The notes below the pieces were generated by a model that searched no databases, was not told the origin of the DNA, and saw only the letters and a program-made list of their open reading frames with translations. Positions 1 through 64,000 of a stretch of 64,000 nucleotides of DNA are shown one piece after another (the first letter of the stretch is position 1; every line of letters begins with the position of its first letter). A program made the position numbers and the translations under genes. Source of the stretch: a virus; the IMG/VR virus record IMGVR_UViG_3300028024_000077, positions 8,341 to 72,340 of that record; one strand, given 5' to 3'.

Positions 1-1
1 C

Positions 2-2293
2 TTCCTGCTCGTGCAGGATCTTGTCCGGTGGAGCAAGTCGCAGGGCATTCTGGTCGGGCCCGGTCGCGGCTCCGTCGGCGGCTCGCTGATCGCCTATTTG
101 ATGGGCATCACGGACGTTGACCCTATCCGCTTCAACCTGCTGTTCGAGCGCTTCATCAATCCCGACCGCCTCGATTTGCCCGACGCCGACTTGGACTTCA
201 TGTCCGCTCGCCGGCACGAGGTCATCAAATACCTGGTCGAGAAATACGGCGCCGACAAGGTCGCAGGTATCTCGAATTACGGCACGCTGGCGTCAGCATC
301 GGCGCTGCGCGACGTGGCGCGCGTCTACGGCGAGGATCTGAAGGAAATGACCTTCACGAAGCTCGTCCCCAAGGAACACGGCAAGTCGGTTTCCCTGGAG
401 GAAGCCGCCAAAGCGATCCCCGATATCGACAAATACCGCCTGGCGAAGCCGGATATCTGGAAGCACGCCACCAAGCTGGAAGGGGCAATGCGCTCCTACG
501 GCCGGCATGCCGCTGGCATCGTCGTGGGCGGTGTCCCGCTGATCGAGCGCGCCGTGGTCGAAAGCCGGCAGGGTGAGCCGACCGTCAATTGGGACAAGCG
601 CGTCGTCGAAGACATGGGGCTGGTTAAAATGGACATTCTGGGTCTATCGACCCTGGACGTTCTCGACCACTGCATCAAGCATATCTGGAAGCGGCACACG
701 AAGCACATCGACCTGCTATCCTTGCCGATCGATGACGAGCGCGTCCTGAATGCCTTCGGGAAGGGCGACACCATCGGCATCTTCCAGTTCGAAAGCGGCG
801 GCATGAAAAAGCTGCTGAAGGATCTTGCTTTCGGCGGCCCGCTGACCTTCGAAGACCTCTCGGCCGCCACGGCGCTCTATCGACCGGGTCCGATGGACTC
901 CGGCCTGCTTGACGAATACGTGGCGATTAAGCAAGGCGTCGGTGAGCCCAGCTATGAGCATCCCAACATGAAGCCGGCCCTGGAGGCGACTTACGGCGTC
1001 ATGGTCTATCAGGAGCAAGTCATGCAGCTTGCCCGAGACCTCGCCGGCATGACCTTTACCGAGTCCGACCATCTCCGCAAAGCGATGGGCAAGAAGGACA
1101 AGGATAAGATGGCCGAGCAGCGCGGCAAATGGGTTGACGGCTGCCAGAGCCATTCCGGCATGTCCGAGAAATCAGCCCAGGAGCTATTCGACAAGATCGA
1201 GCTGTTCGCCGGCTACGCCTTCAACCGCAGCCACTCGGTCGAATATTCGCTGATCTCCTACATCGCTATGTGGCTGAAGGTCTATTACCCGATCGAATTC
1301 TATGCCGCGTCGATGACGATCATGGATGAGGACAAAATACCTGGGATCTTGGCTGACGCGAAGTCCCGAGGCATCGTGGTCATGCCGCCGGATATCAACG
1401 AGTCCTCTGGCATCTTTGAGATCCTGAACGACAAGACGCTCCTGATCCCATTCAACCGGCTCAAGGGCATTTCGGACAATACGACGGGCGCCATCCTGTT
1501 CGCGCGCAGTGAGGGCGGCAAGTTCAAGGACAAAGCCGACTTCATCACGCGGGTCGAAAAGCGCCGCTGCAACATCCGTCACCAAGAAATTCTCGATCGC
1601 ATTGGTGCCTTTGCCCGCATCGAGCCCGGCCAGCTACCCTCGACCCACGAAAGCCGTCTCAAGGATCAGATCGAGCTACTGCCAGGTTTGACCGTGCAGG
1701 CGGTCAAAGTCAGCCGCGACATGGTGACGAGCCCCTTCGCCAAGGTCAGGCTCAATGCGCTGGTCGAGGAATGGCGGAGCTGCAAGAACTGCTTGCTGGC
1801 CGGCGGGTGTCACCCGAAGCCCTTCCTCGGCAAAGAGCCCAAGTTCATGGTCGTCACCGACGGCCCGAGCTGGACGGAAGAAGAAAATGACCGCATTGCA
1901 ATGGGCAGCTCGTTTAGCTACGTGCATGAAGCGATGCTAGTTGCCGAGCTGGCCAAAAAGGATGCCTATTTCACGACCCTGATCAAGTCACCCAAGCCGG
2001 AAGGGGAGAAGTTCTTCCCGAACGAGGTTCTCAAGGCTTGCCCGTCTTATCTGGATCGCGAGATCGAGATCCTGAAACCGCCACTGATTGTGGCCCTGGG
2101 TAGCAATGCTGCCCGGCATTTCGTTCCCGAGTTGAAGGGCGGCGTCGCTGAACACAATGGTATGCTGCACTACAGCCGCGAACTCGATGCCACGATCATC
2201 ATTGGAATTTCGCCTGGCATGATCGCGTTCGACGGTGGTAAGCAAAGGCTGTTGAACGACGTTTTCATGAAGGCAAAGGAACTGTTGGAGTGA
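2..2293 (+). CDS. dnaE: DNA polymerase III alpha subunit (C-family), 5'-truncated by window edge, with C-terminal uracil-DNA-glycosylase-like domain
   Basis: GPGRGSVGGSL, FERFINPDR..PDADLDF, GRHAAGIVV, KMDILGL, GIFQFES, YAFNRSH motifs; frame open from base 2; last ~180 aa resemble family-4 UDG. Confidence 0.97.
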   Translation, partial: FLLVQDLVRWSKSQGILVGPGRGSVGGSLIAYLMGITDVDPIRFNLLFERFINPDRLDLPDADLDFMSARRHEVIKYLVEKYGADKVAGISNYGTLASASALRDVARVYGEDLKEMTFTKLVPKEHGKSVSLEEAAKAIPDIDKYRLAKPDIWKHATKLEGAMRSYGRHAAGIVVGGVPLIERAVVESRQGEPTVNWDKRVVEDMGLVKMDILGLSTLDVLDHCIKHIWKRHTKHIDLLSLPIDDERVLNAFGKGDTIGIFQFESGGMKKLLKDLAFGGPLTFEDLSAATALYRPGPMDSGLLDEYVAIKQGVGEPSYEHPNMKPALEATYGVMVYQEQVMQLARDLAGMTFTESDHLRKAMGKKDKDKMAEQRGKWVDGCQSHSGMSEKSAQELFDKIELFAGYAFNRSHSVEYSLISYIAMWLKVYYPIEFYAASMTIMDEDKIPGILADAKSRGIVVMPPDINESSGIFEILNDKTLLIPFNRLKGISDNTTGAILFARSEGGKFKDKADFITRVEKRRCNIRHQEILDRIGAFARIEPGQLPSTHESRLKDQIELLPGLTVQAVKVSRDMVTSPFAKVRLNALVEEWRSCKNCLLAGGCHPKPFLGKEPKFMVVTDGPSWTEEENDRIAMGSSFSYVHEAMLVAELAKKDAYFTTLIKSPKPEGEKFFPNEVLKACPSYLDREIEILKPPLIVALGSNAARHFVPELKGGVAEHNGMLHYSRELDATIIIGISPGMIAFDGGKQRLLNDVFMKAKELLE

Positions 2294-2496
2294 GTTGGGA
2301 GAAACTGTGGGTGTTGATCGGTGGCATTGCTGTCATCGTGATGGGTGGGGGTTACTTCTGGTTCTCGGTCTACCCGGAGGTATATCCGACGAACATCGCC
2401 AAGGCGAACAGGCTGGCGGAATGCGAGGCTACCAGTCCAAACTTCAATCGCTGGAGCGAGAAGTCGCGCGTGTTCTGCTACATTACCACGCCATAA
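2290..2496 (+). CDS. small membrane protein
   Basis: GTG start overlapping dnaE stop; N-terminal hydrophobic helix. Confidence 0.6.
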   Translation: MSWEKLWVLIGGIAVIVMGGGYFWFSVYPEVYPTNIAKANRLAECEATSPNFNRWSEKSRVFCYITTP

Positions 2497-2546
2497 GCCA
2501 CCAGAAGATCGGCACTAACCTGCCGATTTTCTTTTTCCCAAGAAGA

Positions 2547-2564
2547 TAAGTCACTATTTACTTC
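2547..2564. promoter_or_regulatory. 18-bp operator-like site
   Basis: TAAGTCA-CTAT-TTACTTC, intergenic. Confidence 0.75.
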
Positions 2565-2610
2565 ATTTCCCAGACTATAGTTAGTACAGTCGATCTCACG
2601 GAGCAGTTAG

Positions 2611-3093
2611 ATGGAGTTGAAAACTTTCTTTACGCCAGAGGAGCTGAAAGCTGACCTAGCGTTTTCGGATGCGGATCTGCACACGGCCATGATGAAACAG
2701 GCGCCGTTGTTTGCTCACTACGCGTCCATCGCAGCCCGCGCTCAGAAGCAGGCTGACGACATGAAGATGATCCTCGAAATTACCGAGGGCAAAGTGGACA
2801 AGGATCTTCGCAATCAGGCGGCAGCCGCCGGCGAGAAGATCACCGAGGCGTCACTGTCCAAGGCGCTTGTCCGCAGTTCGAAATACGTCGAGGCGCTCCG
2901 GCGCTACAACGACGCAAGGATGATCGCAGACCTGGCGCGCAACGCCTTGGAAGCGTTCAAGCAACGCCGCGACATGCTGGTTCAGATCGGCGTGACGCAG
3001 CGTGAAGAGATGAAGGGCGACCTTCTGATCAAGGCGCGCGAGCGGACTCTCGATGAGAAGAAGGCGGGCGTTTTGGGAAAAGTTAGCGCGTGA
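2611..3093 (+). CDS. helical protein, possibly UvsY-like recombination mediator
   Basis: All-helical, KITEASL...LEAFKQRRDML; sits beside SSB and RecA; family assignment is inference. Confidence 0.55.
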   Translation: MELKTFFTPEELKADLAFSDADLHTAMMKQAPLFAHYASIAARAQKQADDMKMILEITEGKVDKDLRNQAAAAGEKITEASLSKALVRSSKYVEALRRYNDARMIADLARNALEAFKQRRDMLVQIGVTQREEMKGDLLIKARERTLDEKKAGVLGKVSA

Positions 3094-3110
3094 CAATTTC
3101 CTCTTAGAAA

Positions 3111-3128
3111 TAAGTCACCGCTTACTAT
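3111..3128. promoter_or_regulatory. 18-bp operator-like site
   Basis: TAAGTCA-CCGC-TTACTAT upstream of SSB gene. Confidence 0.75.
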
Positions 3129-3203
3129 ATTATAGTTGTGAAAGTAAGTCGCGAATGAGCGGCGAGGTTCACAGTCATTCAAGCGATAAAAGGAAAGCAA
3201 AAG

Positions 3204-4187
3204 ATGGCAAGCACTGCCGAATTACTCGAAAAGATCAAGCAGAAGAAGCAGGCGATCCAGCAGGCTTCGGGCCGCCGGGTCAAGACGCTGAAGCCCACCC
3301 CCGGTAAGAGCCGTTGGCGCATTCTTCCGTCCTGGCGCGGTGATGGGCAGCAGTTCTGGCACGATTTCGGCCAGCACTTCATCAAGAATACCGCTGGCGA
3401 ATTGCAGGCGGTTTACGTCTGCCTCAGCAAGACGTATGGCGATGACCGCCCCTGCGAGGTCTGCAACAGCCTGTCTTCGGCGATCAAGGCTTGTGATGAC
3501 GATACCGTCATCGAGAAGCTGAAGGAAGCGTCCTCGAAGGGCCGCATCCTGCTCAACGCCCTTCACCTCGATGGTGAAGATCCCAAGACGCCGGGTATCC
3601 TGGAACTGACCCCGACCACGTTCGAGAAGTTCCTCGACCTGTTCGCCGAATACGAAGATCTGATGGATCTCGACGCCGGCCGCGACATCATCATCACGCG
3701 CACTGGCTCGGGCCTCAACACCGAATACAGCATCATGGTTGGTGCGAAGACGGTGAAGGTCGATCGCGCAATTCTGCCCAAGCTTCACAACTTGGACGAA
3801 TACGTCGCCCAGGAATACGAGGAGGGCAAGAAGAAGGCCCTCGCGGCGATCGGCAATGTATCCGGTCGTCTCTCGGCAGCCGGCGGCGCTGGTCTGCTCA
3901 CTGGCCCGAAGGGTGGCTCCCGGCCGACCCCGAAGGACGAAGACCTGGATGACGATATCCCTTTTGACGAGTCCTCGCCGATCGGCGGCGAGGTGATCGA
4001 AGGGAAGGCAACGGAAGTGAAGGAGCCGGCGCCGACCCCGCCCAAGGCGGCTTCTGAGACCACTCCCGCGCCGAGCGCCCCGAAGAAACCCGATCCGAAG
4101 CTGGCAGTTGAAGAAGTGCCCGCTGCGGATATCGCAGGGTCTTACTCGGACGCTGAGATCGACGCCTTGCTCGGCGATCTCGACTAA
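3204..4187 (+). CDS. gp32-like single-stranded DNA-binding protein
   Basis: RWRILP, FWHDFGQHF, CEVC, GRDIIITRTGSGLNTEYS core; long acidic, Pro-rich tail. Confidence 0.8.
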   Translation: MASTAELLEKIKQKKQAIQQASGRRVKTLKPTPGKSRWRILPSWRGDGQQFWHDFGQHFIKNTAGELQAVYVCLSKTYGDDRPCEVCNSLSSAIKACDDDTVIEKLKEASSKGRILLNALHLDGEDPKTPGILELTPTTFEKFLDLFAEYEDLMDLDAGRDIIITRTGSGLNTEYSIMVGAKTVKVDRAILPKLHNLDEYVAQEYEEGKKKALAAIGNVSGRLSAAGGAGLLTGPKGGSRPTPKDEDLDDDIPFDESSPIGGEVIEGKATEVKEPAPTPPKAASETTPAPSAPKKPDPKLAVEEVPAADIAGSYSDAEIDALLGDLD

Positions 4188-4189
4188 AC

Positions 4190-4229
4190 GGAGCGGACGC
4201 GGGTCTCCCCAACCCGCGTCCCTCGCTCC
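4190..4229 (+). terminator. stem-loop after SSB gene (terminator or mRNA-stabilising)
   Basis: GGACGCGGGT(4195-4204)/ACCCGCGTCC(4212-4221) perfect 10-bp stem, extended by GGAGCG/CGCTCC; no U tract. Confidence 0.5.
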
Positions 4230-4241
4230 TCAGAGAGCCCC

Positions 4242-5156
4242 ATGAAGCATTATCTCATCATTGACGGCAACAGCATTGGCTTTGCTGCCCACAACACGAC
4301 CGTCCTCACGGTCGCCGGCAAGCAAGTCCAGGCGATCTTTGGCTTTCTCAGGACGGTCAGGAAGATGGTCGAGACCTATGGGTCCGGCGGTGTTCTGATC
4401 CTCTGGGACGGCAAGTCATGGCGCAAGGAAGCCTACTCGTTTTACAAGGCTGACCGAGACAAAGACCCGAAGATCGCTGCGGCGCGAGCGCATTACAAAA
4501 CGCAGCGGCCGTCAATCGCGCGAGCCTGCAAGCTACTCGGTCTCCCCCAGTTGTTCGCTCCCAACCTGGAAGCGGATGATCTCGCCGGGATGCTTGTGCC
4601 GCGCGCCGTTGCAAAGGGCGCCCGCGTAACGATGGCAACCGGCGATCAGGACTGGCTTCAGCTTGTCCAGCCCGGCGTCGTCTGGATGGACTTCGTTCGC
4701 GAGAAGATCGTCACCACCAAGAATTTCCAGGAGTTCACCGGCTACGTGAATGCCGCCGCCTTTTTGCAGGGTAAGGCACTTCGCGGTGACAGCTCCGACA
4801 AAATTCCGGGTGTTGGCGGCATCGGCGAGAAGGGCGCGGCGGAGATGCTGGAGAAGTGGGGCTCTGTTGAGGGGTTTCTTGAAGCCTTCAATGGCGGCAA
4901 GATCGAGAAGCCGGGCAAAAAGCTGGTGACGTTCGCCACGAACGCTGCCGGCGGCGTCGATAACTTCCACCGCAACATGGAGATCATGGATCTCCGCAGT
5001 CCCGCCATCCCAAAGCCGACCAAGTTGCACAAGACCGCCAAGCCGCTCGATGAGGAAGGCTTCACGGAATTCTGCGCTGAGCTGGCTTTCCATTCCATCC
5101 TTCGTGAACTCGACAAGTGGCTGACGCCATTTAAGAAAGGAATTTCCCATGCGTGA
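4242..5156 (+). CDS. 5'-3' exonuclease / flap endonuclease (T4 RNase H, PolA-N family)
   Basis: LIIDGNS, WDGKSWRK..Y..YKADR, EADD, TGDQDWLQL, GDSSDKIPGVGGIGEK. Confidence 0.93.
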   Translation: MKHYLIIDGNSIGFAAHNTTVLTVAGKQVQAIFGFLRTVRKMVETYGSGGVLILWDGKSWRKEAYSFYKADRDKDPKIAAARAHYKTQRPSIARACKLLGLPQLFAPNLEADDLAGMLVPRAVAKGARVTMATGDQDWLQLVQPGVVWMDFVREKIVTTKNFQEFTGYVNAAAFLQGKALRGDSSDKIPGVGGIGEKGAAEMLEKWGSVEGFLEAFNGGKIEKPGKKLVTFATNAAGGVDNFHRNMEIMDLRSPAIPKPTKLHKTAKPLDEEGFTEFCAELAFHSILRELDKWLTPFKKGISHA

Positions 5157-5385
5157 AGCTAAGCAGGCCCGTTTCAAAGAACAGGTCACCGATCGTCTCC
5201 AGCAGATCAAGAAGCAGTTCGAGGCGTTGACGGCGCTCGTGGACAAGAGCCCGGAACTCTACGACGCGGATATCCAGGGCAAGGTTCACTCCTATGTCGC
5301 CGGCGCAAACGACCAGTTGTCGGGCTTCGCCGACAGCCGCCGTGGTCTGCGCTCCAATTCCACTTTCGCCGACGTGACGCTGTAA
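5149..5385 (+). CDS. hypothetical protein
   Basis: ATG overlapping previous gene, in operon. Confidence 0.7.
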   Translation: MREAKQARFKEQVTDRLQQIKKQFEALTALVDKSPELYDADIQGKVHSYVAGANDQLSGFADSRRGLRSNSTFADVTL

Positions 5386-5394
5386 GGAGCAATC

Positions 5395-5667
5395 ATGCAG
5401 TACATTCTCGAAGGGTTGGCCGCCTACGGCCTGATTGGCGCTGTGTTTGCGCTCGCCGTTGCGCGCCGCATCTGGGCGGAGCGCGCTAATCACGTTGCTA
5501 CGCTGTTCGGCCAGATCCTCTGGCTGATCCTGGCGCTGTGGATCGTGGTCGTCATCTGGCCATTCTTCCTCGTGATCATGGTCAAGTCGCTGATCGTCTT
5601 CGTCAAGATGAAGATCTCGGAAGGCTTCTCCAGCGTCGAGGACGACTTCAAGGGCGGGATCAAGTAA
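5395..5667 (+). CDS. membrane protein
   Basis: GGAG SD; two hydrophobic helices; TAATG overlap with recA. Confidence 0.75.
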   Translation: MQYILEGLAAYGLIGAVFALAVARRIWAERANHVATLFGQILWLILALWIVVVIWPFFLVIMVKSLIVFVKMKISEGFSSVEDDFKGGIK

Positions 5668-6698
5668 TGAGCAAGGGCGACGCACTAGCTAAGGCGCTGT
5701 TGAGCGCCATCGGCGACAATGCGGACAATCAAGCGGTGTCGCAATTCATCGACACTGGCTACGCTCCGCTCAATCGCATCATCAGCGGTCGGTATGACGG
5801 CGGCTTGCCATTTGGTCGTTGCGTCGAGATGTTCGGCGCGTCGTCTTCGGGCAAGACCGCGCTCGCAACCGATTGGATGGTCACGGCTCAGAAGATGGGC
5901 GGCGTGGCGATCTTTATCGACTGGGAGCGCTCCTTCAACGTCAATCTGGCGGTGTCGTTCGGCCTCAAAACCGAGCGCCCCTTCTGGATCTACAAGAAGC
6001 CCAAGACGTGGGAAGAGGGCAACACGATTGCCGCCAAGGCGTGTCAGATCATTCGGAACTCCGAGATGATCCCGGCCTCGGCGCCGATCCTGGTAGTCTT
6101 TGACTCGATCGCCGCTGCCCTGCCGAAGTCGATGACTGACAAGGACATCGACGAATACACCATGAACGACACCACCGCATTGGCTCGGGTGACCTCCACG
6201 ACGTTGAAGTCCATGTCGAGCTGGGCGGAGGAGTATAACTCCACGTTCCTCTACTTGAACCAGATCCGGCTCAAGCCGGGCGTGGTGTACGGCAATCCGC
6301 AGACCACCCCCGGCGGCATGGCCATGGAGTTCTATTCGACGGTTCGTCTGTCGCTTGGCCGGACAAAGATCGTCGCGGGCAGCGATAAGGAATTCGTCGG
6401 CCAGAAGATCAATATCAATTGCGTCAAATCGAAGCTGACCAAGCCGTTCCAGGAATGCTCCATGAACCTCATGTTCGATGACGCAGGCACGGCGGTATTC
6501 GACAAGGTGCTCTCCCTGATCGACCACCTGGTCGAAGAGAAAGCTTTGACCATGAGCGGCGCTCGCGTCGCGTGGATCGACGGCAAGACCTTCCACAAGA
6601 GCGAGCTTGCCAAGAAGCTCGTCAAGGAAGGCGCGGTCGCGGAACTGGTCAAGCTGTTGCCGCCCACCGGCGCAGCAGAAAAAGAAGCTGCCGCTTAA
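5667..6698 (+). CDS. recA: RecA/UvsX-like recombinase
   Basis: IDTGYAPLN, GASSSGKT Walker A, VVFDSIAA, FLNQIR, TTPGGMAMEFY; start reset to ATG at 5667. Confidence 0.95.
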   Translation: MSKGDALAKALLSAIGDNADNQAVSQFIDTGYAPLNRIISGRYDGGLPFGRCVEMFGASSSGKTALATDWMVTAQKMGGVAIFIDWERSFNVNLAVSFGLKTERPFWIYKKPKTWEEGNTIAAKACQIIRNSEMIPASAPILVVFDSIAAALPKSMTDKDIDEYTMNDTTALARVTSTTLKSMSSWAEEYNSTFLYLNQIRLKPGVVYGNPQTTPGGMAMEFYSTVRLSLGRTKIVAGSDKEFVGQKININCVKSKLTKPFQECSMNLMFDDAGTAVFDKVLSLIDHLVEEKALTMSGARVAWIDGKTFHKSELAKKLVKEGAVAELVKLLPPTGAAEKEAAA

Positions 6699-6763
6699 TT
6701 TCCTCAATTGACGATTTGGGGTCGAAGCACAATGCTCTACTCTCGAACACTCGGGAGTAGGGC

Positions 6764-7345
6764 ATGGCTTCTTTAAAGCAGATCAAGGCGCGGGTTAAAC
6801 TGGTCGATGGCTACTTCACCTTGGAGACTGTCGTCGAACAGCGGAAGCGCATCAATCTGTGCGACCAATGTGGTCTTGGAGCAAGATGCTCCATTCGATC
6901 AACGGTCGCGAAATTGAACAAGGAAGGCGTGGTAATTCTGCCGGTGAAAACCTGCAAGGAATTTCGGCATCGCATCCCCTTCCAAAGTGAGCGTGGGCTT
7001 ATCAAAGACCGGGTCAATACCTTCCGCATGGGTGCAGCCTGGTCTGGCCGGATCGATCCGGGCAACATCGTCCTCTTGACCAACAGCAAGACCGGCGCGG
7101 TGTATGGCGAGGCGGAAGTGATCGAGAAGCATGTCGGTTCTTTCGAAGAGATGGCGACGGCGCACGCGCTCAATAACCACATGCTGATAGATAGCGGGGA
7201 AGCCGATCCCGTGGAGGCAATGTATACGATCCTGCAAAAGTCCTATGGCCCGCTGTATGTGAGCCGCGACAAGCAGGTATCGGTCATTTACTGGAAGTGG
7301 CTGGGACATGGCGCGGAGCAAGAAGGAGAAGCCCTACAGCGTTGA
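6764..7345 (+). CDS. protein with ASCH/PUA-like C-terminal domain and N-terminal Cys cluster
   Basis: NTFRMG...PGNIVLL...YGEAEV resembles ASCH; CDQC..C...C in N-terminal part. Confidence 0.55.
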   Translation: MASLKQIKARVKLVDGYFTLETVVEQRKRINLCDQCGLGARCSIRSTVAKLNKEGVVILPVKTCKEFRHRIPFQSERGLIKDRVNTFRMGAAWSGRIDPGNIVLLTNSKTGAVYGEAEVIEKHVGSFEEMATAHALNNHMLIDSGEADPVEAMYTILQKSYGPLYVSRDKQVSVIYWKWLGHGAEQEGEALQR

Positions 7346-7706
7346 GCTGATCAAGAGGGGCAGCCGCAAATACGGCGAGATCAGGACATTCCCTGACGGG
7401 CGAACAATCTATGTCGCCTATCGCCGGATGAAAGACATCTTCCGCAACGGCCACAAAACCTACTCTGGCGCCTTCCGCACAAACGAGGCTTTCTGGGCAT
7501 TCGACCTAGACATTCTCCTCAAGATGCGCCACCGCAAAATCCAATTCATTGGCGTACTCGTGAGAGAGAACGACGACCTCTATCTGACGCGCATGGAATG
7601 GGCGTCAGATCCTTCCAAGACACGCCTGGTTCAACGCGGCGGCGTTCTCATGCGGAACGTCCCGTTTGAGCTATTCACCAAAAAACCCGGTGTCGTTCGT
7701 CTGTAA
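7308..7706 (+). CDS. hypothetical protein
   Basis: ATG ORF in operon, basic. Confidence 0.75.
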   Translation: MARSKKEKPYSVELIKRGSRKYGEIRTFPDGRTIYVAYRRMKDIFRNGHKTYSGAFRTNEAFWAFDLDILLKMRHRKIQFIGVLVRENDDLYLTRMEWASDPSKTRLVQRGGVLMRNVPFELFTKKPGVVRL

Positions 7707-7709
7707 AAA

Positions 7710-7727
7710 TAAGTAATCGCTTATTGT
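7710..7727. promoter_or_regulatory. 18-bp operator-like site
   Basis: TAAGTAA-TCGC-TTATTGT upstream of sbcD. Confidence 0.6.
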
Positions 7728-7777
7728 GCTCCCAGTGAGCAAGCGATACAGTCGAGCGACATGATAACGAGGGACAG

Positions 7778-8836
7778 ATGACTAAACCCTACGCAGTTGT
7801 TTCCGACCTGCACATGCACGCATGGTCGCAGTTCTCCAGCATCAACGCTGATGGCACAAATTCCCGATTGACGATCATCTTGGACGAGTTGGAGCGCGCC
7901 GGCGATTACCTGCTGGAGCAGGGCGGCGATCACATCTATGTGGCCGGCGATATGTTCCACGTTCGCGGCAAGATCGAGCCATCTGTCCTTAATCCGACCA
8001 AAGATCGCATCTTGAAGATGCGCAAGAAGGGCATCGAATTTGCCTTCATTCCTGGCAATCACGATCTGGAAGGTAAGGACGCATCGCGTCTTTCGAATGC
8101 CGTCACGGCATTGGAGAGTGATGGCGTCACCATCTGCCAGCAACCTTTGTATTTTGCGGGCAACAGGGTGTTCATGGTGCCTTGGCATTCGAACATCGAG
8201 GAGCTAAAGGCCGAAATCCTCAAGACCGATGCCCACTATCGCAACAGGCTTGATTTGATCATCCATGCGCCGCTGAACGGCGTCATCATGGGCATTCCCG
8301 ATCACGGCCTGGTCGCGGCGGAGGTCGCGGAGTGGGGTTTCAGGCGCGTCTTCTGCGGCCATTACCACAGTCACGTCGAGTTTCCCGGCGGTGTCTATTC
8401 GATCGGCGCGACGACACATCAAACATGGGGTGACGTTGGCTCGAAGGCCGGCTTCCTGGTCGTCTATGAAGATCGCGTCGATTTCCGCGCCAGCCATGCG
8501 CCGGCATTCGTGGATCTCGATCCGCTCGCTGACGAGCTGACCATCCAAAACACGGTCGATGGCAACTATGTCCGCGTGAAGCTCTCCTCGGCGACCGAAG
8601 CCGAGATCAAGGCGATCAAGGAAAGCGTCTTGGAAGCGGGAGCGCGCGGCGTTGTGGTGCATGCCGTCAAGGAAACGGTCTCCATCAAGCGCGAGGGCGT
8701 CGTGAAGGCCGGCGGCGTGTCGCTTAGCCAGTCCGTCAACGATTACGTCAAGGCGAAGTATGCCGGCGAGGACGAGAAGCCGCTGGCGGAACTTTGCGAG
8801 GATATTTTGACCGAGTCCAGGAGCGTCGAGGCATGA
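7778..8836 (+). CDS. sbcD: SbcD/Mre11 (gp47-like) metallophosphoesterase nuclease
   Basis: SDLH, AGDMFH, PGNHD, GHYH motifs. Confidence 0.93.
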   Translation: MTKPYAVVSDLHMHAWSQFSSINADGTNSRLTIILDELERAGDYLLEQGGDHIYVAGDMFHVRGKIEPSVLNPTKDRILKMRKKGIEFAFIPGNHDLEGKDASRLSNAVTALESDGVTICQQPLYFAGNRVFMVPWHSNIEELKAEILKTDAHYRNRLDLIIHAPLNGVIMGIPDHGLVAAEVAEWGFRRVFCGHYHSHVEFPGGVYSIGATTHQTWGDVGSKAGFLVVYEDRVDFRASHAPAFVDLDPLADELTIQNTVDGNYVRVKLSSATEAEIKAIKESVLEAGARGVVVHAVKETVSIKREGVVKAGGVSLSQSVNDYVKAKYAGEDEKPLAELCEDILTESRSVEA

Positions 8837-10770
8837 AGTTTCATCTGGCAATCGAGAACTTTCTGGCGATCAGCCTGGCTGAGATCGACCTTTCCGGTCG
8901 CGGGCTGCTGCTGATCCAGGGGGACAACCAGGACAATCCTAGCGCCGAGAGCAATGGCGCCGGCAAGTCGTCAGTCCCCGATGCGCTCTATTGGGCGCTC
9001 ACCGGCGAGACGGCGCGCGGTGTTTCTGGCGACGCAGTGATCAACCGGAGCGCCGGCAAGAACTGCCGCGTTGTGGTGAAAGTCACCGACGAAAAAGAGA
9101 CCTACGAGATCGCGCGCCACCGGAAGCACACCAAGGGCAAGAACAGCGTCACGGTCAAGCTATTGGATGCCGACGGCAGCGGGCGCGAGCACGATCTGAC
9201 TAAGGGCACGGACAAGCTAACCCAGGAGGTTATCTTCAAAATCCTTGGCTGCTCGGCTGAGGTCTTCAAGGCTGCCGTCTACTCTGGCCAGGAGCAGATG
9301 CCCGATCTGCCAGGTATGACCGACAAGCAGCTCAAGTTGCTGGTCGAGGAAGCGGCCGGCATCAATCAACTCCAGGCTGCCCACGACATTGCCAAGAAGC
9401 GGCTGGCGACGGCAGAGGCGGTTTTCTCCGACTGCCTGTCCAAGAAGAAAAACCTGGGAGACCGCCTTGAGGATGCTAAAAGCCATCACGAAGGCGCAAA
9501 AGCCCGAGCCGATGAATGGGATAAGGCGCAGGGCGGCCGGATCGCTGACGCAACTAACAGGGCCAAAGAGGCGGTCGATGCGGTCAAGCGGCTGGATACC
9601 GAGATCGCCGGTGACGATCTGGTAGCCAAAGAGGCGGAACGGGATCGCCTACAGGGGATCATCGACGGTGTGGCCGGCGAGCGCGTGAAGGAGGTTGAAC
9701 TTCGCACCACTCTGAGCCGGGCCCAGGCCGAAGAAGCAAAGGCGCAAGTCAACCTCACCAACGCGGCCGGGAAGCTGCGGACGGCAGTCGATAAGCTGAA
9801 AGGCATCGACGCCCAGATCGGCAAAGCCTGTGGCGAGTGTGGCCGTAATCATGACGAGTCCACCCTTGGGGCGGCCAAGTGCGCGCTCAAGGAGACCGCC
9901 AAAAAGGAGAAGACCTCCTACGATATGGCGGTCGAGGCCCGAGCTGCTGCTGGAAACACCGTTTTAACGAGCGCTAAGAGCTTGGAGACGTTCACGGCGT
10001 CAATGACTGACATCAGCGAGGCGACGGCGTCCCTGAGCGCTATAAACGCGTCTATCGTCACTTCCAGCGCACTACGCGACAAGCGCAAGACGGCAGCGAC
10101 GACGGCCAAGAGCCTGGTCGAGCGTCAGAGGGAGATCAAGGCGGAGATAAATCCGCATTTGGCGACCATCACCGATGCCTTGGGCAAGATCGACTACCTC
10201 AAAGTGCAGATCGATAATGCCGATGAGGAGATTGCCGAACAGGCTGCGGCAGTCGAGCTGCGGAAGAAGGCCGTTCAGGTCTATGGCCCGGCCGGCGTGC
10301 GCGCCCATATCCTCGATACTGTGACGCCATTCCTCAATGACCGGACGGCGCACTATCTCGGCGCCCTGTCTGACGGCAACTGCCATGCAATTTGGCAGAC
10401 CCTGACGCCGACGGCAAAGGGTGAGCTGCGGGAGAAATTCTCCATCGATGTGGCCGATGACCAGGGAGCGGAGAGCTTCGCCGGTTTGTCGGGCGGTGAG
10501 AAGCGCAAGGTGAGGTTGGCTACCGCCCTCGCTTTGCAAGACCTGGTTGGAAGTCGGGCGGCCAAGCCGATCGACCTCTGGATCGGGGATGAAATTGACG
10601 ACGCGCTGGACAACGCCGGCCTTGAGCGCCTGATGAATATTCTGGAGCTGAAGGCGCGCGAGCGGGGAACGGTGTTGGTAATCTCTCATGCCGATCTGAA
10701 GGATTGGATCAGAGAGACGCTGACGGTCGTCAAGAAGGGTGGCGTTAGCACAGTGGTTGAAGGTGATTAA
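8833..10770 (+). CDS. sbcC: SbcC/Rad50 (gp46-like) SMC-family ATPase
   Basis: NGAGKSS Walker A, coiled coil with CGEC zinc hook, LSGGE signature, IGDEIDDALD; start reset to ATG 8833. Confidence 0.95.
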   Translation: MKFHLAIENFLAISLAEIDLSGRGLLLIQGDNQDNPSAESNGAGKSSVPDALYWALTGETARGVSGDAVINRSAGKNCRVVVKVTDEKETYEIARHRKHTKGKNSVTVKLLDADGSGREHDLTKGTDKLTQEVIFKILGCSAEVFKAAVYSGQEQMPDLPGMTDKQLKLLVEEAAGINQLQAAHDIAKKRLATAEAVFSDCLSKKKNLGDRLEDAKSHHEGAKARADEWDKAQGGRIADATNRAKEAVDAVKRLDTEIAGDDLVAKEAERDRLQGIIDGVAGERVKEVELRTTLSRAQAEEAKAQVNLTNAAGKLRTAVDKLKGIDAQIGKACGECGRNHDESTLGAAKCALKETAKKEKTSYDMAVEARAAAGNTVLTSAKSLETFTASMTDISEATASLSAINASIVTSSALRDKRKTAATTAKSLVERQREIKAEINPHLATITDALGKIDYLKVQIDNADEEIAEQAAAVELRKKAVQVYGPAGVRAHILDTVTPFLNDRTAHYLGALSDGNCHAIWQTLTPTAKGELREKFSIDVADDQGAESFAGLSGGEKRKVRLATALALQDLVGSRAAKPIDLWIGDEIDDALDNAGLERLMNILELKARERGTVLVISHADLKDWIRETLTVVKKGGVSTVVEGD

Positions 10771-11186
10771 TGGCAGTTACAGAAGAACAAAAGCGAGAGC
10801 GGGAGCAGATCGCCGCCCAAATCAGCAAGGCGGCAGAAGTCGGCGTGTATCACTTCAGGCTGCTCCAGCCGACGACATTGACGGTCAAACAGGGCCATCA
10901 GTTCAAGAAAAAGCCCTTCATTGGCGAAGAGATTTTCGCCGTCAAGACGGCCTATGTCGGGAAGCGGGGCGGCATTATCGTGGTATTCGAGCCATATACC
11001 GCGAGTGAGTACGCCTCGATCGAGATCCCCATTATGGATTGCGAGACGCTTCTGGAGGGCTGGCCGAACTGGCGCGCCGGTGTCCTGAAAGAGTTCGAAG
11101 GCGACGGCATCCACATTCCGTTGAAGCCGGTGGCGCCGACACCGCCTGAGGAACTCATGACCGATCCAAATTTCGGGAGTTGGTGA
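10770..11186 (+). CDS. hypothetical protein ending in FGSW
   Basis: Coupled to sbcC by TAATG. Confidence 0.75.
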   Translation: MAVTEEQKREREQIAAQISKAAEVGVYHFRLLQPTTLTVKQGHQFKKKPFIGEEIFAVKTAYVGKRGGIIVVFEPYTASEYASIEIPIMDCETLLEGWPNWRAGVLKEFEGDGIHIPLKPVAPTPPEELMTDPNFGSW

Positions 11187-11783
11187 ATGGCTCAAATTCG
11201 CGCATTAACGATCGACCCCTCACTCCGAAATTGGGGAATGGGGCGTGTCCTGATCGATATCGACACCCGCCAGGTCACGGTCGAGGAGCTATTCCTCAAC
11301 AAGACCGAGGATGACAGCGGCAAGGTCGTTCGCAAGAACAGCGACGACCTGCGCCGGGCCAAGGCGCTCTATGACGAAATGGTCCGCTTCAGCCAAGGCT
11401 GCTCGATTGCCTTCGCTGAAGTCCCAGTCGGCTCACAGAGCGCTCGCGCCATGGCGTCTTACGGTGTCTGTATTGGCGTTCTGGCCGGCTGTCCGCTGCC
11501 GCTGATCCAGGTGACCCCGACAGAGGTCAAGTTGGCCGGCTTCGGCTACAAGCACGCCACCAAGGAAGAGATGATCCAGTGGGCAACCGAGAAGCACCCG
11601 GAAGCCAATTGGCTCATGAAGAAGCGGGGAGGGGCGCTGACCCCCACCAATGACAACGAGCACCTGGCGGACGCAATTGGCGCCGTCTACGCGGGGATCA
11701 AGACTGACCAGTTCCGCCAGGCAGTTGCCATGCTCAGATCCATGGGGGTGGCTGCGGCAATCCCTGGAAATCCTTCTATTTGA
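11187..11783 (+). CDS. ruvC: RuvC-like Holliday junction resolvase
   Basis: IDPSLRNWG, FAEVP, VTPTEVK..G..HATKEEM, EHLADA. Confidence 0.85.
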   Translation: MAQIRALTIDPSLRNWGMGRVLIDIDTRQVTVEELFLNKTEDDSGKVVRKNSDDLRRAKALYDEMVRFSQGCSIAFAEVPVGSQSARAMASYGVCIGVLAGCPLPLIQVTPTEVKLAGFGYKHATKEEMIQWATEKHPEANWLMKKRGGALTPTNDNEHLADAIGAVYAGIKTDQFRQAVAMLRSMGVAAAIPGNPSI

Positions 11784-11792
11784 CGTTAATAG

Positions 11793-11810
11793 TAAGTCAT
11801 TGCTTACTTC
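11793..11810. promoter_or_regulatory. 18-bp operator-like site
   Basis: TAAGTCA-TTGC-TTACTTC between TTGACG and TATAAT, upstream of RNR. Confidence 0.75.
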
Positions 11811-11860
11811 ATTATAATTAGTTCCCCTTGCGCTCAGCAGGACGGAATTAGGAGAACACC

Positions 11861-14284
11861 ATGTTTTACGACACGCATGTTCAGGCGCGTGCATATGCGC
11901 CTGGCATTGGGCAAGCTGTTGCCGATCGAACCATCAACCGGACTGTCACCGAGCAGTATCCGGCCATCAAGCAGGTCTATGCGACCATCCCGCGCGACGA
12001 TCAGACTTCCCTGGACAGTCAGATCGAAGCCTGGTGTAAGTCCAACAACTATGTCTTTGGCGGCGAATACCGCGTGCAGCACGGCGACGACACGTCGGTC
12101 AATGTCGCCATCGATGTGACCGGCGAGCTGCGCCGCGAAACCTGGGCGGACGTGGCGGAACGCGTCTCGCTCGGCAACTCGCTGCTGACCAAGATCCGGC
12201 AGGACGAGGAGCGCCAGGCGCTTCGCTACCATCTCCGGCGCGGCAGCATCATCATGTCCGGCCGCCATCTCCAGCACGGCGATGAAACCCAGCCCACTCG
12301 CAACCAGGAGGTCTTTACCAACTGCGCGACAAGTGCGGCAAGCTTCCTGACCTTTTATCTGCTGCTGAATGGCGCTGGCGTCGGTCGCTCCTATGACGAC
12401 GACATGATGCTGGTGGACTGGTTCTATATGCCGGTCCTGGAATGCGTCATCGATGACCAGCACGCCGACGCCCAAAGCGGCGAGATCCAGGCGCTGACCC
12501 GCACCCAAGCTGAGCATCTCTATGCCGGCCGCGCCCGCGAGGTCTTCGAAGTGCCCGATAGCCGGGAAGGTTGGGCGGCTGCCGTCGAGAAGATCGAGAC
12601 GATGACGGCAGCAGAGAAGTATCGCGGCTGGACGCTGATCTTGGACTTCAGCAAGGTTCGCCCGCGCGGTGCGCCCATCAAGGGCATGCAAGACCGCCCA
12701 GCTTCCGGCCCTGGACCGCTGATGAAGGCTATCCAGCAGATCGCCCGCATCCGCGACAGCAGCATGGACCCCTGGCGCTCGACCATGTACGTGGATCACT
12801 ATCTTGCCGAATGCGTGCTTGTCGGCGGCGCCCGCCGTGCGGCCCGTATGTCCACCAAGCACTGGAGTGATGAAGGCATTTTCGACTTCATCTCGGTGAA
12901 GCGGGGCGGCTTCCTGTGGTCGTCGAACAACTCGGTGACCACCGATGCCGAGTTCCGCAGCTATATCCTCGATCCGAGCATCAAGACGAAGGAAGCCGAA
13001 TGGGCTCGCCAGGTGCTTGAAGCGATCTGCCAGGCTGCCTATCACGATCGGACTGGTGAGCCGGGCCTGATCAATCAGGACATGCTTCGCGAGAACAACG
13101 TGAAGCTGGAGGATTACGCGATCGGCAACTTCGTCGGTTCGCAGCGCTTCCAGCTCTCCGGCGACGGCAAGAGCCTGATGGGCAAGCTTGCCGAGGCGTT
13201 CCTCGCCAAGAAGCACAAGATGATCACCAACCCGTGCGGCGAGATCACGCTGATCATGTTGGGCGGCTATTGTCTGATCGGCGACAACGCGCCGTATCAT
13301 GCCAAGCCCGACTGGATGCCGACGGCGCTCACTCAGCCGACTTGGGAGATCATCTGGGACACGGAGGCCGAGGACAGCTTCCGGGTCATCACGCGCGCCC
13401 TGATCCGCACGAACTTGATGGATTGCCTCTATCGCAAGGAGGTCAATCGCACCAACCGTATCGGCGTCAGTCTCACCGGCCTGCATGAATACGCCTATGC
13501 CCGCTTCGGCTACGGCTTCCGCGATCTGATCGATGAGGAGAAATCCAAGCCGTTCTGGCTGACCATGTCGCGGTTTGCCCGCGCCGTGCAGGAAGAGGGC
13601 ATCAAATATTCGGCAGAGCTTGGCGTCAATGCGCCGCATACCGACCGGACGATCAAGCCGGCTGGCACAACCAGTAAGCTGTTCAGCCTCTCGGAAGGCG
13701 CGCACTTGCCGGCGCGGCGCGAATATCTCCGCTGGGTGCAGTTCCGCTATGACGATCCGCTGATCGCCAAATACGAGGCGCTGGGCTATCCGGTCAAGCG
13801 GCTCAAGACCTACAGCGGAACGGTCATCGTCGGCTTCCCGACGCAGCCCGAGATCTGCAAGCTCGGCATGGGCGACAAGCTGGTTCTGGCTTCTGAGGCG
13901 ACGCCGGAGAAGCAATTCCAGTGGCTGCGCCTGATCGAGAAATACTGGATCAGGGGCGTGCAGGCTGACGGCGTCACGCCGTTGACCGAGGACACCGGCA
14001 ATCAGGTCTCCTACACCCTGAAATATAAGCCGACCGAGATCTCCTACGAGGCTTTCCGCGATAGCATCGTCCGCAACCAGTTCACGGTGAAGGTCTGCTC
14101 GGTCCTTCCCGAGCTGGATGAGGTGGAGTCGGCATACGAGTATCTGCCGGAGCAGGTCGTGACCAAGCACGATTACGAGATGATCGTGAATGCCATCAAG
14201 CAGGACGATAGCGTGAGGGAGGACGTGGATTTCAGCCACGTAGACTGCGCGACCGGCGCCTGTCCGGTGGACTTCAATAAGTAA
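11861..14284 (+). CDS. nrdJ: class II (adenosylcobalamin-dependent) ribonucleotide reductase
   Basis: ETWADVAERV, SGRHL, FTNC, GGARRAA, EPG, TNPCGEI, TIKPAGT, C-terminal CATGACP; no beta-subunit gene nearby. Confidence 0.9.
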   Translation: MFYDTHVQARAYAPGIGQAVADRTINRTVTEQYPAIKQVYATIPRDDQTSLDSQIEAWCKSNNYVFGGEYRVQHGDDTSVNVAIDVTGELRRETWADVAERVSLGNSLLTKIRQDEERQALRYHLRRGSIIMSGRHLQHGDETQPTRNQEVFTNCATSAASFLTFYLLLNGAGVGRSYDDDMMLVDWFYMPVLECVIDDQHADAQSGEIQALTRTQAEHLYAGRAREVFEVPDSREGWAAAVEKIETMTAAEKYRGWTLILDFSKVRPRGAPIKGMQDRPASGPGPLMKAIQQIARIRDSSMDPWRSTMYVDHYLAECVLVGGARRAARMSTKHWSDEGIFDFISVKRGGFLWSSNNSVTTDAEFRSYILDPSIKTKEAEWARQVLEAICQAAYHDRTGEPGLINQDMLRENNVKLEDYAIGNFVGSQRFQLSGDGKSLMGKLAEAFLAKKHKMITNPCGEITLIMLGGYCLIGDNAPYHAKPDWMPTALTQPTWEIIWDTEAEDSFRVITRALIRTNLMDCLYRKEVNRTNRIGVSLTGLHEYAYARFGYGFRDLIDEEKSKPFWLTMSRFARAVQEEGIKYSAELGVNAPHTDRTIKPAGTTSKLFSLSEGAHLPARREYLRWVQFRYDDPLIAKYEALGYPVKRLKTYSGTVIVGFPTQPEICKLGMGDKLVLASEATPEKQFQWLRLIEKYWIRGVQADGVTPLTEDTGNQVSYTLKYKPTEISYEAFRDSIVRNQFTVKVCSVLPELDEVESAYEYLPEQVVTKHDYEMIVNAIKQDDSVREDVDFSHVDCATGACPVDFNK

Positions 14285-14355
14285 TAGACACGCGACTTAG
14301 GACTGGAACCCTCGCGCTCTCCTGGTATAAATTGGGGAGAGAGAGCGGGGGTTCT

Positions 14356-15000
14356 ATGTTTAATGATCTATTGAATGCTTTGGCGACTCTGCCCGCCTGG
14401 GTCAGCGGGCTTGCGACTATATTTGGGTTCTTTGGTGGTATTTGGGGCACGGTTAAGGTCCTTCTTTGGTGTAAGGGCCTGATATTGCGATGGTTGCCTC
14501 ACGTGAGCGCCATCGTGGCCAAATGGGAGGCAAGCCAACTAGTAAGGGCTATGAGATCCTACCATTGGGCTATCGCAAATGACACGTTGGTCTGCTTAGT
14601 CGGCATTCGAATTCTGCGCGCCTTTAGCATTGGATCGGCTGTGGCAATCTTTCCATGGGTATTCTTTGGCCAGAATGATTGGGTAGATCATCTTGTAATG
14701 CTCGACCGATTACATAGCCCGACCTTTGTCTATGCGTTCATATCGGTGATGCTTTTTTCTTTCGTACTTGGGAAGCAAATTGACTTGCTCTTCGACTACC
14801 TTTATCCACAGGGTCATAGACGAAACCTAATGGGTCAACTATTGACTCTGTTACAGTCGTCCGGGATGAAATCGCAGGCCGAACGGTCGAAGTGGATGAC
14901 TTCTCGAAGTATAATTCCCGCCTACGGCAAGGAATACGAAGAAGCAGAGCGTCTTCTTGAAGCAAACACGCCACGGATACCACGGCAGCCTGCCGAGTAA
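14356..15000 (+). CDS. multi-pass membrane protein, lower GC
   Basis: 3-4 hydrophobic segments; visibly more AT-rich than flanks. Confidence 0.7.
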   Translation: MFNDLLNALATLPAWVSGLATIFGFFGGIWGTVKVLLWCKGLILRWLPHVSAIVAKWEASQLVRAMRSYHWAIANDTLVCLVGIRILRAFSIGSAVAIFPWVFFGQNDWVDHLVMLDRLHSPTFVYAFISVMLFSFVLGKQIDLLFDYLYPQGHRRNLMGQLLTLLQSSGMKSQAERSKWMTSRSIIPAYGKEYEEAERLLEANTPRIPRQPAE

Positions 15001-15045
15001 TTCTTGATTGGAAAACGATAATCATGCTTGCGATCCCAAGAAAAG

Positions 15046-15063
15046 TAAGTCATAACTTACTTA
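15046..15063. promoter_or_regulatory. 18-bp operator-like site
   Basis: TAAGTCA-TAAC-TTACTTA. Confidence 0.8.
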
Positions 15064-15112
15064 CAAGACGGCGCACAAGAAGCGCGAGAGCTAGACAAAA
15101 GGAGGTTGTTCG

Positions 15113-15400
15113 ATGCCCAAGGCACTCGAACTTGAAGACTTTGGTATCTGCGACAACGCGGACGCGCCGGAGGTCAGCGGCGAAATGAAAGAGATCGCCG
15201 GCAGGCTCATGAAGCTGCCATACTGCGATATGCGGACGATGGCCGAAATGTTGGCTACTCTCTTCCAGAGCACCGTCAGGGCTAATCCCGACTTCTTCGC
15301 CGCTTCGCTGATTACCGTCAGCCGCGAGATCCTCAAATCTCCCAGCCCGAAGCCGACCGGCCCGGTCTATCGCGATACGAGGCTCACCAATGCCCGCTAA
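15113..15400 (+). CDS. hypothetical protein
   Basis: AAGGAGG SD. Confidence 0.75.
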   Translation: MPKALELEDFGICDNADAPEVSGEMKEIAGRLMKLPYCDMRTMAEMLATLFQSTVRANPDFFAASLITVSREILKSPSPKPTGPVYRDTRLTNAR

Positions 15401-15593
15401 TAAGCCGATCGCATTCAAGCTCGTCCCGGTCTATGAGCCGGAGCCGGGCGCCATCGTCACCAACCAGGTCATGACCTGCGCGCTCTCCGGCCGCATCCTC
15501 GGCGGACACAACGGCGCCGGCCTCTACCTGGCTCCCGAGATCGTGGACGAGATCCGCTTGGGCCACGTCCGCTATGAGCGAGATCCCGACTAA
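15390..15593 (+). CDS. hypothetical protein
   Basis: Overlapping-start ORF in operon. Confidence 0.65.
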   Translation: MPANKPIAFKLVPVYEPEPGAIVTNQVMTCALSGRILGGHNGAGLYLAPEIVDEIRLGHVRYERDPD

Positions 15594-15763
15594 TGGAACG
15601 GCTCATGTCACTGGACGAGTTTGTCCAACAGCAGCGCCAGGCGCTCGAAAAGTTCGAGAAGAAATGGCGCAAGGAGCATGAGACAAATCCCATCGTCTAT
15701 CCCGGCTCGATGATGCCGGGCGACTGGGACGAGCAGCTCAACTTCTTCGACCCCTCCGAATAA
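15593..15763 (+). CDS. small hypothetical protein (56 aa, not in ORF track)
   Basis: Hand translation MERLMSLDEFVQQQRQALEKFEKKW...FFDPSE; TAATG coupling. Confidence 0.65.
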   Translation: MERLMSLDEFVQQQRQALEKFEKKWRKEHETNPIVYPGSMMPGDWDEQLNFFDPSE

Positions 15764-15775
15764 GGCTTCCACACA

Positions 15776-16699
15776 ATGCAAGTCCAGATCATCGCTGACA
15801 GCATCAGCGAAGCGCATAAGCGCATCACCACGTTCCAGCTCCGCTATCCACGTTTCGTCCATGCGGAACTGATGACCCATCGGGTTTTCAGCCGCAACGC
15901 GCGGTCGTCGCGCGCCGTCCCGACCAAGGTTCTCTTGGAGGAGATCGAGAAGATGCCGGCTCAGCCGCTTGTGTGGGGCAAGAACATGCCCGGCATGCAG
16001 GCTAAGGAAGAGCTGGGGATCTTCGAGCGCGTCGAGGCCCTCGCTGTATGGATGAGCGCGGCACAGCACGCGGCGGCGCACGCGCGGAAGCTGGCGGAGA
16101 TTGGCTGCCATAAGCAGATCGTCAATCGGGTGATCGAGCCATTCTCCTTCATCAACACGGTCGTCACCTCGACCGAGTGGGAAAACTGGTATGGCTTGCG
16201 TGTCCACGAAGACGCGCAGCCAGAGATCCGCATCCTGGCAACTGAAATGCTGCGGGTGCATCGGGCGTCGAAGCCCAAGCTGTTGCGGCATGGCGAATGG
16301 CATCTGCCCTATGTGGTCGATGACGACATTGTCAGGGCGACGGCTTGGACGGTCTCGAAGTATGGCGAGCGAGCGGATGCGAACGATCTGCTGGCACAAG
16401 CCCTGCTGGCAGTATCGACGGCCCGATGCGCCCGAGTGAGCTACAAGGCTCACGATGGCTCTGAGACGAGCATCGGCAAGGACATGGAGCTGACTGACGC
16501 ACTCGTCGGCGCCCAACCCATGCACGCCAGCCCGGCCGAGCACCAAGCGACGCCGGACGAGCGCAACAGCCAGGGCGATCTGGTCTATCCGACTTGGAAG
16601 TTCCCCGAGCTGCACGGCAACTTTGTCGGCTGGAAGCAGCATCGTAAGTTCCTGCTGGGCGAGAAGGTGGCTGCTTACCCCGACGCCCGCGGCCTCTGA
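15776..16699 (+). CDS. thyX: FAD-dependent thymidylate synthase
   Basis: ELMTHRVFSRNARSSRA, KQIVNR, ARCARVSY, HASPAEH. Confidence 0.92.
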   Translation: MQVQIIADSISEAHKRITTFQLRYPRFVHAELMTHRVFSRNARSSRAVPTKVLLEEIEKMPAQPLVWGKNMPGMQAKEELGIFERVEALAVWMSAAQHAAAHARKLAEIGCHKQIVNRVIEPFSFINTVVTSTEWENWYGLRVHEDAQPEIRILATEMLRVHRASKPKLLRHGEWHLPYVVDDDIVRATAWTVSKYGERADANDLLAQALLAVSTARCARVSYKAHDGSETSIGKDMELTDALVGAQPMHASPAEHQATPDERNSQGDLVYPTWKFPELHGNFVGWKQHRKFLLGEKVAAYPDARGL

Positions 16700-16725
16700 C
16701 CAATCAAAAACAGGAGTCCAATCAA

Positions 16726-17205
16726 TTGCTTAACGTCCAGATCAAGCTTGTCCGCCCCGGTCTTTTCCCGAAGAACGGTGAGCCGATGATTTCCGTCCCC
16801 GAATACAAGACGGCCATGTCCGCCGGCGTGGATCTCCAGGCGGCCATCGCCGACCCGGTCGAAATCTGGCCCAATTCGCAGCCGACCATGATCCCGACCG
16901 GCGTCGCTATCTTCATCAACGACCCGAACTATGTCGCGCAGATCCACCCGCGCTCCGGCCTCGGCAGCAAGGGCCTGGTCCTCGGCAACCTGACTGGCAT
17001 CATCGACGCCGACTACCAGGGCGAGCTGCTGATTTGCGCCTGGAACCGTGGGCCGCTCTCCAGCTCGCCCATTGTGATCGCTCCCAGCGACCGCATCGCT
17101 CAATTGATCTTCCTGCCGATCGCGCGGGCCAAGTTCCACAAGGTTGACGAATTCAGCCTGACCAGTGAGCGCGGCGCCGGCGGCTGGGGCTCCACGGGGC
17201 GCTGA
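16726..17205 (+). CDS. dut: trimeric dUTPase
   Basis: SAGVDL, PRSGLG, GIIDADYQGE, DRIAQL, RGAGGWGSTG. Confidence 0.96.
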   Translation: MLNVQIKLVRPGLFPKNGEPMISVPEYKTAMSAGVDLQAAIADPVEIWPNSQPTMIPTGVAIFINDPNYVAQIHPRSGLGSKGLVLGNLTGIIDADYQGELLICAWNRGPLSSSPIVIAPSDRIAQLIFLPIARAKFHKVDEFSLTSERGAGGWGSTGR

Positions 17206-17206
17206 C

Positions 17207-17410
17207 ATGCTGACCAAGGAAAACTTGGACGCTGCCATTGAGGAATGCGAGCGCTTCCTCAAGCGGGCAAAGCGGGCGCGAAAGGCGGTCAAGCCAGATG
17301 ACGTGTTCCAGGTCAGAAACAAGGCGTTCGCCGCCACCAAGCGCGCATCGTTGGATCTCAGCCAGGCGCTCGTGATCCTGCGCTCACCCTATGACTGGAG
17401 GATGAAATGA
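17207..17410 (+). CDS. hypothetical protein
   Basis: ATG 1 nt after dut stop. Confidence 0.65.
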   Translation: MLTKENLDAAIEECERFLKRAKRARKAVKPDDVFQVRNKAFAATKRASLDLSQALVILRSPYDWRMK

Positions 17411-18009
17411 TCGGACTGACCGGCGCGCACCGCGCAGGCAAGACCACGCTCGCCAAACTCTTGGCGGAGAAGATTGGCATTCCGTTCCTCCAACTGCCGC
17501 CGGTGGTCAAGCAAATGGGCTTGTCACCGAAGGACATCGAGCATTTCGGCGTTCGGCTGGAAGTGCAGAGAGCCTATCTCGAAGAGGCGGCGGCACTCTA
17601 TCGGACGCAGCCGACCATCTTCATCACCGACCGGACGCCGCTGGATATCGCCGCCTACCTGTTGGGCGACGTGCGGCAGGATTTGCCGAAACACCAGATC
17701 GACGACGCGATGGAGCTGCTTAACCAGGCTGTCGGCCTGACCAGCAAGACGTTCTCGACCATCATGTTCATTCCGACCGTCCTCAAGTTCGAGGAGCATC
17801 CCGACAAGCCGCCCATGAACCCGGCCTACCAGAACCAGATCGAAACGCTGATCAAGGGCCTGCTCTATCACGACGCCATGAGCTGCCAGTTCTATCTGCT
17901 CGGCGCCCAGGTGACGGACTTGCAGGATCGTCTGACGGTCCTAATGAGCCTTCACGAGCGGCTGTGCGCTGCGATCGCCAATGCCGTCGTCGGCATGACG
18001 CGCCAGTAG
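17407..18009 (+). CDS. P-loop nucleotide kinase-like protein (AAA_28/dNMP kinase type)
   Basis: GAHRAGKTT, ITDRTPLD; next to thyX and dut. Confidence 0.8.
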   Translation: MIGLTGAHRAGKTTLAKLLAEKIGIPFLQLPPVVKQMGLSPKDIEHFGVRLEVQRAYLEEAAALYRTQPTIFITDRTPLDIAAYLLGDVRQDLPKHQIDDAMELLNQAVGLTSKTFSTIMFIPTVLKFEEHPDKPPMNPAYQNQIETLIKGLLYHDAMSCQFYLLGAQVTDLQDRLTVLMSLHERLCAAIANAVVGMTRQ

Positions 18010-18023
18010 TTTGCCCGACAAGA

Positions 18024-18041
18024 TAAGTAAACGATGACATG
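18024..18041. promoter_or_regulatory. 18-bp operator-like site
   Basis: TAAGTAA-ACGA-TGACATG. Confidence 0.65.
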
Positions 18042-18048
18042 ATATCCC

Positions 18049-18089
18049 TAGCCGTTACTGCGACACTTCTAACGTCACAGTAACGGCTA
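18049..18089 (+). other. leader hairpin directly before SD
   Basis: TAGCCGTTACTG/CAGTAACGGCTA perfect 12-bp stem followed by AAGGAGG. Confidence 0.7.
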
Positions 18090-18104
18090 ACAAGGAGGTT
18101 CTGA

Positions 18105-18731
18105 ATGACCAAGATTACCCAGGAATTTGCGCGTGTTCTTGCCCACCGCATCAGTAAAAAGGCGATCGAAGAGCGGATCGCTGCCCTGATTGCCTTCGAG
18201 GACAAGCTGGTGGAGGATATTCACGCCCATCTCGTCCCGGCCGCCGAACTCAAGGCGATGAAGAAGTTGCCCGAAAACTTTTTCCTGAGCAGTTCAACGA
18301 TCCACGTCCCTCATAGGGATTACAGCCATCGCAACCTCAAACACTCGACCAAGACCTTCCTGATGCCTGCGTTTTTCGCTTCCTCCGTTGCCGAGGATAT
18401 GCTGTCGCAGGATCTTTGGGTGCGCATCAAGGAGCGCAACGGGGAGAGCGACAACATCAAGCAGCACGAGCAGGAGATCAACTCCTCTGCCTACCGGAAG
18501 ATCCTAGGCGCCAGCACGCTCAAGCGCCTGATCGAAGCCTGGCCGGCAGTGAAGGATCATCTTCTACCCGAAGAGCTGAAGCCTGCCAGCTATGCCTTGC
18601 CGGCCCTTTCGTTCGAGGATCTCGATCGCATGATCGCCAAGGCCGGCGTGCCGGCCAATGCGCCCAAGACGCCGAGCGCGGCTCGCAAGGCTGCTCTCGC
18701 CCAGCTCAAGGCGCAGAAGGAAGCAGCCTAA
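18105..18731 (+). CDS. Nmad5-like (nucleotide modification associated domain 5) protein
   Basis: Helical protein with TLKRLIEAWPAVK.LLP..ALPA tail recalled as typical of Nmad5. Confidence 0.55.
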   Translation: MTKITQEFARVLAHRISKKAIEERIAALIAFEDKLVEDIHAHLVPAAELKAMKKLPENFFLSSSTIHVPHRDYSHRNLKHSTKTFLMPAFFASSVAEDMLSQDLWVRIKERNGESDNIKQHEQEINSSAYRKILGASTLKRLIEAWPAVKDHLLPEELKPASYALPALSFEDLDRMIAKAGVPANAPKTPSAARKAALAQLKAQKEAA

Positions 18732-18738
18732 CCCAACC

Positions 18739-19173
18739 ATGACCGAGCCTCACGTCCCCACAACCCAGGAAGAGCTTTCTCGGAAGACCCTGGAGACGAT
18801 CGAGGAGCTGCTGTTGTGGCGATCCCAGGAGCGCATCACTGATGGGCAACTAGGGATCGCCATCAACGCGGTCTTCAAGTCAGTTTCGGGCCTGATCGAC
18901 AAGGACGTGTTCGAGATCATCAGCCAAATCGTGGTTGACCATCCCAAGCATGACCGAGAGATCGCGGTCTTCCAGAAGGGGCGCGGCTCATTGGTGCTCG
19001 TCCGGTATGTCAATCAAGGGCGTCTCATGGCCTGGGACTGCCTGTTGGGCAAGACCAGCGCGAAGTCTTTCGAGGACGAGGCTCTCCCCGACAAGCGCGC
19101 CAAGCAGGCGTTTGACGCCGCCATCCAACACTGCCGCGACAAGGGCTATCGCGAGCTAACTGCAACCAAGTGA
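18739..19173 (+). CDS. hypothetical protein
   Basis: ATG 18739 after previous stop. Confidence 0.7.
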   Translation: MTEPHVPTTQEELSRKTLETIEELLLWRSQERITDGQLGIAINAVFKSVSGLIDKDVFEIISQIVVDHPKHDREIAVFQKGRGSLVLVRYVNQGRLMAWDCLLGKTSAKSFEDEALPDKRAKQAFDAAIQHCRDKGYRELTATK

Positions 19174-19179
19174 GGGGAT

Positions 19180-19374
19180 ATGGAGATCGCAACCAAGACC
19201 ACCTACCAGCTCTATCAAGAGTTGGGTGACCGGACGCATCTGATCGGTGGAGAAATTGCCGATCGGCAAGAAGCCGGCAGGAAGTTTTTCGCGCATAAGA
19301 GGCTCTTCCCGAAAGAGAAGATCGGCATACTTGAGCATGTGGAGACGACTAAGGTCAGCCTCAAAGCGCGGTGA
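19180..19374 (+). CDS. hypothetical protein
   Basis: GAGGGG SD. Confidence 0.6.
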   Translation: MEIATKTTYQLYQELGDRTHLIGGEIADRQEAGRKFFAHKRLFPKEKIGILEHVETTKVSLKAR

Positions 19375-19561
19375 CAAAACGCCTCATATCCCAAAGCGTT
19401 AGCGTGGAACGTGTTCTAAAATTAGGGAAAATCTGACTTTAGCGTTTTTCGCAAGAGCCAGAAAATTCCCATCGATCCACGGAATAATTTTGAGAGTCAG
19501 CCATCTGTCTCTTTGATTTTCTCACAGAATAGGGTAGTCAACACAAAGGCACAGACGACTC

Positions 19562-20122
19562 ATGATAGTGTCTGGTTTGGATCTTGAAACGACAGGACTT
19601 GAGCAGGTTAAAGGCGATCGTATCGTAGAAGTTGCGATCAAGTTCTATCATTTGGAAACCCGACGATTGGTCGGGCAGTACATACAGCGGATTAACCCGG
19701 AGAGATCCATCTCTGCGGCGGCTGAGGCGGTGCATAAAATCACGCTCGCCGATCTGGCTGATAAACCAAAGTGGCCGGCAGTAGCTCCAAAGGTCTACTC
19801 GCTGCTTACAAAGGCTCCACTCGTTGTCGCTCACAACGGGGACGAGTTCGATTTGCCATTTCTCATTGGCGAGTTAATTCGGGTAGGGCAACCGATCCCC
19901 GAAGTGGCGACTGTTGATACGATGAAGGAAGGGAGATGGGCTACGCCGGTCGGCAAAGTTCCAAGCCTCAAGGAACTGTGTTTCGCGTGCGACGTGGAAT
20001 ACGACCCAGAGAAGGCGCACGCGGCCGACTACGACGTGGACAAAATGATGGAATGTTTTTTCAGGGGATTGGATTTCGGCTTTTTCAGGCTGCCCGCCAC
20101 GATACGGGCGGAGGCGGCATAA
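19562..20122 (+). CDS. dnaQ: DnaQ-like 3'-5' exonuclease (DEDDh)
   Basis: DLETTG, VAHNGDEFD, HAADYD. Confidence 0.92.
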   Translation: MIVSGLDLETTGLEQVKGDRIVEVAIKFYHLETRRLVGQYIQRINPERSISAAAEAVHKITLADLADKPKWPAVAPKVYSLLTKAPLVVAHNGDEFDLPFLIGELIRVGQPIPEVATVDTMKEGRWATPVGKVPSLKELCFACDVEYDPEKAHAADYDVDKMMECFFRGLDFGFFRLPATIRAEAA

Positions 20123-20421
20123 TGAACGACAATTACCAGATCCCTCGGATCGCTCAATTGAGGATCGGTCGGAACGAGAGTTTCCTTAGCTCGTGGTTTC
20201 TCGGCATCCTTATTCCGCTTTTCTGGCTGCCTTCCCACATTCTCAGCGCTCTGGCCAGCGGCATCATGGAGATTGTGGTCGGCGCCTTCGCTATCGTCAC
20301 GCGGATCGTTGCGATGCTTGTGCAGTATGGAATTCTGATAGCGTGTGGCGCCTGCGGTATGGTGGTCGCAGTGAGCGCCGAGGAAGCTGCTGACGAGATC
20401 CAAGACGAGATTGACGACTAG
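20122..20421 (+). CDS. membrane protein
   Basis: TAATG coupling; hydrophobic. Confidence 0.6.
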   Translation: MNDNYQIPRIAQLRIGRNESFLSSWFLGILIPLFWLPSHILSALASGIMEIVVGAFAIVTRIVAMLVQYGILIACGACGMVVAVSAEEAADEIQDEIDD

Positions 20422-20502
20422 CCACCCACAACCGGCTGTGGTAATATTTTGACTGTCTAGCTCCGCGCGCAACGCAAAACCTTGCGTGTGGAAGCCACCT
20501 TG

Positions 20503-20537
20503 ACCCCCAGGCCCAAAGCCTGGGGGTTCTCTTTTCA
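20503..20537 (+). terminator. intrinsic terminator
   Basis: ACCCCCAGGC-CCAAA-GCCTGGGGGT then TCTCTTTT. Confidence 0.75.
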
Positions 20538-20546
20538 TGGGAAAAG

Positions 20547-20564
20547 TAAGTCATCGATTACTTT
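20547..20564. promoter_or_regulatory. 18-bp operator-like site
   Basis: TAAGTCA-TCGA-TTACTTT. Confidence 0.8.
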
Positions 20565-20621
20565 TCACTAGCGACTCCTACGCCGGTTCGCTAGATTGAG
20601 CCGTCTAGAGAAGAGAGCAGC

Positions 20622-21224
20622 ATGGCTATTCCGTCGCGTATCACGTCAGAGATGATCGAGATGCTCAAGGAAGCGGCGAAGGGGATTAAGTCGCCGTTGC
20701 TCACGACCAAGCCTCTCTTCGGGGAAGGCGCCAAGCCATACTATACCGGCGGGTTTGTCCCATCGGGTGGCGTGCCATCCGCCGGCTTGCTAAAGGACGA
20801 GATCCCGTTCATTGCGAAGCCAGGGTATGACGAAGTCCGCGTGCCGAAGGAACTTTTAGACGATCTGTCGGCACGAGATTATATCCGCAGGCTTGTGGCG
20901 AAAAGTGGGAGCGGCGAGCCCGTCACCACCAGCACGACGATCCACGTTATTGAGCCGGCCGTTGCGGCTACCCTCACGGCGGACAAGCTCGAAGCCATGA
21001 GGGAGACAATATGGAAAAGTTTGATAGGTGAGGAGGACGAAACGATGGCAGCAAAACCCCGCAGATTTGGCAAGACCAAAAGCGCCGATGAAATGGCAGA
21101 GCGCCGCAAGCAGCTCGCCGCGATGATGGCTGACAACGCCAAGGATCGGGCGGAAGTGCAGGCCGAGGTCGCCGCCCTCAGCGAGCGGATCGCCGAGGAA
21201 AACCCGGAATTCGGGACGTGGTAG
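20622..21224 (+). CDS. hypothetical protein ending in FGTW
   Basis: 200-aa ATG ORF downstream of operator. Confidence 0.7.
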   Translation: MAIPSRITSEMIEMLKEAAKGIKSPLLTTKPLFGEGAKPYYTGGFVPSGGVPSAGLLKDEIPFIAKPGYDEVRVPKELLDDLSARDYIRRLVAKSGSGEPVTTSTTIHVIEPAVAATLTADKLEAMRETIWKSLIGEEDETMAAKPRRFGKTKSADEMAERRKQLAAMMADNAKDRAEVQAEVAALSERIAEENPEFGTW

Positions 21225-21252
21225 GGAAAAGCTTATTGCATTTTCCCAGAAA

Positions 21253-21270
21253 ATAAGTAATCACTGACTT
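21253..21270. promoter_or_regulatory. 18-bp operator-like site
   Basis: TAAGTAA-TCAC-TGACTTT. Confidence 0.8.
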
Positions 21271-21327
21271 TCTTTCCCAACGCGCAAGTGCGATAGTTGA
21301 GAGATCAGAGAGCAAACGGAGGTAAGA

Positions 21328-22020
21328 TTGTCGGACGAGCAGGAATTTCACCATGACTCCTATGGCATGGTCGAGGCCAGCCGGATCAGTGGCGTTTTTA
21401 GTATGTTCGGCTCCGATCTTGAGCATAGCGACGCCATCGAGATCCGTGTCCGGCCGGGCAAGCACGTCCGCTACCTTAACAGCGATTGGTTCTACGAGAC
21501 CGGCATGCCTTACCTGACTTTCCGCATGACGGAAGCGCAGTTCGTGAGCATGGTTACCGGCCTCAATACCAAGCGCGTGCCTTGCACGATCTATCAGAGC
21601 CGCGACGGTGACGTGAAGATCCACGAGAGGACGCCCCAGCCGGAGACAAAGCAACGGGTCTTCCAGCGCGAGTTTAAGGTGCGCGCCGCTCGCGCAGTGG
21701 AAAAGGTAGCTGAGGCCGGTCGGAAGCTGACCGCGATCCTCAATCAAAAGACCGTCAGCAAGGCGGACGTGCGCAACGCCCTTTGCCTGGTTGATGCCGC
21801 GCACATCGACGTTAAGAACAACATGCCATTCGTGGTCGAGTGCTTCGAGGAGAACCTCGAATGGCGCACCCATGATGCGAAGTTGGAGATCGAGACCCAC
21901 GCCCAAATGACCGTTACGCGCCTTGGCATGGAGGCTCTCGGCAAGAGATTGGAGGAGGGCGAGGTTCTCATTGAGATCATCGACCCCGCCAAACCGGCAG
22001 CGCTGCCGGCGGGCGATTAA
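21328..22020 (+). CDS. hypothetical protein
   Basis: TTG start with GGAGGT SD. Confidence 0.75.
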   Translation: MSDEQEFHHDSYGMVEASRISGVFSMFGSDLEHSDAIEIRVRPGKHVRYLNSDWFYETGMPYLTFRMTEAQFVSMVTGLNTKRVPCTIYQSRDGDVKIHERTPQPETKQRVFQREFKVRAARAVEKVAEAGRKLTAILNQKTVSKADVRNALCLVDAAHIDVKNNMPFVVECFEENLEWRTHDAKLEIETHAQMTVTRLGMEALGKRLEEGEVLIEIIDPAKPAALPAGD

Positions 22021-22035
22021 TTTTGCCTGGAACAA

Positions 22036-22053
22036 TAAGTAAGTGCTGACTTT
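22036..22053. promoter_or_regulatory. 18-bp operator-like site
   Basis: TAAGTAA-GTGC-TGACTTT. Confidence 0.8.
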
Positions 22054-22066
22054 TAGGAGCTAGACA

Positions 22067-22465
22067 ATGAAGCACAAACTGACCCTGCGGAAGGCGTTGC
22101 CCAAGATGTTCAAGGCGTTCCGCGAACGCAAACTGATCTGCCAGAACGGCGGCCAAAACGTGGGCTATCGACGTGAAGATGGCTGCATGTGCATCGTCGG
22201 CGCCGGGCTTCCCGACAAGACCCTCGTGGAACTGTTGAATGCCAAGCGCAACCAAAATGGCCTGGATGTGCTGCATGACTACAATCATGTCGAATTCAAG
22301 TCCGACAGCGAGCAGGAAGTTTTCGGGGAACTCATGGATCTCCATGATGAAGGCTGCGCCGGCGCGAAACTCTATCGGCGTAAACAACGGCGCCAACTGG
22401 CGGCTAAGCTGAACAAGCTCGCCAAGGATCTCAAGCTGGATCTTCAGCCGCTCCATGTGAGCTAA
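22067..22465 (+). CDS. hypothetical protein
   Basis: Preceded by GGAGCTAGACA leader. Confidence 0.75.
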   Translation: MKHKLTLRKALPKMFKAFRERKLICQNGGQNVGYRREDGCMCIVGAGLPDKTLVELLNAKRNQNGLDVLHDYNHVEFKSDSEQEVFGELMDLHDEGCAGAKLYRRKQRRQLAAKLNKLAKDLKLDLQPLHVS

Positions 22466-22565
22466 GGCAGCAATTTGCCCGAGTGGGGAAGCGATAACCA
22501 ACCCGCTTCCCCGCTTGCGCGCTGCGACAATCACACAATCGACAGAACAACGGAGGGCCGGGGCA

Positions 22566-23990
22566 ATGTCCACGGAGATCGCGCTACGCGCATCGATCAG
22601 GCAGCTCGAAGGGTATCGCAAGATGGCGATCACTCAGTTCGCTGAGGCGACGGCGGCCATGAATACGGCGCTGAAGACGGCGGCGCTGGCGGCCGGCGGC
22701 AAAGGCATCTATGTAGATGACGACTTCGCCAAGTGTTTTTTCGGCCGTGGCTACGCCAAGCATGATTTCGCCACGACGGCCCGGATGCAGCTCGATCGCC
22801 AGATTTGGGATCATCTGATCGAGGCCCACGGCCTTGAGCGGATCATGGACAAGAAGGCGCGCGATGAATTCCGCGAGCAGCTCCGCAACGACCCGCCGGA
22901 GGCAACGGCCGAGAACGCCTACGCCACGATCAGCACGTTCCTGGGCCAGGCCGATCTGATTTTCAAGCGCGGCATCGCCAACGCTTTCAGCCAGCTCGAT
23001 CGCCGCTTCCGCACGCATGACGGCTTCAAGATTGGCAGCAAGATTATTCTGTCGAATGCCTTCACTGATTATGGGAGCTGGAACTACCACCGGCGCCAGG
23101 ACGAGACCCTGCGCGACGTTGAGCGGGCATTCTACATCCTGGATGGAAAGCCCGTGCCGGATAGGGTCGGCAACCCCAAGCCTGATAACGGCGGACCTGC
23201 CATTGCCAAGAGCTTTCTAACGACGGTCGATGAGGCTCGCCCGAGAGGGTTTGGTATGGTCGCGTTCCAGGCTGAGGACGATATGTTCCGCCTCAGGGCG
23301 TTCAAGAACGGCAACGCCCATCTATTCTTCAAGCGCGACGACCTGGTCACCAAGGTTAACAAGCAGCTCGCCGACTATTATGGCGACGTGCTACCGGCGG
23401 GCAGCGATTGCGCTGAGGTGAAGCCTCAATTCAACCGGACGCCGGCCAAGAACTATGGCTTCTTCCCGACGCCCGAGGCCGTGGTCAGTCACCTAATTGA
23501 GCGCGCCAACATCTATCCGAAGCCGCTCAAGATCTTGGAGCCGGAAGCGGGCACGGGGCGCATTGCCTCGGCAGTGGCGGACGAAAACGACGTAACCTGT
23601 GTTGAGATCCAGCGTCACATGGCTGACGAATTGGCGGCCAGCGGCAAATACCGGCGTGTGATCCACAATGACTTTTTCGACGTCACGCCCGAATACCTGG
23701 GGCTCTTCGACCGCATCATCATGAACCCGCCATTCGACGGCCAGCGTGACATCGACCACGTCACGCACGCCGTCAGCTTCCTTGAAGACGAGGGGCGCCT
23801 GGTCGCGGTTATGGCTGCCGGCGTCGAGTTCCGAGAGAACGCGAAGGCGGTCAAGTTCCGCCAGCTCGTCGAGGCGCGCAAGGGTGCTTTCTTTGACCTG
23901 CCGCCGGCCTCGTTCGCGGAGAGCGGCACGATGGTCAACACGGTGATTTGCGTCATCCCCGGCATTAAGGCCGGCCCAGCGAGGTGGTGA
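22566..23990 (+). CDS. DUF4942-like domain + N6-adenine DNA methyltransferase
   Basis: N-terminal D...W..L and F..KAFKNGNAHL.F pattern; FFPTP, ILEPEAGTG, MNPPF motif IV. Confidence 0.88.
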   Translation: MSTEIALRASIRQLEGYRKMAITQFAEATAAMNTALKTAALAAGGKGIYVDDDFAKCFFGRGYAKHDFATTARMQLDRQIWDHLIEAHGLERIMDKKARDEFREQLRNDPPEATAENAYATISTFLGQADLIFKRGIANAFSQLDRRFRTHDGFKIGSKIILSNAFTDYGSWNYHRRQDETLRDVERAFYILDGKPVPDRVGNPKPDNGGPAIAKSFLTTVDEARPRGFGMVAFQAEDDMFRLRAFKNGNAHLFFKRDDLVTKVNKQLADYYGDVLPAGSDCAEVKPQFNRTPAKNYGFFPTPEAVVSHLIERANIYPKPLKILEPEAGTGRIASAVADENDVTCVEIQRHMADELAASGKYRRVIHNDFFDVTPEYLGLFDRIIMNPPFDGQRDIDHVTHAVSFLEDEGRLVAVMAAGVEFRENAKAVKFRQLVEARKGAFFDLPPASFAESGTMVNTVICVIPGIKAGPARW

Positions 23991-24217
23991 AAATGAGCAG
24001 AGGCAGTTTTGCAATGAGCATGTTGGGAGCGGCTCTGATGGCCAGTGGCGGCATCCGGCCGGTGAGCGACACGGTGCGCGAGGTGGACGAGGCAAAACGC
24101 CCCGAGCCTAAGACCGCCCCGACCACAAACACGGCGCGCGACCCGTTCGAAGGCATGTCCCGGCAGCAGCGCCGCGCCATCCAGCGCCAAGTCACCAAGA
24201 AGCTGCGGAGAGGCTGA
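23984..24217 (+). CDS. hypothetical protein
   Basis: Short ORF with SRQQRRA basic tail. Confidence 0.6.
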   Translation: MVKMSRGSFAMSMLGAALMASGGIRPVSDTVREVDEAKRPEPKTAPTTNTARDPFEGMSRQQRRAIQRQVTKKLRRG

Positions 24218-24218
24218 G

Positions 24219-24464
24219 ATGGGCATCCATACTGACAATATGCGTCGGCAGGCACATCTGAAGGCCGAGAAGATCGCCCGCATCGCCAAGAGCAATTGCT
24301 GTTTCACGGTGTCGCTCCGCTACCGGGACGATTGGTTGCGACGGCGCTGCAACAAGATGGTCTTGGAAGGCATCTTCGCCCGGCCCAAGCGCGTCGGCAA
24401 ATACATCGAATATCGGCTGCGACCGGCGAGCGTCGCCCCAGCTACAACCGGAGGAGCGGCATGA
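24219..24464 (+). CDS. hypothetical basic protein
   Basis: In operon. Confidence 0.6.
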   Translation: MGIHTDNMRRQAHLKAEKIARIAKSNCCFTVSLRYRDDWLRRRCNKMVLEGIFARPKRVGKYIEYRLRPASVAPATTGGAA

Positions 24465-25108
24465 TCCGCAGCACCATCGAGGATGCTCTGAAGCATTCCT
24501 ATCGCAACTTCCACGCCAAGGGCTTTGACTATCTTTGCCTGAAGCGCAGTGCCAAGGAGACGGTGAAGATTTACACCTTCGCCGACGAAGCGGCGTACAG
24601 CTCGGAGGTGGTCTGTCCGCATGATCACCGATACGACTTCACCACGACGGTCCTGGCCGGCACGCTGCAAAACCTGGTTTATGTGCCGCGCATGAACCAC
24701 TACAGCCAGCTCTTCTATCGCCACAACTATCGCACGCCACTGAATGGCGGCAACGGCTTCGAACCAGCCGGCGCCACGTATTTGGCGCTGACCGAGCATA
24801 GCATCTATGGGAACGGCGAAATCTGCCAAATGCTCGCCGAGCAGATCCACACCATCCGGGTGGACTCGCGCTCCATCCTGATGCTTGAACAGGCAGAGGA
24901 TCGCAACGTCGTTCATACGGCGACCTACAGTCGCCACGAGACCATGCCGTCGCTCTCGGGCCTTTACCGCAGGTTCTATGAGGGCGAGTTCATGGACAAG
25001 CTTCATGACGTGTGCGAGGCGGTCGGCGCTGATCTGAAGTTCTTTGATAACGCCTTCGAATTCAACCACCACAAGCTGAACATGCACGACACAGTGGAGA
25101 CGAAATAA
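24461..25108 (+). CDS. cupin / cysteine-dioxygenase-like fold protein
   Basis: PHDH..F...VLAGTLQN and IHTI metal-binding pattern; GGAGG SD before ATG 24461. Confidence 0.6.
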   Translation: MIRSTIEDALKHSYRNFHAKGFDYLCLKRSAKETVKIYTFADEAAYSSEVVCPHDHRYDFTTTVLAGTLQNLVYVPRMNHYSQLFYRHNYRTPLNGGNGFEPAGATYLALTEHSIYGNGEICQMLAEQIHTIRVDSRSILMLEQAEDRNVVHTATYSRHETMPSLSGLYRRFYEGEFMDKLHDVCEAVGADLKFFDNAFEFNHHKLNMHDTVETK

Positions 25109-25650
25109 TGACTACGCGCAAAGGCATTGCCGAGCCCAAGGGGCCGGTCACCCAGGATTGGGTTCACGGCATCACCTTCATGCAACAGACTGTCCTGCTG
25201 GCAGCCGTACGTGGCCCGGATGGCGTCAGTAAGTATCATCCGGCCAAGTTCCTCCTTCGCTGGTATCGGCGTTGTGTCCTCGTATCCGCGATGGATGGGA
25301 AGGTGTTGATGACGCCCTATCATTTCGGTGGCGGTTCGTTCACCGGCCCGAGCTATAGCCCGACCCAGTTAGAGCATGACTGGGAGCCGCAGATGGACGA
25401 AGTGGTCGGGAAGTATATCCGAGAGATCGACAGCCTGCCGCATCATGCGATCAGCCACTACCTGGGCGCCTTCCAGATCCTCGGCTGCAAGCACCCGGTC
25501 GAGAAGGTCAGGAATTGGTGGCGGCGTGTTTACGAGCGCCTGGTTCAAGACCTCAACCTGCGCCCGGAGTCCGAGGCTGACATGGACAGTCGCCTCGGCG
25601 ACGATCGCTCGGCCTGGCTGGCGCGCAACGATGTGGCAAAGGTTGACTGA
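25108..25650 (+). CDS. hypothetical protein
   Basis: TAATG coupling. Confidence 0.75.
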   Translation: MTTRKGIAEPKGPVTQDWVHGITFMQQTVLLAAVRGPDGVSKYHPAKFLLRWYRRCVLVSAMDGKVLMTPYHFGGGSFTGPSYSPTQLEHDWEPQMDEVVGKYIREIDSLPHHAISHYLGAFQILGCKHPVEKVRNWWRRVYERLVQDLNLRPESEADMDSRLGDDRSAWLARNDVAKVD

Positions 25651-26234
25651 TGCTGATCAGTGATCTGGAACGCCGGGCGATGGAATTTGCCTACGAGGCG
25701 CACGAAGGGCAAGACCGCAAATATAACGGGATGCCCTACATCATTCACCCGGCGGAGGTGGTCAGTATCCTGCGGGCTGTTGACCCGCACCCGGCTATGC
25801 TGGCGGCGGCCTGGCTGCATGACGTGGTGGAAGATTGCGAGATCACGAACGAGGCAATCCGCGAAGAGTTTGGCGATGAGGTCGCCGATCTTGTGGATTG
25901 GGTGACCGACCCCGAGCCCTACCGCGACCCATCCTATGGCAACCGCGCCAAGCGGAAAGAGGCTATTCGAATGCGGCTCGGTATGGCGCCAGTCGATGCT
26001 CAGAACATCAAGGTGGCGGATCTCATGTCCAACACCCGCTCGATCATCGCCTATGATAAGGGCTTCGCCAAGATCTACCTCCCTGAAAAGGACGCGTTGC
26101 TGGCGACGTTGACCAAGGCGCACCAGATTTTGCGGATGCAGGCATACGATTTGCTCGGCAAAGCCGTGGCAGAACTGGATCAATTCGAGTTGAACCTCGA
26201 ACAAATGAAGCGCCGCACGCTGCCGACGTGTTGA
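25650..26234 (+). CDS. HD-domain hydrolase, RelA/SpoT/MESH1-type (small alarmone hydrolase-like)
   Basis: FAYEAHEGQDRK..G.PYIIHP, AAAWLHDVVED, IKVAD..SN. Confidence 0.88.
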   Translation: MLISDLERRAMEFAYEAHEGQDRKYNGMPYIIHPAEVVSILRAVDPHPAMLAAAWLHDVVEDCEITNEAIREEFGDEVADLVDWVTDPEPYRDPSYGNRAKRKEAIRMRLGMAPVDAQNIKVADLMSNTRSIIAYDKGFAKIYLPEKDALLATLTKAHQILRMQAYDLLGKAVAELDQFELNLEQMKRRTLPTC

Positions 26235-26287
26235 AAGCAGCCGGCAGCTAGGTCACAATGGGATAGGTCAGTAGGGAGAAACGAGCC

Positions 26288-26599
26288 ATGAAATGGGTGC
26301 TTGCGGCAGTTGTGGCGTTAGGATCGGCGGCGTTTGCAGATATGGCCGCAGCCGATGGCTACATCATCCCCAATGGCATGGGTGGCTATAACGTCTACAG
26401 TCCAAGTGGCAACCTGAAATACCAGGTTGTGCCAAACGCCACTGGTGCTGTCGTGGTCGATCGCCACGGCAACCACGTCGAGACGTTATATAACTTCGAT
26501 CAGCAATCTGATCAGGATCTGACCAACCCTTATAGCTCCAATGATGTTGATCCGGCCTATCAGGATCAAGGCGACGACGGCAGCGAAGATACCCAGTAA
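26288..26599 (+). CDS. exported protein with acidic tail
   Basis: Signal peptide MKWVLAAVVALGSAAFA. Confidence 0.7.
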   Translation: MKWVLAAVVALGSAAFADMAAADGYIIPNGMGGYNVYSPSGNLKYQVVPNATGAVVVDRHGNHVETLYNFDQQSDQDLTNPYSSNDVDPAYQDQGDDGSEDTQ

Positions 26600-26700
26600 A
26601 TAGCGGGTCTTCCAGTTTGTAACGCCAATATCTATGCGTCACTATCATCATGTCAGCGCAACGAAGCGCAGACAGTGACGCAAACAACAAGGAGCTAGAC

Positions 26701-27534
26701 ATGCCCAACCCGACGACTGACACCGTCAAGGTGTCGCCCGCCGTTCCGGCCGCCGTGCTGGACGAGAATTTGCTCGATACGATTGACGCTGAGGAAGCGA
26801 CGGTCGATGAAACGAGCCTGACCGACGAGGAGCTTGCGCTCATGGACGAAGCGATGGTCATCGACGGCACGGCCGAGGAAGTGACCGATGAGACGCTTTC
26901 CGCCGAGGACGAAGCGCTGCTCTCGGAAATCTCCACCGAGATCGAAGCCGAGGAGATGCGCGCCGAGACCTACAAGGAGGCGGACGCCGGGGCCGACGTG
27001 AAGTCTGCCGAGGAAGTTGCCGCCGAGGCGCCGAAGAAGGCCCGCAAGGCACGGGAAGCCACGCCCGCCGGCGAGAAGAAGCCGCGCGAGCCGCGCCCGA
27101 CCTTCGAGCATCGCTCCGATGCTTTGCTGCATCGCATCGGCGGGCGGGAAAACCTGCTGTTCGTCTCTGGCGATCTGCATCTCGACCCCGGCGCCCTGGC
27201 GCAGAAGCGCGACGACTTCCTGGCGGAAGTTAACAGCACGGCCAAGAAGGTGCAGGAGAAGGTCATCAATCTTTTCGCTGCTGCCAACGGCAAGGCGAAG
27301 CTGTCCGAATACAGCAAGATCGCCATCAATCTGCTCGCCGAGAGCGAGACTACTTCGAAGGCGATTTACGAGGCGATGCTGGCGGCGAAGTATTCGACCG
27401 GCACGGCGCGCAGCCAGAGCCAGCAGATGATGAATTTGCTGCCGCTGGTGGGCATCGCCACCCGCGACAAGAACGTCCTCAAGCTGAACAAGGACAGCGT
27501 CCTGTTTGTCGCACTCACCAAGACCGCCGAGTAA
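26701..27534 (+). CDS. acidic N-terminus + putative winged-helix domain (paralogue 1 of 3)
   Basis: ATG after GGAGCTAGAC; E/D-rich first 100 aa; YSTGTARSQ motif shared with 38723 and 41873. Confidence 0.8.
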   Translation: MPNPTTDTVKVSPAVPAAVLDENLLDTIDAEEATVDETSLTDEELALMDEAMVIDGTAEEVTDETLSAEDEALLSEISTEIEAEEMRAETYKEADAGADVKSAEEVAAEAPKKARKAREATPAGEKKPREPRPTFEHRSDALLHRIGGRENLLFVSGDLHLDPGALAQKRDDFLAEVNSTAKKVQEKVINLFAAANGKAKLSEYSKIAINLLAESETTSKAIYEAMLAAKYSTGTARSQSQQMMNLLPLVGIATRDKNVLKLNKDSVLFVALTKTAE

Positions 27535-27541
27535 TCGAGTA

Positions 27542-27574
27542 GGGGCGGGGCCAGCTCCCCGCCCCCTTGACTTT
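27542..27574 (+). terminator. intrinsic terminator
   Basis: GGGGCGGGG-CCAGCT-CCCCGCCCC then CTTGACTTT. Confidence 0.65.
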
Positions 27575-27585
27575 GCGGCGCAAGG

Positions 27586-27603
27586 TAAGTAAACGATTAC
27601 TTA
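27586..27603. promoter_or_regulatory. 18-bp operator-like site
   Basis: TAAGTAA-ACGA-TTACTTA abutting next ATG. Confidence 0.8.
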
Positions 27604-27770
27604 TGAGAGCGATGTTCCGCTTCCTCATGATCACCGCGTTCCTGATCGGCTACGGCCATCATGTGGTGCATTGCTATTTGACCGGGAAGTGGATCGCGCT
27701 GGTCTTCGGCGCAGTCGTGTTCCCGGCTGGAGTTCTTCACGGCTACGGCCTGTGGTTTGGATGGTTCTAA
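27603..27770 (+). CDS. small membrane protein
   Basis: Two hydrophobic helices. Confidence 0.6.
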   Translation: MRAMFRFLMITAFLIGYGHHVVHCYLTGKWIALVFGAVVFPAGVLHGYGLWFGWF

Positions 27771-28173
27771 GGAGGGGTTTGACGTGGAGCTTCGCGCAGC
27801 GGTGAAAGCCGAATTTAGCAGGATGCTGGATGGCGGCGACTATCGCGAGGGCTTCTGGCAGGGGCTCTATGAGCCGTCGCGCCAGGAGATGTATCGGGCC
27901 CGGTTGGTTCGGGACAGTGAACTGCATACGTTGGATGCTTACGCCAAGATGCTCGAAATGGCTGCTGCGCCCGGCGACGTGAAAGCCAAGCGCGCAGCGC
28001 GCAAAGCGCGCGAGAAAGCCCGCAAGTTCGAAGGCGTCCTGCGCCAGCGCCGGTATGGGTGGGTGACAGATCCAATTACCCGAGAGTGGCAGGCGAGTGT
28101 GCAGTGGATCACGGATGCGCGCGACGCTGCCGTCTACATACAGCGAATGAACAACCAGTTTCCCAAGGGTTGA
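27757..28173 (+). CDS. hypothetical protein
   Basis: ATG ORF in operon. Confidence 0.7.
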   Translation: MDGSKEGFDVELRAAVKAEFSRMLDGGDYREGFWQGLYEPSRQEMYRARLVRDSELHTLDAYAKMLEMAAAPGDVKAKRAARKAREKARKFEGVLRQRRYGWVTDPITREWQASVQWITDARDAAVYIQRMNNQFPKG

Positions 28174-37141: not shown

Positions 37142-37237
37142 GACGCGATTTTAAGCCCGTACAAGCCGTCTGGAGCAAACAAGCGCCGTTCTGACGGTCT
37201 AAACCTCCAAGCCGTCTAGCAAGCTCTAAAACGCGTC
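37142..37237. repeat. ~95-bp GCCGTY-rich element, copy 2 of 3
   Basis: Ends GACGCGATTTTA / TAAAACGCGTC form an imperfect IR. Confidence 0.55.
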
Positions 37238-37255
37238 TGAAACGCTATCCAAAAC

Positions 37256-37471
37256 ATGATGCAAGCAGCAAACGACAACCCCGGCCTAGAAACCCAGATC
37301 GCCCTCGGGAAAGCATATCGAGAAGGCGTAGAAGCCGGCGCAGCCTGGTGTCAGGATCTCAAGAAAGAGCCTCCTCAAAACCCGTATCCTCCCGGAGAGC
37401 TAAACGACCGCTGGGAGGCTGGATACGTAGACGCGCTAGACGATTGGCATCACGCGCAATACGCTGACTAG
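37256..37471 (+). CDS. hypothetical protein
   Basis: AYREG..AG...NPY......W..GY pattern seen in small phage proteins. Confidence 0.65.
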   Translation: MMQAANDNPGLETQIALGKAYREGVEAGAAWCQDLKKEPPQNPYPPGELNDRWEAGYVDALDDWHHAQYAD

Positions 37472-37493
37472 AGCCAACACAAGGGGGAAGAAA

Positions 37494-37754
37494 GTGCAGA
37501 AAACCGCCATATACGCAGCAATTATCCTTGGGATCGCCATAATCCTTCATGGGGGCATCTATAGCTTCAACATGATGACGACCCAATGGGCGGTCGGCTA
37601 CAGGCTCAATAAGTTCACAGGACAGATGGCTCTTTGCAGTCCATCCAACTGCCGTTCGATAGAGGACGTGTCAGTCGGTAGTCCTCAGCTCAATACAAAT
37701 GACTTAAAGCCCATGACAAAGGAAGAGGCAGAGAAGTTTCTTGATAAACCATAG
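37494..37754 (+). CDS. membrane-anchored protein
   Basis: GTG start, N-terminal TM helix. Confidence 0.65.
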   Translation: MQKTAIYAAIILGIAIILHGGIYSFNMMTTQWAVGYRLNKFTGQMALCSPSNCRSIEDVSVGSPQLNTNDLKPMTKEEAEKFLDKP

Positions 37755-38099
37755 AGGCATAGAGTGTTGGAGAGTGAACGTAGAGCGTTAGACGTTGGGT
37801 GTTTAGGGTTAGGGGTTAGGGAGTGGGTGTTTGGAGAGTTTCTCTATAAGAAATTCCGAATGCGATGCTGACCCAGTAAAAATCACTCCTCCAAACCAGG
37901 CCCGCCAAGGCCGTGGCAGGAGTCCTGCCCTATCAGGCCACCTACCAACAGCCAACACTCCCACACCAAAACGTCCCTCATTCCACGCGTCTCTGGCAAA
38001 ATATCAGGCCAGTTAACTCCCAAATTTCAACCCCAGTAAACAAACATTAACGTCTCTCTTGTGCAGCGATGACGCACACAATTGACGGAGAGACGAGCG

Positions 38100-38351
38100 A
38101 TGACCAATCGCGTTCAGATTGTCGAGATGACGGTGGGAAATATTCGGGCGGTTCTTGAACAGATCCAGCCCGGCTTGCGCTATCAGGTCATCGTCTATTG
38201 GGATGGGAAGATAGGGTTTCGAGGTGATCCGGTTGACTATCAGACCGCGACCACCGCGATGACCAGGATGCTTTCCAGCTCTCTCCAGAAGCTCACGGTC
38301 GCCGAGGTAGACATGACCCGGCGAGGTGAGAAAGTGGCTCACGCGGCATAG
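38100..38351 (+). CDS. hypothetical protein
   Basis: GGAGAG SD before ATG 38100. Confidence 0.7.
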   Translation: MTNRVQIVEMTVGNIRAVLEQIQPGLRYQVIVYWDGKIGFRGDPVDYQTATTAMTRMLSSSLQKLTVAEVDMTRRGEKVAHAA

Positions 38352-38372
38352 AGTAGCTCCGAACACCCAACT

Positions 38373-38411
38373 TGCCCTGGCGGCTTCCCAATGCTGCCAG
38401 GGCATCTTTTT
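38373..38411 (+). terminator. intrinsic terminator
   Basis: TGCCCTGGCGGC/GCTGCCAGGGCA 12-bp stem then TCTTTTT. Confidence 0.8.
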
Positions 38412-38430
38412 GGTTGCCGTCTATCCGATG

Positions 38431-38611
38431 CCATGGCGATCCCTATCAGCCCCGGCCCGGCCAATCCTAGCCATGGGCTTTCCATGGGGAATGAATGGCT
38501 GGAAATCCAGACTATTACGAGCCGCCATGGCTCTATCCATGGCGCTGCCTATACAGACTTCCATGGCAGATCCTTGGGCCAACCAAGGCGCCCAGCCATG
38601 GATTGCCATGG
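38431..38611. repeat. CCATGG array A
   Basis: 8 CCATGG + 2 CCWWGG in 181 bp. Confidence 0.85.
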
Positions 38612-38722
38612 TCTTGGCAAAAGTAAGCGCCAGCTTATTACCAACTTTCAATGCCACAGGGAGCTTGCGACTATCAAATCGTCAGAGGGGATCAACCCTC
38701 GACATCTAGAAGGAGCTAGACA

Positions 38723-39262
38723 ATGGATATTGCACAGTTTCAGGCGTTGATTGGCGAAACCCTCGATAAGCGCGTTGCCGCCTGTCGCGCCGAGGAAAAC
38801 GAGTCCCAGGCCCGCAAGTGGGAGCGCGAGCGCGCGTTTCTGACACAGACGGCCTATGCCACCTATCTCATGGAGAGCAAGTTTGACCTCTCGCTCTTCG
38901 ACACGATGGCGATCTACGTCGCCGAGAAAGTCCGCAAGATCGTCGGCATGATGGCGGGCAAGAGCCGCGTGGACAACTATACGCCGGTGATCATTGGGAA
39001 CGCCAAGGCGTGCGAGAAGAAAAAGATGGAATTCACGAGCGCGCTTCAAGAGGCATCGCTCTCGAAAGCCAAGGAGGTCGAGAACGCCCACAAGCTCCCC
39101 AAGCGCCTTTCCTGCACGGTCGGCACTGCCAACAGCCAGGCGTCGAGTTCCCGCCTTGCCATGAAGATCATGGGTATGGCTCACGAGGAAAAGGCAGAGG
39201 GTGGTGATCGCCACCTGGTCATGAATTGGGAGAGCCCGATCCTCCAGAAGATCGCCGCCTAA
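38723..39262 (+). CDS. putative winged-helix protein (paralogue 2 of 3)
   Basis: GGAGCTAGACA leader; DNYTPVII, VGTANSQAS. Confidence 0.8.
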   Translation: MDIAQFQALIGETLDKRVAACRAEENESQARKWERERAFLTQTAYATYLMESKFDLSLFDTMAIYVAEKVRKIVGMMAGKSRVDNYTPVIIGNAKACEKKKMEFTSALQEASLSKAKEVENAHKLPKRLSCTVGTANSQASSSRLAMKIMGMAHEEKAEGGDRHLVMNWESPILQKIAA

Positions 39263-39405
39263 CGGGATAGGGGAGGGCCAAGCTCTCCCCAATTCCCACC
39301 ACCAGGCGCCATGGCGTGCAGGAAAAATAAGCTTCCACTTACTTTTTCTTTGCAACGCCAACTGGGATCTCGCATTCTGCTCTGACAATAAAAACGGAGC
39401 TAGAC

Positions 39406-39963
39406 ATGGCTAACACCCTGCATAAATTCACCCCCGAGCAACGCGACGCCCTCCTCGCGGCTCTGCGTTACTACCAACTGGGCTGCCAGCACGATCCCGA
39501 CCACCGGGGCGATGATATCGCGGATATCGCCACCAATGGCGGCGCCCATAGCGGCTTGGGCTATGATGAAATAGATGGTCTCTGTGAGGACATCAACTGC
39601 ACTGGCGGGGCGCAGCTTTTGATCTCGTTGGAAGGCGGGCTCGTGTCGGCCGTCGTCTCCCGCGACCAAGCGCTCCTTGGGTTGGACGTGCTGGTGGTGG
39701 ATTACGACGCAACCGCCGAGGAAACCCAGGACGTTTTCGTCCAGCAGAGCGATGGTGAAGCCCCGGATGTCTACGCGTATTGGACAGGGGTTGAACGCCA
39801 AACCATCACCATCCTTGAGGATCACGTCCAGTGCAGGTCTTGCGTCGCCGTGACGCCAAAGAGCGAAACCATCGAGGATGACGGCCACTATTACTGCCAC
39901 GAATGCCATGAGGACGTGGTGAAGTTCGAAGCCTCGGAAGAGGTAAACGTCGCGGCGTCGTAA
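39406..39963 (+). CDS. hypothetical protein with C-terminal zinc ribbon
   Basis: GGAGCTAGAC leader; CRSC, CHEC. Confidence 0.75.
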   Translation: MANTLHKFTPEQRDALLAALRYYQLGCQHDPDHRGDDIADIATNGGAHSGLGYDEIDGLCEDINCTGGAQLLISLEGGLVSAVVSRDQALLGLDVLVVDYDATAEETQDVFVQQSDGEAPDVYAYWTGVERQTITILEDHVQCRSCVAVTPKSETIEDDGHYYCHECHEDVVKFEASEEVNVAAS

Positions 39964-40330
39964 AGCCCAATGTGCAACGCCTAACATGATCAGCGATCAT
40001 GATCATGTCGAAACGGAAAACGCGCTTCGGGCGCTAACGCAATACGAACAAAGGAGGTGACCAATGCCCGACAAGTAGACCCAGCGCCGGGTTACTAGCC
40101 TGGCCCGGCGCTGGTCCATAGTGGCCCAATCTCATGCCACGGCCGAGGGCCTGATTTAAGGCGCACAATGCGCTTAGGGAAAGCATCGAATAATTATCGG
40201 ACATATGAGCCGGTCTAAGAGCTATCCCAACTGATCCCGTAAGGGCGCCAGGAAGCAATGGCGTAAACTATGCGAGCGGCTGCCGGCTGAATGGCGCGCG
40301 ACGGTTGGCGTTATGAAACCGGGACTTAAA

Positions 40331-40355
40331 GGCGGGGCATTGATCCCGCCTTTCT
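40331..40355 (+). terminator. intrinsic terminator
   Basis: GGCGGG-GCATTGAT-CCCGCC then TTTCT. Confidence 0.6.
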
Positions 40356-40370
40356 CCTGACATGATCAAT

Positions 40371-40419
40371 TCCATGGAGTCCAGTCCATGGAGGCCAGGC
40401 CATAGTCCATGAAGTCCAG
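40371..40419. repeat. CCATGG array B (three 14-mers)
   Basis: TCCATGRAGKCCAG at 40371, 40385, 40406. Confidence 0.75.
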
Positions 40420-40482
40420 GCCAGGGGCACAAGCGAGCTGAGAAACACTCATTGCAATGATCATCTTGGAACGCACGCGGTA

Positions 40483-40583
40483 GACGTGATTTTAGCGCGC
40501 TCTGAGCCGTTTCCAAGATCGAGCCGTCTCTCTGACGCTTGAACGAGAGACGGCGCTCTAGCGCGCTTAAAAACGGCTTTCCA
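40483..40583. repeat. ~95-bp GCCGTY-rich element, copy 3 of 3
   Basis: GCCGTCTCTC/GAGAGACGGC 10-bp IR; shares AGACGGCGCTCTAG..TAAAAACGG with copy 1. Confidence 0.7.
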
Positions 40584-40690
40584 CAAACGGATCGGAGAAG
40601 AGAGTAGGGGAGAGATCCCCTATTTGTATCCCCTACGATCGCTCGTCACTGTGATCTCACGAGAGAGACACACAACAAGGGGTCAACAAC

Positions 40691-40789
40691 ATGGGGAAGA
40701 TCAAGAATGCAGTGAGTAACGGCATCTATGGCACGGCCGGCGCGGTGGCAGCTTTCATAACTCTTTTCTGCCTGTTCTCACCCACCTGA
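40691..40789 (+). CDS. 32-aa hydrophobic peptide (type I toxin-like), not in track
   Basis: AAGGGG SD; MGKIKNAVSNGIYGTAGAVAAFITLFCLFSPT; own terminator. Confidence 0.55.
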   Translation: MGKIKNAVSNGIYGTAGAVAAFITLFCLFSPT

Positions 40790-40822
40790 ATTTCAGCAGC
40801 CAGATAAGCGCGGCCCAACTTG

Positions 40823-40857
40823 ACCCCGGATGGTGAAAGCCCTCCGGGGTTTTCTTT
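40823..40857 (+). terminator. intrinsic terminator
   Basis: ACCCCGGA/TCCGGGGT stem then TTTCTTT. Confidence 0.7.
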
Positions 40858-40870
40858 GGTTGGGCGTGAT

Positions 40871-41167
40871 CCATGGACGCGCCATGGAATGGGTTTGGAT
40901 CTGCCATGGGTGCGCCATGGTGAATGGCTTGAAATGCAGATTGGTTTGGGTAAGGCCCTGGCCCTGTATATGGCTCGATCCGCAGACTAGGAGGTTTTCG
41001 TTGGCTCCCGCCATGGGAGGGGTGTGGCATCCATGCCAGGGGTGTGGTTGGCCCGCCACATGGCGGAAAAGTCACAGGTGGAAAAGTTGCGTGGATCAAC
41101 GTTGGCACGCAAGAAAATTGGAATGCCAACGTGGGAATTCCAACTTTCTTTCGCGTCAATTCCATGG
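40871..41167. repeat. CCATGG array C
   Basis: CCATGG at 40871, 40882, 40904, 40915, 41011, 41162. Confidence 0.8.
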
Positions 41168-41262
41168 CGGATGCGGATCATCCTCACCAGCCAAGCCGTG
41201 TCCGCCCCGCCACACACCGCCGAGCCATGCGAAAGCGCGACGCCTTCCGACGCCGCGCTCAA

Positions 41263-41280
41263 TAAGTCACGCCTGACTTA
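41263..41280. promoter_or_regulatory. 18-bp operator-like site
   Basis: TAAGTCA-CGCC-TGACTTA, perfect arms. Confidence 0.85.
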
Positions 41281-41493
41281 TTAATTCGTCGCCAAGCGAC
41301 GCAAGCGCGCTTTGTGTTCTGCGCGCCGTTCCTTGTCGCGCATCCGCTCCCGCTGCCGAGCACGCTTTGCGTTGCGTCGCTGGCGCGCGCTTGTCACGTT
41401 GTTCCGATCCTCAAGCGCGACGATGAAAAGCGCCGCGACGACAAGAGCGAGACAAGCCCCAGCCAGCAAAGCCTGAATTTCCCCAGCGCTCAT
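41281..41493 (-). CDS. membrane-anchored basic protein
   Basis: TM helix then Arg-rich tail; coupled to upstream ORF. Confidence 0.65.
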   Translation of the reverse strand: MSAGEIQALLAGACLALVVAALFIVALEDRNNVTSARQRRNAKRARQRERMRDKERRAEHKARLRRLATN

Positions 41494-41651
41494 TATTCGT
41501 CACTCCCGTTCTCAAACTTAACGGCTAGTTCCGTCAATTCCGTTTCGAAAGTATCGCCGTCAAGATCAGCGAAGTCCGCGTAAACCCGAGCCCGCTCCTT
41601 CAATTGACGAGCGCGCTTGCGCTGCAATGTCGTTTCTTTGTTTTCGCTCAT
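41493..41651 (-). CDS. 52-aa protein (not in track)
   Basis: GCGGAGCTAGACAAATG leader on minus strand; MSENKETTLQRKRARQ...NGSDE. Confidence 0.7.
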   Translation of the reverse strand: MSENKETTLQRKRARQLKERARVYADFADLDGDTFETELTELAVKFENGSDE

Positions 41652-41802
41652 TTGTCTAGCTCCGCTTTTCATTTCTTACTGTTGAATTCAGTAAGTGCTT
41701 ATTTATCTCATGACCGTTAAAACGCGTCAAATAAAAAAGCAGCAAAACAGAGAAAATAATTTTGCATCTTTTTTAAAAAAGCTGCGATTTAGCCCTTGCA
41801 TC

Positions 41803-41820
41803 CAAGTAAGTGCTGACTTA
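41803..41820. promoter_or_regulatory. 18-bp operator-like site in divergent promoter region (degenerate partner at 41688-41705)
   Basis: CAAGTAA-GTGC-TGACTTA. Confidence 0.75.
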
Positions 41821-41872
41821 TGTTTCTTGTGTCAGCAACGATGCTGACTAACAAAAAAGCGGAGCTAGACAA

Positions 41873-42448
41873 ATGACCAACAATCGCGAAATTCTGAAGG
41901 CCGAAATCAGCACTGCCATTGATGCTCGCATTGCTGAAAAGAAAGCGCTTCATGAAGCCGGCGCCATCGCTGACCGCGTCTTTGACGCCAACCGCACCCA
42001 CTTCACTGATCTTGCTGTGGTGCTCGCCAATGACGCTATGCTGGACACCTGCGAGCGCTTCACCCTCAACCCCGTGGTGATCGCCAAGACGCTCGCCATG
42101 AAGACCCAAGACAAAGCCATCAAGCTGATCCAGCACCTGACCAGCGAGCGCCTTTTCTCTGATCCCTACGCGACGCCGATCATTCGCAACGCCATCCCCT
42201 TCAGCAAGCGCAACGTTGCTATGTCCAACACTGATCAGTGCGCGACGCTGTGTGAAGCTGTGGAGACCGAGAACCGCGCCAAGATGAAAGAGAAGCGCGC
42301 CTATAGCAATGCGACCGCTGCGAGCCAAGCGTCGCAGGTGCGTCGCCTGCTTTCTGATCTGAACATTGGGACGGAAACAAAGGACGGCATTGTCCTTAAC
42401 ATGACCCACCCTGTCGTCGTCCACTTTGTCGAAAAGAATAAGAAGTAA
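41873..42448 (+). CDS. putative winged-helix protein (paralogue 3 of 3)
   Basis: GGAGCTAGACAA leader; DPYATPII, YSNATAASQAS. Confidence 0.8.
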   Translation: MTNNREILKAEISTAIDARIAEKKALHEAGAIADRVFDANRTHFTDLAVVLANDAMLDTCERFTLNPVVIAKTLAMKTQDKAIKLIQHLTSERLFSDPYATPIIRNAIPFSKRNVAMSNTDQCATLCEAVETENRAKMKEKRAYSNATAASQASQVRRLLSDLNIGTETKDGIVLNMTHPVVVHFVEKNKK

Positions 42449-42460
42449 GGACTTACCTAT

Positions 42461-42491
42461 GTGCGATGCAGCAACCAACGCTGCATCGCAC
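42461..42491 (+). terminator. strong hairpin after paralogue 3
   Basis: GTGCGATGCAGC/GCTGCATCGCAC perfect 12-bp stem; no U tract. Confidence 0.55.
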
Positions 42492-42730
42492 CAATCTTAA
42501 GAGAAGTTAAAGTCCTAGAGAAAATTCCTCGACCCGAGGGGGATGCCGCCTGTGTCGCCACCCCGGAACGGAAACTCCCTTATATTAGCGGCATCCCTGC
42601 CATCTTCCCCTTATATCAGCGGGCAAAACATCAAATGCAGGCGGGCGATCGGTATAACCGCTATGGTAGCAAGGCTCTTTCTTATATCGCCATCGCCGGC
42701 TAGGATTGTTGGATTAGGGGGAGAGTTCTC

Positions 42731-43120
42731 ATGGGGAAAAGTCGATTTGTTTTAACGCTCTACGGGATTGTGGCGGCGATAGCTGGCCTCACCTTCATCG
42801 CGATCGGGATATCGATGCTCGCGGGCATAGGTGTTCTCGGTCACGACATGCTTGTATGGGCGCAAACAGGCACTTGGCGTTCGATGACGATCGCCGATGG
42901 GTTTGCGGAAATCGGCCCGGTCATTCCCAACTTGCACACCGGCTGGATCGGTATAGATCAGCTGATCAATGATCAGATCGCGTTGGGCCGTCTCTGGGTC
43001 TTTTTCTTTTTCTGGCTACCCATCGGCATAAGTGCAGCCTCTCTGATGCTCGGCGCTCTCGTCAAAGATTTCGCCAAGGATATAGAGCGGAAACAACAGC
43101 GTATAGTGCGAGGTGGTTGA
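42731..43120 (+). CDS. membrane protein
   Basis: Two long hydrophobic segments. Confidence 0.75.
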   Translation: MGKSRFVLTLYGIVAAIAGLTFIAIGISMLAGIGVLGHDMLVWAQTGTWRSMTIADGFAEIGPVIPNLHTGWIGIDQLINDQIALGRLWVFFFFWLPIGISAASLMLGALVKDFAKDIERKQQRIVRGG

Positions 43121-43322
43121 GCAAATGGAAGTCGGCGATCAGGTCAAATACAATCCGGGCTTACAGCGTTCCGCGTTACCCGAGCGACGCAACAAGCAAG
43201 GCACTGTCATTCGCGTATGGAAATATCCCACGAATATCGTTCGCCTGAACGTGCGCTTTGGCGAGAACGATGTTGATGAGGGCGTCTCCGCGACCGAGTT
43301 CATGTCGTGGGGCGACCAATGA
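43113..43322 (+). CDS. small beta-rich (SH3/KOW-like) protein
   Basis: VGDQVKY...GTVIRV...VRF. Confidence 0.6.
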   Translation: MVEQMEVGDQVKYNPGLQRSALPERRNKQGTVIRVWKYPTNIVRLNVRFGENDVDEGVSATEFMSWGDQ

Positions 43323-43777
43323 TGACCGTCAAAGAGACAAAGTCGGTCGAGACGCTCCTCACTTGGCTTCAGTCAGTGACAGTTGGGCTCGTACCTCTTC
43401 TGGTCGCTCTGACCGATTTGCAGCCGCTGACCAAGATAATCCTTGCCACCGTATGGCTCAGCTTTCATTGGACGGTGCAATTGATCGCCTGTGCCATTCA
43501 GCAAGTATATGTGACCACCTATCAGGCACAGCACTACGAGCGGATCACGAGCCTAGCACTCCTCTTGAAGTTCGAGAATGAAAAGGAGGTGGGAGAGCAA
43601 ATGGCGAAGAACGCTAAAACGCAGAAGTTCCAGGACATAGCCGATCTGACCGACCCGACGCCGTTCTATTTCGCGGTCTACCAGTGCGCCATCTACTTGG
43701 TGTTTGCGGTGTTGTTCTTCCTGATCATGGCCTATAGCCACGAGATCCTCTTATACCTGCGCGGAACGGAGGGGTGA
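43319..43777 (+). CDS. multi-pass membrane protein
   Basis: Three hydrophobic helices. Confidence 0.75.
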   Translation: MMTVKETKSVETLLTWLQSVTVGLVPLLVALTDLQPLTKIILATVWLSFHWTVQLIACAIQQVYVTTYQAQHYERITSLALLLKFENEKEVGEQMAKNAKTQKFQDIADLTDPTPFYFAVYQCAIYLVFAVLFFLIMAYSHEILLYLRGTEG

Positions 43778-43801
43778 TCATCGCGATCGCCGGCGTCGCT
43801 T

Positions 43802-44131
43802 ATGAGTAGCTGGATGAATCTTGACCAGCTCGTAGGCTGTCCAGGTAAGGTAACGATCGAAGGTGGGATGCCAACGCCCTCCCTCAGCTTCAAAGACGCG
43901 ATATACCGATCCGCCGGTGGGCAGCTTCATCTTGAGGTTTATGCCCCACTTGGCGCGAGCCTCGGCGGGCGTGAGCTTAGTTTTCGTCTCGCCTTAACAG
44001 GCGTAGTCATCGGACCCTGCAGATATCCTCAATTGTCAGCAGTTGCGCTCGCCGATTTACTGGGACAGATTCGCTATTCAGAAGCTGAAGTCGAAGTTCT
44101 GCGATCAAAGGTGCCCTATCGAACAGTATAA
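43802..44131 (+). CDS. hypothetical protein
   Basis: ATG ORF, weak SD. Confidence 0.5.
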   Translation: MSSWMNLDQLVGCPGKVTIEGGMPTPSLSFKDAIYRSAGGQLHLEVYAPLGASLGGRELSFRLALTGVVIGPCRYPQLSAVALADLLGQIRYSEAEVEVLRSKVPYRTV

Positions 44132-44423
44132 GGTTGCAGCGGAGATTGCCCGAACCGACCAGACAGGAATATGTAGCGCGCAATTGAGCTTTTTTTCTCG
44201 TTCTACTCCGAGTCAATGACGACATTCCCCTGATGTTTCGTCAAAATAGCAAACACTTTGCACATCAGCGCAATAACTTCGTGAGTTAGGGGGGGATGTC
44301 GCGAGGCCCAGATGGTCATTCCTTCGGTAGAGCAAGTCAAAGCCCTGGCTTTGACACGTGCCCATATCACCGAGAGTCGGCCGTACGAATGATTTTGTTC
44401 ACACCGCCAGTGGAGTGTTCAAG

Positions 44424-44645
44424 ATGCCAGAAAAATCCAAAGACAACCGGCCGATCGAGGGTGTGACGGCATATGGGGATGTCAAGCTGTTGAAAGCAGG
44501 CGATCCCGATTTCGCTGCGTGCCTTTGCCCCTATTCAGACGGAACATGCGGCAGTCTCAATGACCGAGGGTGCGATTCATTTCACCAAGAGGTGCAATGC
44601 GGCAGCAATGGTTGGTTCAGAACGGGGGGGGTCTGCCCCCACTGA
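44424..44645 (+). CDS. small Cys-rich protein
   Basis: GGAG SD; six Cys in 73 aa. Confidence 0.5.
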   Translation: MPEKSKDNRPIEGVTAYGDVKLLKAGDPDFAACLCPYSDGTCGSLNDRGCDSFHQEVQCGSNGWFRTGGVCPH

Positions 44646-44850
44646 CGGCGGCTGGCGCCCCCGTATTCTTGCGGGCGATTTCCTGCGCCCTTTGGGCGGC
44701 TGCTTGTTCAATCGCTTCGACCCGCTGCCGGGCGCTTTCAGACGGCACACCGATCATCGCCGCTCCAGCACAGGTGAGGTCGCCGAGCAGCACAGCATGC
44801 TCGCCGAGAGCGCCCTTGCGTGGATCGGGAGTGACAGTAGCGAAACTCAT
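44617..44850 (-). CDS. hypothetical protein
   Basis: ATGA overlap with upstream gene. Confidence 0.55.
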   Translation of the reverse strand: MSFATVTPDPRKGALGEHAVLLGDLTCAGAAMIGVPSESARQRVEAIEQAAAQRAQEIARKNTGAPAAVSGGRPPPF

Positions 44851-45050
44851 AGCTTCTCCCATGGTTTGATCTTGGCTTCGTCCTTGACGATGCGCTTGGC
44901 CTCGTCCTTGGACTTGTGCTCGACGTGGATCAGGTAGCGCAGGCGATCTGCCGTCCACCTGATCTCGGATTCGGAAAGACCGCTCAACCACGCCATGAGC
45001 TTGACGCCGTTGAAGGTCTTTCCGTCCGGGTTGCGGAAGAGGTCAGTCAT
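44847..45050 (-). CDS. hypothetical protein
   Basis: In leftward operon. Confidence 0.7.
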   Translation of the reverse strand: MTDLFRNPDGKTFNGVKLMAWLSGLSESEIRWTADRLRYLIHVEHKSKDEAKRIVKDEAKIKPWEKL

Positions 45051-45507
45051 GCGGCTGAGTGCGTTTCTCGTAGATCACGTAGAGGACGATCACCACGAGA
45101 AAGGCCCAGGCGCCGGCCTCGCTAATGATGAGCGCGTGCGTGAACGTCAGCGGGTTGGGCTGATGCTGCGACCAGAGAAACCCGCAGGCTGCGAGCACGA
45201 TGCCGCCGCTCGTCGTTGCGAGCAGCGCGCCGAGTAGCGCCCACCAGTCGATGCCGAGGTTGGTTAGCCGGTCTTCCAGCCAGGTCTGAACCATGTTGCC
45301 CACGACATATCCGACAGCCAATGCCCAGACGCCGGCGACCGACCACCACATGCACTGACTGAAATGCCAGTCGCCGGTTGTGTGGAAGAGGATCAGAGAG
45401 AGAACCAGACCGACAAGAGCGCCGGCGGCTGTTACCAGCGCGCCGATGCCCAAGAAGGCGAGGTAGATGATCGGCTTGATATCGACATCCACCATGACCG
45501 GCGTCAC
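45043..45507 (-). CDS. four-helix membrane protein
   Basis: Four hydrophobic segments. Confidence 0.75.
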   Translation of the reverse strand: MTPVMVDVDIKPIIYLAFLGIGALVTAAGALVGLVLSLILFHTTGDWHFSQCMWWSVAGVWALAVGYVVGNMVQTWLEDRLTNLGIDWWALLGALLATTSGGIVLAACGFLWSQHQPNPLTFTHALIISEAGAWAFLVVIVLYVIYEKRTQPHD

Positions 45508-46007
45508 AGACCGGCTTTGTCGAGCTGGCGCTCGATGCGCTTCGCTAGATCTTCGGCGGCGCTCTTGCTGTAATCGGCTCGCTGACGATCGATCAGAAAG
45601 GCATTGATGCGATCGGCGACCGCGCCCGGCGACTTCCTGTCACGTTCGGAATAGGCATCGCTCATGAACAGATAATAGGCTTCGCGACTAGTCAGGCCGA
45701 AGAACTCGGTGACGGCCTCCCAGCCTTCGAAAACCTTGCCCGAGCTGTTCTTGTAAATGGGATGCCCATCGCCGTCGGAATCGACATCGATCGTGAAGCC
45801 ACGCTTCGTGAACCAGGGCGTTGTGCCGGCGTAGCCGCAGGCGCATGCAGTTGTCCCGCAGGACTTTACTTCCTGCCAGTCCGAGAGATCGAACTTGGCA
45901 ACCTTAACGACGCCGTTCTGAGAAAGCACCATCTGACGGCGCTTGATGCTCTGCAGCAGTCCGAACATTTGATCGAGCCGCTCGATGTGATGGGAACGTA
46001 ATTTCAC
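45504..46007 (-). CDS. hypothetical protein
   Basis: GTG start with GAGAGG SD; CGTTACACG motif. Confidence 0.8.
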   Translation of the reverse strand: MKLRSHHIERLDQMFGLLQSIKRRQMVLSQNGVVKVAKFDLSDWQEVKSCGTTACACGYAGTTPWFTKRGFTIDVDSDGDGHPIYKNSSGKVFEGWEAVTEFFGLTSREAYYLFMSDAYSERDRKSPGAVADRINAFLIDRQRADYSKSAAEDLAKRIERQLDKAGL

Positions 46008-46059
46008 TTTGACCTCTCAATGTGTGTGTGCGCGTGATTGCGCCCGTTGCAAGTGTATT

Positions 46060-46077
46060 ATAGTAAGTGATTACTTA
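46060..46077. promoter_or_regulatory. 18-bp operator-like site in divergent gap
   Basis: ATAGTAA-GTGA-TTACTTA. Confidence 0.6.
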
Positions 46078-46166
46078 TCTTTCGTGGGAAATGTCAAGAT
46101 CCCCAAAGCGCCTCATTGCGCTCTCCCAAGATCGCAGGTAATGAACGGAGACCAAGGGAGGTTAGC

Positions 46167-46355
46167 ATGTCGAAATTCATCTCCGATCGGCACTTAGAGA
46201 TCCTATACACGCGCATGCCGCGCGCCGTGCCACTGAGCGAGTTCCCGCGCCTGATCCGTCATATCCGGGCCCGCCATAACCGCGAGGTGGCCGCCGTGTG
46301 CCGGCAAATGTCGCTGCGCCTGGCTGAACGCGCGATACCGCCGACGGCGCACTAA
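46167..46355 (+). CDS. hypothetical basic protein
   Basis: GGGAGG SD before ATG 46167. Confidence 0.6.
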   Translation: MSKFISDRHLEILYTRMPRAVPLSEFPRLIRHIRARHNREVAAVCRQMSLRLAERAIPPTAH

Positions 46356-46783
46356 TCGGCCGGCCGCATCCGCTTGGTGAGGCCCTTGCTCATCAGCAGG
46401 GTCAGACCATAGTCATGAGCGACGATCCGGCCTTTGTAGCGCCCGAAATTCTCGGGCTTGAGATCGGTCATATAGGCAGGCACTTTGAAGCCCCTGGGGA
46501 AATCCTTTAGGGGTTTCGTTTTGGCCATGATCAAGACCGTGCCGGTGATCGAGATCGAGTGGACAGGTGCGAACCACTTAGCGTGTTCCGTGAATTGCAC
46601 CTCTTGCCAGATCTCACTCTCCAGAATGTTCTGGAATGAGCCAGCCACGTCCTCGACCTTCACCACATAGCGCGGCAGCAGGGCGCAATCATAGACCTGC
46701 CGCGCCGACCCGCCGCCGAGCTTGTCGCCTAGCAGGGTAGCAAACAGATCCTGGGTCGCGACCGTTCCGAATTCGTTTCTCAT
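46352..46783 (-). CDS. minimal protein-kinase-like protein
   Basis: GGGSARQVY, VVK, N..E, DLKPENFG, HDYG. Confidence 0.8.
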   Translation of the reverse strand: MRNEFGTVATQDLFATLLGDKLGGGSARQVYDCALLPRYVVKVEDVAGSFQNILESEIWQEVQFTEHAKWFAPVHSISITGTVLIMAKTKPLKDFPRGFKVPAYMTDLKPENFGRYKGRIVAHDYGLTLLMSKGLTKRMRPAD

Positions 46784-46786
46784 GGC

Positions 46787-47395
46787 TCAGTCCTTGCTGT
46801 AGGTGCAGAGCTTGATGGCCGCCATTGCCGTCAAGATTTCGTCGCGGAAGGCGATGACGCTGTTTTCGTCAGGCTCGACGCCGAACGGCAGCGGATTGCG
46901 AACGGTGAGGCTCACATAGCTGCGATCGTATTGGTCGAAGTCATAGGGCGAGGGCGCGCAGCCGTCGCGCACGATCTCCATGACGACGCCGCGCGAGTGC
47001 TTGCGATAGGTGAGACCCTGAACCTTGCGAACGGAGCCGAAGCTATAGCCATGCTGCCGGTGGCCGGCCGGCAAGCTCGCCCAATGCTCCTCGGCGATGC
47101 GAAGTGCGGCTTCGGGAAGGATCTGCTCGCTGTAACGCTCCTCGAACAGCTTGCCCGCCGTTCCGAGCAGGTCGCGAACCTGGTAGGTTTCGCCGCAAAC
47201 GGTCACGTATTCAGCCTTGCCGGCCTGGGTCGTGACCTGTGCTTCGGTCAGACCATACATGATCTTGCAAACGTCTCGGAGCGGCCGGCCATCGTCGATC
47301 GGGGAGATCCCGCAAGCTTCGAGGATCTTCTGGGCAGTCGATTTGCCGGAGTTGGGGTTGCCGCAGAGGGCAATCATAATAGGTAAGTCAGTCAT
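46787..47395 (-). CDS. deoxynucleoside monophosphate kinase (T4 gp1-like)
   Basis: GNPNSGKST, RDLLGTAG, GSVR. Confidence 0.75.
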   Translation of the reverse strand: MTDLPIMIALCGNPNSGKSTAQKILEACGISPIDDGRPLRDVCKIMYGLTEAQVTTQAGKAEYVTVCGETYQVRDLLGTAGKLFEERYSEQILPEAALRIAEEHWASLPAGHRQHGYSFGSVRKVQGLTYRKHSRGVVMEIVRDGCAPSPYDFDQYDRSYVSLTVRNPLPFGVEPDENSVIAFRDEILTAMAAIKLCTYSKD

Positions 47396-47401
47396 TACTT
47401 A
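47384..47401. promoter_or_regulatory. 18-bp operator-like site overlapping start codon
   Basis: TAAGTCA-GTCA-TTACTTA. Confidence 0.8.
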
Positions 47402-47410
47402 CTTTTTCCA

Positions 47411-47686
47411 TTAAACGGATAGGTTGTCAAGTAGCTCTTGAGCGCGTTTCATCGCCTCGGCTGCGATTTCGGGATCATTCATCGCCTCGTTGATCGCCAG
47501 CGTCAGCTTGATGGCGCCCTGGCCTGCCGGCGTCCGGTGGTTAACCGGCAGATGAATGTCCAGGTGCTTCTCATCGGAGATGATGACGACGCCGCTGTCA
47601 CGCGGGACGGCAAAGAGGGTGATGTCGAAGAGCAGGAAGAGACGACGCAGGGCGTTCCAAAGCAAATAGGCTATTCTAGCTCGCAC
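47411..47686 (-). CDS. hypothetical protein
   Basis: In leftward operon. Confidence 0.65.
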   Translation of the reverse strand: MRARIAYLLWNALRRLFLLFDITLFAVPRDSGVVIISDEKHLDIHLPVNHRTPAGQGAIKLTLAINEAMNDPEIAAEAMKRAQELLDNLSV

Positions 47687-47867
47687 GTTGCGGCGCCCCC
47701 TGAGTCTTGCCGCGCAGCTTGTTGATTAGCCGGGCCTGAGCCTCGACCTTCTCGGACAGCTCGCGGTTCTGCTTCCGCAGATAGTCTGCTTCCGCCAAGG
47801 ACATGCCATTGGACTGGAAGAGGTGGAGGTGGGCAGGGCACTTCTGGCAAAAACGTTCGGTGGTCAT
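47676..47867 (-). CDS. small coiled-coil protein with CxxC
   Basis: CQKC; ATGA overlap. Confidence 0.6.
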   Translation of the reverse strand: MTTERFCQKCPAHLHLFQSNGMSLAEADYLRKQNRELSEKVEAQARLINKLRGKTQGAPQRAS

Positions 47868-48151
47868 TCATCACCCTGAAGATCTGCGAGCAGCTTCTGG
47901 CGCTCTTCCGGCGACAGGCTGGCGATCTTGGCTTTGAGGTTGGAAACGGTGCGAACCTGGCGCGGCCGGCCGGCGCGGACTGCTGCCGCGTCTTCCTTTA
48001 GCTTCTCCCAGTCCGCCTGCATCACCAACATTTCGATGATCTCGTTCTGGGAGATGCGGAGCGTCTTCTTGCCCTCTTTCAGCTTGGCGCGGGCCATGGG
48101 GCCGATCACAAGAGAGGAACGTCCCTTTTTGCTGTCTTCTTCATTCTGCAT
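47864..48151 (-). CDS. ribbon-helix-helix-like DNA-binding protein
   Basis: RSSLVIG strand, helix, ISQNEIIEMLV helix. Confidence 0.6.
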   Translation of the reverse strand: MQNEEDSKKGRSSLVIGPMARAKLKEGKKTLRISQNEIIEMLVMQADWEKLKEDAAAVRAGRPRQVRTVSNLKAKIASLSPEERQKLLADLQGDE

Positions 48152-48208
48152 CTAAATTACTACTCCAAGTAAGACGCTATCTCGATATGAGATTAAGCAT
48201 CATTTCTG

Positions 48209-49726
48209 TCAATGCGCTATTTTCTTCAAACCCAGCGCATCAAAATTAAAATCGCTGCCAATTGGCAGGACGTTTTCGGCAAAGCCCGGCGTGCCGTCGA
48301 TAATGGCAAAGCGCGTGAGGGCGTGGTCGCGGAGATGGTTGTTGAAGGGATCGGTGAAATCGATCACCAGGCAGACGTTCGGCGGGATCACCTTGGCGCG
48401 CAGCCCGCGCCCGACCCGCTGCCGGAGCTGGATCTCCGCCTTGCCGCCGCCGGCGAGGATCACCATACCGACCGCTGGCACGTCCACGCCTACGTCAAGA
48501 ATGGTTGAGCCGATCAAGACCTGGATATCGCCGCGCTTGAGCTTCGCCAGCGTTGCCGCGCGCTTGTCCTGACTGGATTCCCCAAAGATGTATTCGACGC
48601 GGACGCCAGCCGAGGCGATCATCTGCTTGAGGATGGCGCCGTGTTCCTTTCGGGAGACCAGGATCATGACCGGCAGGCCGTATTTGGTCGCGCGCACCGC
48701 CTCGATCGCGATCTGCTGGTTGCGCCAGGTGTTTTTGACGATGCCGAGATCATAGGCACGCTGATAGGATGAGGTGCGCCGGACGCCGGTGGGCGCCTCC
48801 GGCTGCTTGATCCGCTTGAAGTAGGGGGTAGCCAAGATCCCGCGCCCAATCAGCATCTCTTCCGAGATCTCGATGCCGACTGGGCCGAAGGCCGCCATCA
48901 GGCGCATATTGCGCTCTTCGTCGGCGGACATGAATGGCGTCGCAGTCAGCGCCAGGCGGTAATGCGCGTTCCGGCAGTGGCGGGCGATCTCGTAATAGCT
49001 GCTGCCGCCGGCCTCGTGCGCTTCCTCGCCGATCAGGAATTCCATGTATTCGAGAAGCTTGATGGTCTTGGCGCGCACGATGCGCTGGCGCTCGGCTTGC
49101 TCCGCGTTCATGTCGTCGGTGGGTTCGGCCTGGCGAGCAACCAGAGTCTGCACCATGCCGACATTGATGCCGCGCCGGGGTTCCCAGACGCTGTCGCCCA
49201 GCACGCCGACGTTCAGCCCCATCCCCTCGAACGCTTCTTTCATCTGATACATGAGAACGGAGCGCGTCGTGAGAAATAGCGTGGGGCGCTTGATGCGCGC
49301 ATAGGCGAGCTTCGCTATCCGGCTCTTGCCGCCGCCGGTCGCGATGCGGGCGATCATGCTGCGGTGTTTCAGCAGCTTGCGGACGGTCTCCGGCTGGTAG
49401 TCATAGCGCGGATCTTCTTCGAAGGGATCGACGATGGGGTTTTCGGGCCCGAGAGCTTCCGGCGCCTTGGGGCGGACAAGCTGCACGTTGTAGCCGCGCC
49501 GCTTGAGGTCGCTATAGACCAGGTGGACGAAACCCATGGGGAAGCTGCCCGACCGATAGTCGAAGAAGCTCGATCGACCATCCCAGCTATGGGACTTGTA
49601 GGCGTCCGAATACTCAGCGCCCTCGACCTTGTAGGAGAGCAACTGAGAGACCTTCAGCTTGGTGTCGCGGTCGGCATTCAGCAGCTTTGCGTGAATGGCG
49701 TTATGCGCGATCTGTAAAACGCTCAA
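48209..49726 (-). CDS. superfamily 2 helicase (UvsW/ResIII-like)
   Basis: YDYQ, ATGGGKS, EEAH, LTATP, GVDVP, QRVGRGLR. Confidence 0.93.
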   Translation of the reverse strand: MSVLQIAHNAIHAKLLNADRDTKLKVSQLLSYKVEGAEYSDAYKSHSWDGRSSFFDYRSGSFPMGFVHLVYSDLKRRGYNVQLVRPKAPEALGPENPIVDPFEEDPRYDYQPETVRKLLKHRSMIARIATGGGKSRIAKLAYARIKRPTLFLTTRSVLMYQMKEAFEGMGLNVGVLGDSVWEPRRGINVGMVQTLVARQAEPTDDMNAEQAERQRIVRAKTIKLLEYMEFLIGEEAHEAGGSSYYEIARHCRNAHYRLALTATPFMSADEERNMRLMAAFGPVGIEISEEMLIGRGILATPYFKRIKQPEAPTGVRRTSSYQRAYDLGIVKNTWRNQQIAIEAVRATKYGLPVMILVSRKEHGAILKQMIASAGVRVEYIFGESSQDKRAATLAKLKRGDIQVLIGSTILDVGVDVPAVGMVILAGGGKAEIQLRQRVGRGLRAKVIPPNVCLVIDFTDPFNNHLRDHALTRFAIIDGTPGFAENVLPIGSDFNFDALGLKKIAH

Positions 49727-49762
49727 AATATCTCCTTGAGAAAGCGCCTTTTCATGGTAGGA

Positions 49763-49821
49763 TAAGTCACCATTTACTTATTAAACGGCGCGATTTAAGA
49801 TTATAAGTCAGCGCTTACTTT
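49763..49821. promoter_or_regulatory. pair of 18-bp operator-like sites in divergent gap
   Basis: TAAGTCA-CCAT-TTACTTA (49763-49780) and TAAGTCA-GCGC-TTACTTT (49804-49821). Confidence 0.85.
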
Positions 49822-49849
49822 GCAACAAGAGCAAAAACGCATCAAAACT

Positions 49850-50494
49850 ATGAAAAGCGCAGAAATTGACCCGCGACGTTTGAAGCCAAATCGCTGGAAC
49901 ACGAACGTCGTCAGCCCAGACAACGAGAAGAAGCTGGACGAAAGCCTCCGGCGCCTCGGCGTCTTCAAGCCCGTCCTCGTGCGGACACTACCCAATGATG
50001 ATCTGGAGATCATCGGCGGCGCGCACCGCGTCGAAAGCGCGATCCGCATCGGGCTCAAATCCATCCCAGTCGTCAACCTCGGCGAGATCGACGACCACAA
50101 GGCCAAGGAGATCGGCCTGGTCGATAATGGCCGCTACGGCGCCGATGACGTGGTTAGCCTGGCCGAGCTGATGAGCGAGCTGGGCAGTGCCGCCGACCTC
50201 GCCAGCTTCCTGCCCTATACCGACGCCGAGATGACAGCGATCTTTTCCTCGACCGACATCGACCTCGACATGCTCGATGGCAGCGATGATGACGAGGCCC
50301 CGCTGGCGCCCATTGAGACCGCGCTGAAGACCCACACCATCATGCGCTTCAAAGTCCCGCTGGGCGACGCCGAGCGCCTCCAGGAAGCCATTGAGAGCGT
50401 CATGAAACGCCAGGGCTTCACCGACAGCGACGATCTGACCAATGCCGGCGACGCGCTCGTCTGGCTCTTTAATGAATACCTGAAAGGCGAATGA
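49850..50494 (+). CDS. ParB/Srx-like N-terminal domain protein
   Basis: LKPNRWNTN, KPVLVR, IIGGAHRVE. Confidence 0.88.
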   Translation: MKSAEIDPRRLKPNRWNTNVVSPDNEKKLDESLRRLGVFKPVLVRTLPNDDLEIIGGAHRVESAIRIGLKSIPVVNLGEIDDHKAKEIGLVDNGRYGADDVVSLAELMSELGSAADLASFLPYTDAEMTAIFSSTDIDLDMLDGSDDDEAPLAPIETALKTHTIMRFKVPLGDAERLQEAIESVMKRQGFTDSDDLTNAGDALVWLFNEYLKGE

Positions 50495-50495
50495 C

Positions 50496-50654
50496 ATGCG
50501 CGGCTATCGCGACTGTAAGACCTGCGCTCACCAGCGCACCGCCAAGTGCCTTCCCTGCACAAGCGGCCAGAACTTCGAACCCAAGGAGATCGAGGAGCTG
50601 GATTTCGAGAACGACACCCTGAATTTCGAGGACTTCGATGGCGACCAAGACTAA
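50496..50654 (+). CDS. 52-aa CxxC-x7-CxxC microprotein (not in track)
   Basis: MRGYRDCKTCAHQRTAKCLPCTSGQNFEPKEIEELDF...; fills gap between ParB-like genes. Confidence 0.7.
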   Translation: MRGYRDCKTCAHQRTAKCLPCTSGQNFEPKEIEELDFENDTLNFEDFDGDQD

Positions 50655-51339
50655 GAGCGGCGCACGCGACGTGGTGGAGCTGGCCGGCGAGCTGCGGCCG
50701 GACTATCCGCTTGAGAAGCTGATCCCCTACGAGAACAACACCAAGATCCACGCCGAAGAGCAGGTCGAGCTGTTGGCGAAGCTGATCCTGGAGAATGGCT
50801 TCACCGATCCGATCCTGGTCAACAAGAAGGGCGTGATCATCGCCGGCCATGGACGGCGTCTGGCCATGCTGAAGCTCGGCTACAAGACGATCCCGGCCTT
50901 CGTCGCCACCAACTTGACGCCGACACAGGAGCGGGCTCTCCGCATCTCCCACAACAAGGCCAGCTCGTCCAAATACGACACCGAGAAAATGGCCTTTGAG
51001 ATCCGAGGCTTGAGCGACGATGGCTACGACATTTCGGGCCTTGGCCTGGAAGGTAAGGAAATCGAGTTCATGAGCGGCGATCTCGACGTGATAGACGAGA
51101 GCGCCTTTGCCGATGACATCGTCGATGCGGTCGAGCGTCAGAACGAGGAGAGCCAGGAGAATATCGACCGCGTCGATGCTGGCGAGATCCCGGTTTGGCG
51201 TGCCCTCGGCTTCAAAACGATCGCCAAGCACCGCGAGAAGCTGGTCAACGAGTTCATACGCCGCATCGAGAACGAGACCGGCAAGCAGGGCGGCGAAGCC
51301 TTGGCGCATTTCATCAGCCAGGTCACGGAGACAGTATGA
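50638..51339 (+). CDS. ParB/Srx-like N-terminal domain protein
   Basis: LIPYENN..IH, GFTDPILV, IIAGHGRR. Confidence 0.88.
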   Translation: MATKTKSGARDVVELAGELRPDYPLEKLIPYENNTKIHAEEQVELLAKLILENGFTDPILVNKKGVIIAGHGRRLAMLKLGYKTIPAFVATNLTPTQERALRISHNKASSSKYDTEKMAFEIRGLSDDGYDISGLGLEGKEIEFMSGDLDVIDESAFADDIVDAVERQNEESQENIDRVDAGEIPVWRALGFKTIAKHREKLVNEFIRRIENETGKQGGEALAHFISQVTETV

Positions 51340-51647
51340 GCGACGAAAAGAAGATCGTCCGGCTCGTGCCGGTCGCCGAGCGCCTAGAACAAGAGAAGGA
51401 AGAGATCGCCGGCGACGACCAGAAGGAGCTGATCGCTTACCTAGGGGAGCTGCTGGAGCGGGCCCGCGCCGGCGAGTTCGTCGGCATGGTCGCTATTGTG
51501 GATACGAAAGACAATGGCTTCTTCAAAATTAGCACCCAATCGATGCTGGATAATGCCAGCCAGACGATCGGCGAGTTGGAGATTGTGAAGACCCAATTCA
51601 TCCAAGCGATCAGTGATTTGGCGGTCGAAGAGGGGATTGACCAGTGA
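51336..51647 (+). CDS. hypothetical acidic protein
   Basis: ATGA overlap. Confidence 0.7.
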   Translation: MSDEKKIVRLVPVAERLEQEKEEIAGDDQKELIAYLGELLERARAGEFVGMVAIVDTKDNGFFKISTQSMLDNASQTIGELEIVKTQFIQAISDLAVEEGIDQ

Positions 51648-52285
51648 AATACCTGATCAGCAAGTCCTTTTCGACCACCGTCGAGCGCTCGCCGCGCGTG
51701 ATCGAGGTCGCTGAAGCCTATGGCCTGGGTCTCAGCGATAAGGAATTCACCATCTACGACAACTTCGAGATCGAGGTGAAGCAAGGCGACGTGGTCTACA
51801 TCACCGGCCAGAGCGGCTCGGGCAAGTCGCTGCTGCTGCGCGAGCTGGCCGCCCAGATGAAGGATGACGGCCTGAAGGTGGCCGACATCGAGGGCATCCA
51901 GTTCGACGACCGGCCGCTGATCGACCAGGTTGGCAAGAACATGACCGAGGCCAGTAACCTACTGAGCCAAGCCGGCGTGAATGACGCCTATTTGCAGATC
52001 CGCCGACCCAAGGAGCTGTCCGACGGCCAGCGCTACCGGCTACGCCTGGCCAAGCTGATCGAAAGCGGCGCCGAGGTGTGGGTCGCGGACGAATTCGGGG
52101 CGATCCTGGATCGCAACACCGCCAAGGTGGTCGCCTTCAACATGCAAAAGATGGCGCGCAAGTTGGGCGCGACCCTGATCGTCGCCACCACTCACACCGA
52201 CATGGAAGCCGAGCTTGGAGCCGACATCATGATCACCAAGCGCTTCAAAGAGCGGATCGACGTAAAGCGGGTAGAGAACGAATGA
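51644..52285 (+). CDS. soluble ABC-type ATPase
   Basis: GQSGSGKS, LSDGQ, VADEF, ATTH; no permease gene. Confidence 0.9.
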   Translation: MKYLISKSFSTTVERSPRVIEVAEAYGLGLSDKEFTIYDNFEIEVKQGDVVYITGQSGSGKSLLLRELAAQMKDDGLKVADIEGIQFDDRPLIDQVGKNMTEASNLLSQAGVNDAYLQIRRPKELSDGQRYRLRLAKLIESGAEVWVADEFGAILDRNTAKVVAFNMQKMARKLGATLIVATTHTDMEAELGADIMITKRFKERIDVKRVENE

Positions 52286-53226
52286 CGCGATTAGAGCGTG
52301 CTGCAAGCCCGTCGCACGATTTGCCGTCTCTGACAACGGGTTTAGAGCTGGAGACGGTCGTAGAGCGTCGGGAGCGTGCTCGGGGCGTCTTCCCGATGCT
52401 TTCTGAGATGATCGTCGAGCGCGGGACGGCTGACGACTGGGAATTGCTCCACGAGCTGCACTATAAGTCGGAAGGCGGACTGTTTGGGCCGCATTACTGG
52501 CGCTGCTCACTCCGGGGCGAGACGATCGGTGTCATGGTCATCTCCATGCCGCGCGGACTCCTGAAAGACCGCCATAACGTGTTCCCCAAACTCGCACCTG
52601 GCGGCGACACGAAGATGACCAACACCTACCGCTATGTTTTCGTGAACAAGAACTTCCGCCTGGTCTCGCGCCTGGTGGTGGATACGATGTTCCGGGGCAT
52701 CGGCGTCGCCTACCGGATGCAGAATCTCGCCGCGCGCATGGAGGGCGCCAGGTATATCGAGATCCAGTCGTCGATGAGCAAATACAACCTCTTCGCCGAG
52801 AAGGCCGGCTTCCGGTTTGCTAAGCCCCGACGGGCCAACAAATACGAGCTGGGCCTAGAGATGTTCCGCCGGCACTTCCGGTCCTACCCCGGCGATCATC
52901 AGGCGATCATGCAGGAGATCAAGGCGCTCGATCCGAAGATCCGCGAAAAGAAGATCGAGGAGCTGAAGGCGTTCTATTACCAGCACTCCGCCATGGAGCG
53001 CACGGGGTCGAACGGCCAGAAGGGGACAGAGCGGGTTGAAGCTCTCTCCGACGCTGCCCTGATCCGCAACCTGATCCAGATGTGCTTTTCCAGCCCGCTG
53101 TACGGCGTCTACACCAATCCCGACCACGGACGCCAGATCCCCGACCGGCTGCCGCTCACGGCCTTCGACAACCAGCCTGTGAACGCGCCCTTAGACCTGG
53201 AGAAGATCAAATGGCCTACGGTCTGA
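52282..53226 (+). CDS. GNAT-like acyltransferase
   Basis: LHELHY, ISRLVVDTMFRGIGVA acetyl-CoA motif A, MSKYNLFAEKAGF; start reset to 52282. Confidence 0.75.
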   Translation: MTRLERAASPSHDLPSLTTGLELETVVERRERARGVFPMLSEMIVERGTADDWELLHELHYKSEGGLFGPHYWRCSLRGETIGVMVISMPRGLLKDRHNVFPKLAPGGDTKMTNTYRYVFVNKNFRLVSRLVVDTMFRGIGVAYRMQNLAARMEGARYIEIQSSMSKYNLFAEKAGFRFAKPRRANKYELGLEMFRRHFRSYPGDHQAIMQEIKALDPKIREKKIEELKAFYYQHSAMERTGSNGQKGTERVEALSDAALIRNLIQMCFSSPLYGVYTNPDHGRQIPDRLPLTAFDNQPVNAPLDLEKIKWPTV

Positions 53227-53492
53227 CCGAGAAGCAGCGGATGATCCTGGAGACCATTCACCGGGGCGGGGAGGGCGCGGGCCAGATCCGCCTGGAGACG
53301 CTGCTGAAAAAACTGCCCTACCAGACCTCTAAGGACAGCATTCAGTTCTCGCTCCGGGCGCTGGATAGGGCCAAGTTCACCCGCAGCACCTATGGGACGT
53401 TCGCCGGCCGCCGGCATCGGTTCATTTCACTGACCGAGGACGGCTACCGGGTGATCAAGTTCCTCAAGCAAGACTGGGGAGTGGAGCTGTAG
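53211..53492 (+). CDS. winged-helix DNA-binding protein
   Basis: LTEKQRMILE, SIQFSLRAL, ISLTEDG. Confidence 0.7.
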   Translation: MAYGLTEKQRMILETIHRGGEGAGQIRLETLLKKLPYQTSKDSIQFSLRALDRAKFTRSTYGTFAGRRHRFISLTEDGYRVIKFLKQDWGVEL

Positions 53493-53498
53493 AAGCGC

Positions 53499-53672
53499 GC
53501 CGTGGGAGTTTTGGGAGCCCATGCCGCGCCCGCCCGAAAGTTTTTTAAAGAAATAAGCTTCTACTTACTATAATAGGTTTAAAACCAAGCCAAAGAGTTG
53601 TTTTTATATATTATAACACTTTAACATAAAACTTTCGGGCGGGCGGATTTGGCAACTACCAACTCCCACGGC
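53499..53672. repeat. nested inverted repeats around AT-rich core
   Basis: 12-bp IR 53499-53510/53661-53672 and 18-bp IR 53527-53544/53628-53645. Confidence 0.85.
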
Positions 53673-53720
53673 CCCCACTGGGAAACCTCACCGGCGCGGC
53701 GATCCATCGCCATCTGAAAA

Positions 53721-53738
53721 TAAGTAATCAGTTACTTG
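53721..53738. promoter_or_regulatory. 18-bp operator-like site
   Basis: TAAGTAA-TCAG-TTACTTG upstream of terS. Confidence 0.8.
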
Positions 53739-53843
53739 ATTTTCGGCCTCGTATTTGTTAACATTAATACCTTAATGCGCTCCATCCGTTGCGGGGCGCC
53801 TGGCTGACCTCCACCGGGCGCCCCACTATTTCCGAGGCACGCA

Positions 53844-54455
53844 ATGTCCGAGACCAAGAACAAGAAGATGACGCCGGCAGAATACGAGCAGGCAAAGCAG
53901 CTTCGCGTCACCGGACAGAAGACCATCAAAGACATCGCCGCGCAATTTGGCGTTTCCGAGCAGGCGCTACGCAAGCGCTTCAGCCGGGATGGTGTCGAGG
54001 TGCTGGAAGAGGCGGTGGAAGAGCATGTCGCCGGGGTCACCGACCTGGCCGCCCAAAAGCTGGCGGAGTCGATTGCCCTTCACCAGAAGCGCGTTCAGGA
54101 CACCAAGGAGATCCACTATAAGCTGGCCGAACAGTTCACGGCCCTTGTCGCGCGCAAGACCAAAACGGCGATCGAAGACAAGATATCCCTAGCCACCCTC
54201 ATCCCCGAATTCAAGGCGATCAAGCTCGCTCTCGAAATCAGCCAAACGGCCAAACAGATCCGCTACGACGTGCTGGAGATCAACAACGGCGACGTTGATC
54301 CCGAGGATATGCCGGAACTGCCGATTGTGGAGATTACCGACGAAGAAGCTCACGAGATCGGCCGCAGCAAGGGCCTGAACTTCGAAGAAGACGACGAGTT
54401 GGTCGCCGGCGCGGAGTCAGACACTGAAGATGCCGATAGCGACCCCGCCGATTAG
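53844..54455 (+). CDS. probable terminase small subunit
   Basis: N-terminal HTH (TIKDIAAQFGVSEQALRKR), helical core, directly before terL. Confidence 0.75.
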   Translation: MSETKNKKMTPAEYEQAKQLRVTGQKTIKDIAAQFGVSEQALRKRFSRDGVEVLEEAVEEHVAGVTDLAAQKLAESIALHQKRVQDTKEIHYKLAEQFTALVARKTKTAIEDKISLATLIPEFKAIKLALEISQTAKQIRYDVLEINNGDVDPEDMPELPIVEITDEEAHEIGRSKGLNFEEDDELVAGAESDTEDADSDPAD

Positions 54456-55713
54456 TAAGCCTCGGCCGCGCGCCGCCGCGCTCACCCTTCACCGGGGCCA
54501 GGCCGAAGTCTTCCGATCTCAAGCTCGTATCAAAGTCGTCGTCGCCGGCCGCCGCTGGGGCAAGACCCAGCTCGCCAAGATCGCGATTATAAGGGCAGCT
54601 CGCATCCCGAAGCGCCTTATCTGGTATGTCGCGCCAACCTATGGCATGGCCAAGGGCATCATGTGGCATGAGCTGCTGGAGAGCATTCCCCGGAAGTGGC
54701 TGGCCGGCAAGCCGAACGAGACCGCGCTCTGCATCAAGCTGCGGAACGGGACGCGCATCGAGCTGAAAGGCGCCGACAAGCCGGACACTTTGCGCGGCGT
54801 GGGTCTGCATTATCTGGTTCTCGACGAATTCCAGGACATCAAGGAAGACACTTGGACGAAGATCCTGCGGCCGACGCTAGCCTCCACCGGCGGCCACGCG
54901 CTGATCATCGGCACGCCCAAAGCCTTCAACATGCTCCACAAGCTCTGGGCTAAGGGCCAGAAGGAATACAATCGTATGTACGGGCGCTGGCATAGCTGGC
55001 AGTTCCCGACCATTACCAGCCCCTTCATCCCGAAGAGCGAGATCGAGGAGGCCCGGCGCGACATGGACGCCAGGTCTTTCAAGCAGGAGTTTGAGGCCAG
55101 CTTCGAGACCATGAGCGGGCGGGTCTATTATGCCTTCGACCGGAAGATCCATGTCGGCAAATACCCGCTCAATCCCGACCTGCCGGTGATGGTGGGGCAG
55201 GATTTCAACATTGACCCGATGTCGAGCATTCTGCTGCAACGCCAGGACAACGGCGAGCTATGGGCGGTGGGCGAGCTTGTGCTGTTCGGCTCGAATGTCG
55301 CCGAGGTGTCGGAAAAGCTGGAGCAGCGTCTGTGGCGCATCAATCAGCGCTTCGTCACCATCTACCCCGATCCGGCAGGCGCCGGCCGCCAGCATGCCCG
55401 AGGCGAAAGCTCGCTCGATATCTTCCGGGAAAAGGGCTTCGTGGACATTCGCTATCGCCGCAAGGCGCCGGCGATCGCCGACCGCGTCAACTGCGTCAAC
55501 CGGCTTCTTATGAGTGCCGACGGCTCCATCAAGCTGAAGATCGATGAGAGCTGCCGCTACCTGGTCGATAGCTTGGAGCAGACCATCTACAAGCCGGGCA
55601 CGCCCGAGATCGACAAGACGAATGGCAAGGAGCACTTCACCGACGCTCTCGGCTATCCGATCGAATACGAGTTCCCGCTCAAGAAATTCAAGATCAAGGG
55701 CGTCTCTATTTAA
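54430..55713 (+). CDS. terL: terminase large subunit
   Basis: AGRRWGKT, LRG..LHYLVLDEF, IGTPK, GQDFN, EHFTDALGY. Confidence 0.96.
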   Translation: MPIATPPISKPRPRAAALTLHRGQAEVFRSQARIKVVVAGRRWGKTQLAKIAIIRAARIPKRLIWYVAPTYGMAKGIMWHELLESIPRKWLAGKPNETALCIKLRNGTRIELKGADKPDTLRGVGLHYLVLDEFQDIKEDTWTKILRPTLASTGGHALIIGTPKAFNMLHKLWAKGQKEYNRMYGRWHSWQFPTITSPFIPKSEIEEARRDMDARSFKQEFEASFETMSGRVYYAFDRKIHVGKYPLNPDLPVMVGQDFNIDPMSSILLQRQDNGELWAVGELVLFGSNVAEVSEKLEQRLWRINQRFVTIYPDPAGAGRQHARGESSLDIFREKGFVDIRYRRKAPAIADRVNCVNRLLMSADGSIKLKIDESCRYLVDSLEQTIYKPGTPEIDKTNGKEHFTDALGYPIEYEFPLKKFKIKGVSI

Positions 55714-55722
55714 CCCGAAAGA

Positions 55723-55740
55723 TAAGTCAGCGATGACCTA
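55723..55740. promoter_or_regulatory. 18-bp operator-like site
   Basis: TAAGTCA-GCGA-TGACCTA. Confidence 0.75.
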
Positions 55741-55769
55741 ATTTCTCTAATCTCGTTCGGAGTGATCAA

Positions 55770-56003
55770 ATGAATTGGAAGCCAGTAAAGCGGTATTTCT
55801 GGAACATGGCCATCTCGCTCGATCAGCTCGTATCGACCGCGACTGGCGGCGACCCCGACGAAACCGTTTCTTCGCGCCTCGGCAAAGCCGAGCGTCGCGG
55901 CAACAAGTTCGCCTGCTTCTTCTGTCGCGCCCTGGATTTCATCCAGAAGGATCATTGCGCCAAGTCGATCGAAGAGGACGAGGGTGACAAGGCTGGAGTC
56001 TGA
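55770..56003 (+). CDS. hypothetical protein
   Basis: SLDQL.S...GGDPDETVSSRLGK...LD...KDHC pattern of small phage proteins. Confidence 0.75.
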   Translation: MNWKPVKRYFWNMAISLDQLVSTATGGDPDETVSSRLGKAERRGNKFACFFCRALDFIQKDHCAKSIEEDEGDKAGV

Positions 56004-56287
56004 TGGCATTCATCGATCTCGACGCACACCGGATCGGTGAGCAGCATTTGCAGCCGCAGGAAAAAGAGATCCTCGGGCTGCTGCTGCGAAACGAGGGCAG
56101 GGTGGTCACACACCACGAGATCCGCAATCTTTTGTGGGGACATCTCGGCACAAACGGCCCGGCCGATCCGCAAATGACCATCCTTGTTCGGATGGTCTAT
56201 ATCCGAAAAAAGCTCGCTGACACGCCCTATCGCGTCGTCAACAAGCGGCGCGTGGGCTATATGCTTTTACGGATGGAAAATAAGTAA
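56003..56287 (+). CDS. OmpR/PhoB-type winged-helix domain without receiver domain
   Basis: LQPQE..IL.LL..N.GRVV....I...LWG, YIRKKL, VGY. Confidence 0.75.
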   Translation: MAFIDLDAHRIGEQHLQPQEKEILGLLLRNEGRVVTHHEIRNLLWGHLGTNGPADPQMTILVRMVYIRKKLADTPYRVVNKRRVGYMLLRMENK

Positions 56288-56298
56288 TCAATGACTTA
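56281..56298. promoter_or_regulatory. 18-bp operator-like site
   Basis: TAAGTAA-TCAA-TGACTTA. Confidence 0.85.
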
Positions 56299-56330
56299 TA
56301 ATATTCGGAACTCAACCTAGGAGCCTACCA

Positions 56331-56732
56331 GTGGCAAACCAACTCTATCCGAAGTTCAAGGAAGCCCTGCTTAGCGCCGGGTTAAACCTTTCGACCGATA
56401 CGATCAAGGTCGCCTTGGTCGATACTGGCCTCTACACCTACAGCGGCAACGATCAGTATCTGTCGGCCGTATCCTCGGCAATCGTCGGCGCTCCCCAGGC
56501 TTTGGCTTCGAAGGCCATTGCCCTCGGCGTTTTTGATGCCGCCGACGTGACCTTCCCGACCGTGTCTGGCGCCAGCGTCGAGGCGCTCGTGATTTACAAG
56601 GACACCGGCAACGCCGCGTCTTCCCCGCTGATCGCCTACATGGATAGCGCGACCGGCCTTCCTGTTCAGCCGAACGGCGGCGATATCAACATCGCCTGGT
56701 CGAACGGCGCCTCCAAGATTTTCGCCCTCTAA
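56331..56732 (+). CDS. virion structural protein (fibre/decoration-type)
   Basis: Ala/Thr/Gly-rich beta protein, FDAADVTF, PNGGDINI.W. Confidence 0.65.
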   Translation: MANQLYPKFKEALLSAGLNLSTDTIKVALVDTGLYTYSGNDQYLSAVSSAIVGAPQALASKAIALGVFDAADVTFPTVSGASVEALVIYKDTGNAASSPLIAYMDSATGLPVQPNGGDINIAWSNGASKIFAL

Positions 56733-56770
56733 CCCCTGACTGAGCCACGCCCTTAGTGCGACAGGCAAAG

Positions 56771-56788
56771 TAAGTAAGGAGTGACTTA
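56771..56788. promoter_or_regulatory. 18-bp operator-like site whose spacer is the SD of the next gene
   Basis: TAAGTAA-GGAG-TGACTTA, ATG at 56792. Confidence 0.8.
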
Positions 56789-56791
56789 GTT

Positions 56792-57262
56792 ATGTCCGCA
56801 ATGTCAGATTTCCTTGAGAATAAGCTGATCGACTGGCTGATGCGTGCCCAGGCGATCGGTATCACTGGCGCGACCGCCGCCGCCGGCACTGGCCCGGCCA
56901 CGCTCTACGTTGCGCTCTTCACCACCAACCCGACGGACGCCGCTGGCGGCACGGAAGCCACCGGCGGATCTTATGCGCGCGTTGCTGTGACCAGCTCGCT
57001 TGCTAACTGGGCGGGCACGCAGTCGGCGGGTTCGACCACGGCTTCGACCGGCACTTCCGGCACGACCTCGAACAACAACGCGATCACCTTCCCGGCGCCG
57101 ACTGCCAACTGGGGCACGATCACTGGCGTTGGGATCTACGATGCCTCGACCGCTGGAAACCTGCTGATATGGGGTGCCCTCAGTGCCAGCAAGACGGTCA
57201 ACAATGGCGACGCGGCCCCAAGCTTCGCGGCCGGCGCCCTTCAGTTCCAGATCGACAACTAA
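56792..57262 (+). CDS. virion structural protein (fibre-type)
   Basis: LYVALFT..P......EA.GGSYARV, ITFP.PT..WGTIT.VGIYDA...GNLL. Confidence 0.7.
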   Translation: MSAMSDFLENKLIDWLMRAQAIGITGATAAAGTGPATLYVALFTTNPTDAAGGTEATGGSYARVAVTSSLANWAGTQSAGSTTASTGTSGTTSNNNAITFPAPTANWGTITGVGIYDASTAGNLLIWGALSASKTVNNGDAAPSFAAGALQFQIDN

Positions 57263-57290
57263 TTCGTATGATTAACCATGGGGGTCAGAG

Positions 57291-57578
57291 ATGGCCGACC
57301 TTATCGCCACCTGTGACCCCTATGTCTTCATCGAAGACCAGCGCGAGGGCTATGTCCGCTACCGTCAGGTAGTAGTAGCCGAAGACCCGACGAGCCAACC
57401 CACTCGGTGCTGGGAAGTTTGGGGCGTCTGCGACGGCATGGGCTCTTGCTGGGCGGGGGCCGTCAATCCAAGGCCCACTCTCGATTGCCCCGTCACGCCC
57501 GAACTCACTTGCGAATGCCGCATCAAAGCCACCGATCCCCTCACGTTCGTTGAGCTGGGGTTGACCGATGGCAACTAG
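57291..57578 (+). CDS. Cys-rich small protein
   Basis: Seven Cys in 95 aa; overlaps next start. Confidence 0.7.
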   Translation: MADLIATCDPYVFIEDQREGYVRYRQVVVAEDPTSQPTRCWEVWGVCDGMGSCWAGAVNPRPTLDCPVTPELTCECRIKATDPLTFVELGLTDGN

Positions 57579-60500
57579 GCTCTATTTCCACAACGCGACA
57601 TTCTCCGGGTCCGGCACATATCCGTCTGGGACATACCCGTCCGTTACCAAAAATTTCAGCTTCACCAATTCTGCTACCCTGAAGCAGATGAACACGACCA
57701 AGGGGTCGTCTCAGGCAAGTCAAACGGGCACGACGGTAGCGTCTACAAGCGCCCAAAATGGCTACGTTGGCATGTGGGTGTCGCCGCCACTTGTTGCCCA
57801 GACCATAGATCTTGCGGCGCTCAGTGCGTCGGCTTTGCGCGTGGGTTGCGCGGAGTCAAACACAAACTCTAACTTCTCTCCGCTTGCCATTTGCGCTTAT
57901 ATCTGGCGTCCTTCTACGGGTGCGCGGATATCAGTATTCTTTGGCGGTGTTAGCAGTATCTTAGATGCTGGCTGCGCGTCGGGTAAACCGTCTGCGGCGA
58001 GCACCGAGCAACAGGCTTTGTCAAACGCACTGGCGTCTGGCATCAATCCGGTCGTACAGGATGGCGATGTTATCGTCATCGAACTGTGGACGAAGATCAC
58101 ACAGTCGATGGCGACCTCTTATACGGCGACGTTCTACTATGACGGCACGGTTGATCCGACTGCCACGAATACCGCAACGAGCAGTGCCGCTTCATATATC
58201 GAGTTCCCCGGCAGTATCCAGTTCAAGGATATGGCCGCCTCTCTCAAGACAGGACGCGGCCGGGACGGCGTCACTACCGCCGATATTTTCAACGGCATTT
58301 CTCGTTCGAGCGCGCTCACCGGGGCGATCAACAGCTCGCAACTGGTCGTGTCTTTTTGGGCGGCTCCGCAAAGCAACGCGAACTCCCAGTACGTTATCTA
58401 TGGCAACAACCAACTTCGGATTTACTTCACCAACGGGAAGCTGTGGGTCATTATTTATGACAGCAGCTCGACGAACAGCTTATGGCTGAACACGACCGCT
58501 AATGTCGCCGACGGCGCGCTCCATCATTACGCGATCAGCGTAGACACAAACTATGCCGCTGGCGCGAAGAAATATCAGATCGCGGTCGATAGCAATTTGC
58601 AGACGCTGACGGTGACGGATAGCAATCCGGCCTTCACGATCGACCTCACGAATGCCAACTATTATCCGTTTTACGTCGGCAATACGAACAACCAGCTTAG
58701 TGGTCTTACCGGTGATCTGGGCGAACTCTACGTTGAGCAGGGTGTCTACCTCGATTTTTCGGTGGCTGCGAATGTGCAAAAGTTCCGCACCATCGGCGGT
58801 TATCCGGCCAATCTGACTGCCAATGACGAAAGCAACAGCTACAATGCCAAGCTACCGCTCGGCACCAGCCGCGATGCAAACTACGACACAAATGCGCTCA
58901 TCTATCTGACGATCGGCGAAGGAAATCTTGTCTCCCAGTGGTCGGTCAACTACGGCGCTGGTGGCACATTTACCCAGTTTGGGACACTTTATCGTAGTTC
59001 AGGCTTGCCGAAGGCCGGCGCGCAACTTCTGGCCAGTTTAGATCAGACAACACTCTATTTTCATCATGAAGCGCCAACCGGCGCCGCGTCCTATCCTGCG
59101 AGCGATCAGAGCTATGCCACAGCAACAAATACCAGCCTCGCCGCTGGTCAGCTCCGTAGCATGGATCTCACGCCGGGCGACTATGTTGGCACAAGCCAAG
59201 TCTTCTATATGGAGGTGCAAACAAGTGCTGCGCTCGGCATTCAACAGAACTATTTTGGCAGCTTCGTATCAAAGAAGATTGGCAGTGCCGTCACCATTGG
59301 CACATTGCCGATCACGATTGACATTAGCGCCTACGAAAGCAACGCCGCTGCTAATCTCGAACATCTTGCTGCGGTAATTTATGTTTGGCGCCCGTCTACC
59401 AGTTCGGTTGTAGACTATATCCTGGACTATCCGATCGATGGCGTAGCTTTCAAGGAGCCGTTCGCTGCTGCACTGACGCCGCAAATTTTGACAATTACGG
59501 CAGATCAGTTTCCCTACGCGAACAAGGTCGCAGCCCTGCCGGGCGACGTGATCGTCGTCGAGCTGTGGAATAGGGTCAATCAAGCATCCGCAACAGCGTG
59601 CTTCCTCGATTTTTATTTCGAGGGCGATCCGAACATCTACGCCGGCATGCCCGGCTCCATCACGTTCAGCGACGCGATCTCGTTTTCAGATGGCCCATCG
59701 GCAAATCCGACCTCCAGCTCGACGCTGATCGGATCACTCGCGACCCAGATTACGCTCGCATCATCGAACTCGGCCGCCGCGTCAATTACGGCCACCTTGA
59801 GCAGCCTGCCGGCCCAGCTTGTGGCCAGCTTGGGTGATGCCGCGACGGTCACCGCGCCGCTGACGACCCAGATCAAGCTGGGCGCATCTCTTGCGGCATC
59901 TGCGTCGAATACCGCAGGTCTCACGACGCAGATTAAGGCTGCCGCAAATTTGGCCGGCCAAGCATCAATCACAGCTACTTTGAGCAGCGTTGCCGCAGCG
60001 CTTGCCGCGACGCTAGGTGATGCAGCGACAATTACCGCGCCGCTGACCACTCAGATCAAGCTTGCGACCGCGCTCGCTGGCTCTACGTCGCTTACCCCAA
60101 TCATCACGACCAAGATCCAACTCGCCAGCTCGATGACCGCCGGCGCGTCGATCGCTGCCGTCCTGGGTCCGAATAGCATTTCAGCCTTCCTAAAGGCAAA
60201 GGCGACACTTGCCGACTTCCTGCCGTCCAACCTATCTGGCCTGGTCGGCTGGTATGATGCTGCGGATGAAGGCACGATCTATCTCGATAGCTCCGGCAAT
60301 GTTCAGGTTTGGTATGACAAATCGCCGAGCCAGATCGACGTTAGCCAGGTCACCGTAGCTAATCGACCGGCCTATTCAGCAACTGGCTTCAGCGGGGCGC
60401 TGCCGGGCATCGTGTTTGATGGCTCTACGGATCGACTGGAGTCGAGCGTTTCACCCTTCGATACCATTCCGGCGCACTCGTTCTTTGCTGTTTACAAGCT

Positions 60501-62547
60501 CTCGACTACCTCTGGTGGCTACAACACTGTTTATGGTCTGGGCCCCTTCGGTGACGATCTGGATTTCTGGGAAGTCGGAGGCGTCATTGGCACTTACGGT
60601 AGCTGGCCGCATGGCGCCTCTTCAACGCTACAGGTCAAGGCTAACAAGCCTACCCTCGCAACCCATCTGTTCGATGGTTTGCCTGGATCGTATCAAGCCA
60701 GCTTTCGGGTCAACGGCAACCCCGACCCGGACAGCGTATGGTCAACCAACGGCGTTGGCGCAATCAGCGCTCCGAAGACCTTCATTGGTGGTGACGACTC
60801 CAATGAGATGTTTCACGGCGCCATCGCCGAGATCGTCTTTTTCAATCGGTTGCTCTCGGCGGCGGAAATCAACCAGGTCGAAAACTACCTGATCAGGAAG
60901 TGGGCCATCCCGGCAGACCTGCGGGCGACGCTCACAGCAGATGCCGAGATTGCCGCGAACATCCAGGGGCCGGCCGCACAGTTCGCCACCAATATCACCG
61001 GGCAGCCCGCACTGACCTCTGCACTGAGCACGCAAATCACGACCGCCAGTTTGATGACGGATGCGGCGGCGATTGCGGCTGGATTGACGACCCAGATTAA
61101 GCTTGGCGCGGCTCCGGCCGACGTGGCGATAATCGTGGCAGGACTGTCCACCCAGATCAAGCTCGGGGCGACCCTGACCGACGCCGCCATCATCTCGGCC
61201 GGCTTCACGACAAGCATTAAACTGGCGGCTGCCACCACCGGCTCCGCGTCGGCATCTGGCGCGCTGACCACCGCGATCCAAATGAACGCGACGCTGGCCG
61301 GCGCGTCTGCGATCACCGCAGGTCTCACGGTTGGCGCTCGCCTGGCGGCATCGTTGTTAGCGAGCACGGCTCTGACGCCGGCCGTTACGGCCCAAATCAA
61401 GCTGGCTGCGGCGCCGGCCGCGTCCGCAACGCTGACCGCCACCATCACGCCGAACATCTACCCGGTCTCGATCATCTCGGGCGCCGCCGTGGGTGCGCCG
61501 ATAGTTACGCCTGGCGCTGCCACCGTCTCACCGGCCACGATCAGCTCGGGCAACCAGGTCGGCGCCCCGACGGCGACCACTGTCAGCACGATCTCCGGCC
61601 CGACGATCCCAGCCGGCAGTGCCGTTGGCAGCCCGACCGCCACCGGCGGCGCTATCACGATCGGCCCGGCCAGTATTTCTGGGACAACCATTGGTCAGCC
61701 GACTGTCTCGCCCCAGCCGGTTACGGTCTCCCCGCCGTCGATTGATCCAACCTCGGCCTTTGGTTCGGTCAAGGTCAACCTTAATATCGCGGCCAACTCG
61801 ATAACCTCGACGGCCCAGGTCGGCTCGCCGGCGGTGTCAGAGGGCGCGAATACGATCTTCGCCTCGGGCATCGACAGCACGGTCACGTTCGGCCCGTTCA
61901 CGCTGGCGACCAGCGCGAAGACCATTCAGGCGGTGTCGATCGACCCGACCGCGTCCTTTGGCACGGCCGGCGTCACCATTACGCAGAAGGTCACGCTCGA
62001 CAGCATCAACCCGACTTCGCAGATCGGAGCGCTCTCGGTCGCGCCCGGCGCGGTCACCCTGCGTATGTCCGAGATCATCCCCGGCACGGTTGTCCCGCAG
62101 GCGACGTTATCGGTCGGCCCGGTCACGGTGCAGATGGACAGCCTTGGTCCCACGGCGACGGTCGGCGGCTTCAGTCTGTTGCCGCAGCAGTTCGTCACAT
62201 TGGAAGCGGGCATCGACAGTACGGTGCTGGTCGGCGACCCGGTCATCGTCAAGGGCGCGGCGACGATCAAGGTCAACTCCATCGAGAGCACGGTCAGCTT
62301 CTCGCCGGCCACATTGACAAGCGGCCCGGTCTTGATCGACCTGCCTGGTATCGCCAGCACGGCGGTAGTTACGGCTGGCTTTTATGTCATTCGCCATTTC
62401 CTGGCGCCAGCGGAGCGGACGCTGAAAGTCCTGGCCGATCTTCGCTATGTGACGGCCGATCCCGAAATTCGCACGATCAAGATTGCACCCGATCCCGAGA
62501 ACCGCATGATCAATATCGCGCCCGAGGAAAGAACACTAGGAGCTTGA
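57568..62547 (+). CDS. large modular virion fibre / receptor-binding protein with LamG-like domains
   Basis: 1659 aa; duplicated N-terminal domain, WYDA..IAEIVFFNR.L LamG-like domain, ~19-20-aa repeats. Confidence 0.8.
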   Translation: MATRLYFHNATFSGSGTYPSGTYPSVTKNFSFTNSATLKQMNTTKGSSQASQTGTTVASTSAQNGYVGMWVSPPLVAQTIDLAALSASALRVGCAESNTNSNFSPLAICAYIWRPSTGARISVFFGGVSSILDAGCASGKPSAASTEQQALSNALASGINPVVQDGDVIVIELWTKITQSMATSYTATFYYDGTVDPTATNTATSSAASYIEFPGSIQFKDMAASLKTGRGRDGVTTADIFNGISRSSALTGAINSSQLVVSFWAAPQSNANSQYVIYGNNQLRIYFTNGKLWVIIYDSSSTNSLWLNTTANVADGALHHYAISVDTNYAAGAKKYQIAVDSNLQTLTVTDSNPAFTIDLTNANYYPFYVGNTNNQLSGLTGDLGELYVEQGVYLDFSVAANVQKFRTIGGYPANLTANDESNSYNAKLPLGTSRDANYDTNALIYLTIGEGNLVSQWSVNYGAGGTFTQFGTLYRSSGLPKAGAQLLASLDQTTLYFHHEAPTGAASYPASDQSYATATNTSLAAGQLRSMDLTPGDYVGTSQVFYMEVQTSAALGIQQNYFGSFVSKKIGSAVTIGTLPITIDISAYESNAAANLEHLAAVIYVWRPSTSSVVDYILDYPIDGVAFKEPFAAALTPQILTITADQFPYANKVAALPGDVIVVELWNRVNQASATACFLDFYFEGDPNIYAGMPGSITFSDAISFSDGPSANPTSSSTLIGSLATQITLASSNSAAASITATLSSLPAQLVASLGDAATVTAPLTTQIKLGASLAASASNTAGLTTQIKAAANLAGQASITATLSSVAAALAATLGDAATITAPLTTQIKLATALAGSTSLTPIITTKIQLASSMTAGASIAAVLGPNSISAFLKAKATLADFLPSNLSGLVGWYDAADEGTIYLDSSGNVQVWYDKSPSQIDVSQVTVANRPAYSATGFSGALPGIVFDGSTDRLESSVSPFDTIPAHSFFAVYKLSTTSGGYNTVYGLGPFGDDLDFWEVGGVIGTYGSWPHGASSTLQVKANKPTLATHLFDGLPGSYQASFRVNGNPDPDSVWSTNGVGAISAPKTFIGGDDSNEMFHGAIAEIVFFNRLLSAAEINQVENYLIRKWAIPADLRATLTADAEIAANIQGPAAQFATNITGQPALTSALSTQITTASLMTDAAAIAAGLTTQIKLGAAPADVAIIVAGLSTQIKLGATLTDAAIISAGFTTSIKLAAATTGSASASGALTTAIQMNATLAGASAITAGLTVGARLAASLLASTALTPAVTAQIKLAAAPAASATLTATITPNIYPVSIISGAAVGAPIVTPGAATVSPATISSGNQVGAPTATTVSTISGPTIPAGSAVGSPTATGGAITIGPASISGTTIGQPTVSPQPVTVSPPSIDPTSAFGSVKVNLNIAANSITSTAQVGSPAVSEGANTIFASGIDSTVTFGPFTLATSAKTIQAVSIDPTASFGTAGVTITQKVTLDSINPTSQIGALSVAPGAVTLRMSEIIPGTVVPQATLSVGPVTVQMDSLGPTATVGGFSLLPQQFVTLEAGIDSTVLVGDPVIVKGAATIKVNSIESTVSFSPATLTSGPVLIDLPGIASTAVVTAGFYVIRHFLAPAERTLKVLADLRYVTADPEIRTIKIAPDPENRMINIAPEERTLGA

Positions 62548-62548
62548 A

Positions 62549-62815
62549 ATGAAGACCATTGAGAAAGACCCGAACGCGACCCTGGATTACTCGGTCGATT
62601 GGAGCCAGTGGCTTGGTGACGACAAGATTACGAGCAGCACCTGGATTATCCCGACCGGCATCAAGAAGACCATCGATAGTCATGACGATGTCTCGGCGAC
62701 CGTCTGGTTGAGCGGCGGCCGGATGGGGGAGGAGCACGTCATCACCAACCGGATCGTGACTCAGGCCGGCCGCAAGGACGATCGAAGTTTCGTCCTGTCG
62801 ATCGTCCGCCGCTAA
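62549..62815 (+). CDS. small virion protein (fibre adaptor-like)
   Basis: KDPNA.LDY.VDWS.WL.DD.I.SS.W, VWLSGG. Confidence 0.65.
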   Translation: MKTIEKDPNATLDYSVDWSQWLGDDKITSSTWIIPTGIKKTIDSHDDVSATVWLSGGRMGEEHVITNRIVTQAGRKDDRSFVLSIVRR

Positions 62816-62828
62816 TGTGGCTTGATAA

Positions 62829-62846
62829 TAAGTCAGTCATGACTTA
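62829..62846. promoter_or_regulatory. 18-bp operator-like site
   Basis: TAAGTCA-GTCA-TGACTTA, perfect arms, upstream of portal. Confidence 0.85.
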
Positions 62847-62870
62847 TTATATTAGAAAATCGGACGGAAC

Positions 62871-64000
62871 ATGACCGACCAAGCAGAACAGCAACGGCTC
62901 AAGGCGTTTCTTGAGCGCCGCCATCCCCGTTATAACGAATTCGTATGCCAATGGGACTTTTTGGAGTCCTGCTACGAAGGCGGTCGCGCTTGGTTTGAAG
63001 GCAACATCTTCAAATACCTGAAGGAAGGCCCGAAGGAATACCAAGACCGCGTCAGCCGCGCCTATCGCTTCAACCACTCCCGCGAAGTGGTCGATCTGGT
63101 CAACAAATACATCTTCAAGGGCAAGATCGAGCGCAACGAGGACGACGCGCCGGACGAGATCAAGCAGTTCTGGGAGCATGCGACCCTGAATGGCGGTTGC
63201 ATCGACACCTTCATGCGCTACTCGTCCACCAAGGCGTCAACCTTTGGCTGCGCCTATATCGTCGTCGATAGCTCGGCCAAGGGCGAGATCCTGACCAAAG
63301 CCGATGAGAAGGCGGCCGGTCTGCGTGTTTATGCCTACCTGGTTAAGCCCCAGGACATGCTCGACATTTCCTTTGACGACAATGGCGAGATTAATTGGTG
63401 TCTGATCCGCGAAGTCTACCGCGACGACGGCGATCCGATCGACTCCAGCGGCGAGTGCGACTACCAGTATCGCCTATGGATGCGCGATCAGTGGCAGCTC
63501 TACCGGATCAGGCGCGAAGGTCGCAAGCAGGTTATCTATCTCGACAGCACCGGCCCGAACCAGATTGGCGTTGTCCCGGTCATCAAGCTCGATCATGTGG
63601 ATAGCGACGACAAGTGGACGGCGCCCTCGCTGATCGGCGAGATTGGCTACCTGGATCGCGCCGTCGCCAACTACCTGTCCAACCTGGATGCGATCATCCA
63701 GGATCAGACGTTCAGCCAGTTGGCGATGCCCGGCCAGGCGCTTATGCCCGGCGACGACACGCACAACGCTCTGCTGGAACTCGGCACGAAGCGGATCTTC
63801 ATCTACAACGGCGAGAGTGGGGCGGCGCCCCAGTTCATTTCGCCCGACCCGAAACAGGCAACTGTCATCATCGGGGTGATCAACAAGATCATCTCGGAGA
63901 TCTATCACACCGTCGGTATGGCCGGCGAGCGCACGAAGCAGGACAACGCCCAAGGCATCGACAACTCGTCCGGTGTTGCTAAGGCGTATGACTTCGAGCG
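62871..64000 (+). CDS. portal protein, 3'-truncated by window edge (not in track)
   Basis: Hand translation MTDQAEQQRLKAFLERRHP..CYEGG..EY..RV.RAY.FN...IG.VPVI...SGVAKAYDF; open to end. Confidence 0.85.
   Translation, partial: MTDQAEQQRLKAFLERRHPRYNEFVCQWDFLESCYEGGRAWFEGNIFKYLKEGPKEYQDRVSRAYRFNHSREVVDLVNKYIFKGKIERNEDDAPDEIKQFWEHATLNGGCIDTFMRYSSTKASTFGCAYIVVDSSAKGEILTKADEKAAGLRVYAYLVKPQDMLDISFDDNGEINWCLIREVYRDDGDPIDSSGECDYQYRLWMRDQWQLYRIRREGRKQVIYLDSTGPNQIGVVPVIKLDHVDSDDKWTAPSLIGEIGYLDRAVANYLSNLDAIIQDQTFSQLAMPGQALMPGDDTHNALLELGTKRIFIYNGESGAAPQFISPDPKQATVIIGVINKIISEIYHTVGMAGERTKQDNAQGIDNSSGVAKAYDFE

What the first reader, a model, noticed from the sequence alone, without database searches (positions are those of the whole stretch)
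2547..62846. Window-wide regulon: about 28 copies of an asymmetric 18-bp operator TAAGTCA-N4-TTACTTA
Seen: 22 close matches starting at 2547, 3111, 7710, 11793, 15046, 18024, 20547, 21253, 22036, 27586, 29793, 32103, 41263, 41803, 47384, 49763, 49804, 53721, 55723, 56281, 56771 and 62829. Six degenerate ones start at 32141, 38624, 39328, 41688, 46060 and 53554. Nearly all lie between genes or on start/stop codons. In 16 of the 22 one arm is the TCA form and the other the TAA form (8 in each orientation). The arms therefore do not covary, which argues for a DNA-bound dimer rather than an RNA hairpin. Sites precede replication, accessory, terminase, virion and portal genes alike, as P1 C1 operators do. 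Inference: one master repressor, or a genome-organising protein, controls the whole element. Candidate binders in the window are the RHH at 47864, the wHTHs at 53211 and 56003, and the three paralogues; the true repressor may lie outside the window.
Basis: partly seen in the sequence, partly recalled or inferred. Interest (0 to 1): 0.8.

Follow-up and report, generated by a model that had tools for sequence, protein, structure and literature searches.

The report
Genome-wide promoter-operator palindrome of SSU5-like phages
A real 18-bp palindrome sits in front of about 40 transcription units of this 103-kb phage-plasmid-like genome and of distant SSU5-like relatives in other bacterial classes; it is most likely the binding site of their conserved Cro/CI-type repressor, placed inside the promoters.

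Summary
TAAGTMA-N4-TKACTTA occurs 24 times in the window at up to 2 mismatches and 40 times in the whole 103,480-bp genome. About 0.04-0.1 are expected by chance. 38 of the 40 sites are intergenic.

The element is double-stranded DNA, not RNA. Deviations in the arms are almost never compensated, and no Rfam family matches.

The motif is not peculiar to this genome. It marks the phage-plasmid contigs of Faunimonas, Chitinibacter, Roseospira and a Methylophagaceae MAG. It also occurs in Salmonella phage SSU5, E. coli phage-plasmid Cyrano and Rhizobium phage RHph_Y2_11, at orthologous places (before portal, capsid, CobS, UvsW/ParB).

It is absent from the lytic relatives nickie, BUCTxx99 and JGB6. 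These also lack the one conserved DNA-binding protein whose distribution follows the motif. That protein is a 130-aa XRE/Cro-CI HTH, 6.5 kb outside the window. It is the homologue of Cyrano's lysogen-expressed putative repressor.

The flanks are directional: an A-rich or -35-like stretch upstream, and a -10-like TAnnAT overlapping the last two bases. The palindrome therefore lies in the promoter spacer.

Best reading (about 0.55): a promoter-embedded operator regulon of a master repressor. This is a new member of a known kind (P1 C1, L5 stoperators). I found no paper describing it. Binding and transcription starts remain untested.

The parts
2547..2564 (+). site, 1 mismatch; 50 nt after the previous stop codon and 46 nt before the 160-aa gene at 2611
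3111..3128 (+). site, 2 mismatches; before the gp32-like SSB gene (3204). The generic sigma-70 scan calls TAGAAA-17-TATTAT over it.
7710..7727 (+). weak site, 3 mismatches; before the Mre11-like gene (7778)
11793..11810 (+). site, 1 mismatch; before the class II RNR gene (11861); TATAAT follows 2 nt after the core
15046..15063 (+). perfect site before the gene at 15113
18024..18041 (+). site, 2 mismatches; 14 nt after a stop codon, before the gene at 18105
20547..20564 (+). site, 1 mismatch; directly after a rho-independent terminator, before the gene at 20622
21254..21271 (+). site, 1 mismatch; before the gene at 21328
22036..22053 (+). site, 1 mismatch; after a terminator; a Shine-Dalgarno sequence (ribosome-binding site) and the start codon follow within 13 nt (GGAGCTAGACA leader)
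27586..27603 (+). perfect site (TAA/TAA arms) after a terminator; ATG 8 nt after the core
29793..29810 (+). perfect site before the gene at 29852
32103..32120 (+). site, 1 mismatch; before the gene at 32224
41263..41280 (.). perfect symmetric site (TCA/TGA arms) at the 3' end of the minus-strand gene 41281-41493; orientation unclear
41688..41705 (-). site, 2 mismatches; 36 nt upstream of the minus-strand gene 41493-41651
41803..41820 (+). site, 1 mismatch; before the 191-aa gene at 41873
46060..46077 (.). site, 2 mismatches; in the divergent gap between 45504-46007 (minus strand) and 46167 (plus strand)
47384..47401 (-). perfect site between minus-strand genes; its A-rich flank lies on the minus-strand upstream side
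49763..49780 (-). perfect site; the UvsW-side member of the pair in the UvsW/ParB divergent region. This position is conserved in 5 genomes.
49804..49821 (+). site, 1 mismatch; the ParB-side member of the pair
53721..53738 (+). site, 1 mismatch; before the TerS-like gene (53844); position conserved in 4 genomes
55723..55740 (+). site, 1 mismatch; 9 nt after the TerL stop codon
56281..56298 (+). perfect site overlapping a stop codon; its last TA plus TAAT forms TATAAT
56771..56788 (+). perfect site; GGAG lies in the central spacer and ATG follows 3 nt after the core
62829..62846 (+). perfect symmetric site, extended to a 26-bp palindrome, 24 nt before the portal gene; position conserved in all 7 genomes examined

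Best explanation
The 18-bp palindrome is the operator of the element's own Cro/CI-type (XRE) helix-turn-helix repressor.

The protein. It is 130 aa, encoded at genome 1455-1847 on the minus strand (L001), 6.5 kb upstream of the window. It is the homologue of CYRAN_45 of E. coli phage-plasmid Cyrano. I infer that a dimer binds the two 7-bp half-sites, whose centres lie 11 bp apart.

Where the sites sit. Most copies lie inside a promoter. An A-rich or weak -35-like stretch lies just upstream. The palindrome fills the spacer. A -10-like TAnnAT starts at its last two bases, which puts the centre of the palindrome near -20.

Inferred consequence. A bound repressor would occlude RNA polymerase at about 40 transcription units (replication, packaging, virion) and keep the element silent as a plasmid prophage. 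Copies squeezed between a stop codon and the next start codon may act only as roadblocks.

What is shown: the motif, its placement, its direction, its conservation, and its co-occurrence with the repressor gene.

What is inferred: the binding, the dimer, the transcription start sites and the direction of regulation.
For: 1. The motif is real and intergenic: 40 sites against about 0.1 expected, 38 of 40 intergenic.

2. It is read as duplex DNA. In 7 genomes the arm deviations are overwhelmingly one-sided: own genome 47 one-sided and 0 compensated, Chitinibacter 48 and 1. Typical mixed-arm copies would fold at only -3 to -5 kcal/mol as RNA. No Rfam family matches.

3. The flanks follow the gene direction. 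The stretch at -5..-1 is A-rich. A at position 20 and T at position 21 are 2-3 times enriched in all five genomes tabulated. Positions 16-21 read TATCAT or TATGAT in SSU5 and TATAAT in the Methylophagaceae contig. Sites lie close to the upstream stop codon (median 8-38 nt) and 26-52 nt (median) before the next start codon.

4. Canonical sigma-70 promoters are scarce. Only 2 were found in 20 kb against 6.7 in shuffles, and one of them is a motif site.

5. Conservation. The motif is confined to the phage-plasmid contigs of four bacterial genomes. It is also present in SSU5, Cyrano and RHph_Y2_11. Positions are orthologous: before portal in 7/7 genomes, capsid 6/7, CobS 6/7, UvsW/ParB 5/7.

6. 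The binder candidate. It matches Pfam HTH_3/HTH_19 and PHROG repressor families. Its fold resembles P22 c2, 434, lambda and Stl HTH domains. It is 37% identical to Cyrano's 'putative repressor', with the same gene order: HTH, small ORF, CobT, CobS. That gene is expressed in the LF82 lysogen, and Cyrano is induced by ciprofloxacin (PMC9928086).

7. Phyletic pattern. Among proteins shared by at least three of five motif-bearing genomes, this is the only DNA-binding one that is missing from motif-free nickie. It is also missing from motif-free BUCTxx99 and JGB6. It was found in 8 of 10 further bacterial genomes that carry SSU5-like terminases.

8. SSU5 lacks the protein but keeps the sites, so the protein cannot be an essential activator of these promoters.

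9. Sites flank the repressor gene itself. Chitinibacter has four within about 330 bp upstream of its start. RHph_Y2_11, Faunimonas and Roseospira have one or more, and the own genome has two degenerate ones.

10. A 67%-identical homologue in a housekeeping chromosomal context carries the motif 70 nt upstream of its own gene, plus a perfect copy 1.3 kb away.

11. The predicted recognition helix (N-x-I/V/L-S/T/N-M/L-I/F/L-K-x-G) is conserved across the homologues.
Against: - No binding, transcription-start or expression data exist for this genome. It comes from a soil metagenome.
- In the own genome and in Faunimonas the -10-like signal at positions 16-21 is weak. About 25% of all sites have the start codon less than 20 nt after the core, sometimes with the Shine-Dalgarno sequence directly after it. 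Those copies cannot be ordinary promoters of the next gene.
- In Faunimonas, Roseospira and RHph_Y2_11 the HTH gene points the same way as the lytic genes, which is unusual for a CI-type gene.
- The -35 elements are poor, which would also fit activator-dependent promoters.
- Immunity operators usually diverge fast. Here the half-site is kept across alpha-, beta- and gamma-proteobacterial hosts.
- The protein has no S24 peptidase domain, so the route of induction is unknown.
- Small, fast-evolving regulators could escape my BLAST-based phyletic screen.
Confidence: 0.55

Rival explanations
1. The palindrome is a positive promoter element. It would replace the -35 box and be bound by an unidentified phage-encoded activator, as the -22 inverted repeat of the 11 P1 late promoters is bound by Lpa. 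The XRE protein would then be unrelated, or only a competitor at the site.
For: - The architecture is alike: a -10 hexamer plus an inverted repeat centred near -20, and a weak or absent -35 (PMC10695390).
- Canonical promoters are scarce.
- SSU5 keeps the sites without the XRE gene.
- The P1 -22 box AAGTnACTT even shares the AAGT/ACTT tetranucleotides.
Against: - No Lpa homologue was found in any of 8 genomes.
- No protein other than the XRE HTH shows the motif's phyletic pattern.
- The sites precede early (replication) as well as late genes, so they do not define one temporal class.
- Sites cluster beside the XRE gene, and one lies upstream of a chromosomal XRE homologue.
Confidence: 0.2
2. 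The sites are not promoters at all. They would be pure roadblock or architectural sites: stoperator-like elongation blocks, or loading sites for a genome-organising protein such as the two ParB-N proteins.
For: - Many sites overlap stop codons or lie less than 20 nt from the next start codon.
- The order capsid stop codon, site, terminator is conserved.
- About 40 dispersed copies resemble the stoperators of L5 (from memory).
Against: - The ParB-N proteins, the wHTH at 53211 and the TerS-like protein also seem to have counterparts in motif-free nickie, by BLAST or by gene position.
- The fixed-offset -10-like signal and the directional A-rich flank are hard to explain without promoters.
- The median 26-52 nt leader fits promoters.
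Confidence: 0.12
3. The motif acts in RNA, as a hairpin for processing, stability, termination or a translational repressor.
For: - It is an inverted repeat in 5' leaders, and it is oriented with the genes.
- Perfect copies fold at -8 to -12 kcal/mol.
Against: - There are essentially no compensatory changes in 7 genomes, and recurrent uncompensated mismatches: C.T or A.G at pair 5-12 in 28 of 40 own sites, and A.A in Chitinibacter.
- Mixed-arm copies fold at only -3 to -5 kcal/mol.
- No Rfam match.
- No U-tract follows the repeat.
Confidence: 0.03
4. A conserved host protein, rather than a phage protein, binds the site.
For: - The half-site is kept across hosts of three proteobacterial classes.
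- A homologue of the candidate binder is chromosomal in one lineage.
Against: - In the host genomes the motif is essentially confined to the phage-plasmid contig.
- It is absent from related lytic phages of Pseudomonas, Stenotrophomonas and Xanthomonas.
- It matches no host-factor consensus that I could recall.
Confidence: 0.05

Closest known systems
P1 C1 repressor and its dispersed operators
   Same: A plasmid prophage whose master repressor controls many separate operators spread over a roughly 100-kb genome, in front of replication and other lytic functions. P1 operators such as Ossb and Olpa overlap sigma-70 promoters.
   Different: P1 operators are 17-bp asymmetric sites, bound by a monomer (from memory). 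The P1 late genes are not held by C1 but need Lpa. The protein here is a small XRE HTH, the site is palindromic, and it also precedes the virion genes.
Mycobacteriophage L5/Bxb1 stoperators (cluster A)
   Same: About 25-35 repressor sites in short intergenic spaces of early and late operons, in one orientation relative to transcription (from memory; the term occurs in PMC4351075 and PMC12266134, listed).
   Different: Stoperators are 13-bp asymmetric sites that act on elongation. Here the core is a palindrome, and most copies carry promoter-like flanks.
P1 late promoters (Lpa, -22 inverted repeat)
   Same: A -10 hexamer plus a conserved inverted repeat near -20 in place of a -35 box, in front of morphogenesis genes. 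The boxes AAGTGACTA, AAGTTACTT and AAGTGATTT share AAGT/ACTT with this motif.
   Different: The P1 box has 9 bp with 1 nt between the half-sites, followed by 4 nt before the -10. Here 8 nt separate AAGT and ACTT, and the -10 overlaps the arm. No Lpa homologue is present. Here the sites also precede early genes.
Lambdoid CI/Cro operators (434, P22 c2, lambda)
   Same: An XRE-fold HTH, 14-18-bp palindromic operators overlapping promoters, and clustered sites next to the repressor gene (Chitinibacter).
   Different: Lambdoid phages have 6 or so operators in two regions, and their repressor carries an S24 peptidase domain. Here there are 20-45 operators genome-wide, and the protein is 130 aa without a peptidase domain.
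Cluster O mycobacteriophage 17-bp palindromes
   Same: Dozens of copies of one palindrome near gene starts and ends (details from memory; the paper PMC4351075 was listed but not read).
   Different: The sequence and the hosts are unrelated, and the function there is unknown.

Membership tests
Cro/CI (XRE) HTH repressor-operator system | Regulator with an HTH_3-type five-helix DNA-binding domain | tested here: met
   L001:1455-1847 (minus strand) matches Pfam HTH_3 at 24.1 bits (cut-off 23) and HTH_19. It also matches PHROG transcriptional regulator and repressor families. Fold matches include P22 c2, 434, lambda cI and Stl.
Cro/CI (XRE) HTH repressor-operator system | Palindromic operator with half-sites about one helical turn apart, overlapping promoters | tested here: met
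   The 7-N4-7 layout puts the half-site centres 11 bp apart. A -10-like hexamer overlaps the last 2 bp of the core.
Cro/CI (XRE) HTH repressor-operator system | Operators next to, and autoregulating, the repressor gene | tested here: inconclusive
   Chitinibacter has four sites within about 330 bp upstream of the gene. RHph_Y2_11, Faunimonas and Roseospira have 1-3. The own genome has only two 3-mismatch sites. A chromosomal homologue has a 2-mismatch site 70 nt upstream.
Cro/CI (XRE) HTH repressor-operator system | The protein binds the site and represses transcription | not testable with these tools
   This needs EMSA, footprinting, ChIP-seq and reporter fusions.
Cro/CI (XRE) HTH repressor-operator system | S24 (LexA-like) autocleavage domain for SOS induction | tested here: not met
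   The protein has 130 aa and only HTH families match. Induction must work another way, for example through an antirepressor.
Dispersed-operator master repressors (P1 C1, L5 gp71) | More than 15 operators dispersed over the genome, before early and late operons | tested here: met
   40 sites in 103 kb in the own genome, and 15-45 per relative.
Dispersed-operator master repressors (P1 C1, L5 gp71) | Asymmetric site read by a monomer | tested here: not met
   The site is a palindrome, and perfectly symmetric in most relatives.
P1 Lpa-type late promoters | A -10 hexamer plus an inverted repeat near -22 in place of a -35 box | tested here: inconclusive
   The layout is similar: the centre is near -20 if the TAnnAT at positions 16-21 is the -10. 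Transcription starts are unknown.
P1 Lpa-type late promoters | An Lpa homologue is encoded | tested here: not met
   tblastn with P1 Lpa gave no hit better than E = 0.05 in 8 genomes.
Structured RNA element or intrinsic terminator | Base pairs kept by compensatory changes; a stable fold | tested here: not met
   Compensated changes are almost absent. Folds are weak. No Rfam family matches.

The most novel reading that the evidence does not exclude
One deeply conserved palindromic operator-promoter module, with one XRE repressor family, would form the whole immunity and transcription backbone of the temperate SSU5-like phage-plasmids across alpha-, beta- and gamma-proteobacteria. Because about 40 sites must change together, the specificity would be 'frozen', so distant phage-plasmids would remain cross-immune. 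Some bacteria would have domesticated a chromosomal copy of the repressor (67% identical, with its own operator) as a standing defence that silences incoming phage-plasmids of this group.
Probability: 0.12. Interest if true: 0.8.

Novelty: new member of a known kind. Interest (0 to 1): 0.55.

Why it matters
SSU5-like phage-plasmids include pHCM2 of Salmonella Typhi, plasmids of Yersinia pestis, and Klebsiella and E. coli elements. They are a major phage-plasmid group, yet I found no description of their lysis-lysogeny control.

A single 18-bp motif that marks nearly every transcription unit, together with a named candidate repressor (the CYRAN_45 family), would do three things:
- give a directly testable model of their immunity and induction;
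- give a way to annotate their promoters and operons;
- give a simple marker that separates temperate members (motif and repressor present) from lytic ones (both absent), which is relevant when such phages are chosen for biocontrol.

The depth of conservation of an immunity-type operator is also unusual.

Tried and rejected
- The RHH at 47864 has no Pfam family, and neither it nor the OmpR-type wHTH at 56003 has a homologue in the four related contigs searched at protein level.
- The wHTH at 53211 matched only two motif-bearing relatives (Roseospira and the Methylophagaceae contig). The 277-aa paralogue family is also in motif-free nickie.

Phage sigma factor
- The Sigma70_r2 protein (L001:6061-6648) occurs only in the own genome, Faunimonas and Roseospira (with a weak match in Rhizobium phage RHph_X66). 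It was not found in Chitinibacter, RHph_Y2_11 or SSU5.
- An 11-bp distance between half-site centres does not fit a -35/-10 pair.

Other promoter readings
- Right arm as a -35 box (TTGACT): no -10 signal 17 bp downstream, and often no room for one.
- Class II activator site at -41.5: only a faint -10-like signal at positions 38-43 in the own genome.

P1 Lpa: no homologue.

Close DNA relatives: none in the phage collection.

Expression data: no RNA holder is listed for this soil-metagenome sequence, so no transcription-start evidence could be obtained.

Homodimer prediction for the XRE protein: the job returned no verdict.

Sequence search of solved structures: nothing significant.

More distant homologues of the repressor (49% identical; P0005, P0008): no motif nearby.

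Pseudomonas phage nickie: no analogous palindrome. It has a local TTGCAAGCGTTTA promoter-like cluster instead.

Literature: six full-text searches found no description of this motif.

Full report
**What the window is**

The window is bases 8341-72340 of a single 103,480-bp virus record with 58% G+C, from a soil metagenome. Nearly all genes are on one strand.

The genes found include:
- a DnaE-UDG fusion, a gp32-like SSB, a FEN nuclease, RecA, Mre11/Rad50, a class II RNR and ThyX;
- CobT/CobS-like proteins, UvsW and two ParB-N proteins;
- two ABC-type ATPases, TerL, portal and capsid.

TerL is about 60% identical to the TerL of Salmonella phage SSU5, E. coli and Klebsiella phage-plasmids, Pseudomonas phage nickie and Rhizobium phages. 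It is similarly close to roughly 100-kb contigs in many proteobacterial genomes. The element is therefore a distant member of the SSU5-like supergroup. No close DNA relative exists in the phage collection.

**Checking the observation**

The motif is real.
- TAAGTCA-N4-TTACTTA at up to 2 mismatches gives 34 strand-matches, against 0.04 expected.
- Written as TAAGTMA-N4-TKACTTA, there are 24 distinct sites in the window and 40 in the genome.
- 38 of the 40 are intergenic (p = 2e-28). An AT-matched intergenic Markov background predicts 0.1 sites.
The exceptions are 21253 (really 21254) and 7710 (3 mismatches).
- Four of the six 'degenerate' sites are doubtful.

**DNA or RNA**

I counted arm pairs in seven genomes.
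- Positions 4, 6, 11 and 13 (T, A, T, A) are almost invariant.
- The other positions deviate on one side only. The own genome has 47 one-sided changes and 0 compensated ones; Chitinibacter has 48 and 1.
- In RHph_Y2_11, pairs 3-14 and 5-12 assort at random.
- Orthologous SSU5 and Cyrano sites change one arm at a time.
- As RNA, typical copies fold at -3 to -5 kcal/mol, and no Rfam family matches.

**Anatomy**

Oriented by the downstream gene, the flanks are asymmetric.
- Positions -5..-1 are A-rich. This is very strong in the own genome, reads TAAG in Chitinibacter, and is often TTGAAA, TGGAAA or TGGTAA at -7..-2 in the Methylophagaceae contig and SSU5.
- In all five genomes tabulated, A at position 20 and T at position 21 are enriched. 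The last TA of the core thus begins a TAnnAT hexamer: TATCAT or TATGAT in SSU5, TATAAT in the Methylophagaceae contig.
- A -10 weight matrix peaks at offset 16 in Chitinibacter, Roseospira and the Methylophagaceae contig. It is second best in the own genome.

If that hexamer is the -10, the palindrome fills the -35/-10 spacer and is centred near -20.

Placement agrees with this reading.
- Sites sit just after the previous stop codon (63 of 165 within 10 nt).
- They lie a median 26-52 nt before the next start codon.
- 17 follow and 14 precede terminator-like hairpins.
- Behind the capsid gene, the order stop codon, site, terminator is conserved in six genomes. The hairpin starts 3-7 nt after the core, so a transcript starting about 10 nt after the core would lack part of the terminator stem. 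This last point is inference.
- Ordinary sigma-70 promoters are under-represented: 2 in 20 kb against 6.7 in shuffles, and one of the two is a motif site.

Some data do not fit.
- About a quarter of the sites leave less than 20 nt to the start codon, a few with the Shine-Dalgarno sequence immediately after, or even inside, the core.
- Some of these may give leaderless mRNAs. At own genome 89157, TATAAT is followed by 5 nt and then ATG.
- Others can only be operators or roadblocks.
- The own genome and Faunimonas show only a weak -10 signal.

**Conservation**

Exact matches turned up in loci fetched for the terminase.

| Genome or record | Sites |
|---|---|
| Own genome | 40 (≤2 mismatches) |
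| Faunimonas contig | 33 (≤2 mismatches) |
| Chitinibacter contig | 37 (≤2 mismatches) |
| Roseospira contig | 15 (≤2 mismatches) |
| Methylophagaceae contig (60 kb read) | 17 (≤2 mismatches) |
| SSU5 (TARGTAAGTACTTACYTA) | about 25 |
| Cyrano | about 22 |
| RHph_Y2_11 (TMARTMAATATTGAYTKA) | about 45 |
| nickie, BUCTxx99, JGB6 | control level |

- Whole-genome pattern searches show the motif is essentially confined to the phage-plasmid contig of each bacterial genome.
- In most relatives both arms are the TCA form, so the ancestral site is a symmetric palindrome.
- Positions are orthologous despite the lack of DNA similarity: before portal in 7/7 genomes, capsid 6/7, CobS 6/7, the UvsW/ParB divergent gap 5/7, TerS 4/7.

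**Who binds**

I asked which own proteins are shared by the motif-bearing genomes but missing from nickie.
- The only DNA-binding protein with that pattern is a 130-aa XRE HTH at genome 1455-1847, minus strand.
- It lies divergent from a small ORF and from CobT/CobS.
- It is 37% identical to CYRAN_45, the 'putative repressor' of Cyrano, in the same gene order.
- CYRAN_45 is transcribed in the LF82 lysogen at about 10 times the local background. Cyrano virions are induced 39-fold by ciprofloxacin (PMC9928086).
- Homologues are in Rhizobium, Klebsiella and E. coli members and in 8 of 10 further bacterial genomes carrying such terminases.
- Homologues are absent from nickie, BUCTxx99, JGB6 and SSU5.
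- SSU5 is, to my knowledge, used as a lytic phage. It keeps the sites without the protein, which argues that the protein is a repressor and not a required activator.
- Sites flank the gene in every genome, with a cluster of four in Chitinibacter.
- The predicted recognition helix is conserved.

An unexpected independent line came from a 67%-identical homologue.
- It lies beside yacG, rng, maf, infA and hisG in a metagenomic alphaproteobacterial-type contig.
- It has a 2-mismatch site 70 nt upstream of its own start and a perfect site 1.3 kb away.
- About 0.2 sites are expected in that locus even at up to 3 mismatches.

The model structure has a confident five-helix HTH domain and a low-confidence helical C-terminal part. 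It resembles P22 c2, 434, lambda and Stl DNA-binding domains.

**Mechanism proposed**

A dimer of this repressor binds the palindrome in the spacer and -10 region of about 40 promoters and blocks RNA polymerase, so the plasmid prophage stays silent. Copies without room for a promoter would act as roadblocks. Loss of the repressor (SSU5) gives a lytic phage. Old lytic lineages (nickie-like) have lost both the protein and the sites. Binding, dimerisation, transcription starts and the sign of regulation are all inferred.

**Rivals**

- *Lpa-like activator site.* The P1 late promoters have a 9-bp inverted repeat at -22 plus a -10, and their boxes read AAGTGACTA, AAGTTACTT and AAGTGATTT. This is the closest architectural analogue. 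However, no Lpa homologue exists here, and the sites also precede early genes.
- *Purely architectural or roadblock role.* This does not explain the promoter-like flanks.
- *RNA hairpin.* Refuted by the lack of compensation.
- *Host factor.* Unlikely, because the motif is confined to the phage-plasmid contigs.

**Unexplained**

- The excess of mixed TCA/TAA arms in this genome (28/40, p = 0.02).
- The own-specific TTT(G/C)CC-N-GAAA element at -14..-2.
- The unusually deep conservation of an immunity-type operator.

**Novelty**

Dispersed-operator master repressors are known: P1 C1, the stoperators of L5 and Bxb1, and the conserved inverted repeats of phiC31 (the last from memory). This is therefore a new member of a known kind. 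As far as six full-text searches show, it has not been described for the SSU5 supergroup.

Noticed in passing
L069:2247-2639 (gene), L069:2159-2176 and L069:905-922 (sites): A homologue of the candidate repressor, 67% identical, lies in a housekeeping chromosomal context (yacG, rng, maf, infA, hisG). It has the same palindrome upstream of its own gene. It may be a domesticated immunity gene.
   Followed up: partly
L001:6061-6648 and L001:6648-7259: A 195-aa protein with only sigma-70 region 2 is followed by a conserved 203-aa protein (phrog_3616), right after CobS. This resembles a gp55-type late sigma with a partner. It is present only in the own genome, Faunimonas and Roseospira.
   Followed up: partly
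window 22054-22066 and genome 101217-101233: A shared ribosome-binding leader, GGAGCTAGACA(A)ATG, directly follows several cores.
   Followed up: no
window 38431-41167 and other intergenic DNA: CCATGGC is enriched in intergenic DNA of the own genome (16 of 33 copies) and also of Rhizobium phage RHph_Y2_11 (15 of 27). The CCATGG arrays may therefore be a second conserved element.
   Followed up: no
SSU5 record NC_018843.1 (L051-L056): There are 11 copies of a second inverted repeat, AAACAA-N-TTGTTT. GAAAACA and AAAACAA words are also enriched in intergenic DNA.
   Followed up: no
Pseudomonas phage nickie NC_042091.1, 96-108 kb (L061-L062): A cluster of TTGCAAGCGTTTA promoter-like repeats is confined to one region. 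There is no genome-wide palindrome.
   Followed up: partly
P1 NC_005856.1: 17251-17269, 20969-20987, 31212-31230 (L076): The -22 boxes of the P1 late promoters (AAGTGACTA, AAGTGATTT, AAGTTACTT) share the AAGT/ACTT tetranucleotides with the arms of this motif, at a different spacing.
   Followed up: partly
genome 74596-74650 (outside the window); also SSU5 5472, RHph_Y2_11 28674, and the Faunimonas, Chitinibacter and Methylophagaceae contigs: A conserved arrangement: capsid stop codon, then the site, then a terminator hairpin that starts 3-7 nt after the core. This suggests overlapping terminator and promoter.
   Followed up: partly
window 2-2293: DnaE (Pol III alpha) carries a C-terminal UDG-superfamily domain (Pfam UDG, E = 1.4e-7).
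   Followed up: no
window 2530-2546 and other own-genome sites, positions -14 to -2: An own-specific upstream element, TTT(G/C)CC-N-GAAA, is itself a small inverted repeat (TTTC...GAAA). It is not seen in the relatives.
   Followed up: no

Follow-up and report, generated by a model that had tools for sequence, protein, structure and literature searches.

Directly 5' of the packaging genes of a 103,480-bp phage genome (record 92% complete), a conserved set of seven genes was identified, which encodes two ParB-like proteins, an ABC ATPase, a predicted GNAT-fold acyltransferase and three small proteins (Table 1). The explanation favoured here, to which we give about an even chance of being right, is that the encoded proteins constitute an ATP-driven machine which is loaded onto DNA by its ParB-like components and acylates phage DNA alongside the packaging genes. 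The locus was analysed within a stretch of 64,000 nt of this record, referred to in the following as the window.

Table 1. Genes and DNA elements of the locus (positions are those of the window)
Feature	Position	Strand	Description
g1	49850-50494	+	214 aa, ParB-like protein 1
g2	50496-50654	+	52 aa, zinc-ribbon-like microprotein
g3	50638-51339	+	233 aa, ParB-like protein 2
g4	51336-51647	+	103 aa, acidic protein, no fold assigned
g5	51644-52285	+	213 aa, GTG start, soluble minimal ABC ATPase
g6	52282-53226	+	314 aa, pI 9.5, GNAT-fold acyltransferase (predicted)
g7	53211-53492	+	93 aa, pI 10.1, basic winged-helix protein
TerS-like HTH protein	53844-54455	+	203 aa, phrog_867
TerL	54430-55713	+	terminase large subunit, 427 aa, phrog_2
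UvsW-like SF2 helicase	48209-49726	-	divergent from g1
Two operator copies	49762-49781 and 49803-49820		palindromic ATAAGTMA-N4-TKACTTAT; between helicase gene and g1
Nested perfect inverted repeats	53499-53672		12 nt at 53499/53661, 18 nt at 53527/53628; between g7 and TerS-like gene

Organisation of the locus

The sequence-only reading had described seven tightly coupled genes ahead of the terminase, and this description holds: the seven reading frames follow each other with junctions of +1, -17, -4, -4, -4 and -16 nt (g1 to g7), indicating translational coupling, and are succeeded after a gap of 351 nt by the TerS-like gene, whose 3' end overlaps the start of TerL by 26 nt. The synteny was found to be intact in all of the 80 IMG/VR loci with flanks reaching the genes, and the position of the UvsW-like helicase gene is constant in all related loci with a long enough flank. 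The TerS-like protein matches phrog_867 ('DNA binding domain', E 5.7e-29) and, weakly, TerS families (E 3.5e-4 to 1.1e-3; Pfam Phage_terminase E 0.026), and it looks like a TerS mainly by its position. TerL and the TerL proteins encoded beside ABC-GNAT genes in archaeal and Planctomycetota loci are members of one family. Unrelated genes are often inserted between the ATPase and the GNAT gene of related loci, hence strict translational coupling is dispensable.

A double operator had been assigned to the seven-gene operon. Two copies are indeed present, which start 41 nt apart, and a sigma-70-like promoter match (49736-49763) runs into the first one, but they are not specific to the operon: ATAAGT-N8-ACTT yields 40 strand-matches in the window versus 0.67 expected, which identifies the operator as phage-wide. 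Downstream of g7, the nested inverted repeats enclose an 83-bp AT-rich core; they may represent a pac/cos site or a late promoter.

The encoded proteins

Both g1 and g3 belong to the ParB/Srx superfamily, as documented by the fold of the N-domain and the GxxR arginine motif. Pfam ParB_N (PF02195) is matched by g1 with 41.1 bits (E 1.9e-10), over the cut-off of 26.3, and by g3 with 22.9 bits, under this cut-off; the proteins were assigned to phrog_723 (g1, E 7.5e-60) and phrog_930 (g3, E 1.8e-56). They are full-length paralogues (g3 against the g1 family in hhalign: 99.2% probability, 195 columns), and the family motifs GGxHR and DNxRYG (GGAHR and DNGRYG in g1) as well as GHGRR and DN (AGHGRR in g3) are invariant or almost so. 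In g1, the ParB/Srx N-domain is followed by a helical middle part, an acidic linker and, at the C-terminus, a beta-alpha-alpha unit, whereby its model matches the structure of the pNOB8 ParB N-terminal domain (Z 12.8, residues 1-137), PadC (Z 11.7) and KorB (Z 11.1). The ParB-like proteins had been described as lacking an evident HTH, which is true of the sequence matches of g1 and g3, as these comprise the N-domain only and end at approximately residue 97, but not of the structural comparison, in which the g1 model aligns with Spo0J over residues 21-143 and both C-termini look RHH-like. With weak scores, these C-termini look like ribbon-helix-helix-like beta-alpha-alpha units (g1 residues 157-214 against MazE9, ArtA, NikR, AmrZ, CdbA and Arc: Z 3.3-4.2; g3 against RHH_4: E 0.084). 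Fusions with phage DNA methyltransferases are known for the N-domain type of g3 (phrog_498, E 1.8e-35), and the g1 type (phrog_723) occurs in the Planctomycetota cassettes, too. In agreement with the earlier statement that ParA is missing, no AAA_31 match was obtained anywhere in the 103,480-bp record, which is incomplete and might thus, with low probability, lack the gene, and a CbiA search of the record gave a single sub-threshold match, located on the Walker A motif of g5. A ParABS partition system is improbable, with no cognate ParA found in the record.

For g5, an ABC ATPase with the full catalytic motif set is predicted from its translation, namely Walker A (GQSGSGKS), signature (LSDGQ), Walker B (VWVADE) and H-loop (TTHT), and ABC_tran (PF00005) is matched at E 6.7e-13 (49.8 bits versus a cut-off of 25). 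The claim that this ATPase has no permease was corroborated, as no permease adjoins g5, its neighbours being g4 and the GNAT gene, and its relatives are fused to a GNAT and not to a membrane domain. In an archaeal ABC-GNAT fusion, the ATPase half is 48.6% identical to g5 (BLASTP 1.7e-66).

No Pfam or NCBIfam match was obtained for g6, which falls into phrog_886 (E 5e-121); the label of this family, 'ABC transporter ATP-binding subunit', was rejected, as the protein possesses a GNAT fold and no P-loop. The GNAT fold is predicted from the AF2 model (pLDDT 87), which VIA-align superimposes on many GNATs with Z 10-11.5 over 120-150 residues, and Foldseek returned 18 matches with E <= 0.001, among the matches listed all being GNAT acyltransferases; TmcA, NAT10 and Mu Mom are among its best ten. 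The CoA pyrophosphate-binding loop (motif A, Q/R-x-x-G-x-G/A) is found in g6 as R138-G139-x-G141, with R138 and G141 invariant and G139 nearly so in 26 sequences down to 19% identity, and with the entire motif invariant in 31 close relatives. Fold and conserved R-G-x-G agree with the GNAT gene which the sequence-only reading had placed in the operon. Residues H60, Y61, R97, R130 and E160 are likewise invariant in distant relatives, N122 nearly so, and a helical insert comprises approximately residues 185-270. Distant homologues match Acetyltransf_1, _7 or _10 at E 3e-4 to 5e-3, whereby only one of these matches (P0164) exceeds its cut-off (21.5 versus 20.7 bits). The Z-scores of g6 to protein and small-molecule GNATs are equal to or above those to nucleic-acid GNATs, i.e., the ranking by fold gives the latter no preference, and members of the superfamily use proteins, small molecules and RNA as acyl acceptors no less readily than DNA; both points speak against a specific assignment to DNA.

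The 52-aa CxxC microprotein, which the ORF track had missed, turned out to be a real gene. Its product g2 has the layout C7-x2-C10 ... C18-x2-C21, followed by GQNFE and an acidic tail; a C..C-x(4-20)-C..C reading frame occupies the g2 slot in 44 of 70 related loci, and the four cysteines are invariant in an alignment of 26 sequences, the members being 17-36% identical to g2. We consider g2 a putative conserved accessory subunit of zinc-ribbon-like type. In 53 related loci, a g4-type protein is encoded between the second ParB and the ATPase, and g7 (phrog_900) matches the HTH_12 winged helix (E 5.5e-5), with a reading frame of its size, alignable to g7, in the g7 slot of most related loci.

Distribution and related systems

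Sequence comparison identifies g5 and g6 as the split form of the COG2401-type ABC-GNAT fusions, both halves being homologous. Distant g6 relatives are mostly fusions of 450-500 aa with an N-terminal ABC_tran, and g6 aligns with approximately positions 200-380 of these (BLASTP 1.2e-20 versus archaeal fusions). The annotation of phage Cyrano likewise names its g6 orthologue as COG2401 or 'MK0520' type, the designation for an ABC ATPase fused with a predicted acetyltransferase. In contrast to these fusions, the enzyme described here consists of two overlapping genes, which reside amid two ParB paralogues, g2, g4 and a wHTH gene; membership in COG2401 gives no function, since no activity of this family is known from experiments. 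Other distant ABC-GNAT proteins are fused to family-B DNA polymerase (two separate clusters), Gins51 or TFIIB domains.

The link to packaging drawn in the sequence-only reading gained support from the joint occurrence of ParB, ABC ATPase, GNAT and terminase in SSU5-like phages, archaeal proviruses and Planctomycetota chromosomal cassettes. Cultivable phages with the module are SSU5, Cyrano, nickie and RHEph10. The Planctomycetota operon comprises HTH, ABC, GNAT, ParB (phrog_723) and TerS (phrog_2538), and TerL lies nearby in each of the 5 genomes. Among archaeal proviruses and viral contigs, at least 43 of 80 contigs show an ABC-GNAT fusion directly after TerL. The record of the phage itself is without a recognised DNA methyltransferase (three families searched) or thymidylate-synthase-type enzyme, and no reader, eraser or restriction partner of the module was seen.

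DNA acylation by ABC-GNAT systems was predicted by Iyer et al. 2013 (NAR gkt573), as cited in Iyer et al. 2021 (PMC7824862); the Aravind-group prediction named in the sequence-only reading is thereby documented at least for its ABC-GNAT portion, and its proposed function, the acylation of a DNA base, is followed here. In the literature searched, neither an experimental test of the predicted system nor a report of a modified base in any module-carrying phage was found. A phage ParB without obvious DNA-binding domain, consisting of an N-terminal nucleotide-binding and a C-terminal dimerisation domain, activates its cognate thymine dioxygenase (5mYOX) on dsDNA (PNAS 2026, PMC13229309). Its architecture and logic resemble those of g1 and g3, whereas the predicted partner here is an ABC-GNAT pair and not an Fe/2OG dioxygenase, and two ParB paralogues are present. 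ParB/Srx domains are tied to DNA modification also in the ParB_N-DNA methyltransferase fusions (phrog_498), which resemble the g3 N-domain, and in the 7-deazaguanine system DpdA/DpdB, in which a ParB-like ATPase partners the DNA-modifying enzyme; the catalytic chemistry of these systems is different, and a TGT-like enzyme was not noticed in the module.

Mu Mom, a GNAT-fold enzyme with helical insert, modifies adenine in dsDNA and uses glycyl-tRNA and not acyl-CoA as donor (PMC13219725). Structural comparison of this adenine N6 carbamoylmethylase (PDB 8bv8) with g6 gave Z 10.3 over 150 residues at 9% identity, and no sequence-level relation was detected; in both, helices are inserted towards the end of the fold, and, judged from the order of secondary structures, this insert probably takes a similar position. 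Mom is expressed late, acts on dsDNA and protects from restriction, yet it works alone, without ATPase or ParB and with Gly-tRNA, whereas g6 retains the CoA-type R-G-x-G. The analogy to Mom drawn before has to be updated in this respect: acyl-CoA is a putative donor for g6 and not a given, since Mom uses glycyl-tRNA. TmcA and NAT10 couple an NTPase module to a GNAT which acylates the exocyclic amine of a nucleobase (cytidine N4 in RNA); however, their ATPase is helicase-like instead of ABC and their substrate is RNA, whereas the partners found here are DNA-binding.

Proposed mechanism and alternatives

The suggested mechanism assumes that g1 and g3 dimerise via their RHH-like C-termini, perhaps as a heterodimer, bind phage DNA and give the catalytic unit access to dsDNA, as the ParB of the thymine dioxygenases does. 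The proteins g5 and g6 would form one enzyme, ATPase and GNAT being a single polypeptide in many relatives, whereby the ABC dimer would bind and hydrolyse ATP to drive clamping, scanning or base exposure and g6 would transfer an acyl group to the exocyclic amine of a DNA base. As donor, acyl-CoA is favoured by the conserved R-G-x-G, and aminoacyl-tRNA, as used by Mom, is also conceivable. Lineage-specific accessory or specificity functions may be fulfilled by g2, g4 and g7. The fusions to polymerase B, Gins51 and TFIIB, the ParB type of g3, the ParB/Srx, RHH-like and winged-helix partners and the basic character of g6 and g7 point to a DNA context.

The tie to TerS and TerL could equally reflect a role in packaging itself. 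A regulator of the packaging complex, in which the GNAT acylates protein (lysines of TerS, TerL, portal, the ParB proteins or a host nucleoid protein), is regarded as unlikely, albeit with several observations in its favour; here, the ParB, RHH and wHTH units would position the GNAT at pac/cos, with the ABC ATPase serving as assembly or timing switch. Such a role is in line with the co-occurrence of the module with TerS and TerL in three lineages, with the inverted repeat and its AT-rich core directly 3' of the module, with the protein N-acetyltransferases NatA, RimI and Ard1 giving the top Z-scores, and with 19 of 80 contigs of a distant viral clade terminating inside or <=300 nt after the ABC-GNAT gene, which is compatible with a genome end or pac site at this place. 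However, the fusions to DNA polymerase B and GINS indicate general DNA metabolism and not the terminase alone, DNA methyltransferase fusions contain the same type of ParB domain, and an ATPase is unusual for protein GNATs but characterises TmcA and NAT10, which are nucleic-acid GNATs. The latter two lead to a further, decidedly improbable explanation, namely that the ABC-GNAT pair acetylates tRNA or other RNA of host or phage in an ATP-dependent, TmcA/NAT10-like manner, with the adjacency to the terminase reflecting late timing only. The ATPase-plus-GNAT logic is identical, TmcA (2zpa) is the top Foldseek match of g6, NAT10 ranks in the top five, and the archaeal TerL-like neighbour secondarily matches PF05127, the helicase family of NAT10/TmcA (E 3.3e-7); yet the Foldseek ranking is uninformative, as all GNAT E-values lie within one order of magnitude, every conserved partner is DNA-binding or DNA-handling, and RNA-binding domains were not seen. 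Partition of a plasmid prophage or ABC transport, as suggested by the PHROG and GenBank names 'ParB-like partition protein' and 'ABC transporter ATP-binding protein' and, for partition, by SSU5-like phages being phage-plasmids, of which B1VFA was reported to encode parA, parB and repC (PMC12509600), is hardly credible, as it is contradicted by the absence of ParA from the 103-kb record, by the missing permease and by the GNAT fold of phrog_886, and as archaeal proviruses and viral contigs contain the same genes beside their terminase.

Returning to DNA acylation as the preferred explanation, the modified product would be the packaged DNA, since the operon is under the phage-wide operator and directly precedes TerS and TerL, and the modification would protect this DNA in the next host, by which the module may serve the escape from restriction. 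With somewhat less than even confidence, it is proposed that a split ABC-GNAT enzyme with ParB-type loaders, ATP and the terminase installs a hitherto undescribed acyl mark (of acetyl or aminoacyl type) on DNA bases, that g2 and g4 are previously unnoticed subunits of it, and that this machinery may be ancient, being common to proteobacterial phage-plasmids, archaeal tailed viruses and a Planctomycetota chromosomal cassette.

Organization of the module and nearby operators

The virus record behind the window comprises 103,480 bp at an estimated completeness of 92% (IMG/VR). Its relatives among isolated phages are SSU5-like siphoviruses and phage-plasmids, whereby 31 records match, including Salmonella SSU5, E. 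coli Cyrano, Klebsiella phage-plasmids and Pseudomonas nickie as well as Rhizobium RHEph10 and B1VFA and phages of Stenotrophomonas and Xanthomonas. The tight coupling of the seven module genes g1 to g7, described in the sequence-only reading, is real, since the junctions amount, in order, to +1, -17, -4, -4, -4 and -16 nt. A gap of 351 nt 3' of g7 is followed by the gene of a TerS-like HTH protein (phrog_867) and by that of the large terminase subunit TerL (phrog_2), both overlapping by 26 nt. The inverted-repeat region located in this gap may serve as a pac/cos site, as an origin or as a late promoter; in related loci, the distance between the winged-helix (wHTH) gene and the TerS-like gene is only about 100-130 nt.

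Features of the module and its flanks (window positions)
Feature	Position	Strand	Basis or remark
UvsW-like helicase gene, divergent	48209-49726	-	upstream boundary of module
Operator copies upstream of module, ATAAGT-N8-ACTT	49762 and 49803		motif search
g1 (ParB1)	49850-50494	+	ORF
g2 (CxxC microprotein)	50496-50654	+	ORF
g3 (ParB2)	50638-51339	+	ORF
g4 (103-aa protein)	51336-51647	+	ORF
g5 (ABC ATPase)	51644-52285	+	ORF
g6 (GNAT-fold protein)	52282-53226	+	ORF
g7 (wHTH protein)	53211-53492	+	ORF
Nested perfect inverted repeats, 12 and 18 nt, around 83-bp AT-rich core	53499-53672		between g7 and TerS-like gene

The module had further been described as preceded by a double operator. Both copies are present, but the motif is phage-wide and not a feature of the module: the palindrome ATAAGTMA-N4-TKACTTAT gave 40 strand-matches in the window (at most one mismatch) as compared to 0.67 expected, spanning 2546-62847 (e.g., 2546, 15045, 20546, 27585, 29792, 41262 and 41804, and further 47383, 49762, 49803, 53720, 56280 and 62828). 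All copies that were placed against genes are intergenic, whereby the copy at 56280 overlaps a TATAAT box, that at 53720 precedes the TerS-like gene and others precede later genes. This excess and the copies in front of other genes place the module under a phage-wide operator network, and the set looks like that of a global phage regulator.

Properties of the subunits

The ParB-like proteins g1 and g3 belong strongly to the phage ParB-like families phrog_723 and phrog_930, respectively, whereby g1 scores above the ParB_N cut-off and g3 below it (22.9 versus 26.3 bits). Profile-profile comparison of both, based on alignments from related loci, gave 99.2% probability over 195 columns, identifying the two proteins as paralogues over their full length. 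Each consists of four parts, namely a ParB/Srx N-domain, a helical middle, an acidic linker and a C-terminal beta-alpha-alpha unit. The arginine motifs of the N-domain are conserved, being GGxHR and DNxRYG in the g1 family and GHGRR and DN in the g3 family, and the g3 N-domain is of the type that also occurs in fusions with DNA methyltransferases of phages (phrog_498, E 1.8e-35). Residues 1-137 of the g1 model match the structure of the pNOB8 ParB N-terminal domain (Z 12.8), and the model also matches PadC, KorB with CTPγS and sulfiredoxin. Its last 55 residues gave weak matches (Z 3.3-4.2) to the ribbon-helix-helix (RHH) proteins MazE9, ArtA, NikR, AmrZ, CdbA and Arc, and g3 matches RHH_4 weakly (E 0.084); from these low scores, the C-termini of both proteins are tentatively read as RHH-like dimerisation and DNA-binding units.

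For g5, the complete ABC ATPase motif set was identified (GQSGSGKS, LSDGQ, VWVADE and TTHT; PF00005, E 6.7e-13), and the earlier description of an ATPase lacking a permease stands, as g5 has no membrane partner. Neither Pfam nor NCBIfam searches returned a match for g6, and the g6 profile retrieved no meaningful match among PDB sequences; the protein is a member of phrog_886 (E 5e-121). An AlphaFold2 model built from 31 homologues (pLDDT 87) possesses a GNAT fold (Z 10-11.5 over 120-150 residues, VIA-align), with TmcA, NAT10 and Mu Mom among its ten best Foldseek matches. Judged by this model, the phrog_886 label 'ABC transporter ATP-binding subunit' is wrong and the family is GNAT. The CoA-type motif A of g6 (R138-G139-x-G141) is retained down to 19% identity, H60, Y61, R97, R130 and E160 are invariant too and N122 is nearly so. 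A helical insert locates to residues ~185-270, preceding the last strands of the fold, and the protein is basic (pI 9.5). Searching 1.84 billion representatives with g6 revealed 281 clusters, the distant ones mostly being COG2401-type fusions of 450-500 aa, in which an ABC domain at the N-terminus is joined to a g6-like domain at the C-terminus, and the ATPase half of a Bathyarchaeota fusion is 48.6% identical to g5. Since the distant g6 relatives are ABC-GNAT fusions and g5 is homologous to their ATPase half, g5 and g6 are one enzyme divided over two overlapping genes, whose ATPase and GNAT parts look catalytically intact and elsewhere form a single polypeptide. Further ABC-GNAT fusions involve family-B DNA polymerase (two clusters), Gins51, TFIIB repeats and a KAP NTPase. 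In one distant homologue of 847 aa (P0212), the ABC ATPase domain is split by an intein that includes a homing endonuclease of the LAGLIDADG type.

Pfam and NCBIfam searches of g2 and g4 matched nothing, and g2, g4 and g7 appeared nearly unique in tblastn (E 1e-3), which motif searches, jackhmmer and gene position revealed to be a sensitivity artefact. In 44 of 70 related loci, ParB1 and ParB2 are separated by a short ORF with C..C-x(4-20)-C..C. When 26 of these sequences are aligned, four cysteines are invariant and a GE.F element, behind which an acidic tail follows, is nearly so, with members only 17-36% identical to g2. The 52-aa CxxC microprotein postulated earlier is thus a real gene, its product being a conserved zinc-ribbon-like subunit. 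Where the ParB1-ParB2 gap is short the ORF is missing, and in Cyrano the two ParB genes abut, leaving no space for it. With jackhmmer, 53 loci were found to encode relatives of g4, without exception in the slot that separates ParB2 from the ATPase, and the ESM Atlas matched it only to unnamed phage clusters; like g2, g4 is considered a conserved subunit. Most related loci have an ORF of about 85-110 aa on the 3' side of the GNAT gene, and 28 of these ORFs align with g7 (phrog_900; HTH_12, E 5.5e-5; pI 10.1) in a winged-helix-like pattern. The slot between the ATPase and GNAT genes is empty in the window but filled by unrelated small genes over 100-2100 nt in many relatives (loci L004-L083), identifying it as a hotspot for accessory-gene insertion within an otherwise conserved module. 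At least eight different ORF clusters occupy this slot in the same loci, some of them HAD-like by eye.

Distribution and association with terminase

The order helicase (- strand), ParB1, ParB2, ABC, GNAT, TerS-like, TerL is kept in 80 related IMG/VR loci wherever the flanks reach. A distant GNAT clade comprises 530 loci in a species-level genome collection, mainly from Planctomycetota, Bathyarchaeia, Thaumarchaeota and Caldarchaeales. The common Planctomycetota operon consists of a tandem sigma-4 HTH protein, ABC, GNAT, a g1-type ParB (phrog_723, E 3.5e-19) and a terminase small subunit (phrog_2538, E 1.5e-6 in three members), as found in L085, L107, L110, L111 and L112 around positions 6800-14200. 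TerL, 64-76% identical between genomes of different orders, lies near this cassette in at least four of five genomes tested (the contig of the fifth was not assigned with certainty), separated from it by some kb that contain cellular genes. The flanks hold cellular genes (PfkB, radical SAM, HAD, RpiB, glycosidase, sulfatase) as well as a DNA methyltransferase, a cI-like repressor and a primosomal-type protein; the PF05065 capsid and the PF04860 portal were looked for beside the cassette and neither was found. The cassette may be what remains of a prophage, or else a satellite or domesticated element. Homology of the Planctomycetota sigma-4 HTH and TerS-like proteins to the TerS-like protein of the window and g7 was considered and rejected, as hhalign gave short HTH-level matches only (probability 53%, 25% and 10%).

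In archaea, TerL has tail-tube and gp10-like genes on its 5' side and the ABC-GNAT fusion directly on its 3' side, beyond which cellular SerRS and ribosomal protein S3Ae genes are located. Of a second set of 80 viral contigs, at least 43 carry the fusion immediately 3' of TerL. The TerL of the window has direct matches to such TerL proteins (E 9e-16 and 1.5e-19). TerS, TerL and replication proteins are persistently tied to the ABC-GNAT and ParB genes. Among the 80 IMG/VR loci with fused ABC-GNAT genes (L167-L246), 19 have a contig end inside the ABC-GNAT gene or no more than 300 nt beyond it and 27 within 1 kb, and almost none ends close upstream; such ends might mark a physical genome terminus or a pac site next to the gene, or might stem from assemblies that repeatedly break there. 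One archaeal TerL-like protein encoded beside an ABC-GNAT fusion (L094:6007-7320; Terminase_6N, E 2.5e-13) has a secondary match to the NAT10/TmcA helicase family PF05127 (E 3.3e-7), probably general P-loop similarity and curious given the GNAT neighbour.

Suggested reaction and its alternatives

That an ABC ATPase-coupled GNAT acylates a DNA base had been predicted computationally, as recorded by Iyer et al. 2021 (PMC7824862), and the module described here is a further case of this kind; a literature search found no experimental study of ABC-GNAT DNA acylation. No DNA methyltransferase or thymidylate-synthase-type enzyme was recognised in the 103,480-bp record. The suggested reaction, ParB-assisted and ATP-driven acylation of phage DNA, is given an even chance of being correct. 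Here, RHH-like ParB1 and ParB2 dimers would bind DNA and make the duplex accessible to the enzyme, the role reported for a phage ParB without DNA-binding domain, which makes dsDNA accessible to its cognate thymine dioxygenase (PMC13229309). The ABC dimer would spend ATP on clamping or base exposure and the GNAT would acylate an exocyclic amine, as TmcA does on RNA and Mom on DNA (PMC13219725), whereby expression just ahead of terminase would result in packaged DNA being modified. The acyl donor is probably an acyl-CoA, because motif A is kept in g6; Mom uses Gly-tRNA (PMC13219725), so the GNAT fold alone cannot settle the donor. Phage DLP3, with reported restriction-resistant DNA and a ParB-like nuclease, was rejected as support, as its ParB-like gene is placed differently, no ABC protein is mentioned and DLP3 is absent among the phage records matching g6.

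Alternatively, the acylated target might be a protein inside the packaging complex, which is judged unlikely though worth considering, or an RNA, which is considered distinctly improbable; other small-molecule or non-catalytic roles share what is left. A role in partition or transport is very improbable: g1 and g3 are the only ParB_N genes of the record and no ParA was found in it, as the sequence-only reading had stated, archaeal proviruses and viral contigs have the same genes beside terminase, and a transporter is opposed by the missing permease and by phrog_886 being GNAT.

If the prediction of DNA acylation holds, base acylation by an ATP-driven GNAT would represent a new natural DNA-modification chemistry. 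Its carriers, phages as well as phage-plasmids, would number in the hundreds, with tractable examples from E. coli, Salmonella, Klebsiella, Pseudomonas and Rhizobium. Such acylation would also provide a second experimental case of ParB proteins serving as adaptors for DNA-modifying enzymes and account for the mislabelling of module genes as transporters and partition proteins in databases. As the tie to terminase is kept from bacteria to archaea, a coupling of modification and packaging would be directly testable in SSU5 or Cyrano.
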